Virus record (IMG/VR): IMGVR_UViG_3300032245_001746 | Coordinates: 1 to 64,000 of that record | Length of the DNA: 64,000 nucleotides | Direction: 5' to 3' (one strand) | In this document: positions 1 through 64,000 of the stretch, in pieces | Numbering within the stretch: the stretch's first letter is position 1 | How the letters are laid out: each line of letters opens with the position of its first letter | The notes under the pieces: generated by a model | Told to the model about the DNA's origin: nothing | The model's input: only the letters and a program-made list of their open reading frames with translations | The model's database searches: none | Translations under genes and position numbers: made by a program

Positions 1-230
1 ATAGAATCACCAGATAATATTAAACTACCAGAAGGGGTGAAATTCTCATTAAATGGAGGGACATAATCAGTTCCAAGAACATAAATTGAATTTTGGTATA
101 AATTTAAATTTATAGGTTGTTGTTCAACTGCTCCAAGAACATAAATTGAATTTTGATATAAAGTTAAGTTTATAGGTTGTTGTTCAACTGCTCCAAGGAC
201 AGAAACTGAATTTTGATATACATTTATCAT
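1..230 (-). CDS. Partial (runs off window) putative virion structural protein with 20-aa tandem repeats
   Basis: ATG at 230 opens MINVYQNSVSVLGAVEQQPINLTLYQNSIYVLGAVEQQPINLNLYQNSIYVLGT..., open to position 1; AATAAATA motif 4 nt upstream; absent from ORF track. Confidence 0.7.
   Translation of the reverse strand, partial: MINVYQNSVSVLGAVEQQPINLTLYQNSIYVLGAVEQQPINLNLYQNSIYVLGTDYVPPFNENFTPSGSLILSGDS
73..219. repeat. 60-bp tandem repeat (~2.5 copies) in coding sequence
   Basis: ccaagaacataaattgaatttt...tataggttgttgttcaactgct recurs at 60-nt period. Confidence 0.9.
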
Positions 231-298
231 AAATTATTTATTAAATTTTTAATAAATTTTAAATTTAATCATGTTTAGCACACGAAAATAAATAATTT

Positions 299-667
299 TT
301 ATAAAAATCCTATTCTTAAAGAAATTAAAACCTGTCCCCCATTTAAATTAATTTCTATTTTTTCAGAAAATGGATATACAAATAACAATATATTGTTTTG
401 AGTTAAATAATATCCAGATATTGTATCTTCTTCATTAATATTAAAAGTTACATCTGGGTATATAATAATATTATTTTCAATGGTCCAATTAGAAGTTCCT
501 AATAATAGTGGAGAATAACCTTCAGAATTACATTCAATTAAATCTTCAAGCAACGGATTATCTGGAATGGATTCATTTGTGTATAAATGCAAAACGTTAT
601 TGTAAGAATATTGTTTACCAACAATATTCTTTAACATTAATTCCTTTCCAGATTCTGCTATCACCAT
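299..667 (-). CDS. Hypothetical protein, possibly tail/structural
   Basis: 122-aa beta-rich ORF (LHLYTN...GYSP...W...FN...GYY) resembling small phage structural proteins. Confidence 0.45.
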   Translation of the reverse strand: MVIAESGKELMLKNIVGKQYSYNNVLHLYTNESIPDNPLLEDLIECNSEGYSPLLLGTSNWTIENNIIIYPDVTFNINEEDTISGYYLTQNNILLFVYPFSEKIEINLNGGQVLISLRIGFL

Positions 668-672
668 AAATA

Positions 673-1371
673 TTAACTTTCTTCATCTAAATTTTTTAAC
701 AATTTGGATATAATTGGATTTCTAACAACACAAGTAGTATCAAATTCAAGTATTGAAATTCCAGGAACATTTTGCAACTTATTCATTACTTCTTTTAATG
801 AACTTTTGTTATATGGCAAGTCACTCTGGGTCGGATCTCCGTTAATGATCATTTTAGAATTGGTTCCAATTCTAGTTAAAAATAATTTCATTTGTGTCAT
901 TGTTGTATTTTGAGCTTCATCTAAAATACAAATTGCATTATCAAATGTACGACCTCTCAAATATGCCAATGGAGCTATTTCTATTGATTTATCAATCATT
1001 TCTCTTTGTGGATTATTTGAACCAACTAACTTGTTTATAGAATCATATAAAGGCATCATATAAGGATTAACTTTTTCTTGAAAATCGCCTGGCAAAAAAC
1101 CTAAATGTTCACCTGACTCAACTATTGGTCTAGTTAAAATAATCTTATTTTTATTTTTAGATAATATTTCATTAATAGCAAAAGCCATTGCTAAATAAGT
1201 TTTTCCACAACCTGCTATTCCAGACATAAAAAGAATATCATGTTGTTCAAATGCAGACCAAGCTAATTTTTGAGAAGAATTTTTAAATTCCACATGAAAT
1301 CTACTATTTCCAGATACTTTTGATTTTGATTTTACGACACCAACATCTTTTTTAGATTTATTGTTTCTCAT
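673..1371 (-). CDS. phoH: PhoH-family ATPase
   Basis: GIAGCGKT Walker A, RPIVESGEHLGFLPG, LAYLRGRTF, DEAQN, GDPTQSDL. Confidence 0.95.
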   Translation of the reverse strand: MRNNKSKKDVGVVKSKSKVSGNSRFHVEFKNSSQKLAWSAFEQHDILFMSGIAGCGKTYLAMAFAINEILSKNKNKIILTRPIVESGEHLGFLPGDFQEKVNPYMMPLYDSINKLVGSNNPQREMIDKSIEIAPLAYLRGRTFDNAICILDEAQNTTMTQMKLFLTRIGTNSKMIINGDPTQSDLPYNKSSLKEVMNKLQNVPGISILEFDTTCVVRNPIISKLLKNLDEES

Positions 1372-1479
1372 ATAAATTATTTATGTGCTTGATTAAAAAT
1401 TAAATAAAAATATCTACATAAATATATTTAAAACTTTAGATATTAACTTTATTAATACCTAATAGTAAAGGAAATAATA

Positions 1480-1938
1480 ATGAATGAAATGAATTTTAAA
1501 TTATTTATTGAATCTAATGAATTTGAAAAAGACGTTAAAAAAATGTTAAAACGTTTACCTGCAGATCACTCCAAACTTGTAAAAGGATATAAATTTGAAA
1601 AACAAGATGACAATGTTTTGAAAAATGATCCTAAAAATGTTGGAGAAATTGATGAAAAAAATAAAATTATAAAAATTTCTTCACCTTGGAACTATTCAAG
1701 ATCATTTGTGGCTTTACATGAAGTTGCACATGCGGTATGGAAGTACATTCTAAATGACGAAATGAAAAAATCATGGAATGAATTAGTAAAAAAAGAAAAG
1801 AAAACAAATAAAAATAAAGATGGATTGAAACAAAATTCAGAAGAAATATTTTGTATGATTTATGCACAATTTTATTGTGACAACAAAATGGAAAAATATA
1901 ATTATCCTAATTTAGAAAAATTTGTAAAATCAATTTAA
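1480..1938 (+). CDS. Zincin-like metallopeptidase with capsid-targeting-like N-terminus
   Basis: LHEVAH (HExxH) plus downstream EEIF; N-terminus NFKLFIES. Confidence 0.6.
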   Translation: MNEMNFKLFIESNEFEKDVKKMLKRLPADHSKLVKGYKFEKQDDNVLKNDPKNVGEIDEKNKIIKISSPWNYSRSFVALHEVAHAVWKYILNDEMKKSWNELVKKEKKTNKNKDGLKQNSEEIFCMIYAQFYCDNKMEKYNYPNLEKFVKSI

Positions 1939-1950
1939 AATAAAAATATT

Positions 1951-3279
1951 ATGAAAAATTTAGAATTCAGAAAGTTTTACGTAGAAATGTCGCAACTAAA
2001 CAATCAAAAAGAGTTGTTGAAAGAAATAATATACAATCTTATAAATGGCAACAAATCATTTTTTTCAAAAAAAGGAATTTTAGCTCAAGAAAAAAGTGAT
2101 TATTGGATATTAAATTATTTAAATGGAAACGATAACAAAAACGAATACTCCAAATTAGTAAGAGGACTAGTTGTTAAAAAACCAGATGAAAATTACAACA
2201 ATGATCCTTTAACTTTAATAAATTCATTTCCTTTTACAAGATTTTTCAATAAAAATGAGCCACAAGCAGATCCTGTGGATTTAATAAATTCAGAAATGAT
2301 TGAAAAATTAGATGGAACTATGGTAGGAATTTTCTTTCCAAATAAAAATCCAAATAATCCAGAATTTCATACAAGAAAAATGTTGTCCACACATGGACCA
2401 GATATGAATTTAAATATGAGAACATTTTCTGGAGAAAATGTAACATATTTAAAAATAATCAAATCTTATGTGAATAAATTAAAGTTTTCTCAAAAAGATG
2501 TTGAAAATACATACGTATTCGAATTCATACATTCAACTTCTAAAGTTGTTACAAAATATACACCTGATCAGTTTGGATTATATTTAATAGGAGGAAGAAA
2601 TTTAATTACACATGAAGAATATTCTGAATCTGATTTAAATAAAATTGCACATGAAATTAATTCTAAACGCCCAAGATTATTTCAAGCAATTGCAGATCAT
2701 AATGAAATTACAAAAATGTTTAAAAAAGCTGCAGAATCAACACCTGATTTTGAGGGATTTATATTTAGAGATAAAAAAACTGGATCTCGCGTTAAAGTGA
2801 AAGATCCAAATTATGTTAAAAAACATCATGTATTAGAAAAAACAAACATAAAATCTTTAATTCCTGTTGTTTTAAACAATGAAGAAAATGAAGTTTTATC
2901 ATATTATCCAGATGTATTACCTAAAATTAAGTTAATTAAAGAAAAAATAAAACAATTCAAAAAAGAATTATTGGAAAAAGTACTTTATTGGAAAGATAAA
3001 AATTTAGATAAATCAACTTTGGCATCCATGTTTTTTGCAAAAAAAACAGGAAATAGATGGGACACAACATCTGAAAAACCAAAATATAAAGAAGAACCAG
3101 AAGTAAGATATTTCATAATGAAACATGTGAACAAATCTAAAGATCAAATCCAAGAAGAAATTAATAAAGAAATCAATACAATGGTATTTGGATTTAACAC
3201 TAATTTTGGAAATATTAAACGATTTATGGAACTCGTTGGAATTGAAGATAATGATGAGCCAACAGAAAGACAAGAATGA
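1951..3279 (+). CDS. T4 Rnl1-like RNA ligase
   Basis: FPFTRFFN, motif I EKLDGT, FEF, FEGFIF, RVKVK nucleotidyltransferase motifs. Confidence 0.85.
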   Translation: MKNLEFRKFYVEMSQLNNQKELLKEIIYNLINGNKSFFSKKGILAQEKSDYWILNYLNGNDNKNEYSKLVRGLVVKKPDENYNNDPLTLINSFPFTRFFNKNEPQADPVDLINSEMIEKLDGTMVGIFFPNKNPNNPEFHTRKMLSTHGPDMNLNMRTFSGENVTYLKIIKSYVNKLKFSQKDVENTYVFEFIHSTSKVVTKYTPDQFGLYLIGGRNLITHEEYSESDLNKIAHEINSKRPRLFQAIADHNEITKMFKKAAESTPDFEGFIFRDKKTGSRVKVKDPNYVKKHHVLEKTNIKSLIPVVLNNEENEVLSYYPDVLPKIKLIKEKIKQFKKELLEKVLYWKDKNLDKSTLASMFFAKKTGNRWDTTSEKPKYKEEPEVRYFIMKHVNKSKDQIQEEINKEINTMVFGFNTNFGNIKRFMELVGIEDNDEPTERQE

Positions 3280-4025
3280 TTTTAATAAAAAATAAAGAAC
3301 AAATTGATGGTATAAGAAAAAGTTGCCAATTAGCAAAATTAACACTAAATTATTTAGAACAATTTTTAGTTGAAGGCAACACTACAGAATTTATAAATCA
3401 AAAAGCCCACGAATTTATATTAAAAAATAATGCAATACCTGCACCTTTGAATTACAAAGGATTTCCAAAATCTATTTGTACTTCAATCAATGAAGTTGTT
3501 TGTCATGGAATTCCATCTGAAAAAGACGTGTTAAAAAATGGGGATATTATCAATATTGATGTTACAACAATATTAAATGGATATTATGGAGATACCAGTA
3601 AAACTTATAAAATAGGAACTTGTTCTTTAATTGCAGAAAAATTATTAAAAGTAACAAAAGAGTGTTTAGATATAGGAATTAAACAAGTTTATCCTGGTAA
3701 TCATTTTGGAAATATTGGTTATAAAATAAGTCAACACGCTGAACAAAATGGATTTTTTGTAGTTTATACTTTTGCTGGACATGGCGTTGGTGTCGAATTT
3801 CATGAAGAACCTATCGTATCTCACGTTTCTAAAAAAAATACTGGTCCAATTATGAAATCAGGAATGGTTTTCACAATTGAACCAATGATATCAGAAGGAA
3901 CCGCAGATTTGTTAATTTGTGAACAAGATGGATGGACAGCTAGAACGGCTGACAATAAATTATCAGCCCAATTTGAACACACCATACTTGTAACTGATTC
4001 TAAACATGAAATATTAACTATATAA
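3276..4025 (+). CDS. map: Methionine aminopeptidase type I
   Basis: CTSINEVVCHGIP, NIDVT, GDTS, GHGVG..FHEEP, FTIEPM, SAQFEHT. Confidence 0.97.
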   Translation: MILIKNKEQIDGIRKSCQLAKLTLNYLEQFLVEGNTTEFINQKAHEFILKNNAIPAPLNYKGFPKSICTSINEVVCHGIPSEKDVLKNGDIINIDVTTILNGYYGDTSKTYKIGTCSLIAEKLLKVTKECLDIGIKQVYPGNHFGNIGYKISQHAEQNGFFVVYTFAGHGVGVEFHEEPIVSHVSKKNTGPIMKSGMVFTIEPMISEGTADLLICEQDGWTARTADNKLSAQFEHTILVTDSKHEILTI

Positions 4026-4761
4026 TTCGCTTAACTGTTTCAGATTGAACTTCTTTTAAAAGTTTTGGTATTTCTATCATAGCTTGTTCAGTCATTTTTT
4101 CAAATACATTTATGTCTAAACTAAAAATTTTATAATGATGTGCTATTTGTCCTTTTAATACCTGTGGTTTATAGCCATAATGTTGTGCTTTTAAAGTCAT
4201 AATAAAATTTTGACCGATCATTGGTAATTTTTCTGGAAAAGGACCACATTCATCAAAACATTCTTTTGTAAACAAAATTAACCATTCTTTAATAAAGTCT
4301 ACTTTTCTATTTTGCATCCAATAACCTTGCATTTCTACACCAACCATTCCAGCTTTAGAAGTTTCACAAGCATTTATTAATAAATCTAACCAAGCTGGAT
4401 TTGTAATAACAACATCACAATGCATGAAAACTAAATATTTAGAATTCTTACTTGCTGCGGAGGCTCCTTTATTTGCAGCAGCCGACCAATACAAGTTTTT
4501 TTCATTTCTTATAACTTTTACTTCACTTTCAATATCCATCAAATAATCTTGACTATCTTGACCAGACGCATTGTCGACAACAATTATTTCATAATTGTTA
4601 TTAAAACTTGTTACTGCTATTGATTGCAAACATATATTTAAATATTCAGGTGTGTCTTTATGAACAATTATTATGGAAATTTGTTCATCTGTACCATTAT
4701 GTAAATTTATACTTAATTCTGGTCTTTCACCATCAAGAGGATTCCAAGGTTGTTCGCTCAT
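4018..4761 (-). CDS. Glycosyltransferase family 2
   Basis: ISIIIV, EIIVVDNAS, AANKG, FMHCD (DxD-like). Confidence 0.85.
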   Translation of the reverse strand: MSEQPWNPLDGERPELSINLHNGTDEQISIIIVHKDTPEYLNICLQSIAVTSFNNNYEIIVVDNASGQDSQDYLMDIESEVKVIRNEKNLYWSAAANKGASAASKNSKYLVFMHCDVVITNPAWLDLLINACETSKAGMVGVEMQGYWMQNRKVDFIKEWLILFTKECFDECGPFPEKLPMIGQNFIMTLKAQHYGYKPQVLKGQIAHHYKIFSLDINVFEKMTEQAMIEIPKLLKEVQSETVKRII

Positions 4762-4762
4762 A

Positions 4763-4990
4763 TTATTCTACTTTCAAATCAAAAATTCCAAGTTCCATAT
4801 AGCACTCTATTTTTTCATTTCCAACATCAATCAACACTGGTGATGTCTTACCATTAATAGAGACGTTATTTTTCATTTCTTCAACAAATAAATTTGCTTT
4901 TTGTCTATCAAAAAAAGCTTTTTCTGGTTTCACAAAAACATATTCTCCACTGATCTGTCTAGCTACACTTATTACTATACTTATTTCCAT
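4763..4990 (-). CDS. Hypothetical protein
   Basis: ORF in coupled minus-strand run. Confidence 0.6.
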   Translation of the reverse strand: MEISIVISVARQISGEYVFVKPEKAFFDRQKANLFVEEMKNNVSINGKTSPVLIDVGNEKIECYMELGIFDLKVE

Positions 4991-5442
4991 TTTACTCCTT
5001 TTAAATAATAAATAGGTTCAAATGTTATTTTTGCTAAAATATCTCTATGTTTTACAGAAACTGGGTTGTATTTACCAACATTAACAACATGTATACAAAG
5101 TTCATTATCTGTGTTGAGATAAGCAGATTGCAAACTTAATCCAAGATTCAAAAAGGCACTATCTAATTCGCATCTTAATTTAAATCCATTTGGAATTTCC
5201 AATTTAACTCCACATTTAAATATTATATTTTGTCTGTGATTAATTAATGTCTCTTGCAAATTATTTTGACTTAATAAAGGACAAATTGCTTTGACTTCTA
5301 TATAACTTTCTAAAACAATAGGTTTATAATCTTCATCTATAATTGTAATTCCAATTTCAGGACATTCCAATCTAAAGACACTATTTAATATTTTCTTTTC
5401 TACAGATTTCTTCTTTACAACTTTTGCTTTCTTTTTAGCCAT
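4981..5442 (-). CDS. Degenerate dUTPase-fold protein
   Basis: CGVKLEIPNGF, ELCIHVVN and VKHRDILAKI echo trimeric dUTPase; catalytic motifs RSG and GxIDxDYxG not visible. Confidence 0.5.
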   Translation of the reverse strand: MAKKKAKVVKKKSVEKKILNSVFRLECPEIGITIIDEDYKPIVLESYIEVKAICPLLSQNNLQETLINHRQNIIFKCGVKLEIPNGFKLRCELDSAFLNLGLSLQSAYLNTDNELCIHVVNVGKYNPVSVKHRDILAKITFEPIYYLKGVKWK

Positions 5443-5674
5443 TATTTTTTCTTTCTATTTTAGATAGATGTGACGAAATATTCTTAAAAAACCTTTCATA
5501 AGTATTTTTAGGTTGTTTTTTTAATAATTCTATTAAGTAAGTTTCAATAAAATCTTGATATGATTTAGATTTTATCAATTCAATTGCTTTTTCTAATGTC
5601 ATAGGATTATGACTTCCAGTTGCAGATTTTTGATTAGGAAAAGACAAATTTAATTTCATTTTATCAATTGACAT
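5435..5674 (-). CDS. Hypothetical protein
   Basis: Coupled ORF. Confidence 0.55.
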   Translation of the reverse strand: MSIDKMKLNLSFPNQKSATGSHNPMTLEKAIELIKSKSYQDFIETYLIELLKKQPKNTYERFFKNISSHLSKIERKNNG

Positions 5675-6008
5675 TTTGTTCCTTGATATTATTTTTAATT
5701 TGACTTAAATCTTCAAAAATTTCATTTTTGAAATCAAACTTTTTTTGTTTTTTAAGCTTAATTATATTTGAAACAGTAATTCCAAATTCAGACTCTTCAG
5801 TGATTAAATCACCACTTAATGAATAAAGCTTTTCATTAAAAAAATCAACAAATATAAATTTATTATATTTAATTTCTTCATGAGTCCATTCAACAAGCAT
5901 TGGTTGTAAATTAAAAATATTAATTGTATTGACATCAGATTCAAAAAAATTAATATTTTCTTTAGGTGCTAGAATCTTTATATCTGCATTATAAAAAAAA
6001 TTGCTCAT
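5664..6008 (-). CDS. Hypothetical protein
   Basis: Coupled ORF. Confidence 0.55.
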   Translation of the reverse strand: MSNFFYNADIKILAPKENINFFESDVNTINIFNLQPMLVEWTHEEIKYNKFIFVDFFNEKLYSLSGDLITEESEFGITVSNIIKLKKQKKFDFKNEIFEDLSQIKNNIKEQNVN

Positions 6009-6037
6009 TAAAAACTTTCCATAATAATATATAAATT

Positions 6038-6409
6038 ATGATAGTTAATAATGAATTAAAATTCAAACAATTTTTTAAAGAAGATTCAAATTTAACAAGC
6101 ATGTTATCACCAAACATCGAAAAGAGTCCAGATATAACGAATGGACCTGATAGATTTGGCGTAGAAAAATTGCGAAGTTTAGTTTTACCAATTGTTACAA
6201 CAACTTCTCAAATTAGATTTATTGATGAAAGCAAATCACCAATTTTAATACAATTAAAAAATGGAACTAAATTGTATTTAAGTTATGATCAATTTAAAAA
6301 ATTGAACAATCCCGAAGTGGGCAAAAATATTACAGTTGAATTTATAAGAAATCCAGAAAATAAAAATAAAAATATTACTTCTAAAATTAATAAAATTACC
6401 ATTCATTAA
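6038..6409 (+). CDS. Hypothetical protein with capsid-targeting-like N-terminus
   Basis: LKFKQFFKED; AATATATA 4 nt upstream of ATG. Confidence 0.6.
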   Translation: MIVNNELKFKQFFKEDSNLTSMLSPNIEKSPDITNGPDRFGVEKLRSLVLPIVTTTSQIRFIDESKSPILIQLKNGTKLYLSYDQFKKLNNPEVGKNITVEFIRNPENKNKNITSKINKITIH

Positions 6410-6642
6410 CGAATTATTTCGTTATAATATTTTTCATTAAAAGAACTGCTTTGTTCCACGTTTTCATCTGATTGATCTAAATTCTCTGGGTCTATACCAG
6501 GAGAATATGGTCCAGGAACATATTCTCTTTTAAGTTTTTGAATTACATTATTAGTAATTTTAGTTTCTAGCACCTTAAATATAGAGCCAATTGCTAGAAC
6601 TGATAAAATCAAAACTATTGGTAAAAAATATTTTTTATTCAT
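6406..6642 (-). CDS. Small membrane-anchored protein
   Basis: N-terminal hydrophobic helix FLPIVLILSVLAIGSIF. Confidence 0.6.
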   Translation of the reverse strand: MNKKYFLPIVLILSVLAIGSIFKVLETKITNNVIQKLKREYVPGPYSPGIDPENLDQSDENVEQSSSFNEKYYNEIIR

Positions 6643-6654
6643 AAATTATTCCTG

Positions 6655-7692
6655 TTAATTAGTTTTTGTTTTAGATTTTAAATCTAAAATAGAATCACAA
6701 GGATATTTATCCTCAAGTTCTTGTAACTCTTTTAATTTATTTAAATATTCCTCATTTAATTCATTATTTAATTTAGCTAATTGTAAATTAATTATTATAT
6801 CCCCAAAAACACCAGTATCATTTGATAAACCTTCTCTTTGAAGTCTTAATTTCATTCCACTATTAACATTTTTAGGTATCATTACATCTAAAGTTCCATT
6901 TAAATTAGGAATTGTAATTTTACCTCCAAAAAATAAAGTAGTGTAATTTACAGGAATTTTACAATGAAGATTTAATCCATCTCGTTCAAAAAAATCATGT
7001 TTTGTAATCTTTATTATAACAATTAAATCACCTCTATAATCTGTGCCTATACTGCCTTTTCCTCCTATAACCATATAGGAATTATCTTCTACACCTTTAG
7101 GAAAATTTAAAGAAATATTTTCATTTTCGCAATCAACACTGCCATTTACACATTTCTTACATTTATCTTGAAATTTACGACCTGTTCCATTGCATTCAAT
7201 ACAATCTGTTCTAATTGTAAATGTTTGATTTTTATTTTGATCATATTTAACATTTATTTTACCAGCACCAGCACATTTATTGCAAACAAAAATCTTTTCC
7301 CAACTTGTTCCATTACAATTATCACAAGGTTTTTTGACTGGAAGAGATATAGTTTTTGAACATCCCGTTGAAACTTCTTCCAAAGTTAATTCTACAACAA
7401 ATTTAACATCTAAACTTTGTCTATATCGTTGACGATTAATCGCCTCATTATATTGAGCAAAAACATCACCAACAGTAGCGTAACCAGAAGATGGATTATC
7501 GTATCTGTTACGTTTGTTTGGATCACTTAAAACGTCATAAGCTTCTATAACATCCTTATGTTTTTCTTCAGCTTGACTGTCATCTTTATTCAAATCTGGA
7601 TGATATTTTTTTGCAAGTTTTTTATAAGCTTTTTTAATATCTTCTTGTGAAGCATCTTTAGAAACTTCTAAAATTGAATAATAATCTTTCAT
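6655..7692 (-). CDS. dnaJ: DnaJ co-chaperone
   Basis: J domain with HPD, CxxCxGxG zinc-finger repeats, C-terminal DnaJ domain. Confidence 0.95.
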
Positions 7693-7711
7693 TAAAACAA
7701 ACCTTAAAAAG

Positions 7712-7741
7712 AATAAGAAGAAGTTTAAACTTCTTCTTATT
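7712..7741 (-). terminator. Perfect 30-bp palindrome, likely intrinsic terminator after groES
   Basis: AATAAGAAGAAGTTT/AAACTTCTTCTTATT followed by T-run on minus strand. Confidence 0.7.
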
Positions 7742-7767
7742 AATATTTTTATAAATAAAAAAAATGA

Positions 7768-8121
7768 CTATTCTTCTACTAAAACACACTTGATCATATC
7801 TGGCAAAATCATATTTAATGATCTTCCATTTTTAGAGAGAATACCATCTACAGGAAAATAAGATCCTGCAACCATCACTCTATCGCCCACCTTGAAACCA
7901 AGATTTGGAGCAACACTAGGTCCAATATCCAAAACATAAGCTTGTTGAGAATCTTTTTTATTTGCTTCATCGGTAAGCAAAACAGATGTGGGAGATAATT
8001 CTACCTCTTTAATTCTTTCAATAAGAACCTGATTATTTGCTGGAACTACAGCAGTAATCATCCTTGGTACATTCATTACAACACTTGTTGGCTCGGTTAC
8101 AACATCTTTATTTTTTTTCAT
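7768..8121 (-). CDS. groES: GroES/gp31-like co-chaperonin
   Basis: PANNQVLIE, VLDIGP, FKVGDRVM, MIKCVL match the Cpn10 pattern. Confidence 0.8.
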   Translation of the reverse strand: MKKNKDVVTEPTSVVMNVPRMITAVVPANNQVLIERIKEVELSPTSVLLTDEANKKDSQQAYVLDIGPSVAPNLGFKVGDRVMVAGSYFPVDGILSKNGRSLNMILPDMIKCVLVEE

Positions 8122-8164
8122 TTTATAATTCTTTCTTAAAAACAGTTTAAATTAAACTAGTATG

Positions 8165-8716
8165 TTACGCTGTTTTTTTTGGAATTAAAACACAATTTAA
8201 ATTATTTCCTTCCAATTTAGGATCAATTTCAACACTAGAAACTTCTGACAAAGCCTCTTTTATTTTTTGTAAAACATTGTATCCTAATTCTTTATGAGCA
8301 TTTTCTCTTTTTTCATATTTCAAATTAAATTTGACTTTTAATCCAGAAGTTAAAAACTTTTTAGCAGCATTAATTTTAACATTAAGATCATGATCTCCAA
8401 TTGAAGGACTTAATCTTATTTCTTTCTCAGATAAAGCTTTTTGGCTTTTATTCTTTTCTTTTTGTTTAATAGATTTTTCATATTTAAACTTACTATAATC
8501 CATTATTTTACAAACAGGAGGATTTGCCATTGGTGATACTTCTACCAAATCTAGATTTTGATCTCTTGCAATTTTTTTTGCTGCATCTGTTGAGAATACG
8601 CCTAAATTTTTATCACCATCTACCAACATAACCTTTGGAACTCTAATCATGTCGTTAATTCTTGTTTTATCTTTTGAATTAAAACTATTTTCATTTTTGA
8701 TAAATTTTTTTAACAT
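8165..8716 (-). CDS. infC: Translation initiation factor IF-3
   Basis: RINDMIR, LDLVEVSPMANPPVCKIMDYSKFKYE, KEIRLSPSIGDHD. Confidence 0.97.
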   Translation of the reverse strand: MLKKFIKNENSFNSKDKTRINDMIRVPKVMLVDGDKNLGVFSTDAAKKIARDQNLDLVEVSPMANPPVCKIMDYSKFKYEKSIKQKEKNKSQKALSEKEIRLSPSIGDHDLNVKINAAKKFLTSGLKVKFNLKYEKRENAHKELGYNVLQKIKEALSEVSSVEIDPKLEGNNLNCVLIPKKTA

Positions 8717-8772
8717 AAATTACTTTTTTTACAATTTCCTTTTTTAAAATTAAAAATTAAACCCAATCAATT

Positions 8773-10089
8773 CTACATTTCTTTTGTAACACTGTTAACC
8801 ACTTTTACAACAAATCCATCACCACAATTTGGAAATCTTCGAACCCATTCAACACCTTCTAAATTTTGAACAGATGGAATTGTATTAATTCCTATATAAA
8901 TTTTAACATTATCTTGTAATTCAGAATTAAATTCTTTTAATTTAATACTGCAAACTCTAGTTTTCGTTTTTGGTGCCGAACTTATATTTATATAAGATAT
9001 TTGATTTATTACACTTTTTATGATTAAAGAATCTGCTTTATCATTAAATTCAATTTTAAAATTATTATCAACAGATCCAGCATGATAGTTTCCAACAATT
9101 TCATCTCGGTATTTAATATAACCTAAAGTTTTTATTTCTGTGCCTGGTTGTGTTGCATTAATTAATGAAATACCATTAGTATCATACACAGAAACAGAAA
9201 CGCTATTATCACCCTGATCCAGTATTGGAATTATACTTATTGATTCGTCCAAATTAATATTTGGTATTATTAATATATTGCCTTCATCATCAGGTGATTC
9301 TACTATTTTAATATCATCAGACTCAGATATAAAGATGTAATCATATAAAGATAAATTAGATTCTACTTCTAAAATAGAATTTTTATAATCAAATTCATAA
9401 CTAGATAATTCTAAATCTTTAGTTACAAAAATTGAATCAGACCCAATATTGTATTGTAAGATAGAATCAAAATTAAAAAACAACTTGCTGTTTTGTGGTA
9501 TTACTTTCATTAATTTAAATTCCATCCAATAACAACCAGATAACATGGTATCATTTTGATTCCAATTATAAATTAAATTTGATTGAATTAATTGATCTTT
9601 TATTACATTTCCAGTAATATTAATTATATCATCATAAACTAATTCAATACCACCAAGACTAGAAATTATTCTGTAAATATAGAATGTCGTACCTTTTTTC
9701 CAAGTATTAGCAGCCGTATTATTTAAACCTCTTAAAACAGTAATTTCTTTTGTGTTTTCGTCAACTGACATAACCTGCATGTATTCTGGCGTTCTAGGAT
9801 GATCAAAAAACAACAAATCACCAATTAACAATTGATTAAATCCTATATCGTTTGCTAATAATATTTTATTTTCTACAGACAAAATTGTTTTTTTTAAAAA
9901 AGATTTTGTCCACATATTAACTTCAACAACAAGATTTGGATCTGTTAAATCCATAATTCCAGAACAATCTTCAACACTAATTCTGACAGCAGGATTAGTG
10001 TCATATCTTTTTATTGTGAAATCAGGCTGTAACGAATCACATTCACTTGTTGAACAATTAGAATTGCAATTATTGTAATAAGACATCAC
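8773..10089 (-). CDS. Putative virion (baseplate/BppU-like) protein with adhesin-repeat-like insert
   Basis: FTIKRYDT.P...YNW...DT...G.YWMEF pattern; internal segment resembling cadherin-like repeats. Confidence 0.5.
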   Translation of the reverse strand: MMSYYNNCNSNCSTSECDSLQPDFTIKRYDTNPAVRISVEDCSGIMDLTDPNLVVEVNMWTKSFLKKTILSVENKILLANDIGFNQLLIGDLLFFDHPRTPEYMQVMSVDENTKEITVLRGLNNTAANTWKKGTTFYIYRIISSLGGIELVYDDIINITGNVIKDQLIQSNLIYNWNQNDTMLSGCYWMEFKLMKVIPQNSKLFFNFDSILQYNIGSDSIFVTKDLELSSYEFDYKNSILEVESNLSLYDYIFISESDDIKIVESPDDEGNILIIPNINLDESISIIPILDQGDNSVSVSVYDTNGISLINATQPGTEIKTLGYIKYRDEIVGNYHAGSVDNNFKIEFNDKADSLIIKSVINQISYINISSAPKTKTRVCSIKLKEFNSELQDNVKIYIGINTIPSVQNLEGVEWVRRFPNCGDGFVVKVVNSVTKEM

Positions 10090-10583
10090 GTTCCTTTAAG
10101 TTTGTTGAAATGTTGTATAATTTCATCAAAATTTTGATTATATTGAATCAATTCAACATTGCCAAGTTCAGCAATTAATTTTGATTTTTCTATCTCTGAC
10201 TCATCTAACAATTTAGAACCAAAACCAGAATAGTATACATTATATATGCCAGATCTAACAATATCTAACATACAACTCTTACAAGGAAACATTGTTACAT
10301 ACATGCTCGATCCAGTTAAATCTTTTCCTTTAGCATGCCAAATAGCATTATCTTCAGCATGATGTACAAAAGAGTATTTATTTGGTCTTGTCCAATCAAC
10401 TAAATCATCTTTTATTTGTTTTGGAACTCCATTATACCCTGAACTAATAGGTTGATTATCATTACTAACAATAATAGCACCAACTTGTGTACTTGGATCT
10501 TTGGATCTCATTGCTGTCATATATGCAAGATACATATAATAATCTTGTTTAGAAATAACATTTCTTGGAGGTGTCATATTCAT
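10086..10583 (-). CDS. dCMP deaminase
   Basis: RSKDPSTQVGA, GYNG, HAEDNA, PCKSC. Confidence 0.93.
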   Translation of the reverse strand: MNMTPPRNVISKQDYYMYLAYMTAMRSKDPSTQVGAIIVSNDNQPISSGYNGVPKQIKDDLVDWTRPNKYSFVHHAEDNAIWHAKGKDLTGSSMYVTMFPCKSCMLDIVRSGIYNVYYSGFGSKLLDESEIEKSKLIAELGNVELIQYNQNFDEIIQHFNKLKGT

Positions 10584-10586
10584 ACT

Positions 10587-11123
10587 TTATTTTAATATAT
10601 TTTCAAAAAGTTTTGCTTGTTCGTGAATTTCTGTAGCAACAACAATGTGCCTGCTTTCATTATACCAACTTTTAACAGAATAAAAAGAATCTTTATTGTT
10701 AGTTAAATGTTTTAAATGAAAAGGAACTTTTGTTTCACAAAAAAGCGTATTTGAAACACAATAATTATTGTTTCCGTTAAATTTTAATCCCATCCTAGCA
10801 ACACATCTTCTAATTGCAATATCATTGTAATGATCACTTTTACCTTTTTGTGTTTTATAATCTAGTCCAGATTCCAAATCTTGATATGAATGAACAAAAA
10901 CATTTTTATTATTTTTTAATAAATCTTTTAAAGAAACGAAATTTTTCATTAAGTGATGATAAAAAGAATCTTCATAAATTTGTAAACCTAATTGTAAAGA
11001 ATACATTTGTTTACCAATATAAAAAACCCAAAACCAATTGCCTTCACCAACTGTTTTATTGACTTTTTCAATAAAAGAATCTCTTTTATTTTTTAAATCT
11101 GATACTTTTATTATATCAATCAT
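10587..11123 (-). CDS. Hypothetical protein
   Basis: 178-aa coupled ORF. Confidence 0.6.
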   Translation of the reverse strand: MIDIIKVSDLKNKRDSFIEKVNKTVGEGNWFWVFYIGKQMYSLQLGLQIYEDSFYHHLMKNFVSLKDLLKNNKNVFVHSYQDLESGLDYKTQKGKSDHYNDIAIRRCVARMGLKFNGNNNYCVSNTLFCETKVPFHLKHLTNNKDSFYSVKSWYNESRHIVVATEIHEQAKLFENILK

Positions 11124-11446
11124 GTTTTTTCTTTATTGTTTTTATTATCTTTCTTTTCTAAAGTTTTATTAGATTTATCATCTTTCTTTTCTAACTTTTC
11201 TTTATTTTTATCCTCTTTTTCATCTTTTTTTTCTGGTTCATCCTGACTTTTTTCTTTTTCATCCTCAAGATCTTTTTTATTTTTTTTAGTTTTATCTTGA
11301 TTTTTTTCTTTATTTTTTTTATCTTTTAAAGAAGACAATTCTTTTTCTAAAGAGTCTAGTTGGTTCAACCAATTATCTAATCGATTTGCATCTAAACTTT
11401 TTGATATTTTTTTATTCTTCCAATCTTTGAGTTTTAATAATTTCAT
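11120..11446 (-). CDS. Highly charged K/E/D-rich protein
   Basis: Probable start MKLLKLKDW at 11446 with GATAAATA 5 nt upstream; low-complexity charged tail. Confidence 0.55.
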   Translation of the reverse strand: MKLLKLKDWKNKKISKSLDANRLDNWLNQLDSLEKELSSLKDKKNKEKNQDKTKKNKKDLEDEKEKSQDEPEKKDEKEDKNKEKLEKKDDKSNKTLEKKDNKNNKEKT

Positions 11447-11768
11447 GATAATATTTATCAACATTGTGTCTTTTTATTTTTAATTTACCTTTTTTTATTT
11501 TTTCCATTTTTTCTAAATCAAAAGTTTTTAAAGCTAATTTGTATTCAATTTCTAATTTTTTACATTTAGATATAATTAATTCTTTTACTCTTTTTCTACA
11601 AAAAAAACCTGTATGCTGTACAAATCTTGTTAAATTACCAAAATTATAGTAATAAACTACAGCAGCTTTAGCCATTTCGGTTCTAAATGCCTTTAAAATA
11701 TATGATTTTTCTTTTGGCAAAATTATATTTTGAAAATCACCAGATATTAATTTTAAATCTTTTTCCAT
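11412..11768 (-). CDS. Hypothetical basic protein
   Basis: 118-aa ORF. Confidence 0.5.
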   Translation of the reverse strand: MEKDLKLISGDFQNIILPKEKSYILKAFRTEMAKAAVVYYYNFGNLTRFVQHTGFFCRKRVKELIISKCKKLEIEYKLALKTFDLEKMEKIKKGKLKIKRHNVDKYYHEIIKTQRLEE

Positions 11769-11832
11769 GTTTTTAATCGATATTAATAAATATTATAACA
11801 ATATATAAATGAATTAAATACAGGAGGTTTTT

Positions 11833-12354
11833 ATGAAAAAAAATATATTTTTGGGTTTATTTTTAATAATATGTGTTGGATGTGGAAGAATATCACCAAT
11901 ATCACCAGAATTAGATCAAAGATTAAATAATACTGATGGTAAAATTGATGAAATTAGAAATAACCAAAATGGATTAATGTTGGAATTAGGAAAAATAAAT
12001 CAACAACAAGAAATTATTGGACGCGATATAGAAAACGCACAAGAAGGAATAATAAATTTAAAAGGATCAAGCAACTCTGGTGTTCAAATATTTTCTGGAG
12101 ATGCTGGATTTTTAATGTTTTTTATAATGATTTTTGCATTCACGTATTCAATTTTACATTATAGAAATAAATTTGTAAAATCTAATAAAGTTTCAGAAAT
12201 ATTAGCTCAACAAATAGCTATAAAAAATGATCTTGAACTAGAACAACAAGTATTTATGTCTGCTTTAAACACAGAAGTAGAAAAAGATGTTTATAAAATA
12301 ATATCAAGACATCAAAATGCAATTAAAGCTTTAAATATTAAAAAAACTACTTAA
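11833..12354 (+). CDS. Lipoprotein with coiled coil and internal TM helix
   Basis: Strong SD AGGAGG; MKKNIFLGLFLIICVGC lipobox; TM FLMFFIMIFAFTYSIL. Confidence 0.7.
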   Translation: MKKNIFLGLFLIICVGCGRISPISPELDQRLNNTDGKIDEIRNNQNGLMLELGKINQQQEIIGRDIENAQEGIINLKGSSNSGVQIFSGDAGFLMFFIMIFAFTYSILHYRNKFVKSNKVSEILAQQIAIKNDLELEQQVFMSALNTEVEKDVYKIISRHQNAIKALNIKKTT

Positions 12355-12607
12355 CATTATATCCTTGAGATATATGTTTTAACACTGGATATCCTTGACA
12401 ATTATCCCCAAGTGGTAATATTTGATTAGGATTAGGTTTTAACTTTTCTTCTTTTACAAGTTTGTCAATTTTAGATTTAAGTTCTTTTTTGTGTTTTAAA
12501 CAATTAAATTGCCCTGGATTATCATCACAGGGCATTAAATATCTACAACATCTTGAACCTTCATGTAAAAGACATATATCTATAACATGTTCTTGAGTTA
12601 ATGACAT
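12347..12607 (-). CDS. Small Cys-containing hypothetical protein
   Basis: C...CCRYL..C...C...GDNCQG. Confidence 0.6.
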   Translation of the reverse strand: MSLTQEHVIDICLLHEGSRCCRYLMPCDDNPGQFNCLKHKKELKSKIDKLVKEEKLKPNPNQILPLGDNCQGYPVLKHISQGYNVK

Positions 12608-12620
12608 TAAAATATTTCTT

Positions 12621-12893
12621 TCAATCTTGAGATTCTAAAGTATTAATTATAACTTGAACTCTTTCAGATAACCATTTTTCCAATTGTTGCTTATCATTTT
12701 TAACATTATTTGGAATTTTTACAATAATTGGAGTAAATTCATCCTCGGAATCTAATAATTGCATGTGTTTTTCAACAACATCTCTTATATACTCCGATGT
12801 AGTCTTGCCAAGTTTTTTAGCACATCCAATAACTTTATTTTTAAATTCCAAATCGGCAGCAACCGACATGTTTTTTATTTTTTTTACAGTCAT
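12621..12893 (-). CDS. Ribbon-helix-helix (CopG-like) DNA-binding protein
   Basis: MSVAADLEFKNKV..AKKLGKTTSEYIRDVV. Confidence 0.55.
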   Translation of the reverse strand: MTVKKIKNMSVAADLEFKNKVIGCAKKLGKTTSEYIRDVVEKHMQLLDSEDEFTPIIVKIPNNVKNDKQQLEKWLSERVQVIINTLESQD

Positions 12894-13165
12894 ACAAAAT
12901 TGTCCTTACAAACATCATAATTTTGTTCTTTAACAACTTTAAAAGATTCTCTAAACTTATTAGCATTAGCTTCTTTAATTTTTCTTCTACGCTTTTCGCC
13001 CTTACTCTCATAAAATTGTTTCTCTTTAAATTTAGTAAGAAGTCCAGAATCGTTTACTGCTTTTTGGAAGCTATGAAGTAATATTTTAAAATTTCTTTCT
13101 CTTTCATCATACGATGCATTTGGATGCAAATGTTTTGCTACTACTTTAATTCTTGTGATCGACAT
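12890..13165 (-). CDS. rpsU: Ribosomal protein bS21 homologue
   Basis: FKILLHSFQKAVNDSGLLTKFKEKQFYESKGEKRRRK matches S21 pattern. Confidence 0.85.
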   Translation of the reverse strand: MSITRIKVVAKHLHPNASYDERERNFKILLHSFQKAVNDSGLLTKFKEKQFYESKGEKRRRKIKEANANKFRESFKVVKEQNYDVCKDNFV

Positions 13166-13176
13166 TAATAATTTCC

Positions 13177-14319
13177 TTAATTAATATTTTTAATTTTAAC
13201 AAATCTAGGTCCAAATTTTTTAACTTTGGCTTTTCTTGCCAATTCATACTTTACAATCTCACTAATTTCAATTGGTGAAGGTAAATTGTCTTTAATAAGA
13301 TCTTTGTCAAGTAATTTGATCTTGCTTACTATAGCCTCAAACAATGATGCATTCCAGTTATTTTTATTCAAATCATTACAAATTGATGAAAATGTATACA
13401 GATTGTCTCGCGGAATATCACTTCCACATAAAATATCAACCTCATATTGTTTAGTATAATTATAAGAAAATCTATCAGAACATAAAATATATGGACACCT
13501 AGCAATTATTGCTAGTCTGGAAATTCCATTAAAAATATCTAAAACCATACCGCAACTTCTTATTGCAGACAAAATGTTTAAAATATCATTATTTTTTATA
13601 AAAATACATTTATCAAAATAATTTAATGATAAATCATAAGTTTTAAAATCCTGATAAATTACAGGAGTAATATTTTCAGAAATTAATTTGTCAATTAAAG
13701 AACTCCAAAATAACTCTGAAATATATTCAAAATGATATCTTCCATTTTTCCACTCTTGAATGTGAGTAGTAGGATGAATGAAAATTTTATTAGGATGCTC
13801 AGACATCTTTTTATTAAAATCATTTCCAAGTATGGAAGAAGACGGAATTGACGGTAAAAACTTTTTAATGTTTTTATAGTTATCAAAAAATTCTTGTCTA
13901 AAACCATTATTATAACAATTATTTAAAACAGAAATATCTAAAATTTCTGGAAAATAATTATTTAAAGCTCGCTTATATCCAGATAATGCTTCAGAAGTAT
14001 TGTTTTGATTCACAGAACTTAAATATATTGATTTTAAATTATTCAAATCAGATATTTCCCAATATTCATCAACATATGGAAATAAACTTTGATTACCATT
14101 CCAAGAACATAATATAAAATATTTACTAGATTTAGATTCTTTTCTAAATCTTTCCATTAATAGACTAGAAACTGGCAAAATGGATTTTAAATCACCAAAA
14201 TAAAACAAAATGGTAACATTAGACATAGTTGTAGGAATATTGTTTTCTATATATTTAACTCTTTTAAACCCACAATTATCAGCAGCTTTCTGTAATATTT
14301 GTTGTACTGTTATTGTCAT
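13177..14319 (-). CDS. GT-B / GT9 (heptosyltransferase)-like protein
   Basis: FGDL..., PYVDEYW, IFIHP..W, LDIFNGISRLAIIARCPYI; paralogue of upstream gene. Confidence 0.55.
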   Translation of the reverse strand: MTITVQQILQKAADNCGFKRVKYIENNIPTTMSNVTILFYFGDLKSILPVSSLLMERFRKESKSSKYFILCSWNGNQSLFPYVDEYWEISDLNNLKSIYLSSVNQNNTSEALSGYKRALNNYFPEILDISVLNNCYNNGFRQEFFDNYKNIKKFLPSIPSSSILGNDFNKKMSEHPNKIFIHPTTHIQEWKNGRYHFEYISELFWSSLIDKLISENITPVIYQDFKTYDLSLNYFDKCIFIKNNDILNILSAIRSCGMVLDIFNGISRLAIIARCPYILCSDRFSYNYTKQYEVDILCGSDIPRDNLYTFSSICNDLNKNNWNASLFEAIVSKIKLLDKDLIKDNLPSPIEISEIVKYELARKAKVKKFGPRFVKIKNIN

Positions 14320-15487
14320 TTTTATTTCCAATTCTTGAATCATTTATGTTTTTTAAATAAAGTGAAGCATCATTAGTATCCAATAAACCAAAAATTTCTT
14401 TAAAATTATCATTTTTTAATTCATCTATAGCCTGATTTACTAATTCAATAGCTTCATTTTGATTGTTTAATACATTAAGATAGTGAGAGATAACAAGTTT
14501 TTTATTTCCAGTTGTTGTTAGATTCAATCTATATCCTTCTTGTCCAGCACCCCAAATTTGATCTGGAGATTCAAACAATATGTAAGGCACCTCCATAATC
14601 GCTGACAATCTAGATGATGCTGTCCAAAATTGAATAGTAAATTCTAATTGTTTTATTATCGCTAGTGTGTATTCTAAATTTCTAGATCTAGGATCTCTAG
14701 AAAAATCAACAATATAATCTACAGGACACTTTAATGTAGATTGTTCTTCGCCTAACCATATAGGATTATAACCAAGATTTTTTAAGTTTTCTATTAATTT
14801 AATATAGAATTCTGATGGTAGATTTCTTCCGTAGCACTGTCTGTTTCTCGCAAATATTCCAACAGGATTGTTTTTCAACAATAATTTTGCATCATTCATA
14901 ACATGTGATGATGGAGACGGTATTTTTGTTGCAATTTTTTTATAATATGAAACGTCAGAATAAATAGATTTATTTAAAAAATTAGAATTGCATTTTGGAC
15001 ATTGGTCAGATTTAGTAATTGTGCTCCATGTATGTTTACAATTTTTGCAATTAGAATAAATATAATAATTACCCATATTTTTAGTAGTAATTATTTTAGA
15101 ATAATTAGCAATATTTTTTTCTAATATTTTTATGTTTTTAGAAACATTATGAAATGCCCTAGCATATTCCCTAAGCCACATCAATTCTGGTTTTAATTCC
15201 CAAAATTCATCAACTAAATGCTTGTAAAGATATTCTCTACCATACCAGCCCAAAACTATAAAATATTTATTTGGATTTTGTTTTTTTATTATATCTATAG
15301 AATATAAAACACCCAATATTTCGCAACCAAATTCACTAAAACAACTTATGTAAACTATATCTTTATCTGGTGGTTTGTCGATATTACTAAATTTAAATAT
15401 ATTAAATTTAATATTATCAATATATGGTTCTTGTTTTATTTCAACTTTATTACCTGGATTATAAAATTTAGCTTTTAATAACTTCAT
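14279..15487 (-). CDS. GT-B / GT9-like protein with Zn ribbon
   Basis: EFGCE, LVDEFW, CKNC..CPKC, RNLPSEFYIKLI, TASSRLSAIMEVPYI. Confidence 0.55.
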   Translation of the reverse strand: MKLLKAKFYNPGNKVEIKQEPYIDNIKFNIFKFSNIDKPPDKDIVYISCFSEFGCEILGVLYSIDIIKKQNPNKYFIVLGWYGREYLYKHLVDEFWELKPELMWLREYARAFHNVSKNIKILEKNIANYSKIITTKNMGNYYIYSNCKNCKHTWSTITKSDQCPKCNSNFLNKSIYSDVSYYKKIATKIPSPSSHVMNDAKLLLKNNPVGIFARNRQCYGRNLPSEFYIKLIENLKNLGYNPIWLGEEQSTLKCPVDYIVDFSRDPRSRNLEYTLAIIKQLEFTIQFWTASSRLSAIMEVPYILFESPDQIWGAGQEGYRLNLTTTGNKKLVISHYLNVLNNQNEAIELVNQAIDELKNDNFKEIFGLLDTNDASLYLKNINDSRIGNKNDNNSTTNITESC

Positions 15488-15502
15488 AACCTAATTAAGT
15501 AA

Positions 15503-16585
15503 TTATTTTCTTGCTATTCTCAAAATTCTTTTCTTTTCTTTCAAATTAAGTAATTCCCAAGTTTCTTTTTTAACATCATCATCTTCCTCTTCATCAAAAG
15601 ATGATCCAGCTAAAGAATACCTGTATGCACCACAACCTAGTTTTCCGCCTCCGTTTCCGTATTTACCAGCTAACTCCTTACATAAGGTTGGAACCATTAC
15701 AGATGCATTCCTGCTTCTAACACAACCTTCTATTCTATCACCATCAACAATAGCAAATGCAACAGCAGTATTAACATCTTCCCAAGATATCATATTGTCA
15801 GCCATATCTGCAATCATATCTCTATGTCTTGATGGAATAATACCTAAACCAACAATTCCTAAACCTTCAGAAATTTCTGCTTTCTCAACAGCAGCAGCTT
15901 TGTGTTCAATCCAAAATTTAGGTCGTTCAAAATTAATTATTTTTTTCAAATTAACTGGATGCCTATAATCGAACATTTGTGCCCAAGCTAAAAATTCATG
16001 CTCCGTAGCATCGTCAGACATTAAAGACTCAGTATCAGTACTAATTCCTACCATTATAGCTGTTGCAACTTTAATGTCATGATCATTATCATCAGAAAAA
16101 CTCAAGTTAAAATTAGAAATTAAATTAAATATAGTACCACAACAACTTCCAGCTTTTAAATTAATGAATAATCCATTAAACCCACCATTAGGTATTTCTT
16201 TATGATGATCAATAACTAGATCAAAATCAACTTTATTTCCATTTAATCCAGCATTTGCTGGAACTGTATCGACTAAAATATTAAAATCATTATTTGACGG
16301 AATATATTCTTTAACATGATGTAAATTTGGATCTAATAAATTTACCATTGCTATATTTTGTGGATGCGATATTGTTTTATCATAATACGATATCGTTTCA
16401 ACAGAAGGGTAAAGTTTTGAAATCATCCACTCAACAGCCATCATGGAACCAATCGCATCTGGATCTGGATAATTATGTGTGAAAATTACCACTCTTGGTG
16501 GTTTATCACTATTAAATTTTTGATTAAATAATTCTTTTAAATTAATAAAATATTGCGGTTTATTACCCGACGTGTCTTCTTCCAT
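15503..16585 (-). CDS. DHH/DHHA1 phosphoesterase (NrnA-like)
   Basis: HNYPDPDAIGS, LVD, IDHH, TDT, GGG. Confidence 0.9.
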   Translation of the reverse strand: MEEDTSGNKPQYFINLKELFNQKFNSDKPPRVVIFTHNYPDPDAIGSMMAVEWMISKLYPSVETISYYDKTISHPQNIAMVNLLDPNLHHVKEYIPSNNDFNILVDTVPANAGLNGNKVDFDLVIDHHKEIPNGGFNGLFINLKAGSCCGTIFNLISNFNLSFSDDNDHDIKVATAIMVGISTDTESLMSDDATEHEFLAWAQMFDYRHPVNLKKIINFERPKFWIEHKAAAVEKAEISEGLGIVGLGIIPSRHRDMIADMADNMISWEDVNTAVAFAIVDGDRIEGCVRSRNASVMVPTLCKELAGKYGNGGGKLGCGAYRYSLAGSSFDEEEDDDVKKETWELLNLKEKKRILRIARK

Positions 16586-16596
16586 TTTAAAACGCC

Positions 16597-17046
16597 CTAA
16601 TTATAAATTAAATTTTTTTGTCTAAGCCACTCGCTCAGATCGACTTGAATATTGGTATTATTACTATCTTTTGTAGTAATGTAAATCTGAACTTTCCAGT
16701 AATTGTCATATTTATTTTTTAATATTATTTTAGGATTACTGCAATTTGCAAGTAAATTGATCACTTGTTTTTCAGAACCCTTAACTGATTCGACATCAAG
16801 AAATGCATGAATGTTTCTGCCATCTTTTAAAATGACTTCAAATTCATGTCCTTTAATAACATTAAATTTTAAAACATCCAAAGGATTTTTCATTTCAATT
16901 AATGCATTTGAAATAGGATCAGATTCATAATGAATTTTTATTCTATGTGAAAATAAATATACGAAAACAGAAAATGTTATCGTAATTAAAAATAAAAATA
17001 AAAATAAATCTTGTTTTTTCATTTTAAATATTAATTGGTGCTGCAA
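16597..17046 (-). CDS. Membrane-anchored protein, possible SNase-like OB fold
   Basis: N-terminal TM; VIKGHEFEV and DLSEWLRQKNL echo thermonuclease fold without catalytic motif. Confidence 0.4.
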   Translation of the reverse strand: MQHQLIFKMKKQDLFLFLFLITITFSVFVYLFSHRIKIHYESDPISNALIEMKNPLDVLKFNVIKGHEFEVILKDGRNIHAFLDVESVKGSEKQVINLLANCSNPKIILKNKYDNYWKVQIYITTKDSNNTNIQVDLSEWLRQKNLIYN

Positions 17047-17554
17047 CTACTGTGTCTTTTAGTTGAACAAATTCATCTAACCAAATTCCATAATGTTTAA
17101 TATTTTTAGATAACACATCTAAATCTAGCGGAGCAACTCTCCATTTAGGATTACCTTCTTCATCTAATTTTATCACATTTGTATACTTGATTCTTCCCAA
17201 ATCATCTTTTACTTTTATCTTTTTCTTTCCTTCTATTACGACTTCTGGTTCATACTCTACCTCACAACGACACAAATGTAAATCTAACAAAGCTTCTTGT
17301 TGTGAAGCATTTAACATGTCATTCCAAACATCTGAACAAAGAATAATAGAAAAATCAAATTTTGGAGTTTGCCAAATTTTATTAAAATCTGAAAATTTGC
17401 CAACCTTTCCCCAATTAAATCGATCTTTAACAAAAGGTTTTGATTCATCAAATGCAACAGCAAATGTTGCATCTTTCAAATGAGGATGATATTTTGTTTT
17501 AACTTGCTCCACAACGTCAAAAACATTTGTTGTAGATTTCCAAACTATAGACAT
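17024..17554 (-). CDS. Phage putative-metallopeptidase family protein, degenerate
   Basis: HPHL..A..A, GKV, FSIIL..DVW..L...QQEALLDLHLCRC (HExxH lost). Confidence 0.55.
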   Translation of the reverse strand: MSIVWKSTTNVFDVVEQVKTKYHPHLKDATFAVAFDESKPFVKDRFNWGKVGKFSDFNKIWQTPKFDFSIILCSDVWNDMLNASQQEALLDLHLCRCEVEYEPEVVIEGKKKIKVKDDLGRIKYTNVIKLDEEGNPKWRVAPLDLDVLSKNIKHYGIWLDEFVQLKDTVVAAPINI

Positions 17555-17594
17555 AAAATTTCCTTTTTAAAGTGTTCATAACACTGTACGTGAA

Positions 17595-18143
17595 TCAAGA
17601 TTGGTTTGGCATAGTTTGTGTCATTTTATCACTCAATTCATTAACCTTCTTTTGAAGTGTTTCAATTTTTTTTGATATATCTTCTGGCTTTTCTCCCAAA
17701 GATTCTTTACTTGCAAGTTTTATTTTTAATTCTTCAATTTCAGATTTTAATTTTGCAAGTTCGTCAATATCTTCATCTGTATATGTTAAATCTAATGATC
17801 TTACGTTTGTTGGATCTTGATCCATGCCCACAGATGATGGTTTAATAGGATTTGGCGACATTGTTAATGCCTTCATTAAATTCTTAACAGATTGATCAAC
17901 TTCTTCATTAGTTAATTTATTATTCAAATAATCATCAAATGCGTTTTGATCCCCATTAAATCCTAATGATAATTTCCAAATATCTTCCCAATATTTTTCA
18001 TCACATTTTGACGTATTATTTTTTTGTACAGATTCAGTAACAAACAATAATTCATCATCTGCTCTTTCTTCTTTCTTGAAAGCATCAGTTTTTAACGCAT
18101 CATTCCATTGATTCAACCATGTTTGAAATATTTCTTCACTCAT
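17595..18143 (-). CDS. Acidic coiled-coil protein, possible head core component
   Basis: C-terminal coiled coil; CATATATA motif upstream; start taken at MSEEIF. Confidence 0.5.
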   Translation of the reverse strand: MSEEIFQTWLNQWNDALKTDAFKKEERADDELLFVTESVQKNNTSKCDEKYWEDIWKLSLGFNGDQNAFDDYLNNKLTNEEVDQSVKNLMKALTMSPNPIKPSSVGMDQDPTNVRSLDLTYTDEDIDELAKLKSEIEELKIKLASKESLGEKPEDISKKIETLQKKVNELSDKMTQTMPNQS

Positions 18144-18210
18144 AATATTGTTTTGAGAAAACTCAATCCTTATATAAAATATCAATTATATATGTTGTTT
18201 TTATACATTT

Positions 18211-18618
18211 TTAGCTTAAAATTGTTCCATTTAAAATATTAGCACAAGACCAGTGCGGATCATTGTGAGGAATATATTCTTTATTGGTATAAAAACTCAT
18301 TTGAAATGTATATTTATAAGGTTTTTCAAAAACTTCTTCCAATTCCATGCCAGATTTTAAATCATTAATAATGCTAATTGGCAATTTAACACTATCTTCT
18401 TCTGTTGCAAGAAATACTTTTTTAGCAAATTGCGTTGCAGCAATTGCTGCACCATCTGTCATTAAAATAGAAACAAATCTTTGTTTGTCGATTCCATTTA
18501 ACAATTCAGCTATAGCGGTATATACCGCTATAACCTGACCTTTTTTTGGTTCATGTAATCTAATATCAAAAAAACAATCATCAAAATTTGATTCGTTTAT
18601 AATTAATTCATTATCCAT
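18211..18618 (-). CDS. Hypothetical protein
   Basis: 135-aa ORF. Confidence 0.6.
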   Translation of the reverse strand: MDNELIINESNFDDCFFDIRLHEPKKGQVIAVYTAIAELLNGIDKQRFVSILMTDGAAIAATQFAKKVFLATEEDSVKLPISIINDLKSGMELEEVFEKPYKYTFQMSFYTNKEYIPHNDPHWSCANILNGTILS

Positions 18619-18626
18619 TTGACTTC

Positions 18627-21260
18627 CTATATTACAATTAATTCTGGTTTCTTTTTAGGCTTAACAACATCCATAAAAGGACGCTTCATTACTAATAATC
18701 TAGTATCATCTTCTTTTTTTTCTGGAATTTCTTTCCATCTAATAGCTTTAGGAGGACTGTCAAATGTATAATTCTTAAAAGGAGGTTCTGGTTTCTTTAA
18801 CCTTATTTTAAGGAAATTACCTTTTCTAATATCAGACTCCCAATATTCTAAATCAGAAGCAAATCTTTGATAATCGACATCCCAAAAAGTTACTTTAAAT
18901 TTAAAAGAATCGGAATCCTCCATAGTAACCTCATAATATACAGTACCTTTAGCAGATTCTTTACGCTTTGGTTTTTCTATAACCTGCGCTTCAACCATAG
19001 AAATACAAATATTATCTTTAGAATCAAAATCAGAAATGGTAAATCCACCAGAATAATCTGGACTTGAGTCCATCAAATGATTCCAACTAAATCCATAACA
19101 AGAAGATTCTGCGACTTGTACTGGTTCATTAAACAATTTTTGCAAATCTTCATCAATTTCTACTTGAATATCAAATTCATCTAATGACAACAAAGAATCT
19201 TGCTCATTTTTAAGAACATTGCTTTCTTTGGATTTTTTATATTTCTTCAATAACTTCCAAGTTTCATGTATTATATCTTTTTGTTCGTTTGAATCAATAA
19301 TTTCTTCACGAAACTTAAAATCATTAAATGATTTAAATGAAGTTTCATCAAAATTTTCAAATTTATCAAAAAATAATTCTGAGAATTCATCTTCAAAAGA
19401 AACTTTCAATTCCAAAATTAATTTAGAAACACTTTTAGCATATCGATCATTTCTTGACGAAATCTTTTTTTGCTCTTCTTTAAAGTATTCATAATATGAA
19501 TATAATTTAGTTCTGTCTGCGTCTTTAAATAATCCAAGAGAAATTAAAGGTTTTAAAACCTTTGCATCTGTACCGAATCGACTTAAAAAATCAACAAATG
19601 AAGAATATGGTTGATTTTCAACAATTCTTTGTGCCACTTCTTCTCCTATTCCTTTTATATTAGAAAATCCAATATAAATTTCATCATCAACAATAGAAAA
19701 ATTATCTTTAGACTTATTCAAATCTAAAGGTTTAATTTTTACATTCATACTTTCAGCTTCTCTTCTATATTCTTTTATTTTAACATCATCTTTTACAGAT
19801 TTTAATATTCCAACAAAAAAATCTAATGGATAATGTGCTTTTAAATATAAAAGGCGAGCAGACAAAATTGTGTAACAAACAGCATGACTTGAATTAAATC
19901 CATATTCGGCAAAAGCTTCTATTTGAGTCCACAATTCTTCAACTTGTTCTTTTGTCCAAGCTAAAACTTTTTGTCCATTTTCAATAAACATATCTTTATA
20001 TTTTTGAAATACTTTAACTTTCTTTTTGGAAATTGCTTTTCTTATTATTTCACAATGCATTTCTGGAATTCCGCCAACAACATTCAATATTTTTAATGTT
20101 TGCTCCTGAAAACACATAACACCATAAGTTTTTTTCAAAATTGGCTCTAATACTGGATGCAATTCATAATATTCTCTTCCCTTTTTTCTTTCAATAAAAC
20201 GTTCATCCATTTTCATAGATAATGGACCTGGACGGTAAATAGACGAATAAATTACCAAATCATAAAAAATATCAACACCACCCTTTTTAACCATTTCTCT
20301 AATACCATCAGAGTCAAACTGAAATATGCATTTTAATCTACCTTGATTCGCTAAATTTAATGCTTTCAAATCAGTAATATAAGCATCTTCATTAGACCAG
20401 TCTGGACAGTTTTCATAAGCACAAATAGAACTTATTCCCAATCTTTGTTTGACAGATTTAGTTATTTGAGCCAACTGTGTTAGATTAGATAATCTTAACG
20501 TATCTATCTTAATAAGACCCAAAGGTCCCAAATCAGTTCCTAATAATCCTTCACCAAAAGCAGAAACATATTTATCACTTTCTGTTTTAACGAACGGAAC
20601 TATATTGTCAATTCTTTGATTTGAGATAATCAAGCCACCAGCATGAGTGCCAACTGTTTTGTTTCTGTTAATTATTCTTCTTACTACATCTGCAACTTCT
20701 GGATTTTCTTCGCAATATTTGCGTAAGTCTGGATATTCCTCAATTGCTTTATCTAAAGATAAAACTTTTCCATCTTCATCTTTAAGACCAATTTTTGTAG
20801 TTATATTTAATATTTCATTACGATCTTTATCGTAAACCCTTGCAGCATCTAAAAATGATGATTTAATCTTAAATGTTCCATATGTTCCAATTGCACATAC
20901 ATTATCTTCACCAAACGTTTTTGGTGCCCAAACATTTCTTATGTAATCACATACTTCATCCTGAAAGTCCGTATCAATATCAGGAAATTCGCCCTGAACC
21001 ATTCGTGGCTCAATATTTATGTCAAAATTATCAACCATACCTAAAAGGTAAGTTATCAACAAATTATTTTCATTATTTTCAAACTTATCGCCATTTTTAA
21101 ATAATTCAAAAATATAATCAAATTCCATTTGATTATCAATTTGTTTGATTTCGTATAAAAGTCGGTCTTGATGTTTTTTATCTTCATTTAATCCAAGTTG
21201 CTTTAATTTTAAATAACAAGCACTTATTATCTCTTTTTTTGGATCAACAGAAACACTCAT
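18627..21260 (-). CDS. dnaE: DNA polymerase III alpha, C-terminal (catalytic Asp, fingers, HhH, OB) subunit of split DnaE
   Basis: PDIDTDF, HAGG, KIDTL, IFQF, YRPGP, QEQ, AEYGFNSSHA, HhH IKGIG; no PHP domain. Confidence 0.93.
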   Translation of the reverse strand: MSVSVDPKKEIISACYLKLKQLGLNEDKKHQDRLLYEIKQIDNQMEFDYIFELFKNGDKFENNENNLLITYLLGMVDNFDINIEPRMVQGEFPDIDTDFQDEVCDYIRNVWAPKTFGEDNVCAIGTYGTFKIKSSFLDAARVYDKDRNEILNITTKIGLKDEDGKVLSLDKAIEEYPDLRKYCEENPEVADVVRRIINRNKTVGTHAGGLIISNQRIDNIVPFVKTESDKYVSAFGEGLLGTDLGPLGLIKIDTLRLSNLTQLAQITKSVKQRLGISSICAYENCPDWSNEDAYITDLKALNLANQGRLKCIFQFDSDGIREMVKKGGVDIFYDLVIYSSIYRPGPLSMKMDERFIERKKGREYYELHPVLEPILKKTYGVMCFQEQTLKILNVVGGIPEMHCEIIRKAISKKKVKVFQKYKDMFIENGQKVLAWTKEQVEELWTQIEAFAEYGFNSSHAVCYTILSARLLYLKAHYPLDFFVGILKSVKDDVKIKEYRREAESMNVKIKPLDLNKSKDNFSIVDDEIYIGFSNIKGIGEEVAQRIVENQPYSSFVDFLSRFGTDAKVLKPLISLGLFKDADRTKLYSYYEYFKEEQKKISSRNDRYAKSVSKLILELKVSFEDEFSELFFDKFENFDETSFKSFNDFKFREEIIDSNEQKDIIHETWKLLKKYKKSKESNVLKNEQDSLLSLDEFDIQVEIDEDLQKLFNEPVQVAESSCYGFSWNHLMDSSPDYSGGFTISDFDSKDNICISMVEAQVIEKPKRKESAKGTVYYEVTMEDSDSFKFKVTFWDVDYQRFASDLEYWESDIRKGNFLKIRLKKPEPPFKNYTFDSPPKAIRWKEIPEKKEDDTRLLVMKRPFMDVVKPKKKPELIVI

Positions 21261-21763
21261 TTTAAATCAACTTTCTTCAAAGAAAAACCCATAGCCAAAA
21301 ACAGATTGTACAAATATTTGCCAGAAAGTAAAGTTATTCCTTTTGAAGTTTTTTCACTATTTCCAGCTACATTTAATATTTTAATATTATTTGTTGTAAT
21401 CCAATTAATTACTTTATCTGTTTTTATTGGATCATTTAAATCAACATCAATATATGGCTTATTATAATAATTAATTGCTTTTAATGTACAAATTTCGCCA
21501 GCAGAATTTTTATGTGTAAAAATTCTTAAAGTACCATCAGCATCTTTCACATTACAATAAGTTCTTGGAGAATAACTAACTGATTTATGTTCCTTTGCAT
21601 TATATGTTATTGCATATTCTGGTCTGGGTCCATCTAACGTCTTAAATCCTTTTGGCATTGTGCCGCCAACTTCAACACCAAAACGATATGCAACAAATAT
21701 AGCTGAAATATCCACCCCATTTTGGAATCCAGATATCAACCGTTTAATCATTTTTAATCTCAC
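21257..21763 (-). CDS. cpYpsA/'putative molybdenum carrier' SLOG protein
   Basis: ISGFQNGVD, GGTMPKG, RTYCNV.DADGT, LNVAGN. Confidence 0.8.
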   Translation of the reverse strand: MRLKMIKRLISGFQNGVDISAIFVAYRFGVEVGGTMPKGFKTLDGPRPEYAITYNAKEHKSVSYSPRTYCNVKDADGTLRIFTHKNSAGEICTLKAINYYNKPYIDVDLNDPIKTDKVINWITTNNIKILNVAGNSEKTSKGITLLSGKYLYNLFLAMGFSLKKVDLK

Positions 21764-24230
21764 AATTTTTGATCTTGGTCATTTTAACAACTGTTTCTCC
21801 AACATCAAGTTTTACAATTTTAACTCCAGTTGTAGTACGTCCAGTTTCTCTAATATCTTCAGAATCTATTCTAATGCATTTTCCTGAAGAAGTCATAACC
21901 AAAATAGAATCACCTTTAGCTATATCAGACGCCCCTATTATGTTTCCATTTTTCTGAAGAGTATTCTTTTTAATTACAGAATATCCCTTAACATTTCTAT
22001 TAGATAATGATTTATATTCATCAGATTTTGTTTTCTTACCAAAACCACCAGATGTAATAACTAAAATATCTGGGACTTCCGTTTTATCTAAAGTAAATAC
22101 TTGAGCTACTTCATCTGAAGGGTCTAATTTTAGAGCCTTACTTCCTCTAGTTATTCTGCCTTGTGTTGGCACAATTTTTTCAGAATATCTAACAGATTGA
22201 CCACATGAAGTTACAATAAAAACATCTCTCTTTCCATCTGTAATACAGGCAAATTTAACTTCATCTTTATCATTTAAAGTAATTGCTGTTAATCCAGAAT
22301 TCTTTCTTGTAGTATCGTATTCTGATATTTCTGTCTTTTTAATTATACCATTTTTAGTAACTATAGTCAAATAACCTTTTTGCTTAATATCTTTTAAACT
22401 AATCATGTTGGTAACTAATTCACCAGTATTTAATTGCAACAAATTACTTACATGAGTACCCTTGGCTGTTTTACTAGTAATTGGTAATTGATAAGCCTTT
22501 CTTTGATAAACCAAACCATGATTAGTGAAAAATAAAATTAAATTTTTACTATTAGCCTCAAATATCTCAAACATATTTTCAGCAGCTTCCGGCTTATTTA
22601 CACCTAAAGAACCCACGCCACCACGATTTTGAATTCTATATTGTTCTGCTGGTACAGATTTTACATATCCATCACCAGTTAAAGATATTATCAACTGTTC
22701 ATTTTTAACCAAATCTTCATCATTAATTTCTTGTGCAACTTCTTCAATTGAAGTTAATCTATTGTCTCCATGTTTTTTAACTATTTCTTCTTGTTGAGAA
22801 ATAATAAAATTATTCATTTCATCTTTAGATGATAAAACTTTTTGAAGCCATTTAGATCTATCAACTAAATTTGTTCTTTCTTTTTCAAGATTAGCACCTT
22901 CTAATTTTGTTATTTGTTTCAACGTAATAGCTAAAACAGCTTTTGCTTGTTCAGATGATGAAACATATTTTTTACTTATAAGCTGATTTTCAGCATCTTC
23001 TGGATTATCTGAATCCATTATTAATTTAACAACTTTTTCAATTTTGTTAAGAATGCCTATCAATCCATCAAGAATATGAATTCTTGCAGAAGCTTTTTTG
23101 TATTCAGCATTAAATCTATTAGTTAGTACAATAACTCTATGATCTACAAAAGCTTTCACCAATTGAATTATATTAGCTTCAGGAACCACTTTGCCATCAA
23201 TTAATACAGTTGAATTGACTGATATAGATTTTCTTAAACAAGTCTGTTTTAACAGAATATTTAAAACTAATTCTGCATTGCCGTTTTTAGCAATATCAAT
23301 TACAATGTTGACACCAGTTTTTTTAGAAGAAAGATTTTTTAAATCTGAAATTCCAGAAATTTTATCTGTTTCTACTAAATTCTTAATTTCATTACAAAAT
23401 TGATCTGGACTTGTTTGATATGGAAGTTCGCTAATTATAATTTTAGACCCAGACTTGTCTTTTAATATATCATATTTACCTTCAAGTTTTATACTTCCTC
23501 TTCCAGTCTTATAATAATCCAAAACTCCATCTTGACCCAATAATTTCCCACCTGTTGGAAAATCTGGTCCTGGCATCAATTTAATTATTTTTTCATAAGA
23601 AACATTTGGATTTTTTATGTATTCTTTTACTACAGAAACAACTTCTTTTAAATTATGAGGCAACATTTTTGTTGCCCAACCAACAGCAATTCCTTCACAA
23701 CCATTTACCAACAAGTTTGGAATTAACGTTGGCAATATTGTAGGCTCTTCCATTTTTTCATTATAATTTGGAACAAAAGGAACAGCATCTTTACTGATTT
23801 CTTCAAGTAACAATTCTCCATATTTAGATAATTTAGCTTCAGTATAACGTTGTGCCGCACATGCATCACCATCAATATTCCCAAAATTACCCTGTCCTGT
23901 TAAAAGAGGATATCTTAAAACCCATGATTGAACCAATCTACATAGTGTGGGATAAACAACCATATCACCATGAGGATGGTAATTTCCTGAACAAAAACCA
24001 GTTATTTTAGCACATTTTTCTGTAGCGGAATTTGGATATAAATTCAATTCATGCATTGAATATAAAACTCTTCTTTGAGATGGTTTTAATCCATCTCTAG
24101 CATCAGGCAATGCTCTATCCTCAAGAGACATAAATGCATATTTTGTGAATCTGTTGTCTAAAACTAAAGCTAACTCTTCAGTGTTTAAATACTGATCTTG
24201 TTTAATATTTTTACTATCTTTTATTTTCAT
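21744..24230 (-). CDS. gyrA: DNA gyrase subunit A
   Basis: RALPDARDGLKP, YHPHGD, AAQRYTE, GPDFPTGG, GyrA-box QNRGGVG, beta-pinwheel repeats. Confidence 0.96.
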   Translation of the reverse strand: MKIKDSKNIKQDQYLNTEELALVLDNRFTKYAFMSLEDRALPDARDGLKPSQRRVLYSMHELNLYPNSATEKCAKITGFCSGNYHPHGDMVVYPTLCRLVQSWVLRYPLLTGQGNFGNIDGDACAAQRYTEAKLSKYGELLLEEISKDAVPFVPNYNEKMEEPTILPTLIPNLLVNGCEGIAVGWATKMLPHNLKEVVSVVKEYIKNPNVSYEKIIKLMPGPDFPTGGKLLGQDGVLDYYKTGRGSIKLEGKYDILKDKSGSKIIISELPYQTSPDQFCNEIKNLVETDKISGISDLKNLSSKKTGVNIVIDIAKNGNAELVLNILLKQTCLRKSISVNSTVLIDGKVVPEANIIQLVKAFVDHRVIVLTNRFNAEYKKASARIHILDGLIGILNKIEKVVKLIMDSDNPEDAENQLISKKYVSSSEQAKAVLAITLKQITKLEGANLEKERTNLVDRSKWLQKVLSSKDEMNNFIISQQEEIVKKHGDNRLTSIEEVAQEINDEDLVKNEQLIISLTGDGYVKSVPAEQYRIQNRGGVGSLGVNKPEAAENMFEIFEANSKNLILFFTNHGLVYQRKAYQLPITSKTAKGTHVSNLLQLNTGELVTNMISLKDIKQKGYLTIVTKNGIIKKTEISEYDTTRKNSGLTAITLNDKDEVKFACITDGKRDVFIVTSCGQSVRYSEKIVPTQGRITRGSKALKLDPSDEVAQVFTLDKTEVPDILVITSGGFGKKTKSDEYKSLSNRNVKGYSVIKKNTLQKNGNIIGASDIAKGDSILVMTSSGKCIRIDSEDIRETGRTTTGVKIVKLDVGETVVKMTKIKNCEIKND

Positions 24231-24231
24231 T

Positions 24232-27200
24232 TTATGCCTTTTTAATTACACTGTTTACTTGATTAATTATATGATCTTTTCTTAATTGTACGTTAGAACC
24301 CATCAATACAGAAACCATTCTTTCTGATTCTGCAAGATCGTTTAACTCTAATTTTATCAATCTTCTGTTTTCAACATTCATTGTTGTGTCAGCCAATTGA
24401 TCAGCATCCATTTCTCCCAAACCTTTAAATCTAACCACTTTCGATTTAGGATTTTGTTTCACTAATAATTGCATTTCTTGATCAGTCCATGCAAATATTC
24501 TACTTTTACCCAAATCAACACAATATAAAGGTGGTTGAGCCAAATATAAATGACCATTAGCAACTAAAGGCTTCATGTATCTGTAAAAGAATGTTAACAA
24601 TAAAGTCGAAATATGACAACCATCATCATCGGCGTCTGCCATTAAAATGATTTTATTATATCTTAATTTTTCAATGTTAAAATCTTCTTTAATTCCAGTT
24701 CCTATTGCTATAATCAATGATTGAATTTCTTTATTTTTTAATAAAGAAGCAATATCTTTCTTTTCAGCATTTATAATTTTACCTCTAATTGGCAAAATTG
24801 CTTGAAATTCTGGATCTCTTCCGTCTTTTCCTGATCCGGCTGCACTATCGCCTTCCACAATAAACAACTCTGAAATTGCAACATTTTCAGTATTACAATC
24901 ATAAAGTTTTCCTGGCATTCTATTAGATTTTCCAAGAAAACCTTTTCTTTTAATTAGGTCAGATTGTTTTTTAGCCGCTGTTCTTGCCTCTTGTGCAATT
25001 AATGCTCGTTCTACAATTTTTTTAACAATAGGTGCGTTTTTATCAAAAAACGAAGTCAGCATATTTGTAGTTAAATTACTTACTACAGTTTCAGCTTCTG
25101 TTGATCCTAATTTTGACTTAGTTTGTGACACAAATTCTGGTCTTGGAAATCTAATACTCACAATTGCAGACAAACCTTCTCTTACATCATCTCCATTTAA
25201 ATTAGGAGCATTTTCCTTTATTAATTTATTATTTCTAGCAAATGTGTTAACAACTCTTGTCAATGCAGTTTTAAAACCAGAAACATGAGTGCCACCATCA
25301 GTAGTTACAATATTATTTACAAAAGATATAATAGATTCGTCATCATCATTAGAATATAATAAAGCTATTTCAACTTGACATTGTTGTCCTGGTCTTGAAG
25401 TCAAATCAGATTTAGCAGAGGCATAAATAGGAGTTGCAGGATAAGTATCCTCTTTTCCTTCAGATAAATATTTTAAATAATCTACTATTCCGCCATCAAA
25501 ACAAAAAGTTTCATTAATTCCAGTTGATTCATTAATAAATGATATTTTTAATCCTTTATTAAGAAATGCCATTTCTTTTAATCTTTTTGTAATGATATTA
25601 TCATTGTATTTTATACCATTTTTAAAAATTTGCTTATCTGCATGCCATTGAATTTTTGTTCCAGTTTGTTTATCTTTCTTATCTAAAGATCTTATTTTTT
25701 GAATTTTACCTTTAGGCTTACCTTCAGAAAAAGATTGTTGCCATAAATATCCATCACGATGAACTTCTGCCACTAATAAATCTGATAAAGCGTTAACACA
25801 AGATGCGCCAACACCATGTAAACCACCAGAAGCGTCATAGCCTGATCCAGAACCACCAAATTTTCCTCCTGCATGAAGTACAGTTAAAACCACTTCTAAA
25901 GCTGATTTCTTTTCTGTTGGATGCATATCAACTGGAATACCTCGACCATTGTCCTCAATAGAAATTGTTTCACCATCTTTTTCTATTTTTATTTTTATTT
26001 CATTACAATGACCTGCCATTGCTTCATCAATTGAATTATGAAGTAAAATGCCTCCGCTGCCACCTACAAAATTTTCATCATCTTCAACTGAAAAGTCATA
26101 AACAAAAGGATGATTTTCACCATCAATTTTTTTGATTGATTTTATTTTTAATGCACCTAAATCGCAATTATTTTCTTTTGCATAATAACATCTGTAAGAT
26201 TTTTCATTTCCAATATACCATTCTACTTTATTTTTATAAAAACTAAAACTTTTTTGTATACTAAGCAACAAGTAAGAAAATTGATTTATTAAAACTTTAC
26301 TTGAAGACGTATATGCAAGTTTTTGTTTTAATTCTATGTTTTTATTTATAAATTGATTAGTTGGATAACCATCACCACTACTCATGGCAAAAACAAGTAA
26401 TTCTCTCTGTCTATCAGAACAATTCCAAATAAAACTAGGAATTGATTTCTTATAACAATTTCTTCCTAACTTGAAATAATCTGTAATCACAGCCACTGCT
26501 TTATTACAATAAACATTATTTGCAGTATCATGTGCTGGTCTAGTGCTTGGATTAAATCCAAAACAATTTTTAATTGTTTTTATAACTTGTTTTAAAAATT
26601 TTAATTCATGAGATCCAACAGATAACACACAATCTAGCATATCTTTGTTTGGTCTATGTCTCACACATCCTTCAGCTAAATAATATCCAACAAATTTAAT
26701 AAAATCATCATTAATATTTAAATATCTATTTATTTTAGATTTTTTGAATCCAATTTTACATTTTTTAGGAACTTTAGATTGTAAACCAAGTTCTACTATA
26801 AGTTTTACAGGAACATAACCAAACCTTTTAAAATTTGAATAATAATTAGAAGGCTTATTTTCTTTAATTAACCAGTCTTTAATTAAAGATCTATTTAATC
26901 TTATAAAATCTGAAATAGATTCAAAATAAACGTTAGAACCTTTATGATTATAAAAAATATCTAAACAATCTAATTCTTCATTGTAATCAACATTGTTTAA
27001 ATCCACTTTACTTGGAACTATCACATATTGACCTTCAATTAAATCTTTTGTTTTGATTGATTTAAATATTGAATCATTACATTTTGTAAATAGCGAATGG
27101 CAATCAGTTACATTTACTTTCAAGTTATTTTGTAATTTGACTTCATATAAATCATGACTTGTTTTGTGTTTGTATAATCTAGTTATTTTCTTCCAATGCA

Positions 27201-27498
27201 TCATTCCTTTTTTTGAAGCAGAATATGCATACATTTCCAGACCAGAAGAGTCAAAACTATTTGCATCTCCAGGAATATATTTGTCAATAATATTTCCTAT
27301 TTCAATTAAATTGAATTTATCATCTTGTTTAATTAAAACAAGCGTATCTGATGTGACAGAATTATCACATATCTCCCATACTAAATGATGTAATCCTTTA
27401 GTATCACTATCTCCAACATACATTCCTGGATTAAATCTTACTGCATCTAGTCCTTCTAAAACTCTAATTTGAGATGCATCATAATTATTTTTTGTCAT
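24232..27498 (-). CDS. gyrB: DNA gyrase subunit B (intein-containing)
   Basis: LEGLDAVR..PGMY, EICDN/SIDE, GRGIP, GGLHGVG, EGDSA, PIRGK, DADDDG, RFKGLGEM. Confidence 0.96.
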   Translation of the reverse strand: MTKNNYDASQIRVLEGLDAVRFNPGMYVGDSDTKGLHHLVWEICDNSVTSDTLVLIKQDDKFNLIEIGNIIDKYIPGDANSFDSSGLEMYAYSASKKGMMHWKKITRLYKHKTSHDLYEVKLQNNLKVNVTDCHSLFTKCNDSIFKSIKTKDLIEGQYVIVPSKVDLNNVDYNEELDCLDIFYNHKGSNVYFESISDFIRLNRSLIKDWLIKENKPSNYYSNFKRFGYVPVKLIVELGLQSKVPKKCKIGFKKSKINRYLNINDDFIKFVGYYLAEGCVRHRPNKDMLDCVLSVGSHELKFLKQVIKTIKNCFGFNPSTRPAHDTANNVYCNKAVAVITDYFKLGRNCYKKSIPSFIWNCSDRQRELLVFAMSSGDGYPTNQFINKNIELKQKLAYTSSSKVLINQFSYLLLSIQKSFSFYKNKVEWYIGNEKSYRCYYAKENNCDLGALKIKSIKKIDGENHPFVYDFSVEDDENFVGGSGGILLHNSIDEAMAGHCNEIKIKIEKDGETISIEDNGRGIPVDMHPTEKKSALEVVLTVLHAGGKFGGSGSGYDASGGLHGVGASCVNALSDLLVAEVHRDGYLWQQSFSEGKPKGKIQKIRSLDKKDKQTGTKIQWHADKQIFKNGIKYNDNIITKRLKEMAFLNKGLKISFINESTGINETFCFDGGIVDYLKYLSEGKEDTYPATPIYASAKSDLTSRPGQQCQVEIALLYSNDDDESIISFVNNIVTTDGGTHVSGFKTALTRVVNTFARNNKLIKENAPNLNGDDVREGLSAIVSIRFPRPEFVSQTKSKLGSTEAETVVSNLTTNMLTSFFDKNAPIVKKIVERALIAQEARTAAKKQSDLIKRKGFLGKSNRMPGKLYDCNTENVAISELFIVEGDSAAGSGKDGRDPEFQAILPIRGKIINAEKKDIASLLKNKEIQSLIIAIGTGIKEDFNIEKLRYNKIILMADADDDGCHISTLLLTFFYRYMKPLVANGHLYLAQPPLYCVDLGKSRIFAWTDQEMQLLVKQNPKSKVVRFKGLGEMDADQLADTTMNVENRRLIKLELNDLAESERMVSVLMGSNVQLRKDHIINQVNSVIKKA
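26035..27360 (-). mobile_element. LAGLIDADG intein in GyrB (442 aa)
   Basis: Starts SVTSDT, ends VYDFSV...LLHN before Ser; endonuclease motifs GYYLAEG and MSSGDG. Confidence 0.9.
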
Positions 27499-27977
27499 TA
27501 TTTCTTCCTTCTCAATCTCTTTTTTTTATTTTTAAATAAACATTTAATATAATTACTAATCTTTGAAAAGATACTTTTTTTAACAATTAGTAATGTGGCA
27601 TTTTTGTTTGAACCACAAACATTAATAGCATTAGTTCCGGCGACATCGTAATTAGTCCAAATTCCATTTTTATAAACAACTGTTGGATAATAAAAACCTT
27701 CATCTACATCACAGCCATTATCTCTTACGATAAACACATCTTGATACAAACCTGTGTCTTGTAATTCTTTTGCTATTTTTAAAGCTTTATCTTTGTTCAA
27801 GATTTCATCTTGAAAATATTTGTTCCATTTAAAAAAAATAAATCTTTTTTTAAGAACAAATATTTTTGGAACAATTATACCACATTCGCCATCAGATTTT
27901 TTTCTAGCGTGAATTATATAATGACCTTCTTCTAATGGAAAAGTTTTTATAACTTTGTTCATTAATCTTTTCTCCAA
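27498..27977 (-). CDS. Hypothetical protein
   Basis: Coupled ORF. Confidence 0.55.
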   Translation of the reverse strand: MEKRLMNKVIKTFPLEEGHYIIHARKKSDGECGIIVPKIFVLKKRFIFFKWNKYFQDEILNKDKALKIAKELQDTGLYQDVFIVRDNGCDVDEGFYYPTVVYKNGIWTNYDVAGTNAINVCGSNKNATLLIVKKSIFSKISNYIKCLFKNKKKRLRRKK

Positions 27978-28168
27978 GAGGAATTTTCTCTATCTGGAGT
28001 CCAGCCACCGTATTTCATACCATCAAGAAGTTTCCAACCATTTTTTTTAAATTTAACATTATTAGTCGCTTGTTCGGGAGTTAATTTGTCAAATAAAATA
28101 CATTTGTGCCAATAAAACCAATCTTCATGTTGATGCATAAAATCATAAGGGCAATTTGTCATAAACAA
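27962..28168 (-). CDS. Hypothetical protein
   Basis: Small Trp-rich ORF. Confidence 0.45.
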   Translation of the reverse strand: MFMTNCPYDFMHQHEDWFYWHKCILFDKLTPEQATNNVKFKKNGWKLLDGMKYGGWTPDRENSSWRKD

Positions 28169-28170
28169 TC

Positions 28171-28470
28171 TTAACCATAACTAATATGAAAATCAACATG
28201 TTTTTCTACAGTTTGACCTTTTGGCAACCTTTGTTTACAAGCTGTCCCTGTAAATCCTGGACGTTCACCATCTTCAAAATCAGGAGAATTTGGATATTTT
28301 TCTCTCATTTGTTCAACATCTATATAAAGTTCTTGAGTAAAAGATTTCTTTTTAATAACATCTGCTAACATTTTATCTAATACAGAACCTTTCACATCTA
28401 ATTTGGTACTATCTACATAGTATTTATGAGGTTCATGATCATCATAAAATTCTTCGACTAACACAAACAT
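28171..28470 (-). CDS. Hypothetical protein
   Basis: SD AAGGA upstream. Confidence 0.6.
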   Translation of the reverse strand: MFVLVEEFYDDHEPHKYYVDSTKLDVKGSVLDKMLADVIKKKSFTQELYIDVEQMREKYPNSPDFEDGERPGFTGTACKQRLPKGQTVEKHVDFHISYG

Positions 28471-28534
28471 AATTTTTTCCTTAAATAAAGTTTAATGATA
28501 AATCGAGTTATTTTAAAAATTCTTTAATTGATTT

Positions 28535-28858
28535 CTACAATAAAGTTGATTCAATTGTATTGAATTCATTTTCGTTTTTAAGTTTAATTAAACATTTAAT
28601 TAAAGCATCAATAAAAGATCTTGTTCCATCTTCTTGAGCTATACAAAAATCATTTGATGAAATATAAACACCCCATTGATCTCTTATAAATTCAAATAAT
28701 AAAGTTTCTTCATTGTTTGAATTTAAAAAAATTAAACTAGATCCATTTTCTGGATCTAGTTTAATTTCAATTTTGGGAGATTCATTTGATCCGCAATTAT
28801 CAAATTCAAGCGAATATACTGTTTGTAAATTTTGATTTACCATAAAAACAAATTTCAT
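28535..28858 (-). CDS. Hypothetical protein
   Basis: 107-aa ORF. Confidence 0.5.
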   Translation of the reverse strand: MKFVFMVNQNLQTVYSLEFDNCGSNESPKIEIKLDPENGSSLIFLNSNNEETLLFEFIRDQWGVYISSNDFCIAQEDGTRSFIDALIKCLIKLKNENEFNTIESTLL

Positions 28859-28882
28859 TAAAAAGTATTTAACATATTTATA

Positions 28883-29653
28883 TTAACATAAATATCCAGC
28901 TCTAAATACATATTCAGAATGAGAATATTGTACAAGACTATATGGCATTAAAATAGGTTTTGAAAAAATTGTTTTTGGATATCTTCCAAAGATGTATTTT
29001 TGTACGTTACAATCTGATATTATCAGATCAATATCATTTAAAACAGAACTTGAAATCTTATCAAGTAAAACTTGAGGAATTATAATATAATCAAAATGTA
29101 ATTTTGGATTAATTTTATTATCAATAAAATATTCTAATGAAAAATTAGATTTATTAAAATTATCTAATATATTAAAAATTAATATATCTAATTGTTTAGC
29201 TATTTGGTGTGAAACGTTTGGTTCCGAACATTTAAAAGCAAACGTTAAAATTGGAATTCCTATTGCATCAAAAATGTCAAATTTATTATAAAAAAAACAT
29301 AAAGATGCTGGACTTATTGCTGGTTGTATAGCTATACATTTTCTTAATGAACACTTCAACCAAGATTCTTTCATTAAAGATAACAAATTGTTTTTATCAT
29401 AAAATCCACATCTATCACAATAATTGTCACAATTATTTAATAAAATTGAAAGTGTTGTTCTATCTTGTTCTGATATATCATTTAAAAAATGAGTTTTTGA
29501 CCATTTTTCAACAATTTTATCAATTTCATATTTAATGTTAGAAAAATCTTCCAAAGAATTCTGTCTATCAATCATTAACTCTTCATTAGAAGATGAAAAA
29601 TCAAGTAATTCTTCACCCAATAAATTTTTATTTAAATCATCTGACTCTTTCAT
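28883..29653 (-). CDS. Truncated/divergent gp23 major-capsid-protein paralogue
   Basis: VEKWSKTHFL..., ILLNN and IAIQPAISPASLCFFY resemble gp23 KW...LLENQ and VQPM..P.GL.F motifs. Confidence 0.55.
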   Translation of the reverse strand: MKESDDLNKNLLGEELLDFSSSNEELMIDRQNSLEDFSNIKYEIDKIVEKWSKTHFLNDISEQDRTTLSILLNNCDNYCDRCGFYDKNNLLSLMKESWLKCSLRKCIAIQPAISPASLCFFYNKFDIFDAIGIPILTFAFKCSEPNVSHQIAKQLDILIFNILDNFNKSNFSLEYFIDNKINPKLHFDYIIIPQVLLDKISSSVLNDIDLIISDCNVQKYIFGRYPKTIFSKPILMPYSLVQYSHSEYVFRAGYLC

Positions 29654-29678
29654 AAATTGCTTTCATTAAAATTAAGAG

Positions 29679-30043
29679 TGGATACGGCGAGAGTTGAACT
29701 CGCGTCTAACATAAAATAACTGAAAAAATACTACATGTTTATTCAATTTTTAATTTAATTAAAATTTAATTAATTGACAAAATAAAATTTTAACGATCAA
29801 ATTTAAAATAAACTTGAAAATTTCAACTAATCTTAACTTAAATCTCGTTGAATAATTTAAGTGCAATCAAATTTTACGAAAGATTTTTTGACGCTATTGA
29901 TTTCGCTTCTCAAATCTTGACTGACTAAGCAGCCAAACGAACAGTTTCGCCATTTACGGCTTGATCAATTTTTAAGTAGCCATTGATCAACTACTACATG
30001 CGTTTTGCAATTAATATTATGATATCGAATGCCCAACGTACCC
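29679..30043 (-). ncRNA. ssrA: tmRNA (365 nt), tag peptide (A)GETVRLAA
   Basis: 5' GGGTACG pairs with 3' CGTATCC-A (G3-U wobble); T-arm GCGAG-TTCAACT-CTCGC; PK1-like GTAG/CTAC and TTGATCAA pairing; tag ORF 29951-29925 ending GCT GCT TAG. Confidence 0.93.
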
Positions 30044-30162
30044 ATAATTATAACACAACACTATATATTACCATCATTTGATTTCTTGTAAAGCTATTTT
30101 TACAATTATCAACAAAAAAACAAGTCAAATTTACCAAAGATGGAACTTTTTAAAACAATATA

Positions 30163-30660
30163 TTAATATCTGGAATAATCGTACGCTTTAAATTTTCCAC
30201 TTTTAGTTGAACCAACTTGACAACAATCATATTCATTAGCCCAATCTGGCAGATCTTTGTAAGGATGATCTATATTCAATTTTTCCATGATAATAATTGG
30301 AATTCTTGTTTTATTTAAAAAAAACATTTTGCAATTTGCATGTTGCATATTATTTCTTGAATTATATTCATCTTCATTTGAAGCCATTCCTGTTTCACAA
30401 CTTGGAACTTTAATCACAACATTTCTGTTCTTATTGATAAAAGTACACCTGTGTCTGCCGCATTCTGGATATTTGCCAAATCCAAATTTCATTAAAAACT
30501 CTGTACACTTTGGAAGAAAAACATTTTGCCAAAAACCTTGATCTTCAAATTTATATTTAGAATAAATTCCATTATTTAATTCATTAAATAAAAATTCATC
30601 TAACTCTTGAATTGAATTTGCTAACGATTCATTAATCATATATAAACTAAAATTTAACAT
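30163..30660 (-). CDS. Minimal protein-kinase-fold protein with capsid-targeting-like N-terminus
   Basis: GRHRCTF...VIKVP...NEDE...IIME...DCCQVG...AYDY; start MLNFSLYMINES. Confidence 0.5.
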   Translation of the reverse strand: MLNFSLYMINESLANSIQELDEFLFNELNNGIYSKYKFEDQGFWQNVFLPKCTEFLMKFGFGKYPECGRHRCTFINKNRNVVIKVPSCETGMASNEDEYNSRNNMQHANCKMFFLNKTRIPIIIMEKLNIDHPYKDLPDWANEYDCCQVGSTKSGKFKAYDYSRY

Positions 30661-30771
30661 AATTATAATTATATATTCAAACAAACAAAATCATTAAATA
30701 AAATATAGAAAAATTCAAAGCAATTTAAAATTTTATAAAGATTAAACATAAATATAAAAAAGGAGTTTTTT

Positions 30772-30942
30772 ATGAAAATAAATAATAATAACAAAAAATT
30801 ATTAGGTGTATGTTCTGGAATTGCTAATTCCTTTAATGTTGACCCAATAATTACTAGAATTATTTTTTTAATAAGCATGTTTTTATCATTTGGAACAGCT
30901 TCACTAGTTTATTTAATTTTATGGATTTTAATGGAAAAATAA
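30772..30942 (+). CDS. pspC: PspC-domain membrane protein (56 aa, missed by ORF track)
   Basis: KKLLGVCSGIANSFNVDPIITRIIF...YLILWILM; SD AAGGAG; CATAAATA upstream. Confidence 0.9.
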   Translation: MKINNNNKKLLGVCSGIANSFNVDPIITRIIFLISMFLSFGTASLVYLILWILMEK

Positions 30943-30958
30943 CCCAATAAAGGAAAAT

Positions 30959-31909
30959 ATGTTTAAAAAATTTAAATCTTTCTTAGAAGAAAAAGAAAAA
31001 TCATTAGTTGGTGATGTAAAAACAAAATTGGTCGCAGATTACGAAGGACCAGAAGAAAAATATCCACCATCAAATGGCAAAAAAGAAAAAGTAGCACCAT
31101 ATAAAACTCCAACATCAAGTGTTGATCCTAATAAAAAAGAAAAAGGATTAGCTGATTTAGGAGATGGCGATTTAGTGTATGAACCAGATATTCATGGAGA
31201 AAAAGAAAAAAACTTAGGTAATTATCCTAAATCTAAAAATGAAGCATTCATTGAAAAAACTTCAAAACTAGACAATAAAACATTTATTGAAATGATGCTT
31301 AAAAAGAATAAAAAAAATAAAAGTTTAATGGAAGGTCCAAAAAATCCAAACAACAAATTTGAAGTAATTAAATTCGTTGCAGACCTTGCAGCTAAAGATA
31401 AAACATGTGTTGAAAACTTTATTCATGATTCTAAAAGAAGCGGATCTTTAAAAGGTTTACTTGAATATGCATTAAATTTAACAGAAACATATGAAATATT
31501 AGCTGAATTATTTCAAGATAAAACACAAGGAAACTCCAGATTTAATCGATTAGAAAGAGCTTTAGAACAAGTTGGATTGCCACAACATAAATCATCAGAT
31601 TTAGAACTTAACAAAAAATCAAGTATGGATGACATGGACGACGATGATATGTCTCCAGATGATGATATGGATGGTATGGACATGGATGATGAAGATATGG
31701 ACGACGATATGTCATCAGATGAAGACATGGATGATATGGATATGGATGATGAAGATATGGACGACGATATGTCATCAGATGAAGATATGGATGATATGGA
31801 CATGGATGATGATATGTCACCAGATAAACATCCAAATAAAATGAAATCACATGATGATATGGGAGTTGGAATGCTTAAAAAGAATCCTTTTTCTAAAGGA
31901 TTTAAATAA
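30959..31909 (+). CDS. Putative internal head protein with Asp/Met-rich repeats
   Basis: MFKKFKSFLEE N-terminus; MDDEDMDDDMSSDED repeats. Confidence 0.65.
   Translation: MFKKFKSFLEEKEKSLVGDVKTKLVADYEGPEEKYPPSNGKKEKVAPYKTPTSSVDPNKKEKGLADLGDGDLVYEPDIHGEKEKNLGNYPKSKNEAFIEKTSKLDNKTFIEMMLKKNKKNKSLMEGPKNPNNKFEVIKFVADLAAKDKTCVENFIHDSKRSGSLKGLLEYALNLTETYEILAELFQDKTQGNSRFNRLERALEQVGLPQHKSSDLELNKKSSMDDMDDDDMSPDDDMDGMDMDDEDMDDDMSSDEDMDDMDMDDEDMDDDMSSDEDMDDMDMDDDMSPDKHPNKMKSHDDMGVGMLKKNPFSKGFK
31625..31822 (+). repeat. 60-bp tandem repeat (~3 copies) encoding D/M-rich 20-mer
   Basis: atggatgatgaagatatggacgacgatatgtcatcagatgaaga... at 60-nt period. Confidence 0.9.
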
Positions 31910-32780
31910 TTTTTCTTAATTCATATCTAATAAATGGTCCAGATCTACTGCCTTCTCTTGGAGAAGACAAGGTATACAAATTATTATAAGATCCATTATC
32001 ATCTTTTAAAGGAATATATTTATAAACAAAGTCTAAGGTGCCTGCCTTAGACTTTGTTGGCGTTAACATCCAAGCGTGTTTTATTTCTTTGGAACTTAAT
32101 TTACCAATATGTGCAAATTCTGAGAAAGGAATTGCATCTGGCATATCTTGATGACTTTTCACATTATCTCTTGATATTGCAATTACAATAGAAGGTTTTT
32201 TAATAGATGTTTGAAATTGCATTGGAGCAAAACCATTAGCATAATATTCTGCTGTTTCTGCAGAGCCATAGAAAGTTAAATCATTTTGAATATCTCCCAA
32301 ATTATAATCATTTCTGCTTTGAATAAATCCATTTTTTCTTATGAATTGCCATTCTTCATAAGACATTCCTCGATAAACCAAATTTGGATCTTGTGGAATT
32401 TCTTTAACAGCATCTTTTGGAGATTTATGCAAATAATAACCTGTTTTACCGCCATTGTGTTTTAAATCTAAATGATAAAAATCCCCATTTGGATCAGCCA
32501 TTTCTGGCTTTCTAAATAACTTTGGTTTATTTTGAAAAGAAAAAATAATTTCACTATATCCAGAATGTATTTTCTTCAAAAAAATATCATATCTGTCTCT
32601 AAAATTAGTAAATTCATTTCCATAATATTGGTGAAAAGATTTTCTAACAAATTGTTTTAATTCATCTGAATTAACATTTTTAACAGGTCTCATTCCTGGA
32701 CCTACAACTAAAGGAAATTCTTTTATATCATTATTAATGTAAATAGATTCAGAAAATAACCAATCTTTAAAATTAAACAT
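31902..32780 (-). CDS. Putative ADP-ribosyltransferase-fold protein with capsid-targeting-like N-terminus
   Basis: VYRGMS, LTFY...AEYYA, SEF; MFNFKDWLFSES. Confidence 0.45.
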   Translation of the reverse strand: MFNFKDWLFSESIYINNDIKEFPLVVGPGMRPVKNVNSDELKQFVRKSFHQYYGNEFTNFRDRYDIFLKKIHSGYSEIIFSFQNKPKLFRKPEMADPNGDFYHLDLKHNGGKTGYYLHKSPKDAVKEIPQDPNLVYRGMSYEEWQFIRKNGFIQSRNDYNLGDIQNDLTFYGSAETAEYYANGFAPMQFQTSIKKPSIVIAISRDNVKSHQDMPDAIPFSEFAHIGKLSSKEIKHAWMLTPTKSKAGTLDFVYKYIPLKDDNGSYNNLYTLSSPREGSRSGPFIRYELRKII

Positions 32781-32784
32781 ACAA

Positions 32785-33057
32785 TTATTTATGTTTAATT
32801 AATTTGTTTAATTTGATATTTTCATCAAAATAAATAGTAATTGATCCTTTATATTTAGTCTCATATGGAGCACCTTCAAAACGCTCTAGATGAACTACAT
32901 TATCAAATTCATCTGTAATATAAAAACCATAAAACAAAAAACTTGAATAAAAAACAAATTTATTTTTTCCAAATTTCAATTTATTACAAAAACTATATGG
33001 ATTATTAATATCAGAATAAAGATTAATTTTATAATTTTGGTTCATGAAAATGGACAC
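32785..33057 (-). CDS. Hypothetical protein
   Basis: 90-aa ORF. Confidence 0.5.
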   Translation of the reverse strand: MSIFMNQNYKINLYSDINNPYSFCNKLKFGKNKFVFYSSFLFYGFYITDEFDNVVHLERFEGAPYETKYKGSITIYFDENIKLNKLIKHK

Positions 33058-35666
33058 TCCTCTGTTGATCCATTTTTTATAATATCAATATTTGCACTAA
33101 GTTTTTTAATTGGATCTGAAGAAAATCTAATTTTCATAGATTTACCACCACGTGCAGGACTTAAAAATCTAGAAAACAATAAATCATGTTTTATAGGATC
33201 AACATCAATTAAACCTAAAGCATAAGCTACTAAACTACCTCCAATAGAATTATGTACTAAAAAACTACTAGTTAAATAATTATGATTATCCTCTATTTCT
33301 AGATCATAAACAAATTTTGGACCTTTAATCTCTTTAATAGATTTAATTCTCAACATCAAACCATCTTTTGTTGATCTCCACACATATTTTTTATTACAAT
33401 TTTTTGAACATCCTATTCTAACATCTAATGGACAATATAGAACATATGATGGAGAAATATTTTTATAATCTTCTCTCAAATCTGTTCTTGTATATTTTTT
33501 AATAGAACATGGCAAACCTATTCTTAATAATAAAAATCTAATTTGCTCTGCTAGTTTATATGAAACAGTTTCAAATTTTGCTTTACCCTCATCTTCATAG
33601 CCATCTGCTAAAAAATATCCACGTAAATATGATTCCACAATGGATACGGGTGCATTTAATATGCAATCAGGAACATATTTACTGTGAGATGTATGTTCAT
33701 ATTCTGGATGTAGTTCGTCAAACAATTTCCTCAAATAAGGAGAGGAAAAAATTGTTTGTATTAAACTTTTATTTTTAGATAAATATTCTTTACAATTAAA
33801 ATTGTAATTTTTCATTAATGAACAAACTTCATTTATGTGTTTTCTAATTAGAGAATTATCACAAAATCCAACCTTTAAAGATCCATCAGAATTAGTCCAA
33901 CCATCACCAACAAAAACTCCCAATATAAATGCCCAATCTTCATTAAGACTCCAAATTCTATTATTTTTTATAGAAGTTTTTCCACCTTTGGAATTAAAAG
34001 TACTTACAACAAAGTTATCATCAAATGATAATTCGCTACCATTTTTAGATTTTCCTTTTGAAAATTTTGATAAATCCACCGTGTAATTTTCAACAACCTC
34101 TACTTTAGGAAAAGGCACAAAACACCAATCTCCAACAGACAATTCCTGTGCTTGAAACCAATCCAAATCTTGAGTAGGTTCTATCCAACATTTTCTAGAT
34201 TTTTTTGTAGAGTCAGACCATTTATCCCAATTTTTGGGTCTTTTTGATTTTTCAGCATATATTTTATGGTCTAAAGTTAACGTAACGCCAACTTCATCTC
34301 CATAATATGTCCTGATTTTTCTAACATTTTCATTAAATGGATACTTCATTGTTTTTAAAACTTTTTTAACAGTTCCATCAACAGTCCATATTTTATCACC
34401 AACTTTAATATTTTTTAATATATTTGTACTTCCATTTTTTAAACGAATTGGAGTATTATGTTTCAAACAGCCCCTGCCTGGTCCGACAGCCTCTGAGCCA
34501 TCGCCCCATCCTAATATTAGTGGAGAAACTCTTCTAGCTTCATCAGTAATCATTTTTTGAACTAAAAAGTAAGAACAAAAACCTTTTTCTTTAATCAACT
34601 CATATTCTTCTTTAATTCTATTGAAGTACTGTTTAGTTTTTGGTATTTTTTTAAATTCAAAACCTTGTTTTATTGCATCTAACAACTTCTGATCATCGTT
34701 TTCAAATGATGGAAATTTAATTGTTCTATCTATTTGAAATTCAACGCCTTTTGCCAATTCACAAATTTTAACAGTATTTTGTTTTGCTTGTTTAAAGATA
34801 TCATAATCCATTACGTCTTGATAATCAGACAACCATTTTTCATTTATTTCTTCTTCAGATTTCATCCAAAGATTTTGATCTTGTATTTCAAATACATCTC
34901 CATCTTCAACAAGTTTTTGTTCAACTTGTTTCATTGTTTTACCCATTTGCATCATCATCATGATAGACTGCATTTTCATATCTTCTTTAAGACAGACGTG
35001 ACAATCATTTGTAATGATAAGTGGTAAACCATATCTTTCTGCTGCTTTCATAATAAAAACATCATATGGTTTTTGTTTTTTAAAATCCAACAACATCATT
35101 TCCAAATAAAATTTATCGTGAAACATATTTTTGTATATTTCAACCATTTTAAATCCAGCTTCTTCGCCACCTTTATCGAAAGCTTGTCCTATTTCGCTAT
35201 TATAGCAACATGATGTAAATATAATTCCTTCTTTGTGTTCTACCAATTGTTGTCTATTAACTCTCGGTTTATAATAAAATCCTTTTTTATATCCAAGAGT
35301 AGATAATTTTACTAAATTTGAATAACCTGTAACGTTGTAAGCAATACCTAATAAATGATATGATTTTTTAAAAAATGGTTTTTGATCTTCAGACATATCT
35401 TTATAAAACAAAGAACTTTCACCATGTTTTAATTCTGTTTGAAGCGGATTAACATATAATTCACAAGCAAAAATTGGACTAATTTTATTATCTTCACATG
35501 TTTTAATTTGTCTTGGGACTGCACCCATAACACCATGATCTGAAATAGTTAAAAATTTTTGATTAATTTGCTTTGCTCTTGCTGCATATTCGTCTGGCAA
35601 GCCATAACCATCAAGAAGACTAAAATGACTATGTAAATGTAAATGTTCAAAACCAGTTATTTCCAC
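33042..35666 (-). CDS. dnaE: DNA polymerase III alpha, N-terminal PHP + partial palm subunit of split DnaE (intein-containing)
   Basis: HLHSHFSLLDG, SDHG, KPR, NDCH; GPGRG/S, GSLVAYALG, LLFSRFLSPAR; ends before PDID. Confidence 0.93.
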   Translation of the reverse strand: MEITGFEHLHLHSHFSLLDGYGLPDEYAARAKQINQKFLTISDHGVMGAVPRQIKTCEDNKISPIFACELYVNPLQTELKHGESSLFYKDMSEDQKPFFKKSYHLLGIAYNVTGYSNLVKLSTLGYKKGFYYKPRVNRQQLVEHKEGIIFTSCCYNSEIGQAFDKGGEEAGFKMVEIYKNMFHDKFYLEMMLLDFKKQKPYDVFIMKAAERYGLPLIITNDCHVCLKEDMKMQSIMMMMQMGKTMKQVEQKLVEDGDVFEIQDQNLWMKSEEEINEKWLSDYQDVMDYDIFKQAKQNTVKICELAKGVEFQIDRTIKFPSFENDDQKLLDAIKQGFEFKKIPKTKQYFNRIKEEYELIKEKGFCSYFLVQKMITDEARRVSPLILGWGDGSEAVGPGRGCLKHNTPIRLKNGSTNILKNIKVGDKIWTVDGTVKKVLKTMKYPFNENVRKIRTYYGDEVGVTLTLDHKIYAEKSKRPKNWDKWSDSTKKSRKCWIEPTQDLDWFQAQELSVGDWCFVPFPKVEVVENYTVDLSKFSKGKSKNGSELSFDDNFVVSTFNSKGGKTSIKNNRIWSLNEDWAFILGVFVGDGWTNSDGSLKVGFCDNSLIRKHINEVCSLMKNYNFNCKEYLSKNKSLIQTIFSSPYLRKLFDELHPEYEHTSHSKYVPDCILNAPVSIVESYLRGYFLADGYEDEGKAKFETVSYKLAEQIRFLLLRIGLPCSIKKYTRTDLREDYKNISPSYVLYCPLDVRIGCSKNCNKKYVWRSTKDGLMLRIKSIKEIKGPKFVYDLEIEDNHNYLTSSFLVHNSIGGSLVAYALGLIDVDPIKHDLLFSRFLSPARGGKSMKIRFSSDPIKKLSANIDIIKNGSTEECPFS
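33249..34469 (-). mobile_element. LAGLIDADG intein in DnaE-N (407 aa)
   Basis: GRG|CLKH...TLDH...VYDLEI...VHN|S; GVFVGDG and RGYFLADG. Confidence 0.92.
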
Positions 35667-35685
35667 TTTGTTCTTTCTTTAAAAA

Positions 35686-35874
35686 TCATTTAACAGAATT
35701 AAATTCTACCGTCAAATCCTTCGCCTTTGAATCTAGTTCTTCAAGTTCTTTTTTCAAATTTTTCATATATTCTTGTGCTTCTTCTTGTTTTTGTTTTTTA
35801 ATTAAAAATATTTCTTCAATTTTTTTAGAATAAACCAAAAACTCATTTGACAAAACTTTATTAATATCTAACAT
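35686..35874 (-). CDS. Small coiled-coil protein
   Basis: 62-aa ORF between clpP and dnaE-N. Confidence 0.55.
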   Translation of the reverse strand: MLDINKVLSNEFLVYSKKIEEIFLIKKQKQEEAQEYMKNLKKELEELDSKAKDLTVEFNSVK

Positions 35875-35883
35875 AAAAACCTT

Positions 35884-36579
35884 TCATAAATCAATATTGT
35901 ATTTTTCTACAGCCATAACTTCTTCAAAAGTATTATAATTATCGACTCCAAGTATAGCATCACACAATCCATATTCTTGAGCATCTTGTGATGTCATGTA
36001 CCAATCTGATTTTTCTCTAAGTTTTCGATCAAAGAAAGATTTAATCTTTCCTTCTGACATCTTTCTGTCAACAAAATATTGACCAACCTTAGCTCGTTTA
36101 GCAAAAATTTCAATCATTCTTTTTTTCAAACATTCAACGGAATGATCAATTGATGATTTAGCAGCAGTTATAGAACCATAATGACCAGCATTTCCATAAT
36201 GCATCATAAATTCACAATCTTTCATCATAACTCTATAATCTGCTGATTGCAAAATCACACCACTCATAGAACTAGCTTGCGCATAAGATATTATTGTAAT
36301 AGGACATTTACAAAATCTGATTGAATTAAAAATTGCCATTCCATCAGCCCAATTGCCGCCTATTGAATGCATATGAACAAGAATAGGATTTGAATTTTGT
36401 CTTGATAAAATATTAAGATTTTTAATAAATGAAGTTGCCATCTTGTATTCAACACCAGCTTCATTTATTCCTTCTTCATATTCCAAACTATGAAGATAAA
36501 TTTCTCTGTTGTGGTAATTAATACCATATTGATGAATATCACTAACTAATTGAGCCAATTCTGTTCTTCTTCTTGACAT
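35884..36579 (-). CDS. clpP: ClpP-like serine protease
   Basis: MHSIGG, ASSMS (Ser), MMH (His), DWYMT..DA.EYGLCD (Asp). Confidence 0.88.
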   Translation of the reverse strand: MSRRRTELAQLVSDIHQYGINYHNREIYLHSLEYEEGINEAGVEYKMATSFIKNLNILSRQNSNPILVHMHSIGGNWADGMAIFNSIRFCKCPITIISYAQASSMSGVILQSADYRVMMKDCEFMMHYGNAGHYGSITAAKSSIDHSVECLKKRMIEIFAKRAKVGQYFVDRKMSEGKIKSFFDRKLREKSDWYMTSQDAQEYGLCDAILGVDNYNTFEEVMAVEKYNIDL

Positions 36580-36617
36580 AAAATTGCTACCTTTTTAATG
36601 ATATTTATCATTACAAA

Positions 36618-36788
36618 TTACAATAATTCAGCTTTTTTAATAGAAAAATCAACTACTTCTGAATCTTCATACTCTTTTTTTAAAATTATACCTAATTCAG
36701 ATAAAATAAAGGCTAATCTTTCTAAGGATTCAAAAATATCTTCATCTTTAAAAATAGTAATTTTTTTAATTTCTTTCATTTTCATCAT
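36618..36788 (-). CDS. Small hypothetical protein (56 aa, missed by ORF track)
   Basis: MMKMKEIKKITIFKDEDIFESLERLAFILSELGIILKKEYEDSEVVDFSIKKAELL fills the spoVR-clpP gap. Confidence 0.5.
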   Translation of the reverse strand: MMKMKEIKKITIFKDEDIFESLERLAFILSELGIILKKEYEDSEVVDFSIKKAELL

Positions 36789-38367
36789 ATTGCTCTCTAG
36801 TTAATAACTCAACAGATCCATCTTCAGAACCAAAACAAACATAAATTAACTCTTCACCAGATTTATTTTTAGTGGACAAATATACATTGTTTTTCCAAAA
36901 ATAATATAGAGATTGTAAAACTGGTTCTAAATAAGATTCATACAATTCTCGACCATCAAACTTGTGTTCTAAATAAAGATAACCTTTACCTTTATAATTT
37001 GGATCAACCAATTCAATTTCAGGAAGTCCTCCATTCATATATTTTAACATCAAACCTTTTTTAATATCCAAAAAATTTCTATCTTCTAATTTAACATCTC
37101 CATTTGGCTGTCTTTTCCAATTAAAAAATTCATGTTTTTCACAAAATTCAGGAGTGAAATATTTTAATATCGCTATAAAATCATTAGTTTCTTTTCTAAC
37201 TTCAAATATTTTTTCCTTACCTAAATTAAGATTTAAATCCCAATTTAATTTTTTATTTAAATCCGTACAATTTTCGTATTCAGGACCGAATCTGCCTTTA
37301 TTCCATCGTTCTTCTATATCTAGAAACAAACTAAATCCAAGTTTATAAGGATTAGTAGAATATTTTCCTCCCAATACGCCCATTTTATGTTTAGCGTATT
37401 CTATAATTGAATTTTTATTTTCTCCATGACCTAATGCTGCCAGACCTTCTTTGCACATTATGTGATAATCAATATATGAAGCCCATCCTTCATTCATCAT
37501 TTTAGTCGAACGTTGTGGAGCAAAATAAATACTTTCTTGATATAACATTGCAATAATATCTTGTTGCCAAGGTTTTAATGGAGCATTATCTCTTATAAAT
37601 GGCATTACATCTTTAGTAGGACTATCAAATATTTCTAATTCTTTAGCTAATTCTTCGCGATGAATTTCTTCATTTTGTTTATCAATCCAAGTTTTGTTGT
37701 TGATATAAGGTTCCATGTAATCATGTGTCTCATCTACATGAAGTCTTTTTGGATGTTTCCATTTTCTAACATCTTTAACAATATGTTCTTTTATAACCTT
37801 ACTGCTCCATGCTTTAGATGGATCAATTAATGTTGCAATTCTCAAACAATGATCTATAAACTCTGTTACTTTTTCTCTACCCCATCTTGAAGAATATTTT
37901 CTTATCCTTGTTCCATGATTAGCCAATTGATTAATCATATTCAATGAGGTTTTTTCAAAAAATACATTATTTTTGAAAAAATCATTATGACCTAAAGCAT
38001 GTGCAATAACTGTTACGTTATCTAAAATGGTATTAGAATTTAAACAATAAAGATAGCAAGGTGATGTGTTAATTACCATTTCATAAATTCTGTGAGCACC
38101 GTATTCATATCCCCTTTGCAATTCCTCATATTCCATTCCCCATTGCCAATGAGGATATCTAACTGGAAATCCACCATATGCCGCTACTTCTGATATTTCA
38201 TCATAACTAAGCATTTGAATAACAGTTGGATAAAAATCCAATCCAAAATCTTTACATTTTTGAAAAATAGTTGGAATCAATTTTTTTAAATCATCTGGTA
38301 TTTGAACTCCAGGAGTAGTGGAATCTCCTGGAAGCATTGATAGACCATGAAAAAATTTACTTGACAT
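36766..38367 (-). CDS. spoVR: SpoVR/YcgB family protein
   Basis: GFPVRYPHW, IYEMVIN, AHALGHNDFFKNN, YFAPQRSTKMMNEGWAS, NPYKLG. Confidence 0.95.
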   Translation of the reverse strand: MSSKFFHGLSMLPGDSTTPGVQIPDDLKKLIPTIFQKCKDFGLDFYPTVIQMLSYDEISEVAAYGGFPVRYPHWQWGMEYEELQRGYEYGAHRIYEMVINTSPCYLYCLNSNTILDNVTVIAHALGHNDFFKNNVFFEKTSLNMINQLANHGTRIRKYSSRWGREKVTEFIDHCLRIATLIDPSKAWSSKVIKEHIVKDVRKWKHPKRLHVDETHDYMEPYINNKTWIDKQNEEIHREELAKELEIFDSPTKDVMPFIRDNAPLKPWQQDIIAMLYQESIYFAPQRSTKMMNEGWASYIDYHIMCKEGLAALGHGENKNSIIEYAKHKMGVLGGKYSTNPYKLGFSLFLDIEERWNKGRFGPEYENCTDLNKKLNWDLNLNLGKEKIFEVRKETNDFIAILKYFTPEFCEKHEFFNWKRQPNGDVKLEDRNFLDIKKGLMLKYMNGGLPEIELVDPNYKGKGYLYLEHKFDGRELYESYLEPVLQSLYYFWKNNVYLSTKNKSGEELIYVCFGSEDGSVELLTREQYDENERN

Positions 38368-38392
38368 TATATTTATTTCCTTTTTATTTATA

Positions 38393-39595
38393 TTAAAGAG
38401 ACCCAACGCCGAAAGGTTTAGATGGACTATTATTAGCACCAAGTAAATCTAAAATTGCATTTTTGACCTGCTTGTCTCTTTCCTCTTGAGAAAGAGTATT
38501 ATACCAATTATTGGATTCTCCAACTGCGGTTGTTTTTATATTTTTTGTACCTTTAAGGTTAGTATCAACATATTCTTTTAACGAATTGTTATACGCAGAC
38601 ATGATCTGTGTGATACCAATAAAATTAACTACATTATCAGGAAAACTTTCTTTTATAACCTTTACAAATTCAGAATTATCATTGAAATCATTTTCTCCAT
38701 CTGTAAAATAAAATATATAAAAATTCCACTTATTAATTGGAAATCTAGTTTCTAATTGAGATGATATTAATTTTAAAGCACTTGAACAAATTGTTCCACC
38801 ACCATATCGATATTTATAAAATTTATTTTCATCAACCTCTGATGCTACTGTATCATGCCAAACATAACAACGCTCAACACGTTCATAAAACCTTTTAATC
38901 CATATGTCAATCCACCAAGCAATATCAGAAACTATATCGCATTTATATTGATCCATAGATCCAGATCCATCTCTTGCAAAAAACACAACAGCATTAGATG
39001 AAGGTTTTTTAATTACCTTATACTGTCTGTATCTTTTGTCTTGATTAATTGGAGTAATCATTTTAACAGGAACGGAAAAACCTGGAGGCGTCCAAAGTTT
39101 ATTAATATCTCCTGTCGCAGATTGTCTTTTCATAGCTTGCATCATTGTTCTGCGATTATGTCTTAATGATTCTGGACCTAATAAAGATATACTGTTATAT
39201 TTTATTTTTTCTTCTTGTAAGACATCATTTTGTCTAGGTTTTAATGGAGGAAGTCGCAATTCATTTTCCATAAATTGTAGAACTTCTTCTAAATCCAAAT
39301 TAATTTCTACACCTTCACCTTCCTCTTGACCAGCTTGACCTGCTCCTTGACCTTGTTTAGGACCTTTCTTTAAAATATCACCATCTTTTCCTTGACCTCT
39401 TCCAACACCTTTATTGTTATCACCATATACAATATGTGGAATATCCATTTTAGGAATAGTAATAGGAACTCTTTTACCATTTGGTCGAGTTCTAAAAATA
39501 GTGCCATTATTAACAAATTTCTTTAAAGCTTTTCTTATTTTACCACTATAAACATCTCTAAAATGTTTATGATCTTCTTCTATTCTATTTGGCAT
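38393..39595 (-). CDS. yeaH: YeaH/YhbH (DUF444) vWA-domain protein
   Basis: G-rich linker, DGSGSM MIDAS, GGGTICSSA, TDGEN. Confidence 0.92.
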   Translation of the reverse strand: MPNRIEEDHKHFRDVYSGKIRKALKKFVNNGTIFRTRPNGKRVPITIPKMDIPHIVYGDNNKGVGRGQGKDGDILKKGPKQGQGAGQAGQEEGEGVEINLDLEEVLQFMENELRLPPLKPRQNDVLQEEKIKYNSISLLGPESLRHNRRTMMQAMKRQSATGDINKLWTPPGFSVPVKMITPINQDKRYRQYKVIKKPSSNAVVFFARDGSGSMDQYKCDIVSDIAWWIDIWIKRFYERVERCYVWHDTVASEVDENKFYKYRYGGGTICSSALKLISSQLETRFPINKWNFYIFYFTDGENDFNDNSEFVKVIKESFPDNVVNFIGITQIMSAYNNSLKEYVDTNLKGTKNIKTTAVGESNNWYNTLSQEERDKQVKNAILDLLGANNSPSKPFGVGSL

Positions 39596-39627
39596 TAAAA
39601 TTTTTCCTTAAACAAAAATATTAAGAA

Positions 39628-39661
39628 AAATAGCCATAACAATTAATTGTTATGGCTATTT
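39628..39661 (-). terminator. Perfect 34-bp palindrome between prkA and yeaH
   Basis: AAATAGCCATAACAATT/AATTGTTATGGCTATTT with T-run on minus strand. Confidence 0.7.
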
Positions 39662-39685
39662 AGCATTATCAAAAACACTTAACAA

Positions 39686-41773
39686 TTAATCTTCAACAGA
39701 ATCGCCACGAGCGAACAAAGAACTAACATAATTTAAAACATCTTCTGCCGATTTATCGTTATAACCAAAATTTTTAATTAATCTTTGCTTAATAGCATCA
39801 ATTTTTTCTTGTATTGTTGGATCAACCACAGTAGCACCACTAGAATTTAAAGCACTCAATTTAATGTGATCTTTAGTATCCTCAAACAATTTAGCCTCTA
39901 AAGCTTTTTTCAATTCTGGGTCTGAATCCCATTTAAATTCAAGTCCTTTAACCTTCTGTGCTCCAATGAATGTAGCAACACTTCTTCTGTAATCATCTGC
40001 ACCTGTTTCTGGAACATTTATCTTTTCCTCAATAGACCTCATTAATTTTTCATCTGGTTCTTGTTCACGTCCTGTATAAGGATTAACTATTTTGGTTTTA
40101 TAAATATAAGCAACAACGTTATCAATATAATTGGTACATAATCTAACAATTGCTTCTTCATCTCCAACAAGTGCTTTTTGAACTTCATTTTTCAAAATAT
40201 CACTTAATTCTTTAAGAGCCAATTCAGCACATGTTATGTAATTAGAAACATCTTCTTTATTAAGAAGAGCAGAATTACTCAATCCTTCTTTAATTTCATT
40301 AAGAACCATGAATGGATTAATATAATCATGATGACTACTTAGACAATTTGATATTTTATCTTGAGCAAATCTAACAGATACTCCCTTATCCATTCCTTCA
40401 CCTTCATATTTATCTCTTAGTTCCTTAACTCTATCTTCAGTGTAACCTGGAAGGAATTTGCCATCATAAAGTTTAACTTTATCAACAAGACTTAAATTTG
40501 GTTCTTTTCCATCTTTAAGTCTTGTTAAAATTAACCAAAATGCAACAATTTCTATTGTGTGAGGGGCAATGTGTTGATTTACTTTGTTTGGAGCATAATC
40601 CTGCATTAACACCTTGATTTCATCACTTAATTTCAAAAGATACGGAACGTCAATTTTAACAGTTCTGTCTCTCAAAGCTTCCATTGTTTGATCGTCTTTA
40701 AGTTTCTTAAACTCTGGCATATTTGAATGTCCAATTATCGCTTCATCAATAGAAACTTGAGAAAACTTTTTAGGCTTTATACTTCTTTCTTGAGAAGCAC
40801 CAAGTAAATCGTACAAAAATGCTTTATCTAATTTAAGCATTTCAATAAATTCACAAAATCCTCTATTTGCTACACAAAACTCTCCATCAAAATTAAACGC
40901 TCTAGGATCTGAGTCTACTCCAAAATGAGGCAACTTACTATAATTGATATCTCCAGTTAATTCAGTAGCATCTTGATTTTTTTCATCTTTTGGTTGAAAA
41001 GTTGCGATTCCAACACGATCAGCTTCAGAGTGAACTTTTCTTATAACCTTTATATGAGTATCAATTACTTTCTTCCAATCACCAGAATATCTCTTTAATA
41101 GCTCAGACATAAATTTTTTACATCTTGGATTCAACTCTCCATCAACACGAATAGGATAAACTGCACTTTTGTTAATTCCATTTTTAACAGATTGTTCTAC
41201 GAAAATAGAATTAATTCTTGAAAGAACATTATGTCTCATTTCTAATGGTATAAGTTTTATTGGATCATCATTCATAGGACACTCATCTTCTTCAGATGTA
41301 TAAAGATCTGAAGGGAGATTGACCCATTTATAAGTGTACCAAGCACCATCTTCTGTTCTTGAATATTCTTCCAAACCTTTCTTTAATAATCTGCATATTG
41401 TTGATTTAGAAGAACCTACTGGTCCGTGTAGGAGTAATATTCTTTTTTCTGTACCGTGACATCCAGCCGCACCGCGAATAAATTTAACAATAGCATCTAA
41501 CGTTTCATCTAAACCAAAAATTGGAATATTAGGATCATCAAAAAAGTTATAATGAGTATAAGTTTTACGATAAATCTTTATAGGCTTTGTTCCTTTTGAC
41601 AAAATCATATCGTATAATCTTTGATACGCTGTTCTACATAGACGTGGATTTTGCTCAACTTTTTGCAAATATTCATCAAAACTAATTATTTCATTATAAG
41701 ATAAATATTTATTTCTATCAAACAAACTTGACAACCAATTTAAATCAATCGTTTTTTCATCTATTTCTGACAT
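39686..41773 (-). CDS. prkA: PrkA/YeaG AAA+ protein
   Basis: LLHGPVGSSKS, KDEKNQD, SDPRAFNFDGE, ANRG..EFIE, EALRDR. Confidence 0.96.
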   Translation of the reverse strand: MSEIDEKTIDLNWLSSLFDRNKYLSYNEIISFDEYLQKVEQNPRLCRTAYQRLYDMILSKGTKPIKIYRKTYTHYNFFDDPNIPIFGLDETLDAIVKFIRGAAGCHGTEKRILLLHGPVGSSKSTICRLLKKGLEEYSRTEDGAWYTYKWVNLPSDLYTSEEDECPMNDDPIKLIPLEMRHNVLSRINSIFVEQSVKNGINKSAVYPIRVDGELNPRCKKFMSELLKRYSGDWKKVIDTHIKVIRKVHSEADRVGIATFQPKDEKNQDATELTGDINYSKLPHFGVDSDPRAFNFDGEFCVANRGFCEFIEMLKLDKAFLYDLLGASQERSIKPKKFSQVSIDEAIIGHSNMPEFKKLKDDQTMEALRDRTVKIDVPYLLKLSDEIKVLMQDYAPNKVNQHIAPHTIEIVAFWLILTRLKDGKEPNLSLVDKVKLYDGKFLPGYTEDRVKELRDKYEGEGMDKGVSVRFAQDKISNCLSSHHDYINPFMVLNEIKEGLSNSALLNKEDVSNYITCAELALKELSDILKNEVQKALVGDEEAIVRLCTNYIDNVVAYIYKTKIVNPYTGREQEPDEKLMRSIEEKINVPETGADDYRRSVATFIGAQKVKGLEFKWDSDPELKKALEAKLFEDTKDHIKLSALNSSGATVVDPTIQEKIDAIKQRLIKNFGYNDKSAEDVLNYVSSLFARGDSVED

Positions 41774-41842
41774 GTATGTTTTCCTTAAATTTAGTATTTT
41801 TGATCACTATTAAAGTGTATGCAAAACAAAACAACAATCAAC

Positions 41843-41877
41843 AAAAAAAAGAGAAGATTTTATTCTTCTCTTTTTTT
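41843..41877. terminator. Intrinsic terminator (possibly bidirectional)
   Basis: aaaaaaaagagaag-attttatt-cttctcttttttt. Confidence 0.75.
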
Positions 41878-42211
41878 ATTTTACTTCTCCAAAATATTTA
41901 CCACTAGAAATATCATCCATTTCTTTGTAAGCTTTTTTACCTTTTAACAACTTTTCACCTTCTTCTCTTTGTTTTTTTACATTTTTTAAATTAGATTTAA
42001 ATCTATAATCATGTCCATTAGACTCACTAACCCATTTATCAGTTCCAACAGGCTGATTAAATTTATAAGAAGTAGAAGATATTAATTTTTCCTTCTTTTT
42101 AGAATTACATTTTGGACAAACAACATCTTTATATTTATCTGTTGGATCATATTTTACAAAATCTGTATATATTTCTTCACATTCTTTACATTTAAAATCA
42201 AAATTTGGCAC
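41876..42211 (-). CDS. FmdB-family zinc-ribbon protein
   Basis: MPNFDFKCKEC...CPKC...KLIS. Confidence 0.85.
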   Translation of the reverse strand: MPNFDFKCKECEEIYTDFVKYDPTDKYKDVVCPKCNSKKKEKLISSTSYKFNQPVGTDKWVSESNGHDYRFKSNLKNVKKQREEGEKLLKGKKAYKEMDDISSGKYFGEVK

Positions 42212-42472
42212 CTAAACTCCCTTGTCTGTATTTATAATGTTTTTTAATATTTGATAACTTCTATTAATTATTTTTAATTTAGACATGTGACTTCTAAATC
42301 TCCAAAAAAAAGATTTTTCTAAAATCTTTACAGTTAAAAATAACAATCTTCTATCAGATTCTTGTTCTATTTTATAAAATTCAATGTTAATTTTAGACAT
42401 TGCATTTTCATAATCTTGTTCTTCTTTATACAAGTCTATATCTTCTGTATCATCTGATTCAAATCGTTTCAT
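42212..42472 (-). CDS. Hypothetical protein
   Basis: Coupled ORF. Confidence 0.55.
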   Translation of the reverse strand: MKRFESDDTEDIDLYKEEQDYENAMSKINIEFYKIEQESDRRLLFLTVKILEKSFFWRFRSHMSKLKIINRSYQILKNIINTDKGV

Positions 42473-42988
42473 TCACATTCCTCTTATCATTTTAAACAAA
42501 ATTGATGCACTTTTAGCTAAACTTAATACTTTATGTTCGTTCAATGTCATATTATCAGAATAACATTCATTTATATTTTCAAAAATATTTTTATTTTTTA
42601 AAATCCATTCAGGTCCAATAAAATTACCACATTTATTGTAATAATTTACAAAAGAACAATCTTCATCTGAATTTGTTGGATAAATATCTAAAGTTTCTTT
42701 TAAAACATCAATACATGCAATTTCTGGTGTGATTTCTAATATTTTAGTATTTTTACATATATTTTCTGTAGAATATTTATCTTTATATTGTATAAATGGA
42801 ATTTTACATTTATAAACCCAAGAAAATAAAGATTTAGTTGTATACATTCCTCTTTTACATAAAACACACATTTTTGCATCAGGCAAATTGGTTCTTATTG
42901 AATACCAAGACAAAAACGACATCCAATCATGATGATTTACATATTCACATTTAATTAATATTAATAGGTTTTTACCATATTCATTCAT
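42473..42988 (-). CDS. Hypothetical protein
   Basis: Coupled ORF. Confidence 0.55.
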   Translation of the reverse strand: MNEYGKNLLILIKCEYVNHHDWMSFLSWYSIRTNLPDAKMCVLCKRGMYTTKSLFSWVYKCKIPFIQYKDKYSTENICKNTKILEITPEIACIDVLKETLDIYPTNSDEDCSFVNYYNKCGNFIGPEWILKNKNIFENINECYSDNMTLNEHKVLSLAKSASILFKMIRGM

Positions 42989-43173
42989 AAAGAAATTTCT
43001 TTCGAATCAATAATAAAATACTGATTATAATTTGGTATGTTTAAATATTCAATATAACTCAAACAAATATCTAACATTTGTTTTGCAATTTCTATATTTT
43101 GCGTACACCAAATTCCAGTTTTTGGAAAAGATAAATAATTATTGGATATAGTATTTAATATATAATAATTCAT
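42985..43173 (-). CDS. Hypothetical protein
   Basis: Coupled ORF. Confidence 0.45.
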   Translation of the reverse strand: MNYYILNTISNNYLSFPKTGIWCTQNIEIAKQMLDICLSYIEYLNIPNYNQYFIIDSKEISL

Positions 43174-43331
43174 ATTATAGGCTTGCTTTTAAGATTCTTA
43201 ATTAAAGTAGTTTTAGTTTTTGGTTTTTTAAAACTATTTAATGGTTTTTCTGGAAGCCAGAAGTGTTGTCCTGCACGCCCAGGTTTATTGAGTCCAAATG
43301 ACTCGAAATAATCCTTAAAATTCAATTGCAT
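43173..43331 (-). CDS. Small basic protein with capsid-targeting-like N-terminus (52 aa, missed by ORF track)
   Basis: MQLNFKDYFESFGLNKPGRAGQHFWLPEKPLNSFKKPKTKTTLIKNLKSKPI; TAATG coupling at both ends. Confidence 0.7.
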
Positions 43332-43591
43332 TAAACTGGGTCCTTATCATCATCTGATACTGGCATTAATGCTCCCAACTTATTTAATGGAACATTGGGA
43401 TTTTTAACAACAGATTGTTTTGCAGCAACTACAGGATTTTGTCCCTTTTTAATTGCTGTAGCGGCAGCAGTTTTTGCAGCAGTTGCTGCGGCAGCCAAAA
43501 CCGGATTTGATGCAATCTGTTTTTGTGTATTTTGTTGATTACCTGGAGCCATCATATCTTCCAGCCAATTTTTGAAATATAAATTTTCCAT
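43331..43591 (-). CDS. Ala-rich protein with capsid-targeting-like N-terminus
   Basis: Start MENLYFKNWLED at 43591; AATATATA 5 nt upstream. Confidence 0.65.
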   Translation of the reverse strand: MENLYFKNWLEDMMAPGNQQNTQKQIASNPVLAAAATAAKTAAATAIKKGQNPVVAAKQSVVKNPNVPLNKLGALMPVSDDDKDPV

Positions 43592-43620
43592 AAATTTATA
43601 TATTAATAAATGTAAAAAAA

Positions 43621-43887
43621 TTATTTCCAATATTCTATATCATCTATCCAATAATGTAAAATATTTCCTTTTGTTGAATAATATTTTCTATCTATTTTTA
43701 TTTTGCCAGAATGAATAAGTCTGTGATGGTTAGCACAAACCGTCAAGCTGTTAAATTCTGTGTATTCTCCACCGTCTTCTCCAGGAATAATTCTATGCAC
43801 ATCTAATAAATCATAATTATCTTCATCACAAAAAAAACATTTTTTATCAAAGTGTTTTTTTGCCTTTTTGTCAACTTTTCTTTTCAT
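43621..43887 (-). CDS. Small HNH endonuclease
   Basis: CFFC, DVHRI..G..GG.Y..N, CANHH..IH. Confidence 0.85.
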   Translation of the reverse strand: MKRKVDKKAKKHFDKKCFFCDEDNYDLLDVHRIIPGEDGGEYTEFNSLTVCANHHRLIHSGKIKIDRKYYSTKGNILHYWIDDIEYWK

Positions 43888-43891
43888 AAAT

Positions 43892-45247
43892 CTAAATGAG
43901 ATTTAATTGTTTTAATTTTTCTGTAGTTGATACACATTCTTGAAAATTAAATATAATTACTTCAGCATATTCTTTTCCAACAACATCTTCTGGATGGTAG
44001 TCCCCACCTTTTACTATCTTTTTAGGTTTTATTTTTTTAATTATTTCTAAAGGAGTATCTTCTTCAAACCAAGTAACATAATCAACAAATTCCAAAGAAG
44101 AAACAATCTTCATTCTATCTTCTAATGAATAAATAGGTCTTTTTTCACCTTTAAGTCTTTTAACAGAATTATCTGAATTAAGAGCAACAACTAGTTTTTC
44201 ACCTTGTTTTTTTGCAAACTTTAAGCATTCTATATGTGCAGGCGTAAGACCCGCATCGAAACAACCATTTGTGAACACTAAATCGTTTGAATTAAACTCA
44301 AAATCAGAATTAACTATTTTTGCATTGCAATTATCATGATGTTTCTTTAAATCATTCAAATCAATAGCATATCCATTAAGTTTTTGAACATATATACTGC
44401 TGGCAAAGAAGGCTATTTCAATAGATTCTTGAATACTCAAATTTAAAGATTGACATATAGAAATAAATGAAATAAAACAATCTCCAGCACCTACAACACT
44501 TTGAACATTTATCGTGTTTTTTGGAACATATTCTCCATATTCATCATATGTTTTATAATACACTCCCTTACCTTCATTTGTTATAATACATACTTTACAA
44601 TTTGTTTCTTTCATCAAAATGTCACATTGTTTCTTCCAATCCTTTGTGCCTGTCATCAAAATAGCTTCTTTGTAATTAGGTTTAAAAATGGTACAACCAT
44701 ACCATTTAGATGCAGGTCCTAATTTAGGATCAACAATTGTTATAATATCTTCACAATTACTTAATATAGATTTTATATATTCCTCGTCAAATAACCCCTT
44801 ATTATAATCAGATAAAACTAAAACATTTGATTCTTGTTTTAATTCATTAAAATAATCTAATAAAACATTACGAACATCAAAAAGTTGTTCCTCATTTAAT
44901 TTATAATTTTCAAATTCATCATCAATTCTGGCAACTTGATTATTTCCACAATAATATCTACTTTTAACTGGAATTTTTGCATTATAATTTCCATGATGTT
45001 CTTCAACTGAAATAAAATAAGCATTTATGAATCTTTCTATTTGTTCATACACTTTGGCAGCACCACCAGAAGTTTTAATTGGCTTTTTTCCATTTAATTT
45101 AATTATAGGAATTGGACATTCTGGTGAAATCCTAGTCATTTCACATTGATAATGTTCATCAATTATGTTATCTCCAAAAACAATAATTTTGTTATTTTTA
45201 TAGCAATTATATTCCAGTAATTTTATAAATTTTTCAATTATATTCAT
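43892..45247 (-). CDS. hldE: Bifunctional heptose kinase / nucleotidyltransferase (HldE/RfaE)
   Basis: GD.IIDE, RISPE.P.P, SDYNKG, VDPK, KPN, GAGD; TNGCFD, LNSDNSVKRLKG..RP, KGGDY. Confidence 0.9.
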   Translation of the reverse strand: MNIIEKFIKLLEYNCYKNNKIIVFGDNIIDEHYQCEMTRISPECPIPIIKLNGKKPIKTSGGAAKVYEQIERFINAYFISVEEHHGNYNAKIPVKSRYYCGNNQVARIDDEFENYKLNEEQLFDVRNVLLDYFNELKQESNVLVLSDYNKGLFDEEYIKSILSNCEDIITIVDPKLGPASKWYGCTIFKPNYKEAILMTGTKDWKKQCDILMKETNCKVCIITNEGKGVYYKTYDEYGEYVPKNTINVQSVVGAGDCFISFISICQSLNLSIQESIEIAFFASSIYVQKLNGYAIDLNDLKKHHDNCNAKIVNSDFEFNSNDLVFTNGCFDAGLTPAHIECLKFAKKQGEKLVVALNSDNSVKRLKGEKRPIYSLEDRMKIVSSLEFVDYVTWFEEDTPLEIIKKIKPKKIVKGGDYHPEDVVGKEYAEVIIFNFQECVSTTEKLKQLNLI

Positions 45248-45264
45248 AAAATGAATATAGTAAT

Positions 45265-45272
45265 TATAAATA
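45265..45272 (+). promoter_or_regulatory. T4-like late promoter TATAAATA
   Basis: Exact T4 late consensus 4 nt before ATG; similar motifs precede other late-type genes. Confidence 0.55.
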
Positions 45273-45276
45273 ATAT

Positions 45277-46029
45277 ATGGAATTTAATTTCAAAAAATAT
45301 TTTTTAAACGAAATGCCAATTGATAATTTAAAATTAATTGGTAAATGGGGAAATAATGATCCTTTAAGGAGATTTACTAAAATTGATGCTGGAATCTTAA
45401 CTAGTCCTAAAGGAGTGGAAAAAATAAAACAAAAATGGTCAAGAACAGAATATAATTTCAATTTATATTTTGTTCGAGAAAAAAATGCTTGGAAAGAATC
45501 GTTCGTTGGAGAAGTTAACATAGAATATGTTAAACAAAAATTAAATTTAGAATTACCTGAATTAAATGATGATTCAATAACTATAATTTATACCAATAAT
45601 ATTGGTCAAGAAAAACAACCATTAACTGGCTGGACATTAGCACATAGATTTTCTCACGCACTTGTAAGAAATGAATTTTATAAAAATAATTATGTTAAAG
45701 AATTAACAAGATTAATTAATGAATTAAAAGAAGATTTTGGATTAAAATTTTTCAAAGAAATAGATTATTATTATAATCTAGGAACTATGAAATCATGTAG
45801 AGAAAGAAATTTAGCTACACCATTAGAATTTCAACATGAATTGTTTGCACAATTTATAATTAACGGAAAAATAAATTTCAACAAATATGAAAATTGGAAA
45901 TTTGTTAATAAATCAGACAAAGCCTTCAATTCTGAAATCAATCAATTTTTAGAAATAAAAGAAAGAGATTTTGATTATCAAATCAGTTCGGTACTGGGGA
46001 CTTTGCATAATAAAATATTTATTGTTTAA
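45277..46029 (+). CDS. Zincin-like protein with capsid-targeting-like N-terminus
   Basis: MEFNFKKYFLNEM; LAHRFSH...HELFAQ; TATAAATA 4 nt upstream. Confidence 0.55.
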   Translation: MEFNFKKYFLNEMPIDNLKLIGKWGNNDPLRRFTKIDAGILTSPKGVEKIKQKWSRTEYNFNLYFVREKNAWKESFVGEVNIEYVKQKLNLELPELNDDSITIIYTNNIGQEKQPLTGWTLAHRFSHALVRNEFYKNNYVKELTRLINELKEDFGLKFFKEIDYYYNLGTMKSCRERNLATPLEFQHELFAQFIINGKINFNKYENWKFVNKSDKAFNSEINQFLEIKERDFDYQISSVLGTLHNKIFIV

Positions 46030-46169
46030 TATTATATTTGCTTTGCTAATCTAGGAAATGTTAATTGTTTTATTTTATTCTTTCATCTGTATTACAAGTA
46101 TTTTTAACCATTAATTAATCCACCTAAAATTAATTAGATTCTATTAATAATTTTTGAATTAAATCTATA

Positions 46170-47204
46170 TTAGAATCCAAAAATTTGATTATGTGTTCTG
46201 TTAACTTTAATAAAAGTTACATTATCATATATTTCCATTAAATTAGATGAATTTGTATAAGTACAAGCACTTCTTAATCCACCAAGAATATCACTAACAA
46301 TATTTTGTAATTTTCCTTTATATGGAAGTTCAACAACTTTACCTTCAGAAGCTCTATAATTAGAAACCCCTCCACAATGTTTATTCATTGCTTCTTTAGA
46401 AGACATCCCGTAAAATTTAAATTTGTTTTTTCTTCCATAATCATCATAAGACCAATCTCCTTCACATTCATCACAACCTGCAAACATGCCACCAATCATT
46501 GTCATATCTGCGCCTGCACCGAAGGCTTTAGCTATATCGCCAGCACATGTTATTCCACCATCAGAACATAACTTCATATCGTAAACTATACACTCTTTTG
46601 CAGCTTCTATTATGCAACTTAACTGAGGAACTCCAACACCAGTTTTAATTCTAGTTGTACAAACGCTGCCGCCGCCTATTCCAAATTTTAATATATTTAC
46701 ACCTAATTTTTTAAAATCTGAAACAATTTCTGGAGTCGCTACATTTCCAACCATAAGTGTACAATCTGGTTGTATATCTTTAACTAATTTAATTACATTT
46801 TTAACTAAAGGAGTATAAGCATTAGCTACATCTAAACAAATATTTGGAACAGACACTTGACTACAAACATTTTTTAACTTATCAAAATCAGCTTTTTGAA
46901 CTCCTATAGAATAAAATATTAATTTTTTCTCTTGATCATTTAACGAATTGTAAAAATCTACATATTGCTTCTCTTCATAATGTTTAATCAAACAAGTCAT
47001 CATATTATGTTTAATTAACTCTCTGGCTATAGAAAAAGTACCAACTCCATCCATATTTGAAGCTATAATTGGTATACATTTTCCGTGCGTTTCGGTAAAT
47101 GAGTTTTTAAATAAATCAACTTCAGATCTTGAATTAAGATTAGAGATTGTAGGACGGATTAATACATCTGAAAAATCCAAATAATTATTTTCTAATATCT
47201 TCAT
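46170..47204 (-). CDS. guaC: GMP reductase
   Basis: LDFSDVLIRP, SRSEV, ASNMDGVG, DVANAY, GIGGGSVCTTR, FYGMSS, YRASEGK; start reassigned to MKILEN. Confidence 0.93.
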   Translation of the reverse strand: MKILENNYLDFSDVLIRPTISNLNSRSEVDLFKNSFTETHGKCIPIIASNMDGVGTFSIARELIKHNMMTCLIKHYEEKQYVDFYNSLNDQEKKLIFYSIGVQKADFDKLKNVCSQVSVPNICLDVANAYTPLVKNVIKLVKDIQPDCTLMVGNVATPEIVSDFKKLGVNILKFGIGGGSVCTTRIKTGVGVPQLSCIIEAAKECIVYDMKLCSDGGITCAGDIAKAFGAGADMTMIGGMFAGCDECEGDWSYDDYGRKNKFKFYGMSSKEAMNKHCGGVSNYRASEGKVVELPYKGKLQNIVSDILGGLRSACTYTNSSNLMEIYDNVTFIKVNRTHNQIFGF

Positions 47205-47217
47205 AAATTTAAAATTT

Positions 47218-47748
47218 CTAATAACAAACAGTATTAACAACTTTGGCAGCATCTTGTAAATTAAACACTTTAAATCCAACACATTCATTAATCATAGGAT
47301 GATCATAAATATCATTGTCTTGATTAATAATAGCAACTACTGGTTTGACTAAAGATTTAGCCCAAGCTATCTCCATAACTGTACCAATAGATATTTTATC
47401 TCCAGTTAAATTTGCTACTATACAAGAACAATTTAAAACATCATTGTAATCCCTTGTAATTACAGCTTTAGAATTGCAAATTACTTTTGTAAATGAATCA
47501 GATTTTTCTATAAATGAATCATTTATAACAGAACCTTTTAATGCATCTTTATTTCTCATGGGAGATAAAAAATTATATCTTGATTTAATAAAATCAAAAT
47601 CAGTTTTACTATCTTTAATAAATCTTTGTTCAGAAACAACCACATTAATAAATTCAAATATAAACTTGTTTCTCCAGTTCACAGATTCACTATAATCTAT
47701 ATTTGTTATTGGACCAGCTAAATAAATTGAATAACTCATAATTTTCAT
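47218..47748 (-). CDS. Nucleoside 2-deoxyribosyltransferase / dNMP N-glycosidase-like
   Basis: IYLAGPI, RD..DV, SIGTVMEIAWA..KP. Confidence 0.85.
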   Translation of the reverse strand: MKIMSYSIYLAGPITNIDYSESVNWRNKFIFEFINVVVSEQRFIKDSKTDFDFIKSRYNFLSPMRNKDALKGSVINDSFIEKSDSFTKVICNSKAVITRDYNDVLNCSCIVANLTGDKISIGTVMEIAWAKSLVKPVVAIINQDNDIYDHPMINECVGFKVFNLQDAAKVVNTVCY

Positions 47749-48206
47749 TTCTTTAATAAAGTATAAAATAAAAAATTTCCATAATTATCCGAAGATAATT
47801 CTTCCCATTGATCAATATCAAAATTTGGGAAAAAAGTATCACATTCATGAGCTTTATTAAAATATGAAATATACATTTTTTTCACCAAGTTTAATTCTAA
47901 AGCTTTTTTGTAAATCTGTGCTCCACCTATAATAATAGCATTATTTCCAGATTTATGACAAGCTTCTTCAAGAGAAGAAGATATAAAACAATCATCAGAA
48001 CTTTTCATTGTAGTAGAAACTACAATGTTACAACGATTTTTAAGTGGTTTTTTAGGTAAAGATTCCCAAGTATTTCTTCCCATAATTATATTTGAATTCT
48101 TTGTTTTTTCAACAAATAATGACATGTCTTTAGAATCACGCCAAGGCAAAAAATTGTTTTTTCCAATTCCTTTATTTATATCATATGCTACTATAAGTGA
48201 AATCAT
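47745..48206 (-). CDS. folA: Dihydrofolate reductase
   Basis: GIGKNNFLPW, MGRNTWESLPKKPLKNR, IIGGAQIY, CDTFFP. Confidence 0.96.
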   Translation of the reverse strand: MISLIVAYDINKGIGKNNFLPWRDSKDMSLFVEKTKNSNIIMGRNTWESLPKKPLKNRCNIVVSTTMKSSDDCFISSSLEEACHKSGNNAIIIGGAQIYKKALELNLVKKMYISYFNKAHECDTFFPNFDIDQWEELSSDNYGNFLFYTLLKK

Positions 48207-48240
48207 ACTGCAACTTTCTGTTTTTAAATCTAATTTATTT

Positions 48241-49629
48241 TTAGATCATACCACCTAAAAATTCATTAGATTCTATTTTCAAATAATCTCTTATCTGTTG
48301 TCTAAGATTAGTATACTTTAAAACAATCTTAGGTGGATCAGAAATTTCAATTTTTTCTCCATTTAAAAACTTTTCAATGATAGATTCAATTCTTGAAAAT
48401 TCCCAAAATGGAATTATAAGCAATGGTATTTGATTGTTTTTACAATAATCAATTTTAACTTGATCTCTTTCAATACAATTTAATAAATTTTTATGACCAA
48501 AAAAATCTTTTTTTGAACCAAAAGAACCAGGGCGATAATGTTGCATTCCATGATATTCAATGAAAGAATCATTTACTTGAAAATCATATCTTTTATTTCC
48601 TATTTCTTTAATTGTAACTTCCATATTATATTGAATTTCTCTTAAATCAAATATCTGACATATTTTGATTTCACCTTTTGATCTTGGCTTACATTTATCA
48701 CACCTACATCCTTGTTTAAAATCACAAAAATTTGTTTCAGATTTATTTCCACAACTACAAACATAACATATAGATGTATGATTGTTAACATATTCGTTAG
48801 ATAATAGTTTACACCCTTGATCTTTAAAGTATTGCTTTACTTCTTCAAATGGTGTTTTTAAAACTGTTTTAATTTTTTCAATTCCACATTGTTTGCATCT
48901 TCTTCCATTTTTAAAACTATTAAAATTTATTTTAGATTTATTTCCACAACTACAAATATAATCTAATAAATTATGAGCATTAATATATTCATTAGATAAT
49001 AATTCACATCCTTTATCTTCAAAATATTGTTTTACTTCTTCAAATGATGTTTTCTGAGATTCTTGCGATTTTTTATTTCCACACTGTTTACACCTATTCC
49101 CATTTTTGTAATTATTAAAATTTATTTTTGATTTATTTCCGCAATTACAAACATAATCCATTAAAGTACTATTGTTAGTATATTCGGTAGATAATAATTT
49201 ACATCCTTGATCTTTAAAATATTGCTTTACATAATCATATTTAAGACGTTCAGATCCACCACATTTACTGCATCTGTATCCACTTTTAAAATTGTTAAGA
49301 CTTATTTTTGATTTATTTCCGCAATTACAAATATAATTCATTAAAGTACTATTGTTGGTGTATTCGGTAGATAATAATTCACATCCTTGATCTTTAAAAT
49401 ATTGCTTTACCTCTTCAAATGGTAGTTTTTTAGATTTTTTACATTTTTCACATTTATTTCCAATTTTGGTTCCATATTTATAATTATGTAAACTTATTTT
49501 TGATTTATTTCCACAACTACAAACATAGTCCAACAAATTATGAGCATTAATATATTCAGTAGATAATAATTCACATCCTTGATCTTTAAAATATTGTTTT
49601 ACATAATCATAACTAAGTTTTTTCATCAT
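48241..49629 (-). mobile_element. Free-standing homing endonuclease: five Zn-binding repeats plus Vsr/DUF559-like nuclease
   Basis: VKQYFKDQGC.LLS.EY.N....Y.C.CG repeated 5x; SKGE, RYDF, IEYHGMQHY, RD..K..YC..N.I.L..I. Confidence 0.8.
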
Positions 49630-49728
49630 AAACTCCAAAAATATAAAATCTTATATTTATATAAGATAGAATTTATTTTTATTTAATTTGTTTTAAATGT
49701 AATTTACATTATTTTAAAAATATTTATG

Positions 49729-50661
49729 TCACACTGCAACTGGAATTTCTAACTTAGGACCACACTTATAATCACTCAACACAAAGTCGTTCAATTTATA
49801 AGAGTAAATATCCTCTGCTTTATTGATTGTTAAATTTGGACAATCGTAAGAAGGCAATGAAAGATATTCTTCCATAGCAGGAATTTGATCCCAATAAATA
49901 TGAGAGTCAACAGTATAGTGAACAAACTCTGTTGCTTTATATCCAGTTTGTTGTGCAAGCATCATTGTTAATGCGGAATAAAACTGTATATTCGCTGGAA
50001 CTCCAATTGGAAAATCTGCTGATCTTTGGGTTAATGATCCAGTCATTTCGCCATTATCATCAATTGAAATCTGAAATGAATAATGACAACATGGAAGTTT
50101 CATCTTACTTACTTCTTTAGGGTTCCATAAAGAAAATAATATTCTTCTACAAGATGAATCTTCTTTGATTCTATTAACCATAAAGTCTAATTGATCAAAT
50201 CCTCCCGAACCATATTGATTTTTATTATATGTAGAGTTAAGATCTTCTCCACAAGGATCAAATGATACTTCATTAGTAAATTCTTTACCACCAATTCCAT
50301 TTCCGTAATATCCGCCAAAATGTCGAAGCTGAAATCCGTAAACGGGACCGAAAACTTTTTCAGCGTATCCATGTTTCTTTTCAAATTCAGGATCAACCCA
50401 AGGGTCCCAAATTTTGGCACCAAGTGCGTTTAAATCATTATTATTAGTAGAACCAGATATAAACCAAAGCAATTCTGCCCAAATAGATTTTGGCCAAATT
50501 TTTCTTTTAGTTACAAGTGGAAATGATTGTGTTAAATCATATCTACTTAAAATGCCAGGTAAAAATTTAGTTTTAATTCCTGTTCTCTTATTAGACTTTT
50601 CTTTGCCTTTTTTTAACAATAATTCTAAAGCTTCATCATATGGTTGAATTGCGTATGACAT
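49729..50661 (-). CDS. thyA: Thymidylate synthase
   Basis: RTG, FPLVTKR, ELLWFISG, GPVYGFQ.R, LPCCH, QRSAD..GVPAN, DSHIY. Confidence 0.95.
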   Translation of the reverse strand: MSYAIQPYDEALELLLKKGKEKSNKRTGIKTKFLPGILSRYDLTQSFPLVTKRKIWPKSIWAELLWFISGSTNNNDLNALGAKIWDPWVDPEFEKKHGYAEKVFGPVYGFQLRHFGGYYGNGIGGKEFTNEVSFDPCGEDLNSTYNKNQYGSGGFDQLDFMVNRIKEDSSCRRILFSLWNPKEVSKMKLPCCHYSFQISIDDNGEMTGSLTQRSADFPIGVPANIQFYSALTMMLAQQTGYKATEFVHYTVDSHIYWDQIPAMEEYLSLPSYDCPNLTINKAEDIYSYKLNDFVLSDYKCGPKLEIPVAV

Positions 50662-50736
50662 AATATCTTTCTTTAATAAATTCAAATCATACAACTTTAA
50701 CCAAAACTTCAATCAAGATCAACATTTTTTTATTGG

Positions 50737-50874
50737 TTACTTCTTTTTATCAAGTTTTTTCTTCTTGAATTTAATTAATTCAGTTGATAACGGCATTGCA
50801 AAATTTGCAACACATGAAGTTGATGTCATTTCTTCTAGCCATTTTTTAAATGATTTTAATTTTATTTTATTCAT
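50737..50874 (-). CDS. Small basic protein with capsid-targeting-like N-terminus (45 aa, missed by ORF track)
   Basis: MNKIKLKSFKKWLEEMTSTSCVANFAMPLSTELIKFKKKKLDKKK; TAATG coupling. Confidence 0.7.
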   Translation of the reverse strand: MNKIKLKSFKKWLEEMTSTSCVANFAMPLSTELIKFKKKKLDKKK

Positions 50875-51281
50875 TACATCATACCCGGAAGCATACCTTG
50901 AGTGTTACCACCCATTCCTCTTGTTAACATAGAATTTAACTTACTTATAGGAACAAATATTTTTTTATCTGAAACAGTATTAGATGGTGTTCTAAGATTA
51001 CCATCTGTTCCTTTATGGAATTTTTTTTGCACCATACCACCATCTATATTAAATGGTGTAATATAAGCGCCTTTCACATCTCCTCTTGCATCTTTTACAA
51101 ATTGGTTTATTAAATAATTAACACCATTAAAATGAAAATTTCCCATTTTCATTTCAGGCGACCAATTTGGAATTTTCTCTAATGCAGAAGGATCAATACC
51201 GAGTTCGTCCTGCAAAGAAGACATATAATTTGCCTTTTTTTCATAAGATTCCATAAAATCTTTAAATGATAATAATTCCAT
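50874..51281 (-). CDS. Hypothetical protein with capsid-targeting-like N-terminus
   Basis: MELLSFKDFMES. Confidence 0.65.
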   Translation of the reverse strand: MELLSFKDFMESYEKKANYMSSLQDELGIDPSALEKIPNWSPEMKMGNFHFNGVNYLINQFVKDARGDVKGAYITPFNIDGGMVQKKFHKGTDGNLRTPSNTVSDKKIFVPISKLNSMLTRGMGGNTQGMLPGMM

Positions 51282-51288
51282 AGTGCAA

Positions 51289-51308
51289 TATATAGTTTAT
51301 TATAAATA
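51289..51308. promoter_or_regulatory. Back-to-back late-promoter-like motifs
   Basis: ACTATATA (minus, 51289-51296) and TATAAATA (plus, 51301-51308) in divergent intergenic region. Confidence 0.45.
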
Positions 51309-51329
51309 TTTTTATTCAGGAAATAAGAA

Positions 51330-51665
51330 ATGAATACTTTTGATATTATTTCAATTTGGAGAGAACAATTAAACAAAGAAAATATACAAAAAATAAAAAG
51401 TTTAATCCAAAATGAATTAAATTTATTTTTTTCTTTTGAAAAAGAGATATATGGTGCAGATGAAGATGCAAGATTGGTATTTGCTAAATTAAAAATTCCT
51501 GATGAAGATTATGATATATCATGGGATGAAGCGGCATCATTTGTAGGATTTAATATAACAAGAGGTTTAAAAGAAGATAATATACCAAAACGAATGTTTT
51601 ACAAAAAAGATATTAAAAACATTAAAATAATTAACTTAGAAGAAGTTGAAAAGCTATTAAAATGA
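51330..51665 (+). CDS. Hypothetical protein
   Basis: SD AGGA; 111 aa. Confidence 0.6.
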   Translation: MNTFDIISIWREQLNKENIQKIKSLIQNELNLFFSFEKEIYGADEDARLVFAKLKIPDEDYDISWDEAASFVGFNITRGLKEDNIPKRMFYKKDIKNIKIINLEEVEKLLK

Positions 51666-51675
51666 AAAGGCAAAA

Positions 51676-52335
51676 ATGTTTCAAGATGAAAATAAAAACA
51701 AAAGAAAATTCACATGTTTTGTTTGTGGTAGAGTTTTTACTGAATTCGAAGAATTTAAAAATCATATAATTGAAAAACATGAAGAAGGAAGAGATTACGT
51801 TATATGTCCACTAGAAAGATGCAAAACGCCTGTCAGGGATATAAAAATGCATTTCAAAGTGAAACATCCGAGTGAAAAGATTCCAGAAAAAGGACAATCA
51901 AAAGCATTAATTTGGCGGGATGTGAAATCCAATGGAGAAGTTAAAACAAGAAAGCCAAAATTTAGAGAAGGATGGTATCATTCAACAAAAATGAATCAAT
52001 CGTTTTTTTATAGATCAGGATATGAGGCAAAAGTTTTTGAACTATTAGATTCTTGGAATGGCGTGTTAGCATACACAGTAGAAGAATTTAAAATTCCATA
52101 TATTTTTGAAGGAAAACAACACGAATATATTCCAGACATATTTGTTGCGTACACCGATGGAAGCAAAGAGGTTTGGGAAATCAAGCCAGCAACACAAACC
52201 TCTTTAGAAAAAAATAAAGCTAAATGGCATTTTGCTGAAAATGCTTGTAAAGAGCGAAATTGGGTTTTTAGAGTTATAACAGAAAAAGAAATAGAAAAAC
52301 TTAAAAAAACAGTTAGAGACCAATATCTACAATAA
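51676..52335 (+). CDS. TnsA-like endonuclease (T4 gp4 head-completion-like) with N-terminal C2H2 fingers
   Basis: CFVC...H...H, CPLERC...H...H; YRSGYE, YIPDIF, EIKP, AKW. Confidence 0.8.
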   Translation: MFQDENKNKRKFTCFVCGRVFTEFEEFKNHIIEKHEEGRDYVICPLERCKTPVRDIKMHFKVKHPSEKIPEKGQSKALIWRDVKSNGEVKTRKPKFREGWYHSTKMNQSFFYRSGYEAKVFELLDSWNGVLAYTVEEFKIPYIFEGKQHEYIPDIFVAYTDGSKEVWEIKPATQTSLEKNKAKWHFAENACKERNWVFRVITEKEIEKLKKTVRDQYLQ

Positions 52336-52336
52336 T

Positions 52337-52645
52337 TTAATTATCTTTGAAAACAATCCATTCATGATAAAATGGACTTTTTTGTTTTAAAAAATTAGGT
52401 TTTTGATCATAAGGATGTTCAAGTTTTCCATACCATTCATATCCAACTTCATTCCACCAATTTTGCCATTCTTTAATGTTGTTCAATAATCTATTTAACA
52501 ATAAATCAGTTTGTTCTTTGTTTAATTCAACAAATATATCATCTTGATTTTGATCTATTGTTACAATAAAGTTTCCATTATTACATGTGGAAACAGAATA
52601 AGTATTGTTAAAATTTTCTTGAAAGAAACTTTTCATGTATTGCAT
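52337..52645 (-). CDS. Hypothetical protein
   Basis: 102-aa ORF. Confidence 0.55.
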   Translation of the reverse strand: MQYMKSFFQENFNNTYSVSTCNNGNFIVTIDQNQDDIFVELNKEQTDLLLNRLLNNIKEWQNWWNEVGYEWYGKLEHPYDQKPNFLKQKSPFYHEWIVFKDN

Positions 52646-53037
52646 ATTCCATAAAGTGAAGCTGGTCCGTTTGGATCAACTTTTTGTGTAGTTAATCTAT
52701 AACTATCGGAGTCAAAATGTTGAGTAGATGTTTCTATAATAACACAATCTTCTAAAGCAACCATTTGATGAATCAAACCTGGTCTTACATGATAAGCATC
52801 ACCACTATTCATTTCTATTTGTTTAATTATTGTAGAATCACTTTCCGCATAGTTAAATAACATTTTGCCCGAAAAAAGAAATAAGACCTCGTCCTTTAAT
52901 TTGTGAAAATGACATGAACAAAAATGATCTTTTTTAATATTTAAAATTTTACCACAATATTTTTCATTATTACAAATCCATAATTCATTTCCCCAAGATT
53001 TATCTACATAAACCATATTATCTTTATTTAAGAACAT
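52633..53037 (-). CDS. Cupin-fold sugar isomerase-like protein
   Basis: KSWGNELW..N.EKYCGK, CHFH..KDE, H....E.ST.H.DSDSYR. Confidence 0.8.
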   Translation of the reverse strand: MFLNKDNMVYVDKSWGNELWICNNEKYCGKILNIKKDHFCSCHFHKLKDEVLFLFSGKMLFNYAESDSTIIKQIEMNSGDAYHVRPGLIHQMVALEDCVIIETSTQHFDSDSYRLTTQKVDPNGPASLYGICNT

Positions 53038-53684
53038 GCTCCCTCCCCAAATTTAGAAACTAAAAATGGAAACAATTCATTGTTTATTCTTTCATACAAT
53101 TCTTCTTCTGTACCATCGTTTTGTAAGAAATAATCCACATCATAAATATTGCTAGGCATATTTTCTATGTATCTTGCTGTCATTAAATGATTTTGAATAG
53201 ATCCAAAAAACAAATTTTGTTTACAAAAATCCACTAAAACTTTAATTTCAGATTCAGACTTATGAGGATCATCATTCTCCCAACCAGGTCTCCAAACAAT
53301 AATATTAACTCCACCCATTTCTTTTACTCTTTTTAATTCTGTATTATATCTACCATCTGATATTATCAATGGCATAGGGTTCTTTCTGTAGCATTTATTA
53401 ACCCAAATATTGGGATCAATATCTCTACAACCATCTCCAATAAATTTCAGAGCATTTCTTACTGGCATTTGCCAGTTTTCAGGTGGGGTTGGATCAACTT
53501 TAAATTTTTCAATAAAATCTAAATCAACATCTTTAAGATCACATAAAGTTTTTTTAACCTCTAATGCAAAAGATCCTCTATTCCAACTTTTAAGCAAATT
53601 ATCTTTTAAATAATTAGCACTTGTATCTTTTCCAGACCTAGCTTGACCAGCAAAACATATTACATTACTCATTATCATCCTCAC
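53028..53684 (-). CDS. Deoxynucleoside monophosphate kinase
   Basis: GQARSGKDT, SFA..VK, R..L..G, ISDGRY..E, H.SE. Confidence 0.85.
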   Translation of the reverse strand: MRMIMSNVICFAGQARSGKDTSANYLKDNLLKSWNRGSFALEVKKTLCDLKDVDLDFIEKFKVDPTPPENWQMPVRNALKFIGDGCRDIDPNIWVNKCYRKNPMPLIISDGRYNTELKRVKEMGGVNIIVWRPGWENDDPHKSESEIKVLVDFCKQNLFFGSIQNHLMTARYIENMPSNIYDVDYFLQNDGTEEELYERINNELFPFLVSKFGEGACS

Positions 53685-54885
53685 CTTCTATTTCAGATAT
53701 CATCTCAAACACTTTAAAGTTATTCAAATACTTATTCGCAAAACATATTAAATCATTATTGGTTACACTGATTTCAGTGTCAAAGTTTGAATTTTTCTTC
53801 ATTGATTCAAAATCTTGATTATACACAAATTTATTAGTCATGTAATCAGAAGTTATCTCTGATCTATCTTTTAGCAAGGCAACATTATAAAGATATTGAT
53901 TTTTAGCTAATTCTAAAACAAAATCATCAAATCCGGTAATTTTAATTTGATTAAATAAATCATTTAATGATTGTTCTAAAATTTGAATTTTTTTACTTGA
54001 TGTAAGAGTAGATAAAAACATGTATGAATTTTTAGAGTCTTTCAAAGATTCTAAAGAAACTCTATAACACAAACCTAAATCATCTCTTATGTTATCATAT
54101 AAAATTTGCTGTAGACATGCTTTAAAAATAGATCCAATTTTTTTAGAATCATCTGATGGATGAATCCAATCAAGCAAAATAGCATATGAACTTTGATTAA
54201 ACTTCTTTGTTGTAGTGCTAAACTTACAGTTATCATGTTGATTAATACAAACTGTTTGTGTATCCACCTCTGTCAAGTTATGTTCTATTAAATCTACCTT
54301 TTTCACCAATTCATCAAAATCTAAATTTCCAGAAATTACCAAACATATATTGTTTAATGTATAATTTCTGTTTCTAAATTCCAAAATTTTATCTAAACTA
54401 AATTTAGAAATATTTTCTGGGTCGCTGATTATATCATGCATTTCTTCTTTAAATGCATTTTTAAAAACAAATTCTGAAAAGCAAGAAGTTTGTGAGTTAT
54501 TATACATATAATATTCCTCAAGAACAACTTCTTTTTCTTTATCGATTTCTTCTTGAGGAAAAGTTGAATTAAAAACACAATCTGTTAATAGATCAAAACA
54601 AACATCAAAATTTGATTTTACACAATCAAAATAATATGAAGTGTAAAAATACCAAGTTTCAGCATTAAACTGTCCGTAGGTCGCAAGAAGTCTTGAAATT
54701 TCTTTTTTATTTTTAGTTTTAGTACCTTGAAAATGCATATGTTCTAAAAAATGTGCAATTCCATATTCATCTAATGTTTCTGATGATGAGCCAGCCTTAA
54801 AAACAAAACTCATACTTACAAAATTTGAATCATTTTTATAAAATACAATTGGAATTTTACCTTTTTCAATTCTATAATGATACAT
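53665..54885 (-). CDS. M16 (pitrilysin-like) zinc peptidase
   Basis: GIAHFLEHM.FQGT, NA.T, EKEVVLEE, IRDDLGLCY. Confidence 0.9.
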   Translation of the reverse strand: MYHYRIEKGKIPIVFYKNDSNFVSMSFVFKAGSSSETLDEYGIAHFLEHMHFQGTKTKNKKEISRLLATYGQFNAETWYFYTSYYFDCVKSNFDVCFDLLTDCVFNSTFPQEEIDKEKEVVLEEYYMYNNSQTSCFSEFVFKNAFKEEMHDIISDPENISKFSLDKILEFRNRNYTLNNICLVISGNLDFDELVKKVDLIEHNLTEVDTQTVCINQHDNCKFSTTTKKFNQSSYAILLDWIHPSDDSKKIGSIFKACLQQILYDNIRDDLGLCYRVSLESLKDSKNSYMFLSTLTSSKKIQILEQSLNDLFNQIKITGFDDFVLELAKNQYLYNVALLKDRSEITSDYMTNKFVYNQDFESMKKNSNFDTEISVTNNDLICFANKYLNNFKVFEMISEIEGEDDNE

Positions 54886-54919
54886 AAAGGTTCCTTAATA
54901 AGGTTTTAAAATTTATTCT

Positions 54920-55201
54920 ATGAAATTTACTAAAAAAAAGAACGATGAAGTTGAGAAGATTTGTAAAAATTGTCTTTTGTATGATATTAAAAATAAATAC
55001 TGTACCGTGATTGTACTTCATGAAGGAAAAAAAATAAATTTACCTACTGATCCTGGTGATTCTTGCATCTTTGAAGATGATGAAGTAAAACAAGTAAAAA
55101 TATGGGTAGAAGACGAAAAAGGCAAAAAAACAGATAAAAATGGTGTTGTAAAAATAGAATATCCTTCTGGATTTTTTGGAGAGGAAACAAATATTGAATG
55201 A
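54920..55201 (+). CDS. Hypothetical Cys-motif protein
   Basis: CKNC...C...C. Confidence 0.55.
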   Translation: MKFTKKKNDEVEKICKNCLLYDIKNKYCTVIVLHEGKKINLPTDPGDSCIFEDDEVKQVKIWVEDEKGKKTDKNGVVKIEYPSGFFGEETNIE

Positions 55202-56040
55202 AAAACTTTTACTTAAAATCATCAAAAAATCAAATTTTTATTTCACATTATCCTTTGAATAACATTCAAGTTGATGAAAATGATATAATAATATTATTAT
55301 GCAACAAATCAATAAAAACACAAGAATTAATTCAATTTAAAAAAAATTTTAATTTTTATAAACAATGTTTAATATTATGTAATACACCAGAAGAAAAAAA
55401 TATTTGTGATAAACAAAAAATATATTCATCATTCATTAATAAAAATTGTTTTATTGATGAATCTATATTCAATATAAAAGAAAATATAAACAAAGAATAT
55501 GATGGAATTTATGCAACTTCAATAAAAGAAAGAAAACGATTACATTTATTAAATGATATACCAAAAATTGCTGTTTTAAAAAATTTTAACCAAGAAGAAC
55601 ATAAACATTTAAATATAGAAAATTTAAATATTATAAACAATTCAATTATAAACAAAGAAGAAATTTGTGAGTATTATAATAAAGCATTATTTGGATGTAT
55701 TTTTTCTATTCAAGATTGTTCATCATCAGTTTCATGTGAATACATGTTGTGTGGATTACCAGTGTTAACAACAAGATCTTCTGGAGGGCGTAGTATATGG
55801 TATAATAAATATAATCATATATTGATAGAACCAAATCAAAATTCTTTAAAAGAAGCTATTAATTTATGTAAAGAAAGAATACAAAAAGGAATATTTAATT
55901 CAGAGTTAATAAGAAGAAATCAAATAAAACTAATGCTTAATTTCAGATTGAAATTCAATAAATTAATCTCTCAATTAACCAATCTAGAATTAGAAGAATG
56001 TATTGACACGTTTAATGAAAATTTCAAATTGCTTCAGTGA
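55198..56040 (+). CDS. Glycosyltransferase family 4-like
   Basis: RKRLHLL, EICEYYNKA, EYMLCGLPVLTTRSSGG. Confidence 0.7.
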   Translation: MKNFYLKSSKNQIFISHYPLNNIQVDENDIIILLCNKSIKTQELIQFKKNFNFYKQCLILCNTPEEKNICDKQKIYSSFINKNCFIDESIFNIKENINKEYDGIYATSIKERKRLHLLNDIPKIAVLKNFNQEEHKHLNIENLNIINNSIINKEEICEYYNKALFGCIFSIQDCSSSVSCEYMLCGLPVLTTRSSGGRSIWYNKYNHILIEPNQNSLKEAINLCKERIQKGIFNSELIRRNQIKLMLNFRLKFNKLISQLTNLELEECIDTFNENFKLLQ

Positions 56041-57121
56041 TATTCCATGAAATTACTCTATAAGGACCAGATTGAGGTGGACAATTATACCAATCACAAT
56101 CTGTTTGATTTGGCAAATTAGAACTAGCAGAAATTGGATCACAAGTTACATTGTCCATTCGAACACACCCTTCTTCTAAATCTAGATTTGGATATGTTGA
56201 CCAACAAAAACTAGTACAAGTGTCTGGATCTACCACATTAATTATAAATGTCCAAATTCCACCATTACAACATAATGAAGCATCTACAGTGTATTGTTTT
56301 GGAGTTTCACATTCTTCGCAATTCGTAGTATAAGAACCTTCCCAACACATTGCGTTTCTAGTTAAAACAATATCATTAATTTCACCACTACAATTATCTG
56401 TTAAATTTAAAATCAATGTTTCTGGAAATGGGTTTGTACAACCAGGATCTGCTTCTTCACACCTAACATCGTTACAGCATTGACATTCTGGATCTGTATT
56501 GGGTCCACCAAATACAGGTTCTGTTTGGACAAAAGCGTTAGAACAATCACAATATTCTTCAAATACAACACCATCATTACAAATTGTTGGACCAAACTGA
56601 AATAGATCATTACAATCTGTTGGATAAAATATCCAATGCATATTGGCACTTTCAGCAGCATTAGTTTCAACAGTTCTAGCATCTATAACTAAAACCAAAT
56701 CACCAGTTGAAGTACAAAAAAGCAACCATGAAACTTCTAATGGTACTGTGAATATACCACAATCATACACTCCCAAATTATGTAATTGCCAACCACTTGC
56801 AGTGCAAGTAGAATCACTTAGTAAGTCTGCAACCTCTGCTGGGACTCTGTCGTTGGGGAAATTATTTAATCTAGGAACATAAACTCTTGAATTAAATTGT
56901 GTACAATTACACTCTAAACTAGCTACACCAGTAATTTGTATCCATAATCCATCTAAACAAGGACAACAATCGCAAGTTTTACAACAATTACAACAAGATG
57001 CAAAATAATCATTACAACTAGCAGTGTCAGCTAAAGCAGTCACTTTTGCATTTAAAGAAGTTAACAACCTGTTTTTAACATTATTTTTTAATTTCAATTT
57101 AATTGAATTAGCAGTTGACAT
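56024..57121 (-). CDS. Cysteine-rich acidic protein, putative virion component
   Basis: 35 Cys in 365 aa; AATAAATA 4 nt upstream of ATG. Confidence 0.65.
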   Translation of the reverse strand: MSTANSIKLKLKNNVKNRLLTSLNAKVTALADTASCNDYFASCCNCCKTCDCCPCLDGLWIQITGVASLECNCTQFNSRVYVPRLNNFPNDRVPAEVADLLSDSTCTASGWQLHNLGVYDCGIFTVPLEVSWLLFCTSTGDLVLVIDARTVETNAAESANMHWIFYPTDCNDLFQFGPTICNDGVVFEEYCDCSNAFVQTEPVFGGPNTDPECQCCNDVRCEEADPGCTNPFPETLILNLTDNCSGEINDIVLTRNAMCWEGSYTTNCEECETPKQYTVDASLCCNGGIWTFIINVVDPDTCTSFCWSTYPNLDLEEGCVRMDNVTCDPISASSNLPNQTDCDWYNCPPQSGPYRVISWNITEAI

Positions 57122-57155
57122 GAATTATTTATTAATGTCAACTGCTAAAAAAAGA

Positions 57156-59192
57156 CTATTCTAGTAATAAATTCTTTTGAGCTTCTCTCACTATTTCTTG
57201 AACTTTTTCTTCTTTAAAGTTTAATGCAGATTTTAATATATCTCTTTTATTAACAATATCATTCAATGTTCTAAATCCAAGCGACCAAAGTCTTTCTGCT
57301 CTCACTTTGCCAATATCTGGGAGATTTACAAAATGTAATAATTCTGATTTTACTCCATAAATCACTCTTGATTGTAAATCTCTAAAAAATCCTGATTTAT
57401 TCCATTTACAACCAAAAGAATCAATAGCTTGCAATACTTGTATTAATCTTGGAAAATCCCATTGATACATTCGCATTGTTGTAGCAACAGAACCAGGATT
57501 TAATCCATTCATTGCACAATAATATGCATATCCTCCTTTTATAGCTGTTTCCAATATTACATCTTTACCAAATAAATTACTTATTCGATTTTGATATGCA
57601 TAAATATCTTCTTTTTCAGCTTTACTTACAATTCCCATTTTAATACTATCAATATTTCCAAGTGCGATAGAAACCCATAAATCATCATTCTCATTTCCAG
57701 ATTTAAATAAAGCCATAAAATTCTTTCTTAAATCTGCAACATCAAATGGAGAATAATAAAACATGCTGGATACCATCCCAACTGAAGTAACTTTATAAAT
57801 TCCATCTTCCTCTTTTATTGCACCACATTTAATCAACAAATCAACTGTGGAATTTAATATTGAATCATTCAAACCTTTCGATTGGTAATTTGCTAAAGTT
57901 CTTGAATACCAATTTTTAATATCATCTTTAGTTTTAATTCTATTATGATGAATTTCACTTACAATATGAAAAGCCAAAGTTTTATAATGCCCACCAATAT
58001 TGTCTAATAATTTAGAATCAATATTCTGTGGATTTTGTAATCTAGCTCTGTGTTTATCTGCTTTGCTTTCTGGAAGCAGAATATATACATCTCCTCTTGG
58101 ATCAAATCCAGGTCTTCCAGCACGACCAGCCATTTGCCATATATCATATGTTTCAACTTCAGACATACCTCGGTGCATTCCAAGAATAATAACTCTACGT
58201 GCTGGTAGATTGCATCCCCATGCAATAGTTGATGTTGCTATCAAATATTGCAAACCATCTTTACCTTTATCTTTAAATGAAGATTCTAATTTTTCTCTTT
58301 GTTCTTTAGTCAAATCAGCACTATGGAATAGTGCTTCCATACCTCTTTTTTTCATTTCTGTTTTTAATAATTCACCTGTTCTTTTCGTATGAACAAATAT
58401 TAAAAACTTATCATCTTCATTATCTTCCATAATTTCTAAAGCTTTAGAAATCTTCTCTAATTCTTGATCCTCATATTTACCAGTATCAAAATAAGTTTCA
58501 TAATGTACACCAAGAGGACAAGGTCTGAATTTAGATAATAATAAATAAGTATCTTTATCTGATAAAGATTTAGAGACCCATTCTGCAATTTCATCAACAT
58601 TAGGCATTGTAGCAGACAACAAAACTATTCTTATATCTTTATTAATTTTTGTCAAATTCATTAAACCAACTTCTAAATGGTCTCCACGACCAGGAACAGT
58701 TAAAAGATGTGCTTCATCTACTATACAAATTTTAGCTTGTATTAAGAAATCATTCTTTTCTGATTCCATATTTCTACATCTTGAATTTAGCATTTCTGAT
58801 GTTAAAATAATAATATCTGCATTTTTTAATTCTTCCTGTCTATCTGCAGTCAGTCTATAATCTCCAGTACAGATAGAAATATTTAAATCTGAAAAATGAT
58901 GACCTTCTTTAGTCCAATCATCATATTTTTCTTTTGCTAACGCTTTCATTGGTGCTAAATAAAGTATTTTACCACCTTTTTCTCTAATTTGAGATGCAGC
59001 AAGCATTTCAGATGAAACAGTTTTTCCAGACGAAGTACTTGAAGCTATTACAGCGTTACAATCTTGATTATAAAAATCAAAAATTCTACTTTGCACAGGA
59101 TTAAAGTGTTGAAATGGAAACTTAGCATAATTTGGATATTGCTTAGATTCGACTAGATCATTTTGATCAGAAACTTTAAATAAATTACCCAT
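57156..59192 (-). CDS. Ski2/Hel308-like SF2 helicase
   Basis: FNPVQ, TSSGKT, PMKALA, DEAH, SAT, TSTIAWGCNLPA, QMAGRAGRPGFD, C-terminal HhH IGKVRA. Confidence 0.9.
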   Translation of the reverse strand: MGNLFKVSDQNDLVESKQYPNYAKFPFQHFNPVQSRIFDFYNQDCNAVIASSTSSGKTVSSEMLAASQIREKGGKILYLAPMKALAKEKYDDWTKEGHHFSDLNISICTGDYRLTADRQEELKNADIIILTSEMLNSRCRNMESEKNDFLIQAKICIVDEAHLLTVPGRGDHLEVGLMNLTKINKDIRIVLLSATMPNVDEIAEWVSKSLSDKDTYLLLSKFRPCPLGVHYETYFDTGKYEDQELEKISKALEIMEDNEDDKFLIFVHTKRTGELLKTEMKKRGMEALFHSADLTKEQREKLESSFKDKGKDGLQYLIATSTIAWGCNLPARRVIILGMHRGMSEVETYDIWQMAGRAGRPGFDPRGDVYILLPESKADKHRARLQNPQNIDSKLLDNIGGHYKTLAFHIVSEIHHNRIKTKDDIKNWYSRTLANYQSKGLNDSILNSTVDLLIKCGAIKEEDGIYKVTSVGMVSSMFYYSPFDVADLRKNFMALFKSGNENDDLWVSIALGNIDSIKMGIVSKAEKEDIYAYQNRISNLFGKDVILETAIKGGYAYYCAMNGLNPGSVATTMRMYQWDFPRLIQVLQAIDSFGCKWNKSGFFRDLQSRVIYGVKSELLHFVNLPDIGKVRAERLWSLGFRTLNDIVNKRDILKSALNFKEEKVQEIVREAQKNLLLE

Positions 59193-59208
59193 AAAAATTC
59201 CTTATAAA

Positions 59209-59243
59209 CAACAAAAGATAGGATCTTAATCCTATCTTTTGTT
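59209..59243 (-). terminator. Intrinsic terminator hairpin
   Basis: aacaaaagataggat-ctta-atcctatcttttgtt. Confidence 0.75.
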
Positions 59244-59265
59244 AAAAATTGTTAAAATTACAAAA

Positions 59266-59511
59266 TTATTTGTTTCTTGTTTGATATTCAATTTTTACAA
59301 ATTCACCAAGTCTATCAATCATATCAAAAAATTCATCAGAATTTTTAGCAGATTCAAATAATCTATCTACTTCTTTATTTTGAGAAACAAAATTTGAAAT
59401 ATCTGCTCTGTCTCCGCAAAGTAATTCTTTTGATCTTGAATACAAATAACCTAAATCTTCATCATTTAATCTTGATGAAAACTCTTTTAATAAAGAATCA
59501 TAATTCTTCAT
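59266..59511 (-). CDS. Hypothetical protein
   Basis: 81-aa ORF. Confidence 0.6.
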   Translation of the reverse strand: MKNYDSLLKEFSSRLNDEDLGYLYSRSKELLCGDRADISNFVSQNKEVDRLFESAKNSDEFFDMIDRLGEFVKIEYQTRNK

Positions 59512-59523
59512 ATTTAAACTCCT

Positions 59524-59769
59524 ATGAAACTAGATAAAAACAAATTAGAAACAACACTTATTTCTAACTGGACTTCTTTTATTAACGCAAAAGAAATAAT
59601 TAACTTTATAAGCAACCATCTAAATGTAAAAATTACATTTGTAACAATTTCAAAATTTGAATTAACAAATTTAGGTTTTATATTATGGGTAGATTACAAA
59701 AATGATCAAACCTATGGGTTTGTAGAAATTTTAATAGATTTAAACTGTGATTTATTTATATTACAGTAA
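59524..59769 (+). CDS. Hypothetical protein
   Basis: 81-aa ORF. Confidence 0.5.
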   Translation: MKLDKNKLETTLISNWTSFINAKEIINFISNHLNVKITFVTISKFELTNLGFILWVDYKNDQTYGFVEILIDLNCDLFILQ

Positions 59770-60058
59770 ATGATCTTCTTTTTGCTCCATTGATCAAATC
59801 AGATCTATCTTCTAATATTATTCTACCATTATCATCATTAAATTTCAAGCCAAAATTATAAGAATCAATTGAAACTTCTCTATCTTTTTGAATTGCAGTA
59901 AGAGAACAATAATCTTCTTCAATTGATAAAGCACCATTTTTGTTTTCTTTAACAATTCCTATTTCTAAAGACATACCATCTGGTAAATTTAAATTTATGC
60001 TACCTTCTTCTAACAAATAAGAAATTAAAAGATGTTGAATTTTATCTTTTTTTGTCAT
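59756..60058 (-). CDS. Hypothetical protein
   Basis: SD-like AAAGG upstream; 100 aa. Confidence 0.6.
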   Translation of the reverse strand: MTKKDKIQHLLISYLLEEGSINLNLPDGMSLEIGIVKENKNGALSIEEDYCSLTAIQKDREVSIDSYNFGLKFNDDNGRIILEDRSDLINGAKRRSFTVI

Positions 60059-60126
60059 GATATGCCTTTCAATTTTAAATTGATAATTAAGATTATATAT
60101 CTGTTATTAATCAACAAAATTAAAAA

Positions 60127-60570
60127 TTAATATCGAATTATAGGTATAATGTGAATATATGAAAAATCATCATAAGTACACACTTCATATTTATTTTTAA
60201 AATATGTAGCAATAGGCTTGCCTTCATGATCTAATGATACGGACCATATATAAATTTTTCTAAATTCATCAACTAATTCATATAAAAATAATTCATGTTG
60301 ACCTAAAAACTTTTTAGCCAATTTGCACAATAAATTAAACGGAAGAAATGTATGATTTTCAGCAGAAATACTTAAAGTTTCATTAATAACAGAACCATTT
60401 CTTCTTCTGTTAAACTTTAAATTTAAAGAATAACCATCTATTTCAACTATTCTTCCATTTAAAATATCACCTTGTGATATAAATTCTGGTGATATTGAGT
60501 CATTAGCAATTTTTATATCTTCTATTAATGAATCCAAACTAATTTTTTTATTGTCTATCATGTGATTCAT
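60127..60570 (-). CDS. Hypothetical protein
   Basis: SD AAGG; 147 aa. Confidence 0.6.
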   Translation of the reverse strand: MNHMIDNKKISLDSLIEDIKIANDSISPEFISQGDILNGRIVEIDGYSLNLKFNRRRNGSVINETLSISAENHTFLPFNLLCKLAKKFLGQHELFLYELVDEFRKIYIWSVSLDHEGKPIATYFKNKYEVCTYDDFSYIHIIPIIRY

Positions 60571-60732
60571 CTACCTTAAATTAGTAATAATAATTTTTTA
60601 CTTCTAACATTTTACTTAATATAAACCACTAATGTAAATTAGTGGTTTATTTGGATGTAACCCAACCTATTTGTAATTATATATTGTTAATATAAAATGT
60701 TTTAATAATATTATAGTAAATAAATTTTAATA

Positions 60733-60768
60733 AAAACAACGCAATTAATAGAGATTGCGTTGTTTTTT
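60733..60768 (-). terminator. Intrinsic terminator after recA
   Basis: aaaaacaacgcaat...attgcgttgttttt. Confidence 0.75.
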
Positions 60769-60771
60769 CAT

Positions 60772-63108
60772 TTATTCCTCTAACTCATTAATAAATTCTG
60801 GTGTTTCAACTTCTTCTTCATCACCATTTTCATTAACAACTTTTTCTACAATTGTATTACCTGTAGCTAAATTCACAGCATTAGTGTGAATCAACATATA
60901 TGATTCTACTTCTTCTTTTGTAGAAAGATCAATCAATTTTGGATTATCCAATAAAACTTGCAAAGGTACATCATTTCTGGTCAATGATGCTTTGAAATTA
61001 TAATTCTCTGATGACGCAAATGCTGGTTTAACTGTATAATTACCTTTAGATGATAAAACTACTCGTTCGCATGCAACTAAAATAGAAAGAAGACCGCCTA
61101 AAGGATTTATTCCATGTTCGAAAAACAATTGTACTCCTTCAGTACCAATTCCAGGTGGACAATTTCTGCTCTTTTTGTTTTTAAATTTTAAATTAACACC
61201 TAAAGGCATACCATTTTTATTTTCAATTGATTTACCAATTGAAGTTCTTAACCTACATGATGCATAAAACTCTAATGATTTGCCACCACCAGCATTAGTT
61301 TCTGGTGAATTGTGAACAATAGCTCCATCAACAATATAAGAATGATTTCCTTCTACAGTAATATCAAATTTTTTCTTACTAATTGTAGGAGGTTTTTCAT
61401 AAATATCAATAATTTCAGAAGGAACTGCTTTATAACAAAAACATCCATCTGGCTCTGAAATTTCATAAGAAAAATTATTTCTAAATGAATTTTGTAATTT
61501 ATAATTCATACTTGGATGAATATATGGTGCAATAATTTCATGTAATTTTTTAGTATTTTCACTATTAAATTTTAATCCTTTATCAAATTCTTGACAATCA
61601 AGATCAAATTTTTGTTTTAACATTTCCTTTAATTGTGTACGATTATTATATTTAACACAATAAATAACAGATTGTCCATTACCCCATTTCTCGGCTGATC
61701 TATAACTACCATCATCCATATACCAAATAGCTAATCCTAAAGGAGATAAATTTTTCATAACTTCAAATGGAACACAATAATCTTCTTTATATTTACCAAG
61801 ATCTATTAATTCATACATTGGAATAGTATCGAAACCAATTCTATTATATTTTATATTATCAACGAAAGAATATCCAACCCAAGGATTTAAAATTTCTTCT
61901 TTCCATTGACAATATTCAGTTTGTTCTAAACCATGATCAATACGTAATTGGGCACAAGAATTATTTTCTGGAGTTCGTATTTCTCCATCACCTAAAATCG
62001 AACCATATACAACTTGTTTTTGATCTTCAGATAAGTAATAAGGTTGTGAAACAAGAATATTATCACCAATGTTCAAATCTCTAGCACTTACTTCTTTAGA
62101 AGAAATATTATCCCAAGAATAACCCTTATATTCATCAAAGTTTTTTAAATGTGGAATAAAAATTTGATGATTTGGCGTACAAGCAAATTGTGTTCTACCA
62201 TTTCCTCCACGTTTTCTAACAATAAATTGCAAAAATTTTTCACTTTCTTGTAAATTACCATTATTGTGACATTCAATAATTTTCTTAGGTTCAATATTAC
62301 CATTTTCTGGATTAAAAGACAGAACTTCTAATCCAATCATATTTTGATTAACTATTTTACCAATTTTCATTGTTGAACCATCAGCTAATACAACACGAGA
62401 ATCATATTGAAAACAACCATACAAAACTCCAATTTTACTTCTAATTTGATTAATAATATATAAAGTAGCATTATTTTCATTTATAAATGGATTAATTTTT
62501 CTTAAAAGATCTCCTGCCGCTCTTGCTCTTTCGCCAGGTCTTTCAGACCCAACAGCTTTTAATTGTGCAGCCGTTGGATTTTCAGGCAATCCGATTTCTG
62601 ACCATTCTCTTTCTGTTGGAGAAACCCCAATAGAGTCCCAAACAAAAAGTATTGGTATATCTTTACCATAATGCTTTCTAATAGCATTAGTAGCTGATAT
62701 TATTTTCTTTTCAACTTCTTCTATTGAAATTGGTTCATAAGTAATAAGTCTTGAAGTATTTAAATGTGCAGCTTTTTCTGCAAATTCAGCATTTCCTGCT
62801 CTTTCGCAATCAAGTAATACAGCTATTCCATTTAATCGTTGACAAGACGCTAAACAACAATAACCCAATAAAGACTTACTTGTTGCTGGTGGACCAAAAA
62901 CCTCAGTTATTCTTCCACCCGGAATACCACCAGTCGCAAACCTACCAGAACACATGTAATTTAAAGCTAAATTACCAGTATCAATAAAATAAGGACATTT
63001 TCCAGCAGTATCTAATGTATTAGCCTTAGCAGTTTTAAGTAATTCTGAAAACAGATCATCACTTTTTGAGTCATTTACTTCTTCTTTTTCTTGTTTTCTT
63101 TTAGCCAT
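60772..63108 (-). CDS. recA: RecA/UvsX-like recombinase (intein-containing)
   Basis: IDTG..ALN, GIPGGRITEVFG, D.E, WDSIG, INQIR.KIG, GGKSLEFYAS.R. Confidence 0.92.
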   Translation of the reverse strand: MAKRKQEKEEVNDSKSDDLFSELLKTAKANTLDTAGKCPYFIDTGNLALNYMCSGRFATGGIPGGRITEVFGPPATSKSLLGYCCLASCQRLNGIAVLLDCERAGNAEFAEKAAHLNTSRLITYEPISIEEVEKKIISATNAIRKHYGKDIPILFVWDSIGVSPTEREWSEIGLPENPTAAQLKAVGSERPGERARAAGDLLRKINPFINENNATLYIINQIRSKIGVLYGCFQYDSRVVLADGSTMKIGKIVNQNMIGLEVLSFNPENGNIEPKKIIECHNNGNLQESEKFLQFIVRKRGGNGRTQFACTPNHQIFIPHLKNFDEYKGYSWDNISSKEVSARDLNIGDNILVSQPYYLSEDQKQVVYGSILGDGEIRTPENNSCAQLRIDHGLEQTEYCQWKEEILNPWVGYSFVDNIKYNRIGFDTIPMYELIDLGKYKEDYCVPFEVMKNLSPLGLAIWYMDDGSYRSAEKWGNGQSVIYCVKYNNRTQLKEMLKQKFDLDCQEFDKGLKFNSENTKKLHEIIAPYIHPSMNYKLQNSFRNNFSYEISEPDGCFCYKAVPSEIIDIYEKPPTISKKKFDITVEGNHSYIVDGAIVHNSPETNAGGGKSLEFYASCRLRTSIGKSIENKNGMPLGVNLKFKNKKSRNCPPGIGTEGVQLFFEHGINPLGGLLSILVACERVVLSSKGNYTVKPAFASSENYNFKASLTRNDVPLQVLLDNPKLIDLSTKEEVESYMLIHTNAVNLATGNTIVEKVVNENGDEEEVETPEFINELEE
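61309..62415 (-). mobile_element. LAGLIDADG intein in RecA (369 aa)
   Basis: LYG|CFQY...CTPNH...FDITVEGNHSY..VHN|SPE; GSILGDG and AIWYMDDG. Confidence 0.92.
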
Positions 63109-63142
63109 TTTTTACCTCTTTTTTTAAAAATTTCAAAAAAAA

Positions 63143-63170
63143 TGCTGCACGTACATTTAAACGTGCAGCA
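63143..63170 (-). terminator. Terminator hairpin after ssb
   Basis: tgctgcacgt-acatttaa-acgtgcagca followed by T-run on minus strand. Confidence 0.75.
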
Positions 63171-63193
63171 CTTGAATAAAATATACTACATCA

Positions 63194-64000
63194 TTATGTT
63201 AAATTCTTTAATTGTTCAAAGAATTCATCGCTATCACTAGATTCCACAGCAGAATCAGAAACAGCACTAGAAACAGAATTAACTATAGATTCTGTAGATA
63301 CTGGAGTGGATGAAACATTTGTCTTCGAAACAGAAGATTGCTTGCTTTGGTATTCACTTGGATCAAATGAATTTCCAACATTATCATTAGGAATGACTCC
63401 CAAGTGTTTTTTAAGCTCTGTTTTTAATTCATCTACAGTATGACTCTTTCTTTCAGCTACCAAATCATGAAGAGAAGACATCCAAGTTCTAATTTGTTCT
63501 GGTGTGCCTAATGGTGTTTGGTCTAAAAACTTAGATGAATCATAGTTAGGATATTCATTGTCACCAGACTTCTTAATTGTTTTTATAATCTTAAAATCAC
63601 GTCCAGTTGTAGGATGTGTTACATCTCCATAACCTTTTTCTTGTATTGTTTCATCACCAACAATACCAGTAATAATCATTTTGTATAATGTTTTACCTAC
63701 AGACAAAATCTTAGGTCCAACATTTTCAAGAACAGATCCATCTTCTTGTTTTTCTTGTCTTACTATACAATTGAAATAATATCTTTCAACTGGCTTGATA
63801 TCTCTTGCTTGCTTTTGAAGTTTATCTCTTTCTTCTTTGCTATTTTGTTGTTCAGATGTATTCCATAGCCAATTGTAATATTCACAGATTGGACAAGTTC
63901 CAACATACTTCTTAGCTTTTTTATCAAATTCTTTCAAGCAATGTTTGCTTTTATTATTTACTCTGTGCAATCTTGTTTGCATGAAAAATGGAGATTTTTC
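63194..64000 (-). CDS. gp32-like single-stranded DNA-binding protein (N-terminus outside window)
   Basis: CPICE...LW, RYY.N, G.DF, YPNYD.S.F, acidic tail DSDEFFEQL; frame open to window end. Confidence 0.85.
   Translation of the reverse strand, partial: EKSPFFMQTRLHRVNNKSKHCLKEFDKKAKKYVGTCPICEYYNWLWNTSEQQNSKEERDKLQKQARDIKPVERYYFNCIVRQEKQEDGSVLENVGPKILSVGKTLYKMIITGIVGDETIQEKGYGDVTHPTTGRDFKIIKTIKKSGDNEYPNYDSSKFLDQTPLGTPEQIRTWMSSLHDLVAERKSHTVDELKTELKKHLGVIPNDNVGNSFDPSEYQSKQSSVSKTNVSSTPVSTESIVNSVSSAVSDSAVESSDSDEFFEQLKNLT

What the first reader, a model, noticed from the sequence alone, without database searches (positions are those of the whole stretch)
18627..35666. Intein-independent split DnaE: active site divided between two genes about 12 kb apart, with a degenerate duplicated junction
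Seen: 35666-33042 encodes the PHP domain with apparently intact metal ligands, GRG/S, GSLVAYALG and FSRFLSPAR. It stops about 30 aa later, just before the PDID motif. 21260-18627 supplies PDIDTD, HAGG, KID, fingers, HhH and OB. Its first ~90 aa (RLLYEIKQI...FDYIF...ENNLLITYLLG) look like a decayed copy of the region ending the first gene (RIKEEYELI...FCSYF...GSLVAYALG). The only intein is a complete cis intein, and the cyanobacterial split-intein site (AEY/GFN) is uninterrupted. Known: in DnaE the GS motif and the two Arg of FERFLNPER bind dNTP, while PDxD plus KxD provide the catalytic Asp residues. Inference: an obligate heterodimeric C-family replicase formed by duplication and reciprocal loss, with a separable proofreading subunit.
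Basis: partly seen in the sequence, partly recalled or inferred. Interest (0 to 1): 0.85.

Follow-up and report, generated by a model that had tools for sequence, protein, structure and literature searches.

The report
Two-gene DnaE polymerase in huge phages
This huge-phage genome encodes its bacterial-type replicative DNA polymerase (DnaE) as two separate genes cut through the middle of the catalytic site, and the same cut is conserved in thousands of uncultivated phage sequences, so it is a real two-subunit design and not a broken gene.

Summary
Gene 35666-33042 (-) encodes the PHP exonuclease domain, the first part of the palm, a complete LAGLIDADG intein placed inside the G|S nucleotide-binding motif, then GSLVAYALG..FSRFLSPAR, and stops 35 residues later. 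Gene 21260-18627 (-), 11.8 kb downstream, starts with a 92-residue leader. It then supplies PDIDTD, HAGG, K-I-D, thumb, fingers, HhH and OB. Profile coverage is complementary: TIGR00594 positions 1-392 against 398-885.

This is not an assembly error and not unique to this phage. The same break without an intein occurs in 13 further IMG/VR contigs, always N-half upstream on the same strand, 2.7-15 kb apart. Protein databases hold over 1300 C-half and over 2400 N-half clusters.

The leader is homologous to the end of the N-half (hhalign E 2e-6). It is conserved and folds confidently, so it is a retained module, not decay. A few relatives carry a fused gene lacking both leader and tail. These nest inside the split clade, which points to re-fusion.

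The most likely mechanism is a two-subunit DnaE whose nucleotide-binding arm is supplied in trans; association and activity are untested. No description of this full-size split was found. The closest published case is a minimal split Pol III alpha predicted in T4-like jumbo phages.

The parts
33042..35666 (-). dnaE N-half gene (874-aa precursor; 467 aa after splicing): PHP domain, N-terminal palm helices, GS motif, FSRFLSPAR, 35-residue tail
   Evidence: PHP E 2.4e-34. TIGR00594 positions 1-364 plus a post-intein stretch.
34470..35666 (-). N-extein (residues 1-399), ending in GPGRG
   Evidence: All nine PHP metal ligands align with Taq and Mtb DnaE1.
33249..34469 (-). Complete cis-splicing intein with a LAGLIDADG homing endonuclease (residues 400-806). 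It sits between the G and the S of the GS motif, and the +1 nucleophile is that Ser.
   Evidence: PF14890, PF14528, TIGR01443. Intein-free orthologues read GPGRGSAVGS.
33045..33248 (-). C-extein (residues 807-874): SIGGSLVAYALG..FSRFLSPARGG plus a tail (KSMKIRF...). The tail aligns with the position of the PDxDxDF strand but has no Asp residues.
18627..21260 (-). dnaE C-half gene (877 aa): leader, catalytic Asp strand, thumb, fingers, HhH, OB
   Evidence: AF2 mean pLDDT 89.5. Foldseek match to DnaE structures E about 1e-33 over about 870-920 columns.
20985..21260 (-). Leader (residues 1-92): conserved helical copy of the N-half region around the GS motif. It lacks the GPGRGS loop and the FSRF..AR segment.
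20967..20984 (-). PDIDTD (P93-D98). D94, D96 and D98 are invariant in 64 family members. K251 and D253 further downstream are also invariant.
21257..21763 (-). cpYpsA (SLOG) gene. Its stop overlaps the C-half start codon (ATGA). The same domain is fused to a C-half in relative P0329.

Best explanation
The two genes encode the two subunits of one DnaE-type (C-family) replicative polymerase.

Subunit N, after its intein splices and recreates the GS motif, contributes:
- an intact PHP 3'-5' exonuclease;
- the N-terminal palm helices;
- a C-terminal arm carrying the residues that hold the incoming dNTP (GRGS and the Arg residues of FSRFLSPAR).

Subunit C contributes:
- the three catalytic Asp residues and the Lys of KxD;
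- thumb, fingers, HhH and OB domains;
- its own folded copy of the palm scaffold helices (the leader).

The polymerase site exists only when the arm of N docks onto C.

The arrangement most likely arose by partial duplication of the junction region followed by reciprocal loss of catalytic elements. It is ancient in a large clade of huge phages. It has been reversed at least once by a deletion that joins ...FSRFLSxAR directly to FPDxDxD.

Shown: complementary sequence content, conservation, co-occurrence, homology of the duplicated junction, and the existence and phylogenetic position of fused forms.

Inferred: physical association, activity, the docking geometry, and the order of evolutionary events.
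For: Complementary content:
- Non-overlapping profile coverage and matching structure mapping.
- Neither half reaches the TIGR00594 cut-off of 434 bits (252.6 and 353.0). The fused relative scores 673.5.

Selection on both halves of the site:
- D94, D96, D98, K251 and D253 are invariant in 64 C-halves of 27-82% identity.
- RGS, R425 and R431 are invariant in 44 N-halves.
- GS..AR is the most conserved N-half segment.

Co-occurrence:
- Including the window, 14 contigs carry both genes: three loci and ten more. N is always upstream of C on the same strand, 2.7-15.2 kb apart.
- Flanking synteny is conserved: SpoVR-(ClpP)-N ... C-o135/o196.

Size of the family:
- 1344 C-half clusters at E<=1e-30. 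The top 120 have no PHP domain.
- 2405 N-half clusters at E<=1e-20, about 450 aa, with PHP plus PF07733 only.
- 87 of 102 representatives at 50% clustering are split (with one miscall corrected).

Fused relatives:
- L001, P0272, P0276 and P0277 read ..LLFSRFLSxARxxFPDxDxDF with neither leader nor tail.
- This shows the two parts are collinear pieces of one enzyme.

AlphaFold2:
- The N-half alone has pLDDT below 50 at the GS loop and the last 21 residues, while its PHP domain is confident.
- The C-half leader is confident.
Against: - No direct evidence of a complex.
- Both subunits carry a copy of the same helices, and it is unclear how both fit in one palm.
- Only 64 kb of a genome of at least 320 kb was visible. 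Another polymerase elsewhere cannot be excluded.
- The re-fusion reading rests on trees with some long branches. In the fused relative L001 a SLOG gene sits directly upstream of the fused gene, as one does upstream of the C-half here. That could also be read as the ancestral arrangement.
Confidence: 0.8

Rival explanations
1. The C-half is a self-sufficient polymerase that binds dNTP with other residues. The N-half is an independent PHP exonuclease or phosphoesterase that merely kept a vestige of the palm.
For: The C-half folds confidently by itself, including the leader. It retains every metal-binding and DNA-binding element. Stand-alone PHP proteins exist: the Foldseek list includes RNase AM and other PHP phosphoesterases.
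Against: The GS..AR stretch is the best conserved part of the N-half (0.84) and is invariant across the family. That is hard to explain if it has no role. The C-half leader has specifically lost GPGRGS and FSRF..AR in all members. Fused relatives use the N-half version of these motifs.
Confidence: 0.1
2. The halves are joined after transcription or translation (a split intein, trans-splicing intron or similar) into one ordinary DnaE chain.
For: DnaE is joined in this way in cyanobacteria and in metagenomic 'fractured genes' (PMC2677866). The genome is rich in inteins: dnaE-N, gyrB and recA.
Against: The N-half tail is 10-35 residues, variable, and does not begin with Cys or Ser. The leader does not end in HN followed by a nucleophile. 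No Hint domain was found outside the cis intein. Rfam finds no group I or II intron in the window, only a tmRNA. The leader is a conserved folded helical module, unlike a C-intein.
Confidence: 0.03
3. It is an artefact or a dying gene: a misassembly, or a dnaE pseudogene broken by rearrangement.
For: The source is a single metagenomic contig. Mobile elements (inteins with homing endonucleases) lie nearby.
Against: The same break is present in 13 further contigs from different samples and in thousands of protein clusters. Reading frames are intact and catalytic residues invariant.
Confidence: 0.01

Closest known systems
Minimal split DNA polymerase III alpha of group 2.2 (T4-like) jumbo phages, predicted by Iyer, Anantharaman, Krishnan, Burroughs and Aravind, Viruses 2021;13:63 (PMC7824862)
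   Same: Both are C-family catalytic modules encoded as two stand-alone proteins by distant genes. The division falls between the NTP-binding N-terminal part and the Mg2+- and DNA-binding C-terminal part. Neither uses an intein. Both are known only by prediction.
   Different: The published version is described as a minimal core without the other Pol III alpha domains, and it accompanies a family B polymerase. Here the enzyme is full size (PHP with all nine ligands, thumb, fingers, HhH, OB). It is closely related to ordinary DnaE and carries a duplicated junction (leader and tail). No sequence link between the two families was seen in searches of cultured phages.
Cyanobacterial split DnaE joined by the split DnaE intein (Wu et al. 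1998; Caspi et al. 2003; as cited in PMC2677866 and PMC3919608), and metagenomic 'fractured' dnaE genes
   Same: dnaE is encoded in two genes at separate loci.
   Different: In those cases each half ends or begins with an intein half, and protein trans-splicing makes one chain. The break is at a different site. Here AEYGFN is uninterrupted, the break is at Taq R458/P461, and neither end has intein features.
Ordinary single-chain DnaE of bacteria and cultured phages (e.g. Taq 2HPI, Mtb DnaE1 5LEW, Bacillus phage G gp329)
   Same: Same domains in the same order. All catalytic and PHP residues are present. Foldseek and HMMER match both halves.
   Different: Ordinary DnaE is one polypeptide. No cultured phage in the 50,697-record collection and none of the best 80 cellular hits has the split form.
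Other polymerases split without an intein (family B polymerase in two genes in Methanothermobacter and in phiKZ-like phages). This comparison is from my own knowledge and was not checked here.
   Same: A replicative polymerase assembled from two gene products.
   Different: Different polymerase family and fold. Those splits fall between domains, not through the core of the nucleotidyltransferase fold.

Membership tests
C-family DNA polymerase, DnaE type (Pol III alpha) | PHP domain at the N-terminus (nine metal ligands in proofreading-competent members) | tested here: met
   PF02811 E 2.4e-34 on the N-half. H, H, D, H, E, H, C, D and H all align with Taq and Mtb DnaE1 (PMC5636811).
C-family DNA polymerase, DnaE type (Pol III alpha) | Pol-beta-like palm with the GS motif and Arg residues for dNTP binding, plus an Asp triad (PDxD ... 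KxD) | tested here: met
   All elements are present but spread over two proteins. GRG|S and FSRFLSPAR are on the N-half (the GS motif is restored only by intein splicing). D94, D96, D98, K251 and D253 are on the C-half.
C-family DNA polymerase, DnaE type (Pol III alpha) | Fingers, HhH and OB domains | tested here: met
   PF17657 E 2.2e-36 and PF14579 E 1.6e-16. The OB fold appears in the AF2 model, with Foldseek hits to DnaE over about 870-920 columns and weak hits (E about 0.03-0.1) to SSB OB folds.
C-family DNA polymerase, DnaE type (Pol III alpha) | Single polypeptide reaching the curated family score | tested here: not met
   TIGR00594 cut-off is 434.35. The N-half scores 252.6 and the C-half 353.0. 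The fused relative L001 scores 673.5. The enzyme works like a DnaE but is a two-chain variant.
Split-intein DnaE (cyanobacterial type, or 'fractured genes') | N-intein at the end of the first product and C-intein at the start of the second | tested here: not met
   No Hint or intein match outside the cis intein. The tails are short and variable with no Cys1. The leader is helical and does not end in HN plus a nucleophile.
Split-intein DnaE (cyanobacterial type, or 'fractured genes') | Break at the AEY|GFN site | tested here: not met
   AEYGFN is continuous at C-half residues 451-456.
Minimal split Pol III alpha of jumbo phages (Iyer et al. 2021) | Split between the NTP-binding and the Mg2+/DNA-binding subdomains, on distant genes | tested here: met
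   The break lies between FSRFLSPAR and PDIDTD, and the genes are 11.8 kb apart.
Minimal split Pol III alpha of jumbo phages (Iyer et al. 2021) | Minimal core without PHP or other Pol III alpha domains, accompanying a family B polymerase | tested here: not met
   Full PHP, fingers, HhH and OB are present. No PolB was seen among the window ORFs scanned against Pfam, but the rest of the genome was not visible.
Class 1 intein with LAGLIDADG homing endonuclease | Cys1, a block B Thr-x-x-His, a C-terminal His-Asn, a +1 nucleophile, and an endonuclease domain | tested here: met
   CLKHN..., TLDH...LVHN|S. PF14890, PF14528 and TIGR01443 match. Splicing itself was not tested.

The most novel reading that the evidence does not exclude
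In this phage clade the replicase is deliberately kept in two pieces, so that polymerase activity is switched on only by assembly. A flexible nucleotide-binding arm on the exonuclease subunit completes the catalytic subunit in trans. The supply of that subunit is itself gated: by intein splicing inside the GS motif in this phage, and by a stop-codon frameshift right after the HLHLH motif in many relatives. The conserved leader and tail would be the docking devices, which are dispensable once the genes re-fuse.
Probability: 0.3. Interest if true: 0.8.

Novelty: new variant of a known kind. Interest (0 to 1): 0.62.

Why it matters
C-family polymerases replicate all bacterial chromosomes and are drug targets. 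Every characterised member builds its Pol-beta-like active site from one chain. Here nature has cut that site between the dNTP-binding motif and the catalytic aspartates and kept the cut for a long evolutionary time in a very large group of huge phages.

That offers four things:
- a natural complementation system for asking how the palm of Pol III alpha folds and how the PHP proofreader talks to the polymerase site;
- a worked example of gene fission by partial duplication, with an apparent reversal;
- a simple annotation rule, since thousands of database entries called 'DNA polymerase III alpha' of about 450 or about 870 residues are halves, not fragments;
- a phylogenetic marker for this clade of huge phages.

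Tried and rejected
Rejected hypotheses:
- Assembly error or pseudogene. Rejected by conservation in independent contigs.
- Split intein. Rejected because the tail and leader have no Hint features.
- RNA-level joining. The Rfam gathering scan of the whole window finds only a tmRNA.
- 'Decayed' leader. Rejected by conservation and fold confidence.
- Fused form as the simple ancestor of all split forms. Holding all fused forms together is rejected by the AU test (p 0.0012, delta lnL 160). It is seen in 0 of 200 bootstrap trees under LG+C20. In the N-part tree the fused forms are also nested.

Searches that found nothing:
- Megablast of the 18-kb region against cultured phages gave no match.
- Cultured phages hold only full-length DnaE, plus one uncultured fused relative, LR756511.
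- Cellular genomes gave only ordinary DnaE at 33% identity or less among the best 80.
- Six literature searches found no description of this full-size split.

Steps that failed or could not be done:
- My first classing by the position of PDxD miscalled P0378, a truncated call of a full-length gene. This was corrected.
- A regex attempt to place the inteins of relatives' C-halves failed. I make no claim about their sites.
Full report
**What is in the window**

The window is the first 64 kb of IMG/VR contig UViG_3300032245_001746 (319,857 bp). It is about 27% G+C and almost all genes are on the minus strand.

ORF 35666-33042 (-) gives an 874-residue protein. It contains, in order:
- a PHP domain;
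- the N-terminal palm helices up to GPGRG (residues 395-399);
- a 407-residue intein with a LAGLIDADG endonuclease (starts CLKHN, ends VHN, followed by Ser);
- a 68-residue C-extein that reads SIGGSLVAYALG..FSRFLSPARGG, followed by a 33-residue tail.

The intein sits between the G and the S of the GS motif. Intein-free orthologues read GPGRGSAVGS. Splicing is therefore needed to rebuild the nucleotide-binding loop.

ORF 21260-18627 (-) gives an 877-residue protein. It has a 92-residue leader, then PDIDTD (93-98), HAGG (206-209), K251-I-D253, an uninterrupted AEYGFN (451-456), and HhH and OB regions.

The domain evidence is complementary:
- Pfam places PF07733 profile positions 66-98 on the first protein and 100-259 on the second. 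PHP is on the first; finger and HHH_6 are on the second.
- NCBIfam TIGR00594 is covered 1-392 by an intein-free N-half and 398-885 by the C-half. Neither half reaches the 434-bit cut-off (252.6 and 353.0). A fused relative scores 673.5.
- Against Taq Pol III alpha, the N-half ends at R458 of FLNPER and the C-half begins at 458, just before D463/D465.
- All nine PHP metal ligands align with Taq and M. tuberculosis DnaE1 (PMC5636811).

The 11,781 bp between the genes hold gyrB (with an intein), gyrA, a cpYpsA gene, a tmRNA and ORFs of unknown function. The stop of the cpYpsA gene overlaps the C-half start codon (ATGA).

**The split is real, conserved and widespread**

Scans of IMG/VR found the same architecture without any intein in the following loci:
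- L003: N-half at 5247-6773, C-half at 9998-12724.
- L006: halves 8.3 kb apart.
- L009: halves 4.1 kb apart.

Scans with family alignments found ten further contigs that carry both halves. In every case N lies upstream of C on the same strand, 2.7-15.2 kb apart.

Flanking synteny is also shared: SpoVR-(ClpP)-N-half ... C-half-o135/o196.

The large protein collections show the size of the family:
- The C-half finds 1344 clusters at E<=1e-30. The best 120 are almost all 820-920 residues with PF07733+PF17657+PF14579 and no PHP.
- An intein-free N-half finds 2405 clusters at E<=1e-20. Typical members are 450-475 residues with PHP plus PF07733 only.
- Among 102 representatives at 50% clustering that cover the catalytic core, 87 carry PDxD at about residue 80-95, which is the split form. 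This count follows, corrected for P0378.

All N-halves stop 10-35 residues after FSRF[LM]SxARGG[KR]. All C-halves begin with the same leader.

No cultured phage among 50,697 records has the split form. None of the best 80 cellular hits has it either.

**The duplicated junction**

The consensus leader reads roughly ..ERLLKLC..KGL...Y.DRLKEEIKEI...E.DYFL......NENNLL.PYLLG.V.DFDI......GEFPDID. The consensus N-half tail region reads ..ERLKEEV.KGF..R.LP.T.EY.DRIKEEYSLI..KGFSSYFL.....AVGPGRGSAVGSL.CYCLGITDVDP..EGLLFSRFMSEARGGRS.VLEF.

A profile-profile comparison gives 89% probability and E 2.3e-6 over the first 45 columns. tblastn aligns the leader to the pre-PDxD region of ordinary phage DnaE genes.

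Relative to the N-half, the leader lacks about 19 residues centred on GPGRGS. That is exactly the intein insertion point. It also lacks the LLFSRF..AR segment.

In the other direction, the N-half tail (RSIVLEF; KSMKIRF in the window) lines up with FPDxDxDF of fused genes but has no Asp residues. I read this alignment by eye and it is weaker evidence.

So each product keeps a catalytically stripped copy of the element that the other supplies. This is what partial duplication followed by reciprocal loss would leave.

The leader is not decaying:
- E37 and N63 are invariant, and R33, Y49, L72 and L73 are conserved in at least 90% of 64 sequences down to 27% identity.
- Its mean pairwise identity is 0.35, and 0.47 for residues 60-80. 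The catalytic core has 0.50, the OB region 0.29 and the linker 0.17.
- AlphaFold2 predicts four helices at pLDDT about 90.

**Fused relatives**

LR756511.1, a 595-kb uncultured phage (locus L001), encodes one 1179-residue DnaE. Its N part is 53% identical to the window N-half and its C part 41% identical to the window C-half.

Its junction, and those of P0272, P0276 and P0277, reads ..LLFSRFLSxARxxFPDxDxDF. Neither leader nor tail is present.

On the catalytic core these fused genes are nested deep inside split forms:
- A quick tree of 102 rows shows this.
- A careful LG+C20+F+G4 tree of 57 rows puts the L001/P0272/P0276 clade as sister to the split P0250 (100/98). That group lies inside clades supported at 97/92, 100/97, 99/94 and 99/96. 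None of 200 bootstrap trees has the split forms as one clade.
- The AU test rejects holding all fused forms together (p 0.0012).
- On the N part, the five fused genes form one 99% clade that again lies inside the split N-halves, though some branches are long.

All split forms share the same derived leader, so a single fission with later re-fusion is more economical than many parallel fissions.

There is a counter-argument. A SLOG-family gene lies directly upstream of both the fused gene (YAcAr type in L001) and the window C-half (cpYpsA type). This could be read as an ancestral position for a fused gene.

Either way, the fused genes show that N-half(1..AR) plus C-half(FPDxD..) is one functional, collinear enzyme.

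**Mechanism**

The best-supported model is a two-subunit DnaE.
- Subunit N carries the PHP proofreader and a C-terminal nucleotide-binding arm.
- Subunit C carries the metal-binding Asp triad, the KxD Lys and all the DNA-binding domains.

Consistent with an arm that needs its partner, the N-half modelled alone has a confident PHP domain but pLDDT below 50 at the GS loop and over its last 21 residues. The GS..AR stretch is nevertheless the most conserved part of the N-half (0.84 against 0.69 for PHP).

Association, activity and the geometry of docking are inferences. I could not run a complex prediction.

I rank the rivals as follows:
- A self-sufficient C-half with an unrelated PHP enzyme: about 0.1.
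- Post-translational or RNA-level joining: about 0.03.
- An artefact: about 0.01.

**Comparison with what is known**

Six full-text searches found no description of this full-size split. Surveys of bacterial C-family polymerases mention only the cyanobacterial split-intein case and fragmented genes put down to frameshifts (PMC3919608; PMC12926913).

The closest precedent is the 'minimal' Pol III alpha of T4-like jumbo phages. It is predicted to be split between its NTP-binding and Mg2+/DNA-binding parts on distant genes (PMC7824862). The boundary is the same, but that protein lacks PHP and the other domains and accompanies a family B polymerase.

The split-intein dnaE genes of cyanobacteria and of metagenomic 'fractured genes' (PMC2677866) differ in both site and mechanism.

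I therefore class this as a new variant of a known kind. The individual sequences are already in public databases, mostly annotated as 'DNA polymerase III alpha subunit' or left unnamed.

**Verdict**

- Observation: confirmed.
- Interpretation: supported, with corrections. The leader is a conserved module, the N-half is more than a proofreader, and the trait belongs to a family rather than to this genome alone.
- Interest: 0.62.

Noticed in passing
Relatives only: L009:9990-10010, L003:5350-5440, and 16 of 80 N-half loci among L090-L169 (e.g. L136, L143, L148, L110): In many relatives the N-half gene has a TAG directly after the HLHLH codons of PHP motif I. The frame resumes after 7 nt (TAG-YTA-Y, +1 frame reads SY[ST]DFS) in 8 loci, or after 8 nt (+2/-1 frame) in 8 loci. 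The short upstream frame (M..EIVGFEHLHLH) stays intact. 57 of 120 database N-half clusters are called without the HxH motif, and some begin with the frame-shifted reading (NIFTCT..). This looks like stop-codon-stimulated programmed frameshifting or a short bypass that controls the supply of the N subunit. The window's own gene is uninterrupted.
   Followed up: partly
L003:5376-5421: A second, 46-nt insert with a perfect 12-bp hairpin (AAGTGCCCCGCT / AGCGGGGCACTT) lies between the FSLL and DGFG codons of the same gene. A stop codon follows the last Leu codon, and a Leu codon follows the hairpin. This is reminiscent of translational bypass elements. It was seen only in this locus.
   Followed up: no
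window 29676-30043 (-): A phage-encoded tmRNA (Rfam 76.6 bits; ARAGORN tag peptide GETVRLAA) lies between the two dnaE halves.
   Followed up: no
window 24232-27498 (-) and 60772-63108 (-): There are two more intein-containing replication or recombination genes. gyrB carries an intein in its ATPase domain. recA carries an intein with a LAGLIDADG_2 endonuclease. That makes three inteins in 64 kb.
   Followed up: no
window 21257-21763 (-); P0329; L001:18347-18796: A SLOG-family gene sits immediately upstream of the C-half, with the cpYpsA stop overlapping the start codon. A metagenomic protein (P0329) is a cpYpsA-C-half fusion. The fused DnaE of LR756511 is preceded by a YAcAr SLOG gene. This suggests a functional link between SLOG proteins and this polymerase.
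   Followed up: partly
window 36766-41773 (-) and 35884-36579 (-): A PrkA / DUF444 (YeaH-like) / SpoVR gene trio and a ClpP gene lie directly upstream of the N-half. SpoVR-(ClpP)-N-half synteny is conserved in five relatives.
   Followed up: no
P0337, P0358, P0359, P0363, P0375, P0380 (protein ids): One sub-clade of C-halves carries an extra 80-180-residue N-terminal extension before the leader. It has no Pfam match.
   Followed up: no
P0366, P0379 (protein ids): Near the base of the family are full-length proteins with a uracil-DNA glycosylase domain fused in front of PHP-DnaE. P0379 is sister to a split form with a different leader (P0362). This may be a second fission or fusion event.
   Followed up: no
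P0012, P0103 (protein ids): C-halves on contigs of 546 kb and 42 kb are deposited as Crenarchaeota and Thorarchaeota MAG proteins. These are probably huge-phage contigs binned into archaeal genomes.
   Followed up: no

What the first reader, a model, noticed from the sequence alone, without database searches (positions are those of the whole stretch)
35884..41773. Phage-encoded PrkA(AAA+)-YeaH(vWA)-SpoVR module followed by an intact ClpP
Seen: the complete prkA-yeaH-spoVR triad in order, then a 56-aa ORF and clpP with Ser/His/Asp triad. SpoVR shows HALGH...NEGWAS, a gluzincin-like ligand pattern without the catalytic Glu, and YeaH has a full MIDAS. Known: the triad is a conserved bacterial stress/stationary-phase system of poorly resolved mechanism, resembling AAA+/vWA remodelling systems. 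Inference: the phage carries its own unfoldase-adaptor-protease pathway, perhaps to infect or manipulate starved or dormant hosts. The ClpP adjacency suggests a possible partner peptidase for PrkA.
Basis: partly seen in the sequence, partly recalled or inferred. Interest (0 to 1): 0.8.

Follow-up and report, generated by a model that had tools for sequence, protein, structure and literature searches.

The report
Huge-phage PrkA–YeaH–SpoVR module plus ClpP
A very large T4-like phage carries an intact copy of the bacterial PrkA–YeaH–SpoVR stress module, recently tied to starvation-induced protein breakdown; it is conserved across its whole phage clade, while the neighbouring ClpP-like protease is an optional extra that more probably works with a phage ClpX than with PrkA.

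Summary
PrkA (39686-41773), YeaH/DUF444 (38393-39595), SpoVR (36766-38367) and a ClpP-family protease (35884-36579) lie head to tail on the minus strand, with all catalytic and metal-binding motifs intact.

- **Phage origin.** The 320-kb record has a terminase and a T4-type head module: gp21-like protease, then gp23 capsid protein.
- **Triad.** It was acquired once and is kept in at least 80 related viral contigs. It is at least as conserved as the adjacent DNA polymerase. Inteins sit in two invariant SpoVR motifs.
- **SpoVR fold.** The predicted fold resembles zincin metallopeptidases, but the motif is HxxxH without the catalytic Glu.
- **ClpP.** This is a divergent paralogue, "ClpP-A". It is present in about 40% of clade members, always right after SpoVR, and was lost several times. 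No ClpP-like gene lies near the triad in six phages of other lineages; among 80 cellular PrkA loci one has a ClpP-like gene within 10 kb, on the opposite strand. It is not the head protease. Relatives encode a true ClpX and a tmRNA.

The triad is probably a phage-run proteolysis or remodelling module. A PrkA–ClpP partnership is not supported. Phage triads are already annotated (φYS40, RsoM2USA). The 56-aa ORF is probably not a gene.

The parts
39686..41773 (-). prkA: AAA+ ATPase of the PrkA/YeaG family, 695 aa
   Evidence: PF08298 plus PF06798. phrog_22605. 688 bits to PDB 9xip over the full length. Walker A and other invariant residues are kept. 59-70% identical to 80 viral relatives.
39628..39661 (-). 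15-bp hairpin followed by a T-rich tail, between prkA and yeaH; terminator- or attenuator-like
   Evidence: Consensus scan. Its function was not tested.
38393..39595 (-). yeaH: DUF444 protein with a vWA domain and a complete MIDAS, 400 aa
   Evidence: PF04285. NF003711 at 313 bits. D209, S211, S213, T268 and D299 are invariant.
36766..38367 (-). spoVR (ycgB-like), 533 aa counted from the ATG; predicted zincin-like fold with HxxxH and NEGWA motifs
   Evidence: PF04293 plus PF24755. Invariant H73, E96, N100, H123, H127, E293 and D396. AF2 model with pLDDT 77. VIA-align matches to zincin peptidases with Z up to 10.6.
36618..36788 (-). 56-aa open frame in the spoVR-clpP spacer; probably not a gene
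   Evidence: No family hit. No homologue in clade loci. The closest relative has no called gene at this position.
36597..36612 (-). Short palindrome that contains GATAAATA (36602-36609), 22 nt before the clpP ATG
   Evidence: Read from the sequence. TAAATA lies at -62 to -27 (eight of ten occurrences at -43 to -32) before ClpP-A in 9 of 29 distinct relatives, against 2.2 expected. It was found before prkA in 0 of 75, yeaH in 1 of 73 and spoVR in 1 of 72.
35884..36579 (-). clpP-A: divergent ClpP-family serine protease, 231 aa
   Evidence: PF00574 at 77.8 bits, below the NCBIfam ClpP cut-offs. Ser104, His127 and Asp192 are invariant. More than 335 homologues. All 6 homologues (46-68% identical) whose metagenome contexts were looked up lie right after SpoVR.
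35686..35874 (-). Small conserved ORF of 62 aa that precedes dnaE; it travels with dnaE, not with clpP
   Evidence: Its family is also present in loci that lack ClpP: L028, L029 and L030.
33042..35666 (-). Context: N-terminal part of DNA polymerase III alpha, carrying an intein and a LAGLIDADG endonuclease
   Evidence: PHP, DNA_pol3_alpha, Intein_splicing and LAGLIDADG_3. It is the syntenic neighbour in the clade.
29676..30043 (-). Context: phage tmRNA with tag GETVRLAA
   Evidence: Rfam RF00023 at 76.6 bits. ARAGORN. A full-length tmRNA is present in all five clade genomes searched, a few kb from the triad where positions can be compared, with or without ClpP-A.

Best explanation
The three genes are a working phage copy of the bacterial PrkA/YeaG-YeaH-SpoVR/YcgB module. 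An ancestor of a clade of T4-like huge phages acquired it once, and the clade has kept it by vertical descent under strong constraint.

I think it most likely runs an ATP-dependent protein remodelling or degradation process in the infected cell:
- PrkA supplies the AAA+ motor.
- YeaH supplies a vWA/MIDAS adaptor.
- SpoVR supplies a zincin-fold, metal-binding component. It could be a peptidase with an unusual catalytic base, or a non-catalytic substrate-handling part.

By analogy with E. coli YeaG-dependent starvation proteolysis, the phage would use the module to convert host cytoplasmic protein into amino acids and energy during a long infection of nutrient-poor cells. That step is inferred, not shown.

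The adjacent ClpP-A gene is a separate, dispensable item. It is an active-looking ClpP paralogue that was ancestral to the clade at this map position and was lost repeatedly. It often has its own TAAATA-type box upstream. Its most probable partner is the ClpX that relatives encode, or the host ClpX, alongside the clade's tmRNA. It is neither PrkA's peptidase nor the head protease.
For: Shown here:
- The domains and every tested motif are intact.
- The genome is a phage, with TerL, a gp21-like protease and gp23.
- IMG/VR holds 386 viral stretches that encode PrkA relatives. Of the best 80, 73 have the full triad in the same order.
- The clade's PrkA is monophyletic (SH-aLRT 99) and sister to cellular PrkA at 51-56% identity.
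- Identity to relatives is 59-70% for PrkA, 47-69% for YeaH and mostly 54-68% for SpoVR. It is 45-65% for DnaE, 37-51% for ClpP and 34-51% for the Zn-ribbon ORF.
- Inteins sit at N100|T101 and A296|S297 of SpoVR in relatives, and inside NEG|A in an unrelated huge phage.
- The SpoVR model matches M30, M1, M3, M9, M32, M2, M4 and MATCAP peptidases. The language-model search gave its nearest non-SpoVR families as Aminopep and MATCAP.
- ClpP-A is present in 27 of 67 covered loci and changed state at least 5 times. Its tree broadly follows PrkA's, with branches 2-3 times longer.
- ClpX, with its zinc finger, AAA_2 and D2-small domains, is present in relatives LR756511.1 and G003. A full-length tmRNA is present in all five clade genomes searched.
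- Wastewater metatranscriptome contigs cover parts of all four genes.

From the literature:
- YeaG is required for starvation-induced bulk proteolysis (PMC13684143).
- B. subtilis PrkA degrades casein with ATP (PMC9512850).
- yeaG, yeaH and ycgB show conserved cofitness in six bacteria (bioRxiv 10.1101/072470).
- Phage G encodes an adjacent ClpP-ClpX pair besides its head protease (PMC12484599).
Against: - No experiment bears on any phage copy.
- B. anthracis PrkA showed negligible protease and kinase activity in vitro (PMC13001217).
- SpoVR lacks the Glu of HExxH, and one subfamily has HxxxxH spacing.
- Foldseek found no significant PDB match. hhalign against a MATCAP alignment gave nothing. 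The Z scores of 8-10 for a largely helical model are within the range that the tool's notes say can reflect only a common arrangement.
- ClpX was not found in the window's own 320-kb fragment, which is 63% complete.
- ClpP-A keeps its place next to SpoVR wherever it occurs, so a functional tie to the triad is not excluded.
- RNA-library contigs may come from carried-over DNA.
- The host and the timing of expression are unknown.
Confidence: 0.45

Rival explanations
1. ClpP-A is the peptidase chamber for PrkA, so the four genes form one unfoldase-adaptor-protease machine.
For: - ClpP-A always lies directly after SpoVR on the same strand, within 500 nt in 22 of 27 loci. The same holds in 6 of 6 metagenome contexts looked up, at 46-68% identity.
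- No ClpX-type or classical AAA gene was found in the window's own 320 kb.
- One RNA-library contig bridges the SpoVR/ClpP junction.
Against: - ClpP-A is absent from 40 of 67 covered clade loci that keep the triad, including the complete 595-kb genome LR756511.1.
- It changed state at least 5 times on the PrkA tree.
- No ClpP-like gene lies near the triad in the Thermus phages, RsoM2USA or three other huge phages. Among 80 cellular PrkA loci, one has a ClpP-like gene within 10 kb, on the opposite strand.
- ClpX exists in the clade.
- The spoVR-dnaE slot holds varied unrelated cargo in other members.
- A TAAATA box is enriched before ClpP-A but not before the triad genes.
- ClpP-A evolves 2-3 times faster than PrkA.
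Confidence: 0.12
2. ClpP-A is a late head-maturation (prohead) protease.
For: - The best PHROG hits are 'head maturation protease' families.
- The closest homologues outside the clade (39-45% identical) sit immediately upstream of a terminase, minor capsid and major head gene module.
- A T4-late-promoter-like TAAATA box lies upstream in a third of relatives.
Against: - G000 and its relatives have a gp21-type prohead protease (PF03420, 92 bits), followed by a 308-aa ORF and then the gp23 capsid gene.
- ClpP-A is missing from a complete relative genome and from most clade members.
- It scores below the NCBIfam head-protease cut-off (59 against 120).
- It has no scaffold or capsid-targeting extension.
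- It lies among replication genes.
Confidence: 0.07
3. The triad acts as a signalling or regulatory device rather than a degradation machine. In this view it is kinase-like, or controls sporulation or the stress response, and re-programmes the host's stationary-phase or dormancy state.
For: - PrkA/YeaG was first described as a Ser kinase. Mutant phenotypes are regulatory and vary between species (bioRxiv 10.1101/072470; PMC4605624 summarises the sporulation roles).
- B. anthracis PrkA has no clear enzymatic activity, yet it affects sporulation and osmotic tolerance (PMC13001217).
Against: - Kinase activity was not confirmed for B. subtilis PrkA (PMC9512850).
- The E. coli phenotype is bulk proteolysis (PMC13684143).
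- The nearest cellular PrkA relatives come from non-sporulating phyla.
- SpoVR has a peptidase-type fold.
Confidence: 0.2
4. The contig is cellular or a mis-called provirus, so the module is simply the host's own.
For: IMG/VR labels three relatives as 'provirus'. One relative is filed in GenBank inside an archaeal MAG.
Against: - The same record carries TerL, a gp21-like protease and gp23.
- The closest database genome is a 595-kb phage.
- Synteny is conserved over hundreds of kb among viral contigs.
- The clade's PrkA is separated from all sampled cellular PrkA.
Confidence: 0.02

Closest known systems
Bacterial prkA-yeaH-spoVR operon (E. coli yeaG-yeaH plus ycgB; B. subtilis prkA-yhbH and spoVR)
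   Same: Same three families in the same order, and the same invariant motifs. The nearest cellular PrkA proteins (Myxococcota, Planctomycetota and others) are 51-56% identical. 38 of the 80 closest cellular loci show the same prkA-yeaH-spoVR order.
   Different: It is encoded by a lytic-type huge phage. It forms its own clade. In some members, inteins or homing-endonuclease-like inserts lie in or between the genes. A ClpP paralogue follows it in about 40% of members.
Triads already annotated in cultured phages: Thermus phages φYS40, TMA, MN1 and Lalka, and Ralstonia jumbo phage RsoM2USA
   Same: PrkA, a DUF444 protein and SpoVR are clustered in a phage genome. PHROG families exist for all three.
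   Different: They share only 24-30% PrkA identity and are separate lineages on the tree. The Thermus phages have the order yeaH-spoVR-prkA. None has a ClpP-like gene nearby. None has been studied functionally in the papers I could search.
Phage G ClpP-ClpX pair, and bacterial ClpXP with tmRNA
   Same: A huge phage that encodes ClpP in addition to a dedicated head protease (PMC12484599). This clade also has ClpX and a tmRNA whose tag ends in LAA.
   Different: Here ClpP-A is not next to ClpX. ClpX was not found in the window's own fragment. ClpP-A is far from canonical ClpP. A second paralogue, type B, exists in relatives.
AAA+ proteases with a zincin domain (FtsH) and MoxR-vWA remodelling systems
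   Same: An AAA+ ATPase, a vWA/MIDAS protein and a zincin-fold protein are combined.
   Different: The three parts are separate polypeptides. SpoVR lacks the HExxH glutamate. No assembly or activity has been shown. This is a resemblance, not membership.

Membership tests
PrkA/YeaG AAA+ family | N-terminal PrkA-type AAA domain (PF08298) plus the C-terminal PrkA domain (PF06798), above the Pfam cut-offs | tested here: met
   269 and 235 bits against a cut-off of 25. Full-length match to PDB 9xip.
PrkA/YeaG AAA+ family | Walker A P-loop and the other invariant ATPase residues | tested here: met
   G117, P118, G120, K123 and S124, and also N303, G305, E308, E311, D369, R370, R418 and R468, are invariant.
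PrkA/YeaG AAA+ family | NCBIfam equivalog score for enterobacterial YeaG (NF011999) | tested here: not met
   194 bits against a cut-off of 576. It belongs to the long PrkA subfamily of about 690 aa, not to the YeaG equivalog.
YeaH/YhbH (DUF444, vWA) | PF04285 above its cut-off, and a complete MIDAS (DxSxS...T...D) | tested here: met
   215 bits. D209, S211, S213, T268 and D299 are invariant.
SpoVR/YcgB | PF04293 plus the SpoVR_C domain | tested here: met
   358 bits and 29.8 bits.
prkA-yeaH-spoVR functional module | The three genes are co-located in one orientation | tested here: met
   73 of 80 clade loci have the full triad.
prkA-yeaH-spoVR functional module | ATP-dependent proteolysis, or a role in starvation-induced protein degradation | not testable with these tools
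   Known only for E. coli YeaG (PMC13684143) and B. subtilis PrkA (PMC9512850). It is disputed for B. anthracis PrkA (PMC13001217).
Canonical ClpP (peptidase S14) | Clp_protease domain and the Ser-His-Asp triad | tested here: met
   PF00574 at 77.8 bits. S104, H127 and D192 are invariant in 120 homologues.
Canonical ClpP (peptidase S14) | NCBIfam/TIGRFAM ClpP trusted scores | tested here: not met
   NF001368 at 66 against 249. TIGR00493 at 52 against 308.6.
Canonical ClpP (peptidase S14) | Tetradecamer assembly and docking of an AAA+ partner | not testable with these tools
   The region that aligns to the ClpP handle has the usual length. No complex prediction was available.
ClpP-related phage head-maturation protease | NF045542 score; position in the head module; the only prohead protease of the phage | tested here: not met
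   59 against 120. It lies between spoVR and dnaE. A gp21-type protease is present in the head module near gp23.
Zincin (gluzincin) metallopeptidases, for SpoVR | HExxH motif with the catalytic Glu | tested here: not met
   The motif is H-[A/V]-x-G-H, and HxxxxH in one subfamily.
Zincin (gluzincin) metallopeptidases, for SpoVR | A downstream Glu as third ligand, and the zincin fold | tested here: inconclusive
   E293 is invariant. Nearly all of the 50 VIA-align matches listed are zincins, with Z of 6-10.6. Foldseek found no significant match, and hhalign against MATCAP was negative.

The most novel reading that the evidence does not exclude
PrkA, YeaH and SpoVR together form a three-part ATP-dependent metalloprotease: an AAA+ motor, a MIDAS adaptor and a zincin-fold SpoVR that uses a non-canonical catalytic base. 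A large clade of huge phages deploys its own copy to liquidate the host proteome for phage production. In members that keep it, ClpP-A extends this degradation capacity.
Probability: 0.22. Interest if true: 0.8.

Novelty: new member of a known kind. Interest (0 to 1): 0.5.

Why it matters
The biochemical mechanism of the YeaG/PrkA-YeaH-YcgB/SpoVR system is unresolved. A 2026 paper makes YeaG the key factor of starvation-induced bulk proteolysis without naming a peptidase.

Three results from this work make SpoVR a concrete candidate to test:
- The predicted SpoVR fold is zincin-like.
- Three motifs are invariant.
- Inteins target two of those motifs.

The module has been kept for a long time in a whole clade of huge phages, and it is at least as conserved as their DNA polymerase. 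This suggests that phages exploit the pathway, which would be a new kind of host take-over: recycling host protein in the way nucleases recycle host DNA.

The finding as written overstates the role of ClpP.

Tried and rejected
- **Near-identical DNA in the phage collection:** none found.
- **PADLOC defence models:** no hit on any of the seven proteins scanned.
- **ClpP as head protease:** rejected after finding the module of gp21-like protease, a 308-aa ORF and gp23. PF04586 was absent.
- **tmRNA as a correlate of ClpP-A:** rejected. A full-length tmRNA is present in all five genomes searched, whatever their ClpP-A status.
- **GATAAATA as a proven late promoter:** not established.
  - In the AT-rich G000, TAAATA is no commoner upstream of genes than on the antisense strand (40 against 33 of 201).
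  - In the 56%-GC relative G004, many hits are a TAAATAGG...ATG junction motif, and its ClpP lacks the box.
  - Only the enrichment across relatives stands.
- **Sequence-profile link of SpoVR to zincins:** hhalign against seven MATCAP homologues gave probability 0.04. The PDB sequence search with the SpoVR profile and with YeaH gave nothing. Foldseek against the PDB found no significant hit.
- **RNA contigs:** they show presence only, with no strand or transcript ends.
- I did not predict a ClpP-A structure or any complexes. I did not read residue-level alignments of SpoVR to zincin templates, because the tool does not give them.
Full report
**1. What is there**

The window is the first 64 kb of a 319,857-base IMG/VR virus record (CheckV completeness 63%). 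It has about 27% G+C, and most genes are on the minus strand. These open frames follow each other on that strand:
- a Zn-ribbon ORF (41876-42211)
- prkA (39686-41773)
- yeaH (38393-39595)
- spoVR (36766-38367/38442)
- a 56-aa frame (36618-36788)
- a ClpP-like gene (35884-36579)
- a 62-aa ORF (35686-35874)
- the N-terminal part of DNA polymerase III alpha, with an intein (33042-35666)

Pfam, PHROGs and NCBIfam confirm the family assignments.

- PrkA has Walker A G117-P-V-G-S-S-K123-S124.
- YeaH has the MIDAS residues D209, S211, S213, T268 and D299.
- SpoVR has H123-A-L-G-H127 and N292-E-G-W-A-S297, counted from the ATG at 38367.
- ClpP has Ser104, His127 and Asp192, invariant in 120 homologues.

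The 56-aa frame is not conserved, and the closest relative has no called gene at that position. I regard it as spacer.

**2. It is a phage**

The same record holds several virion genes:
- a large terminase at about 198-200 kb
- a T4 gp21-type prohead protease at 191545-192264 (PF03420, 92 bits)
- a T4 gp23-type major capsid protein at 189137-190582 (PF07068, 296 bits)

The prohead protease and the capsid gene are separated by a 308-aa ORF.

The closest deposited genome is the 595-kb uncultured phage LR756511.1, with 64% PrkA identity. Near-identical DNA occurs in wastewater, river and activated-sludge metagenomes.

**3. The triad in phages**

Phage copies are already annotated in several cultured phages:
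- Thermus phages φYS40, TMA, YS40_Isch, phiLo, MN1 and Lalka
- Ralstonia jumbo phage RsoM2USA

PHROG families exist for all three proteins. Papers that contain these gene names together with phage terms only list the genes.

The extent and conservation in this clade appear to be new:
- IMG/VR holds 386 stretches that encode PrkA relatives. The best 80 are 59-70% identical to the window's PrkA, and 73 of them show the complete triad in the same order.
- On a PrkA tree the clade is monophyletic (SH-aLRT 99). It is sister to, not nested within, the sampled cellular proteins, which come from Planctomycetota, Myxococcota, Chloroflexota, Acidobacteriota and other phyla and are 51-56% identical. Thermus-phage, Ralstonia-phage and other huge-phage copies are far away. 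This fits one old acquisition followed by vertical descent.
- The clade spans at least 27% to 56% G+C with the same gene order.
- Across relatives, PrkA is 59-70% identical, YeaH 47-69% and SpoVR mostly 54-68%. These are at least as conserved as DnaE (45-65%) and more conserved than the neighbouring Zn-ribbon ORF (34-51%) and the HldE-like gene (33-49%).
- SpoVR carries inteins with LAGLIDADG endonucleases in several relatives, at two sites. One lies between N100 and T101, inside the invariant E96-x-V-x-N100 motif. The other lies between A296 and S297, directly after N292-E-G-W-A296.
- An unrelated huge phage, LR756504.1, has a third intein inside the same NEG/A motif. Inteins typically occupy the most constrained sites of important proteins, so this marks these motifs as functionally central.

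**4. SpoVR fold**

- An AlphaFold2 model built on 25 sequences has mean pLDDT 77 and pTM 0.73.
- Foldseek against the PDB found nothing significant.
- The Foldseek-independent VIA-align search gave Z of 10.6 down to about 6. Nearly all of the 50 listed matches are zincin metallopeptidases. They include M30 lugdulysin, M1 aminopeptidases and LTA4 hydrolase, M3, M9 collagenases, M32, ACE, thermolysin, LasB, DPP III, M61 and MATCAP. Two YbeY metal-dependent hydrolases are also listed.
- The protein language-model search gave Aminopep (PF10023) and MATCAP as the nearest named non-SpoVR families, at low scores.
- Against this, hhalign with a MATCAP alignment was negative. The Glu of HExxH is Ala or Val. 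One subfamily has HxxxxH spacing. Z values of this size can arise from a common helical arrangement, as the tool's notes warn.

I conclude that a zincin-like fold is likely and that catalytic competence is open. E96, which is invariant, is a candidate alternative base; this is inference only.

**5. The ClpP-like gene**

It is a divergent ClpP-family protein, here called ClpP-A. It passes Pfam but not the NCBIfam ClpP models or the head-protease model. More than 335 homologues exist, many on contigs of 200-580 kb.

Position and distribution:
- All six homologues whose context I looked up (46-68% identical) lie directly after SpoVR and before DnaE.
- Within the clade, ClpP-A is present in 27 of 67 loci where the region is covered, always downstream of SpoVR on the same strand.
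- 40 loci lack it, including the complete genome LR756511.1, which has no ClpP-A anywhere.
- On the PrkA tree its presence needs at least 5 changes. ClpP-A is monophyletic, its tree broadly follows PrkA's, and its branches are 2-3 times longer. The simplest reading is an ancestral gene with several losses.
- In other members, the same spoVR-dnaE slot holds unrelated cargo. This includes unknown ORFs and, a few genes further on, a small AAA protein next to DnaE parts.
- Outside the clade, no ClpP-like gene lies within 7-10 kb of the triad in six phages of other lineages.
- Among the 80 closest cellular PrkA loci, only one has a ClpP-like gene within 10 kb, on the opposite strand.

Other ClpP-related genes:
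- The nearest ClpP-A relatives outside the clade (39-45% identical) sit immediately upstream of a terminase, minor capsid and major head gene module in smaller phages. The family probably began as a head-module protease.
- In this clade that role is taken by the gp21-like enzyme.
- Relatives carry a second, more distant ClpP paralogue, type B, beside a histidine phosphatase and RNA-repair-type genes.
- Two relatives carry a genuine ClpX with its zinc finger, AAA_2 and D2-small domains.
- A full-length tmRNA was found in all five clade genomes searched. The window's copy (29676-30043) has the tag GETVRLAA.
- The window's own fragment shows no ClpX or classical AAA gene, but it is only 63% complete.

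Upstream box: TAAATA lies at -62 to -27 before ClpP-A (eight of ten occurrences at -43 to -32) in 9 of 29 distinct relatives, against 2.2 expected. It was found before prkA in 0 of 75, yeaH in 1 of 73 and spoVR in 1 of 72. The window's GATAAATA at 36602-36609 is one instance. This suggests separate transcription of ClpP-A. Whether the box is a late promoter could not be established.

Hairpins: strong hairpins flank prkA at 41844-41877 and 39628-39661.

RNA evidence: contigs from three wastewater metatranscriptomes cover parts of all four genes at 95-100% identity. One contig spans the SpoVR/ClpP junction. They carry no strand information, and DNA carry-over cannot be excluded.

**6. Mechanism**

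Shown:
- The phage clade keeps intact genes under strong constraint, in one conserved unit.
- ClpP-A is dispensable for the triad.

From the literature:
- The three bacterial genes act together, with conserved cofitness in six bacteria (bioRxiv 10.1101/072470).
- E. coli YeaG is needed for starvation-induced, largely non-specific degradation of cytoplasmic protein, which feeds new synthesis (PMC13684143).
- B. subtilis PrkA degrades casein with ATP (PMC9512850).
- B. anthracis PrkA does not do so measurably (PMC13001217).

Inferred:
- The phage runs this process itself, to turn host protein into building blocks and energy during a long infection of nutrient-limited cells. PrkA would be the motor, YeaH the adaptor and SpoVR the metal-dependent component.
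- ClpP-A more probably belongs with the clade's ClpX and tmRNA protein-quality set. This resembles the adjacent ClpP-ClpX pair of phage G, which also has a separate head protease (PMC12484599).

**7. Verdict**

The module is real and surely functional. The ClpP partnership is not supported, and the head-protease alternative is not supported either.
- The triad is a new member of a known kind, because phage copies were already annotated.
- The added value lies in four points: the clade-wide conservation, the single origin, the inteins in SpoVR, and the zincin-like fold. Together they give a testable candidate for the missing peptidase of the YeaG pathway.

Noticed in passing
window 29676-30043 (-): Phage-encoded tmRNA (Rfam 76.6 bits) with tag GETVRLAA. 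A full-length tmRNA was found in all five clade genomes searched, a few kb from the triad where positions can be compared.
   Followed up: partly
L024:11796-14711, L028:9526-12417, L029:11295-14219, L044:11252-13855; L077 (LR756504.1): Inteins with LAGLIDADG endonucleases inside SpoVR at three sites. One lies after N100. Two lie in or after the NEGWA motif, in two unrelated phage lineages. The ESM Atlas also has clusters of SpoVR combined with LAGLIDADG.
   Followed up: partly
window 33042-35666 (-): The N-terminal part of DNA polymerase III alpha carries an intein with a LAGLIDADG endonuclease. The closest relative, L247, has the same architecture.
   Followed up: no
G000:261000-318000 (outside the window), minus strand: About 70 copies of a conserved AAGTTTGATTGTACAAT box, spaced 150-3000 nt apart, many 40-60 nt upstream of an ATG in a region of small ORFs (positions 261-318 kb; 9 contexts read). 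It looks like a phage-specific, possibly early, promoter array. The box does not occur near the triad.
   Followed up: partly
L275 (LR756511.1:193.1-194.5 kb), L276 (G003:1.7-2.9 kb): Bona fide ClpX genes in clade relatives, with the zinc finger, AAA_2 and D2-small domains. In LR756511.1 the ClpX gene is next to an M50-type peptidase gene.
   Followed up: partly
L060:9546-10157, L062:9691-10317, L055: A second ClpP paralogue, type B (about 205 aa, 23-27% identical to ClpP-A), in relatives. It lies beside a histidine phosphatase, a polyA/CCA-type nucleotidyltransferase and an RNA-repair HAD gene. It is absent at the syntenic site of G000.
   Followed up: partly
L070/L071 (GCA_003352295.1, QQVH01000006.1): A 546-kb contig filed in GenBank under a 'Crenarchaeota archaeon' MAG carries this phage clade's syntenic region. 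It is probably a mis-binned huge phage. IMG/VR labels three 300-340-kb relatives as 'provirus', which may likewise be an artefact.
   Followed up: no
G004 (L256-L273) compared with G000: Members of one clade, with 68% identical PrkA and conserved gene order, differ from 27% to 56% G+C.
   Followed up: no
G004, many gene junctions: A recurrent TAAATAGG-N3-ATG/GTG motif at gene starts. It may be a stop codon and ribosome-binding junction rather than a promoter.
   Followed up: no
PDB 9xip, 9xiq, 9xir: A solved structure of a 692-aa 'Serine protein kinase' is a full-length PrkA homologue (688 bits). I found no paper on it in the library.
   Followed up: no
window 43892-45247 (-): An HldE-like bifunctional sugar kinase and nucleotidyltransferase (PfkB plus CTP_transf_like domains), conserved upstream of the triad across the clade.
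   Followed up: no
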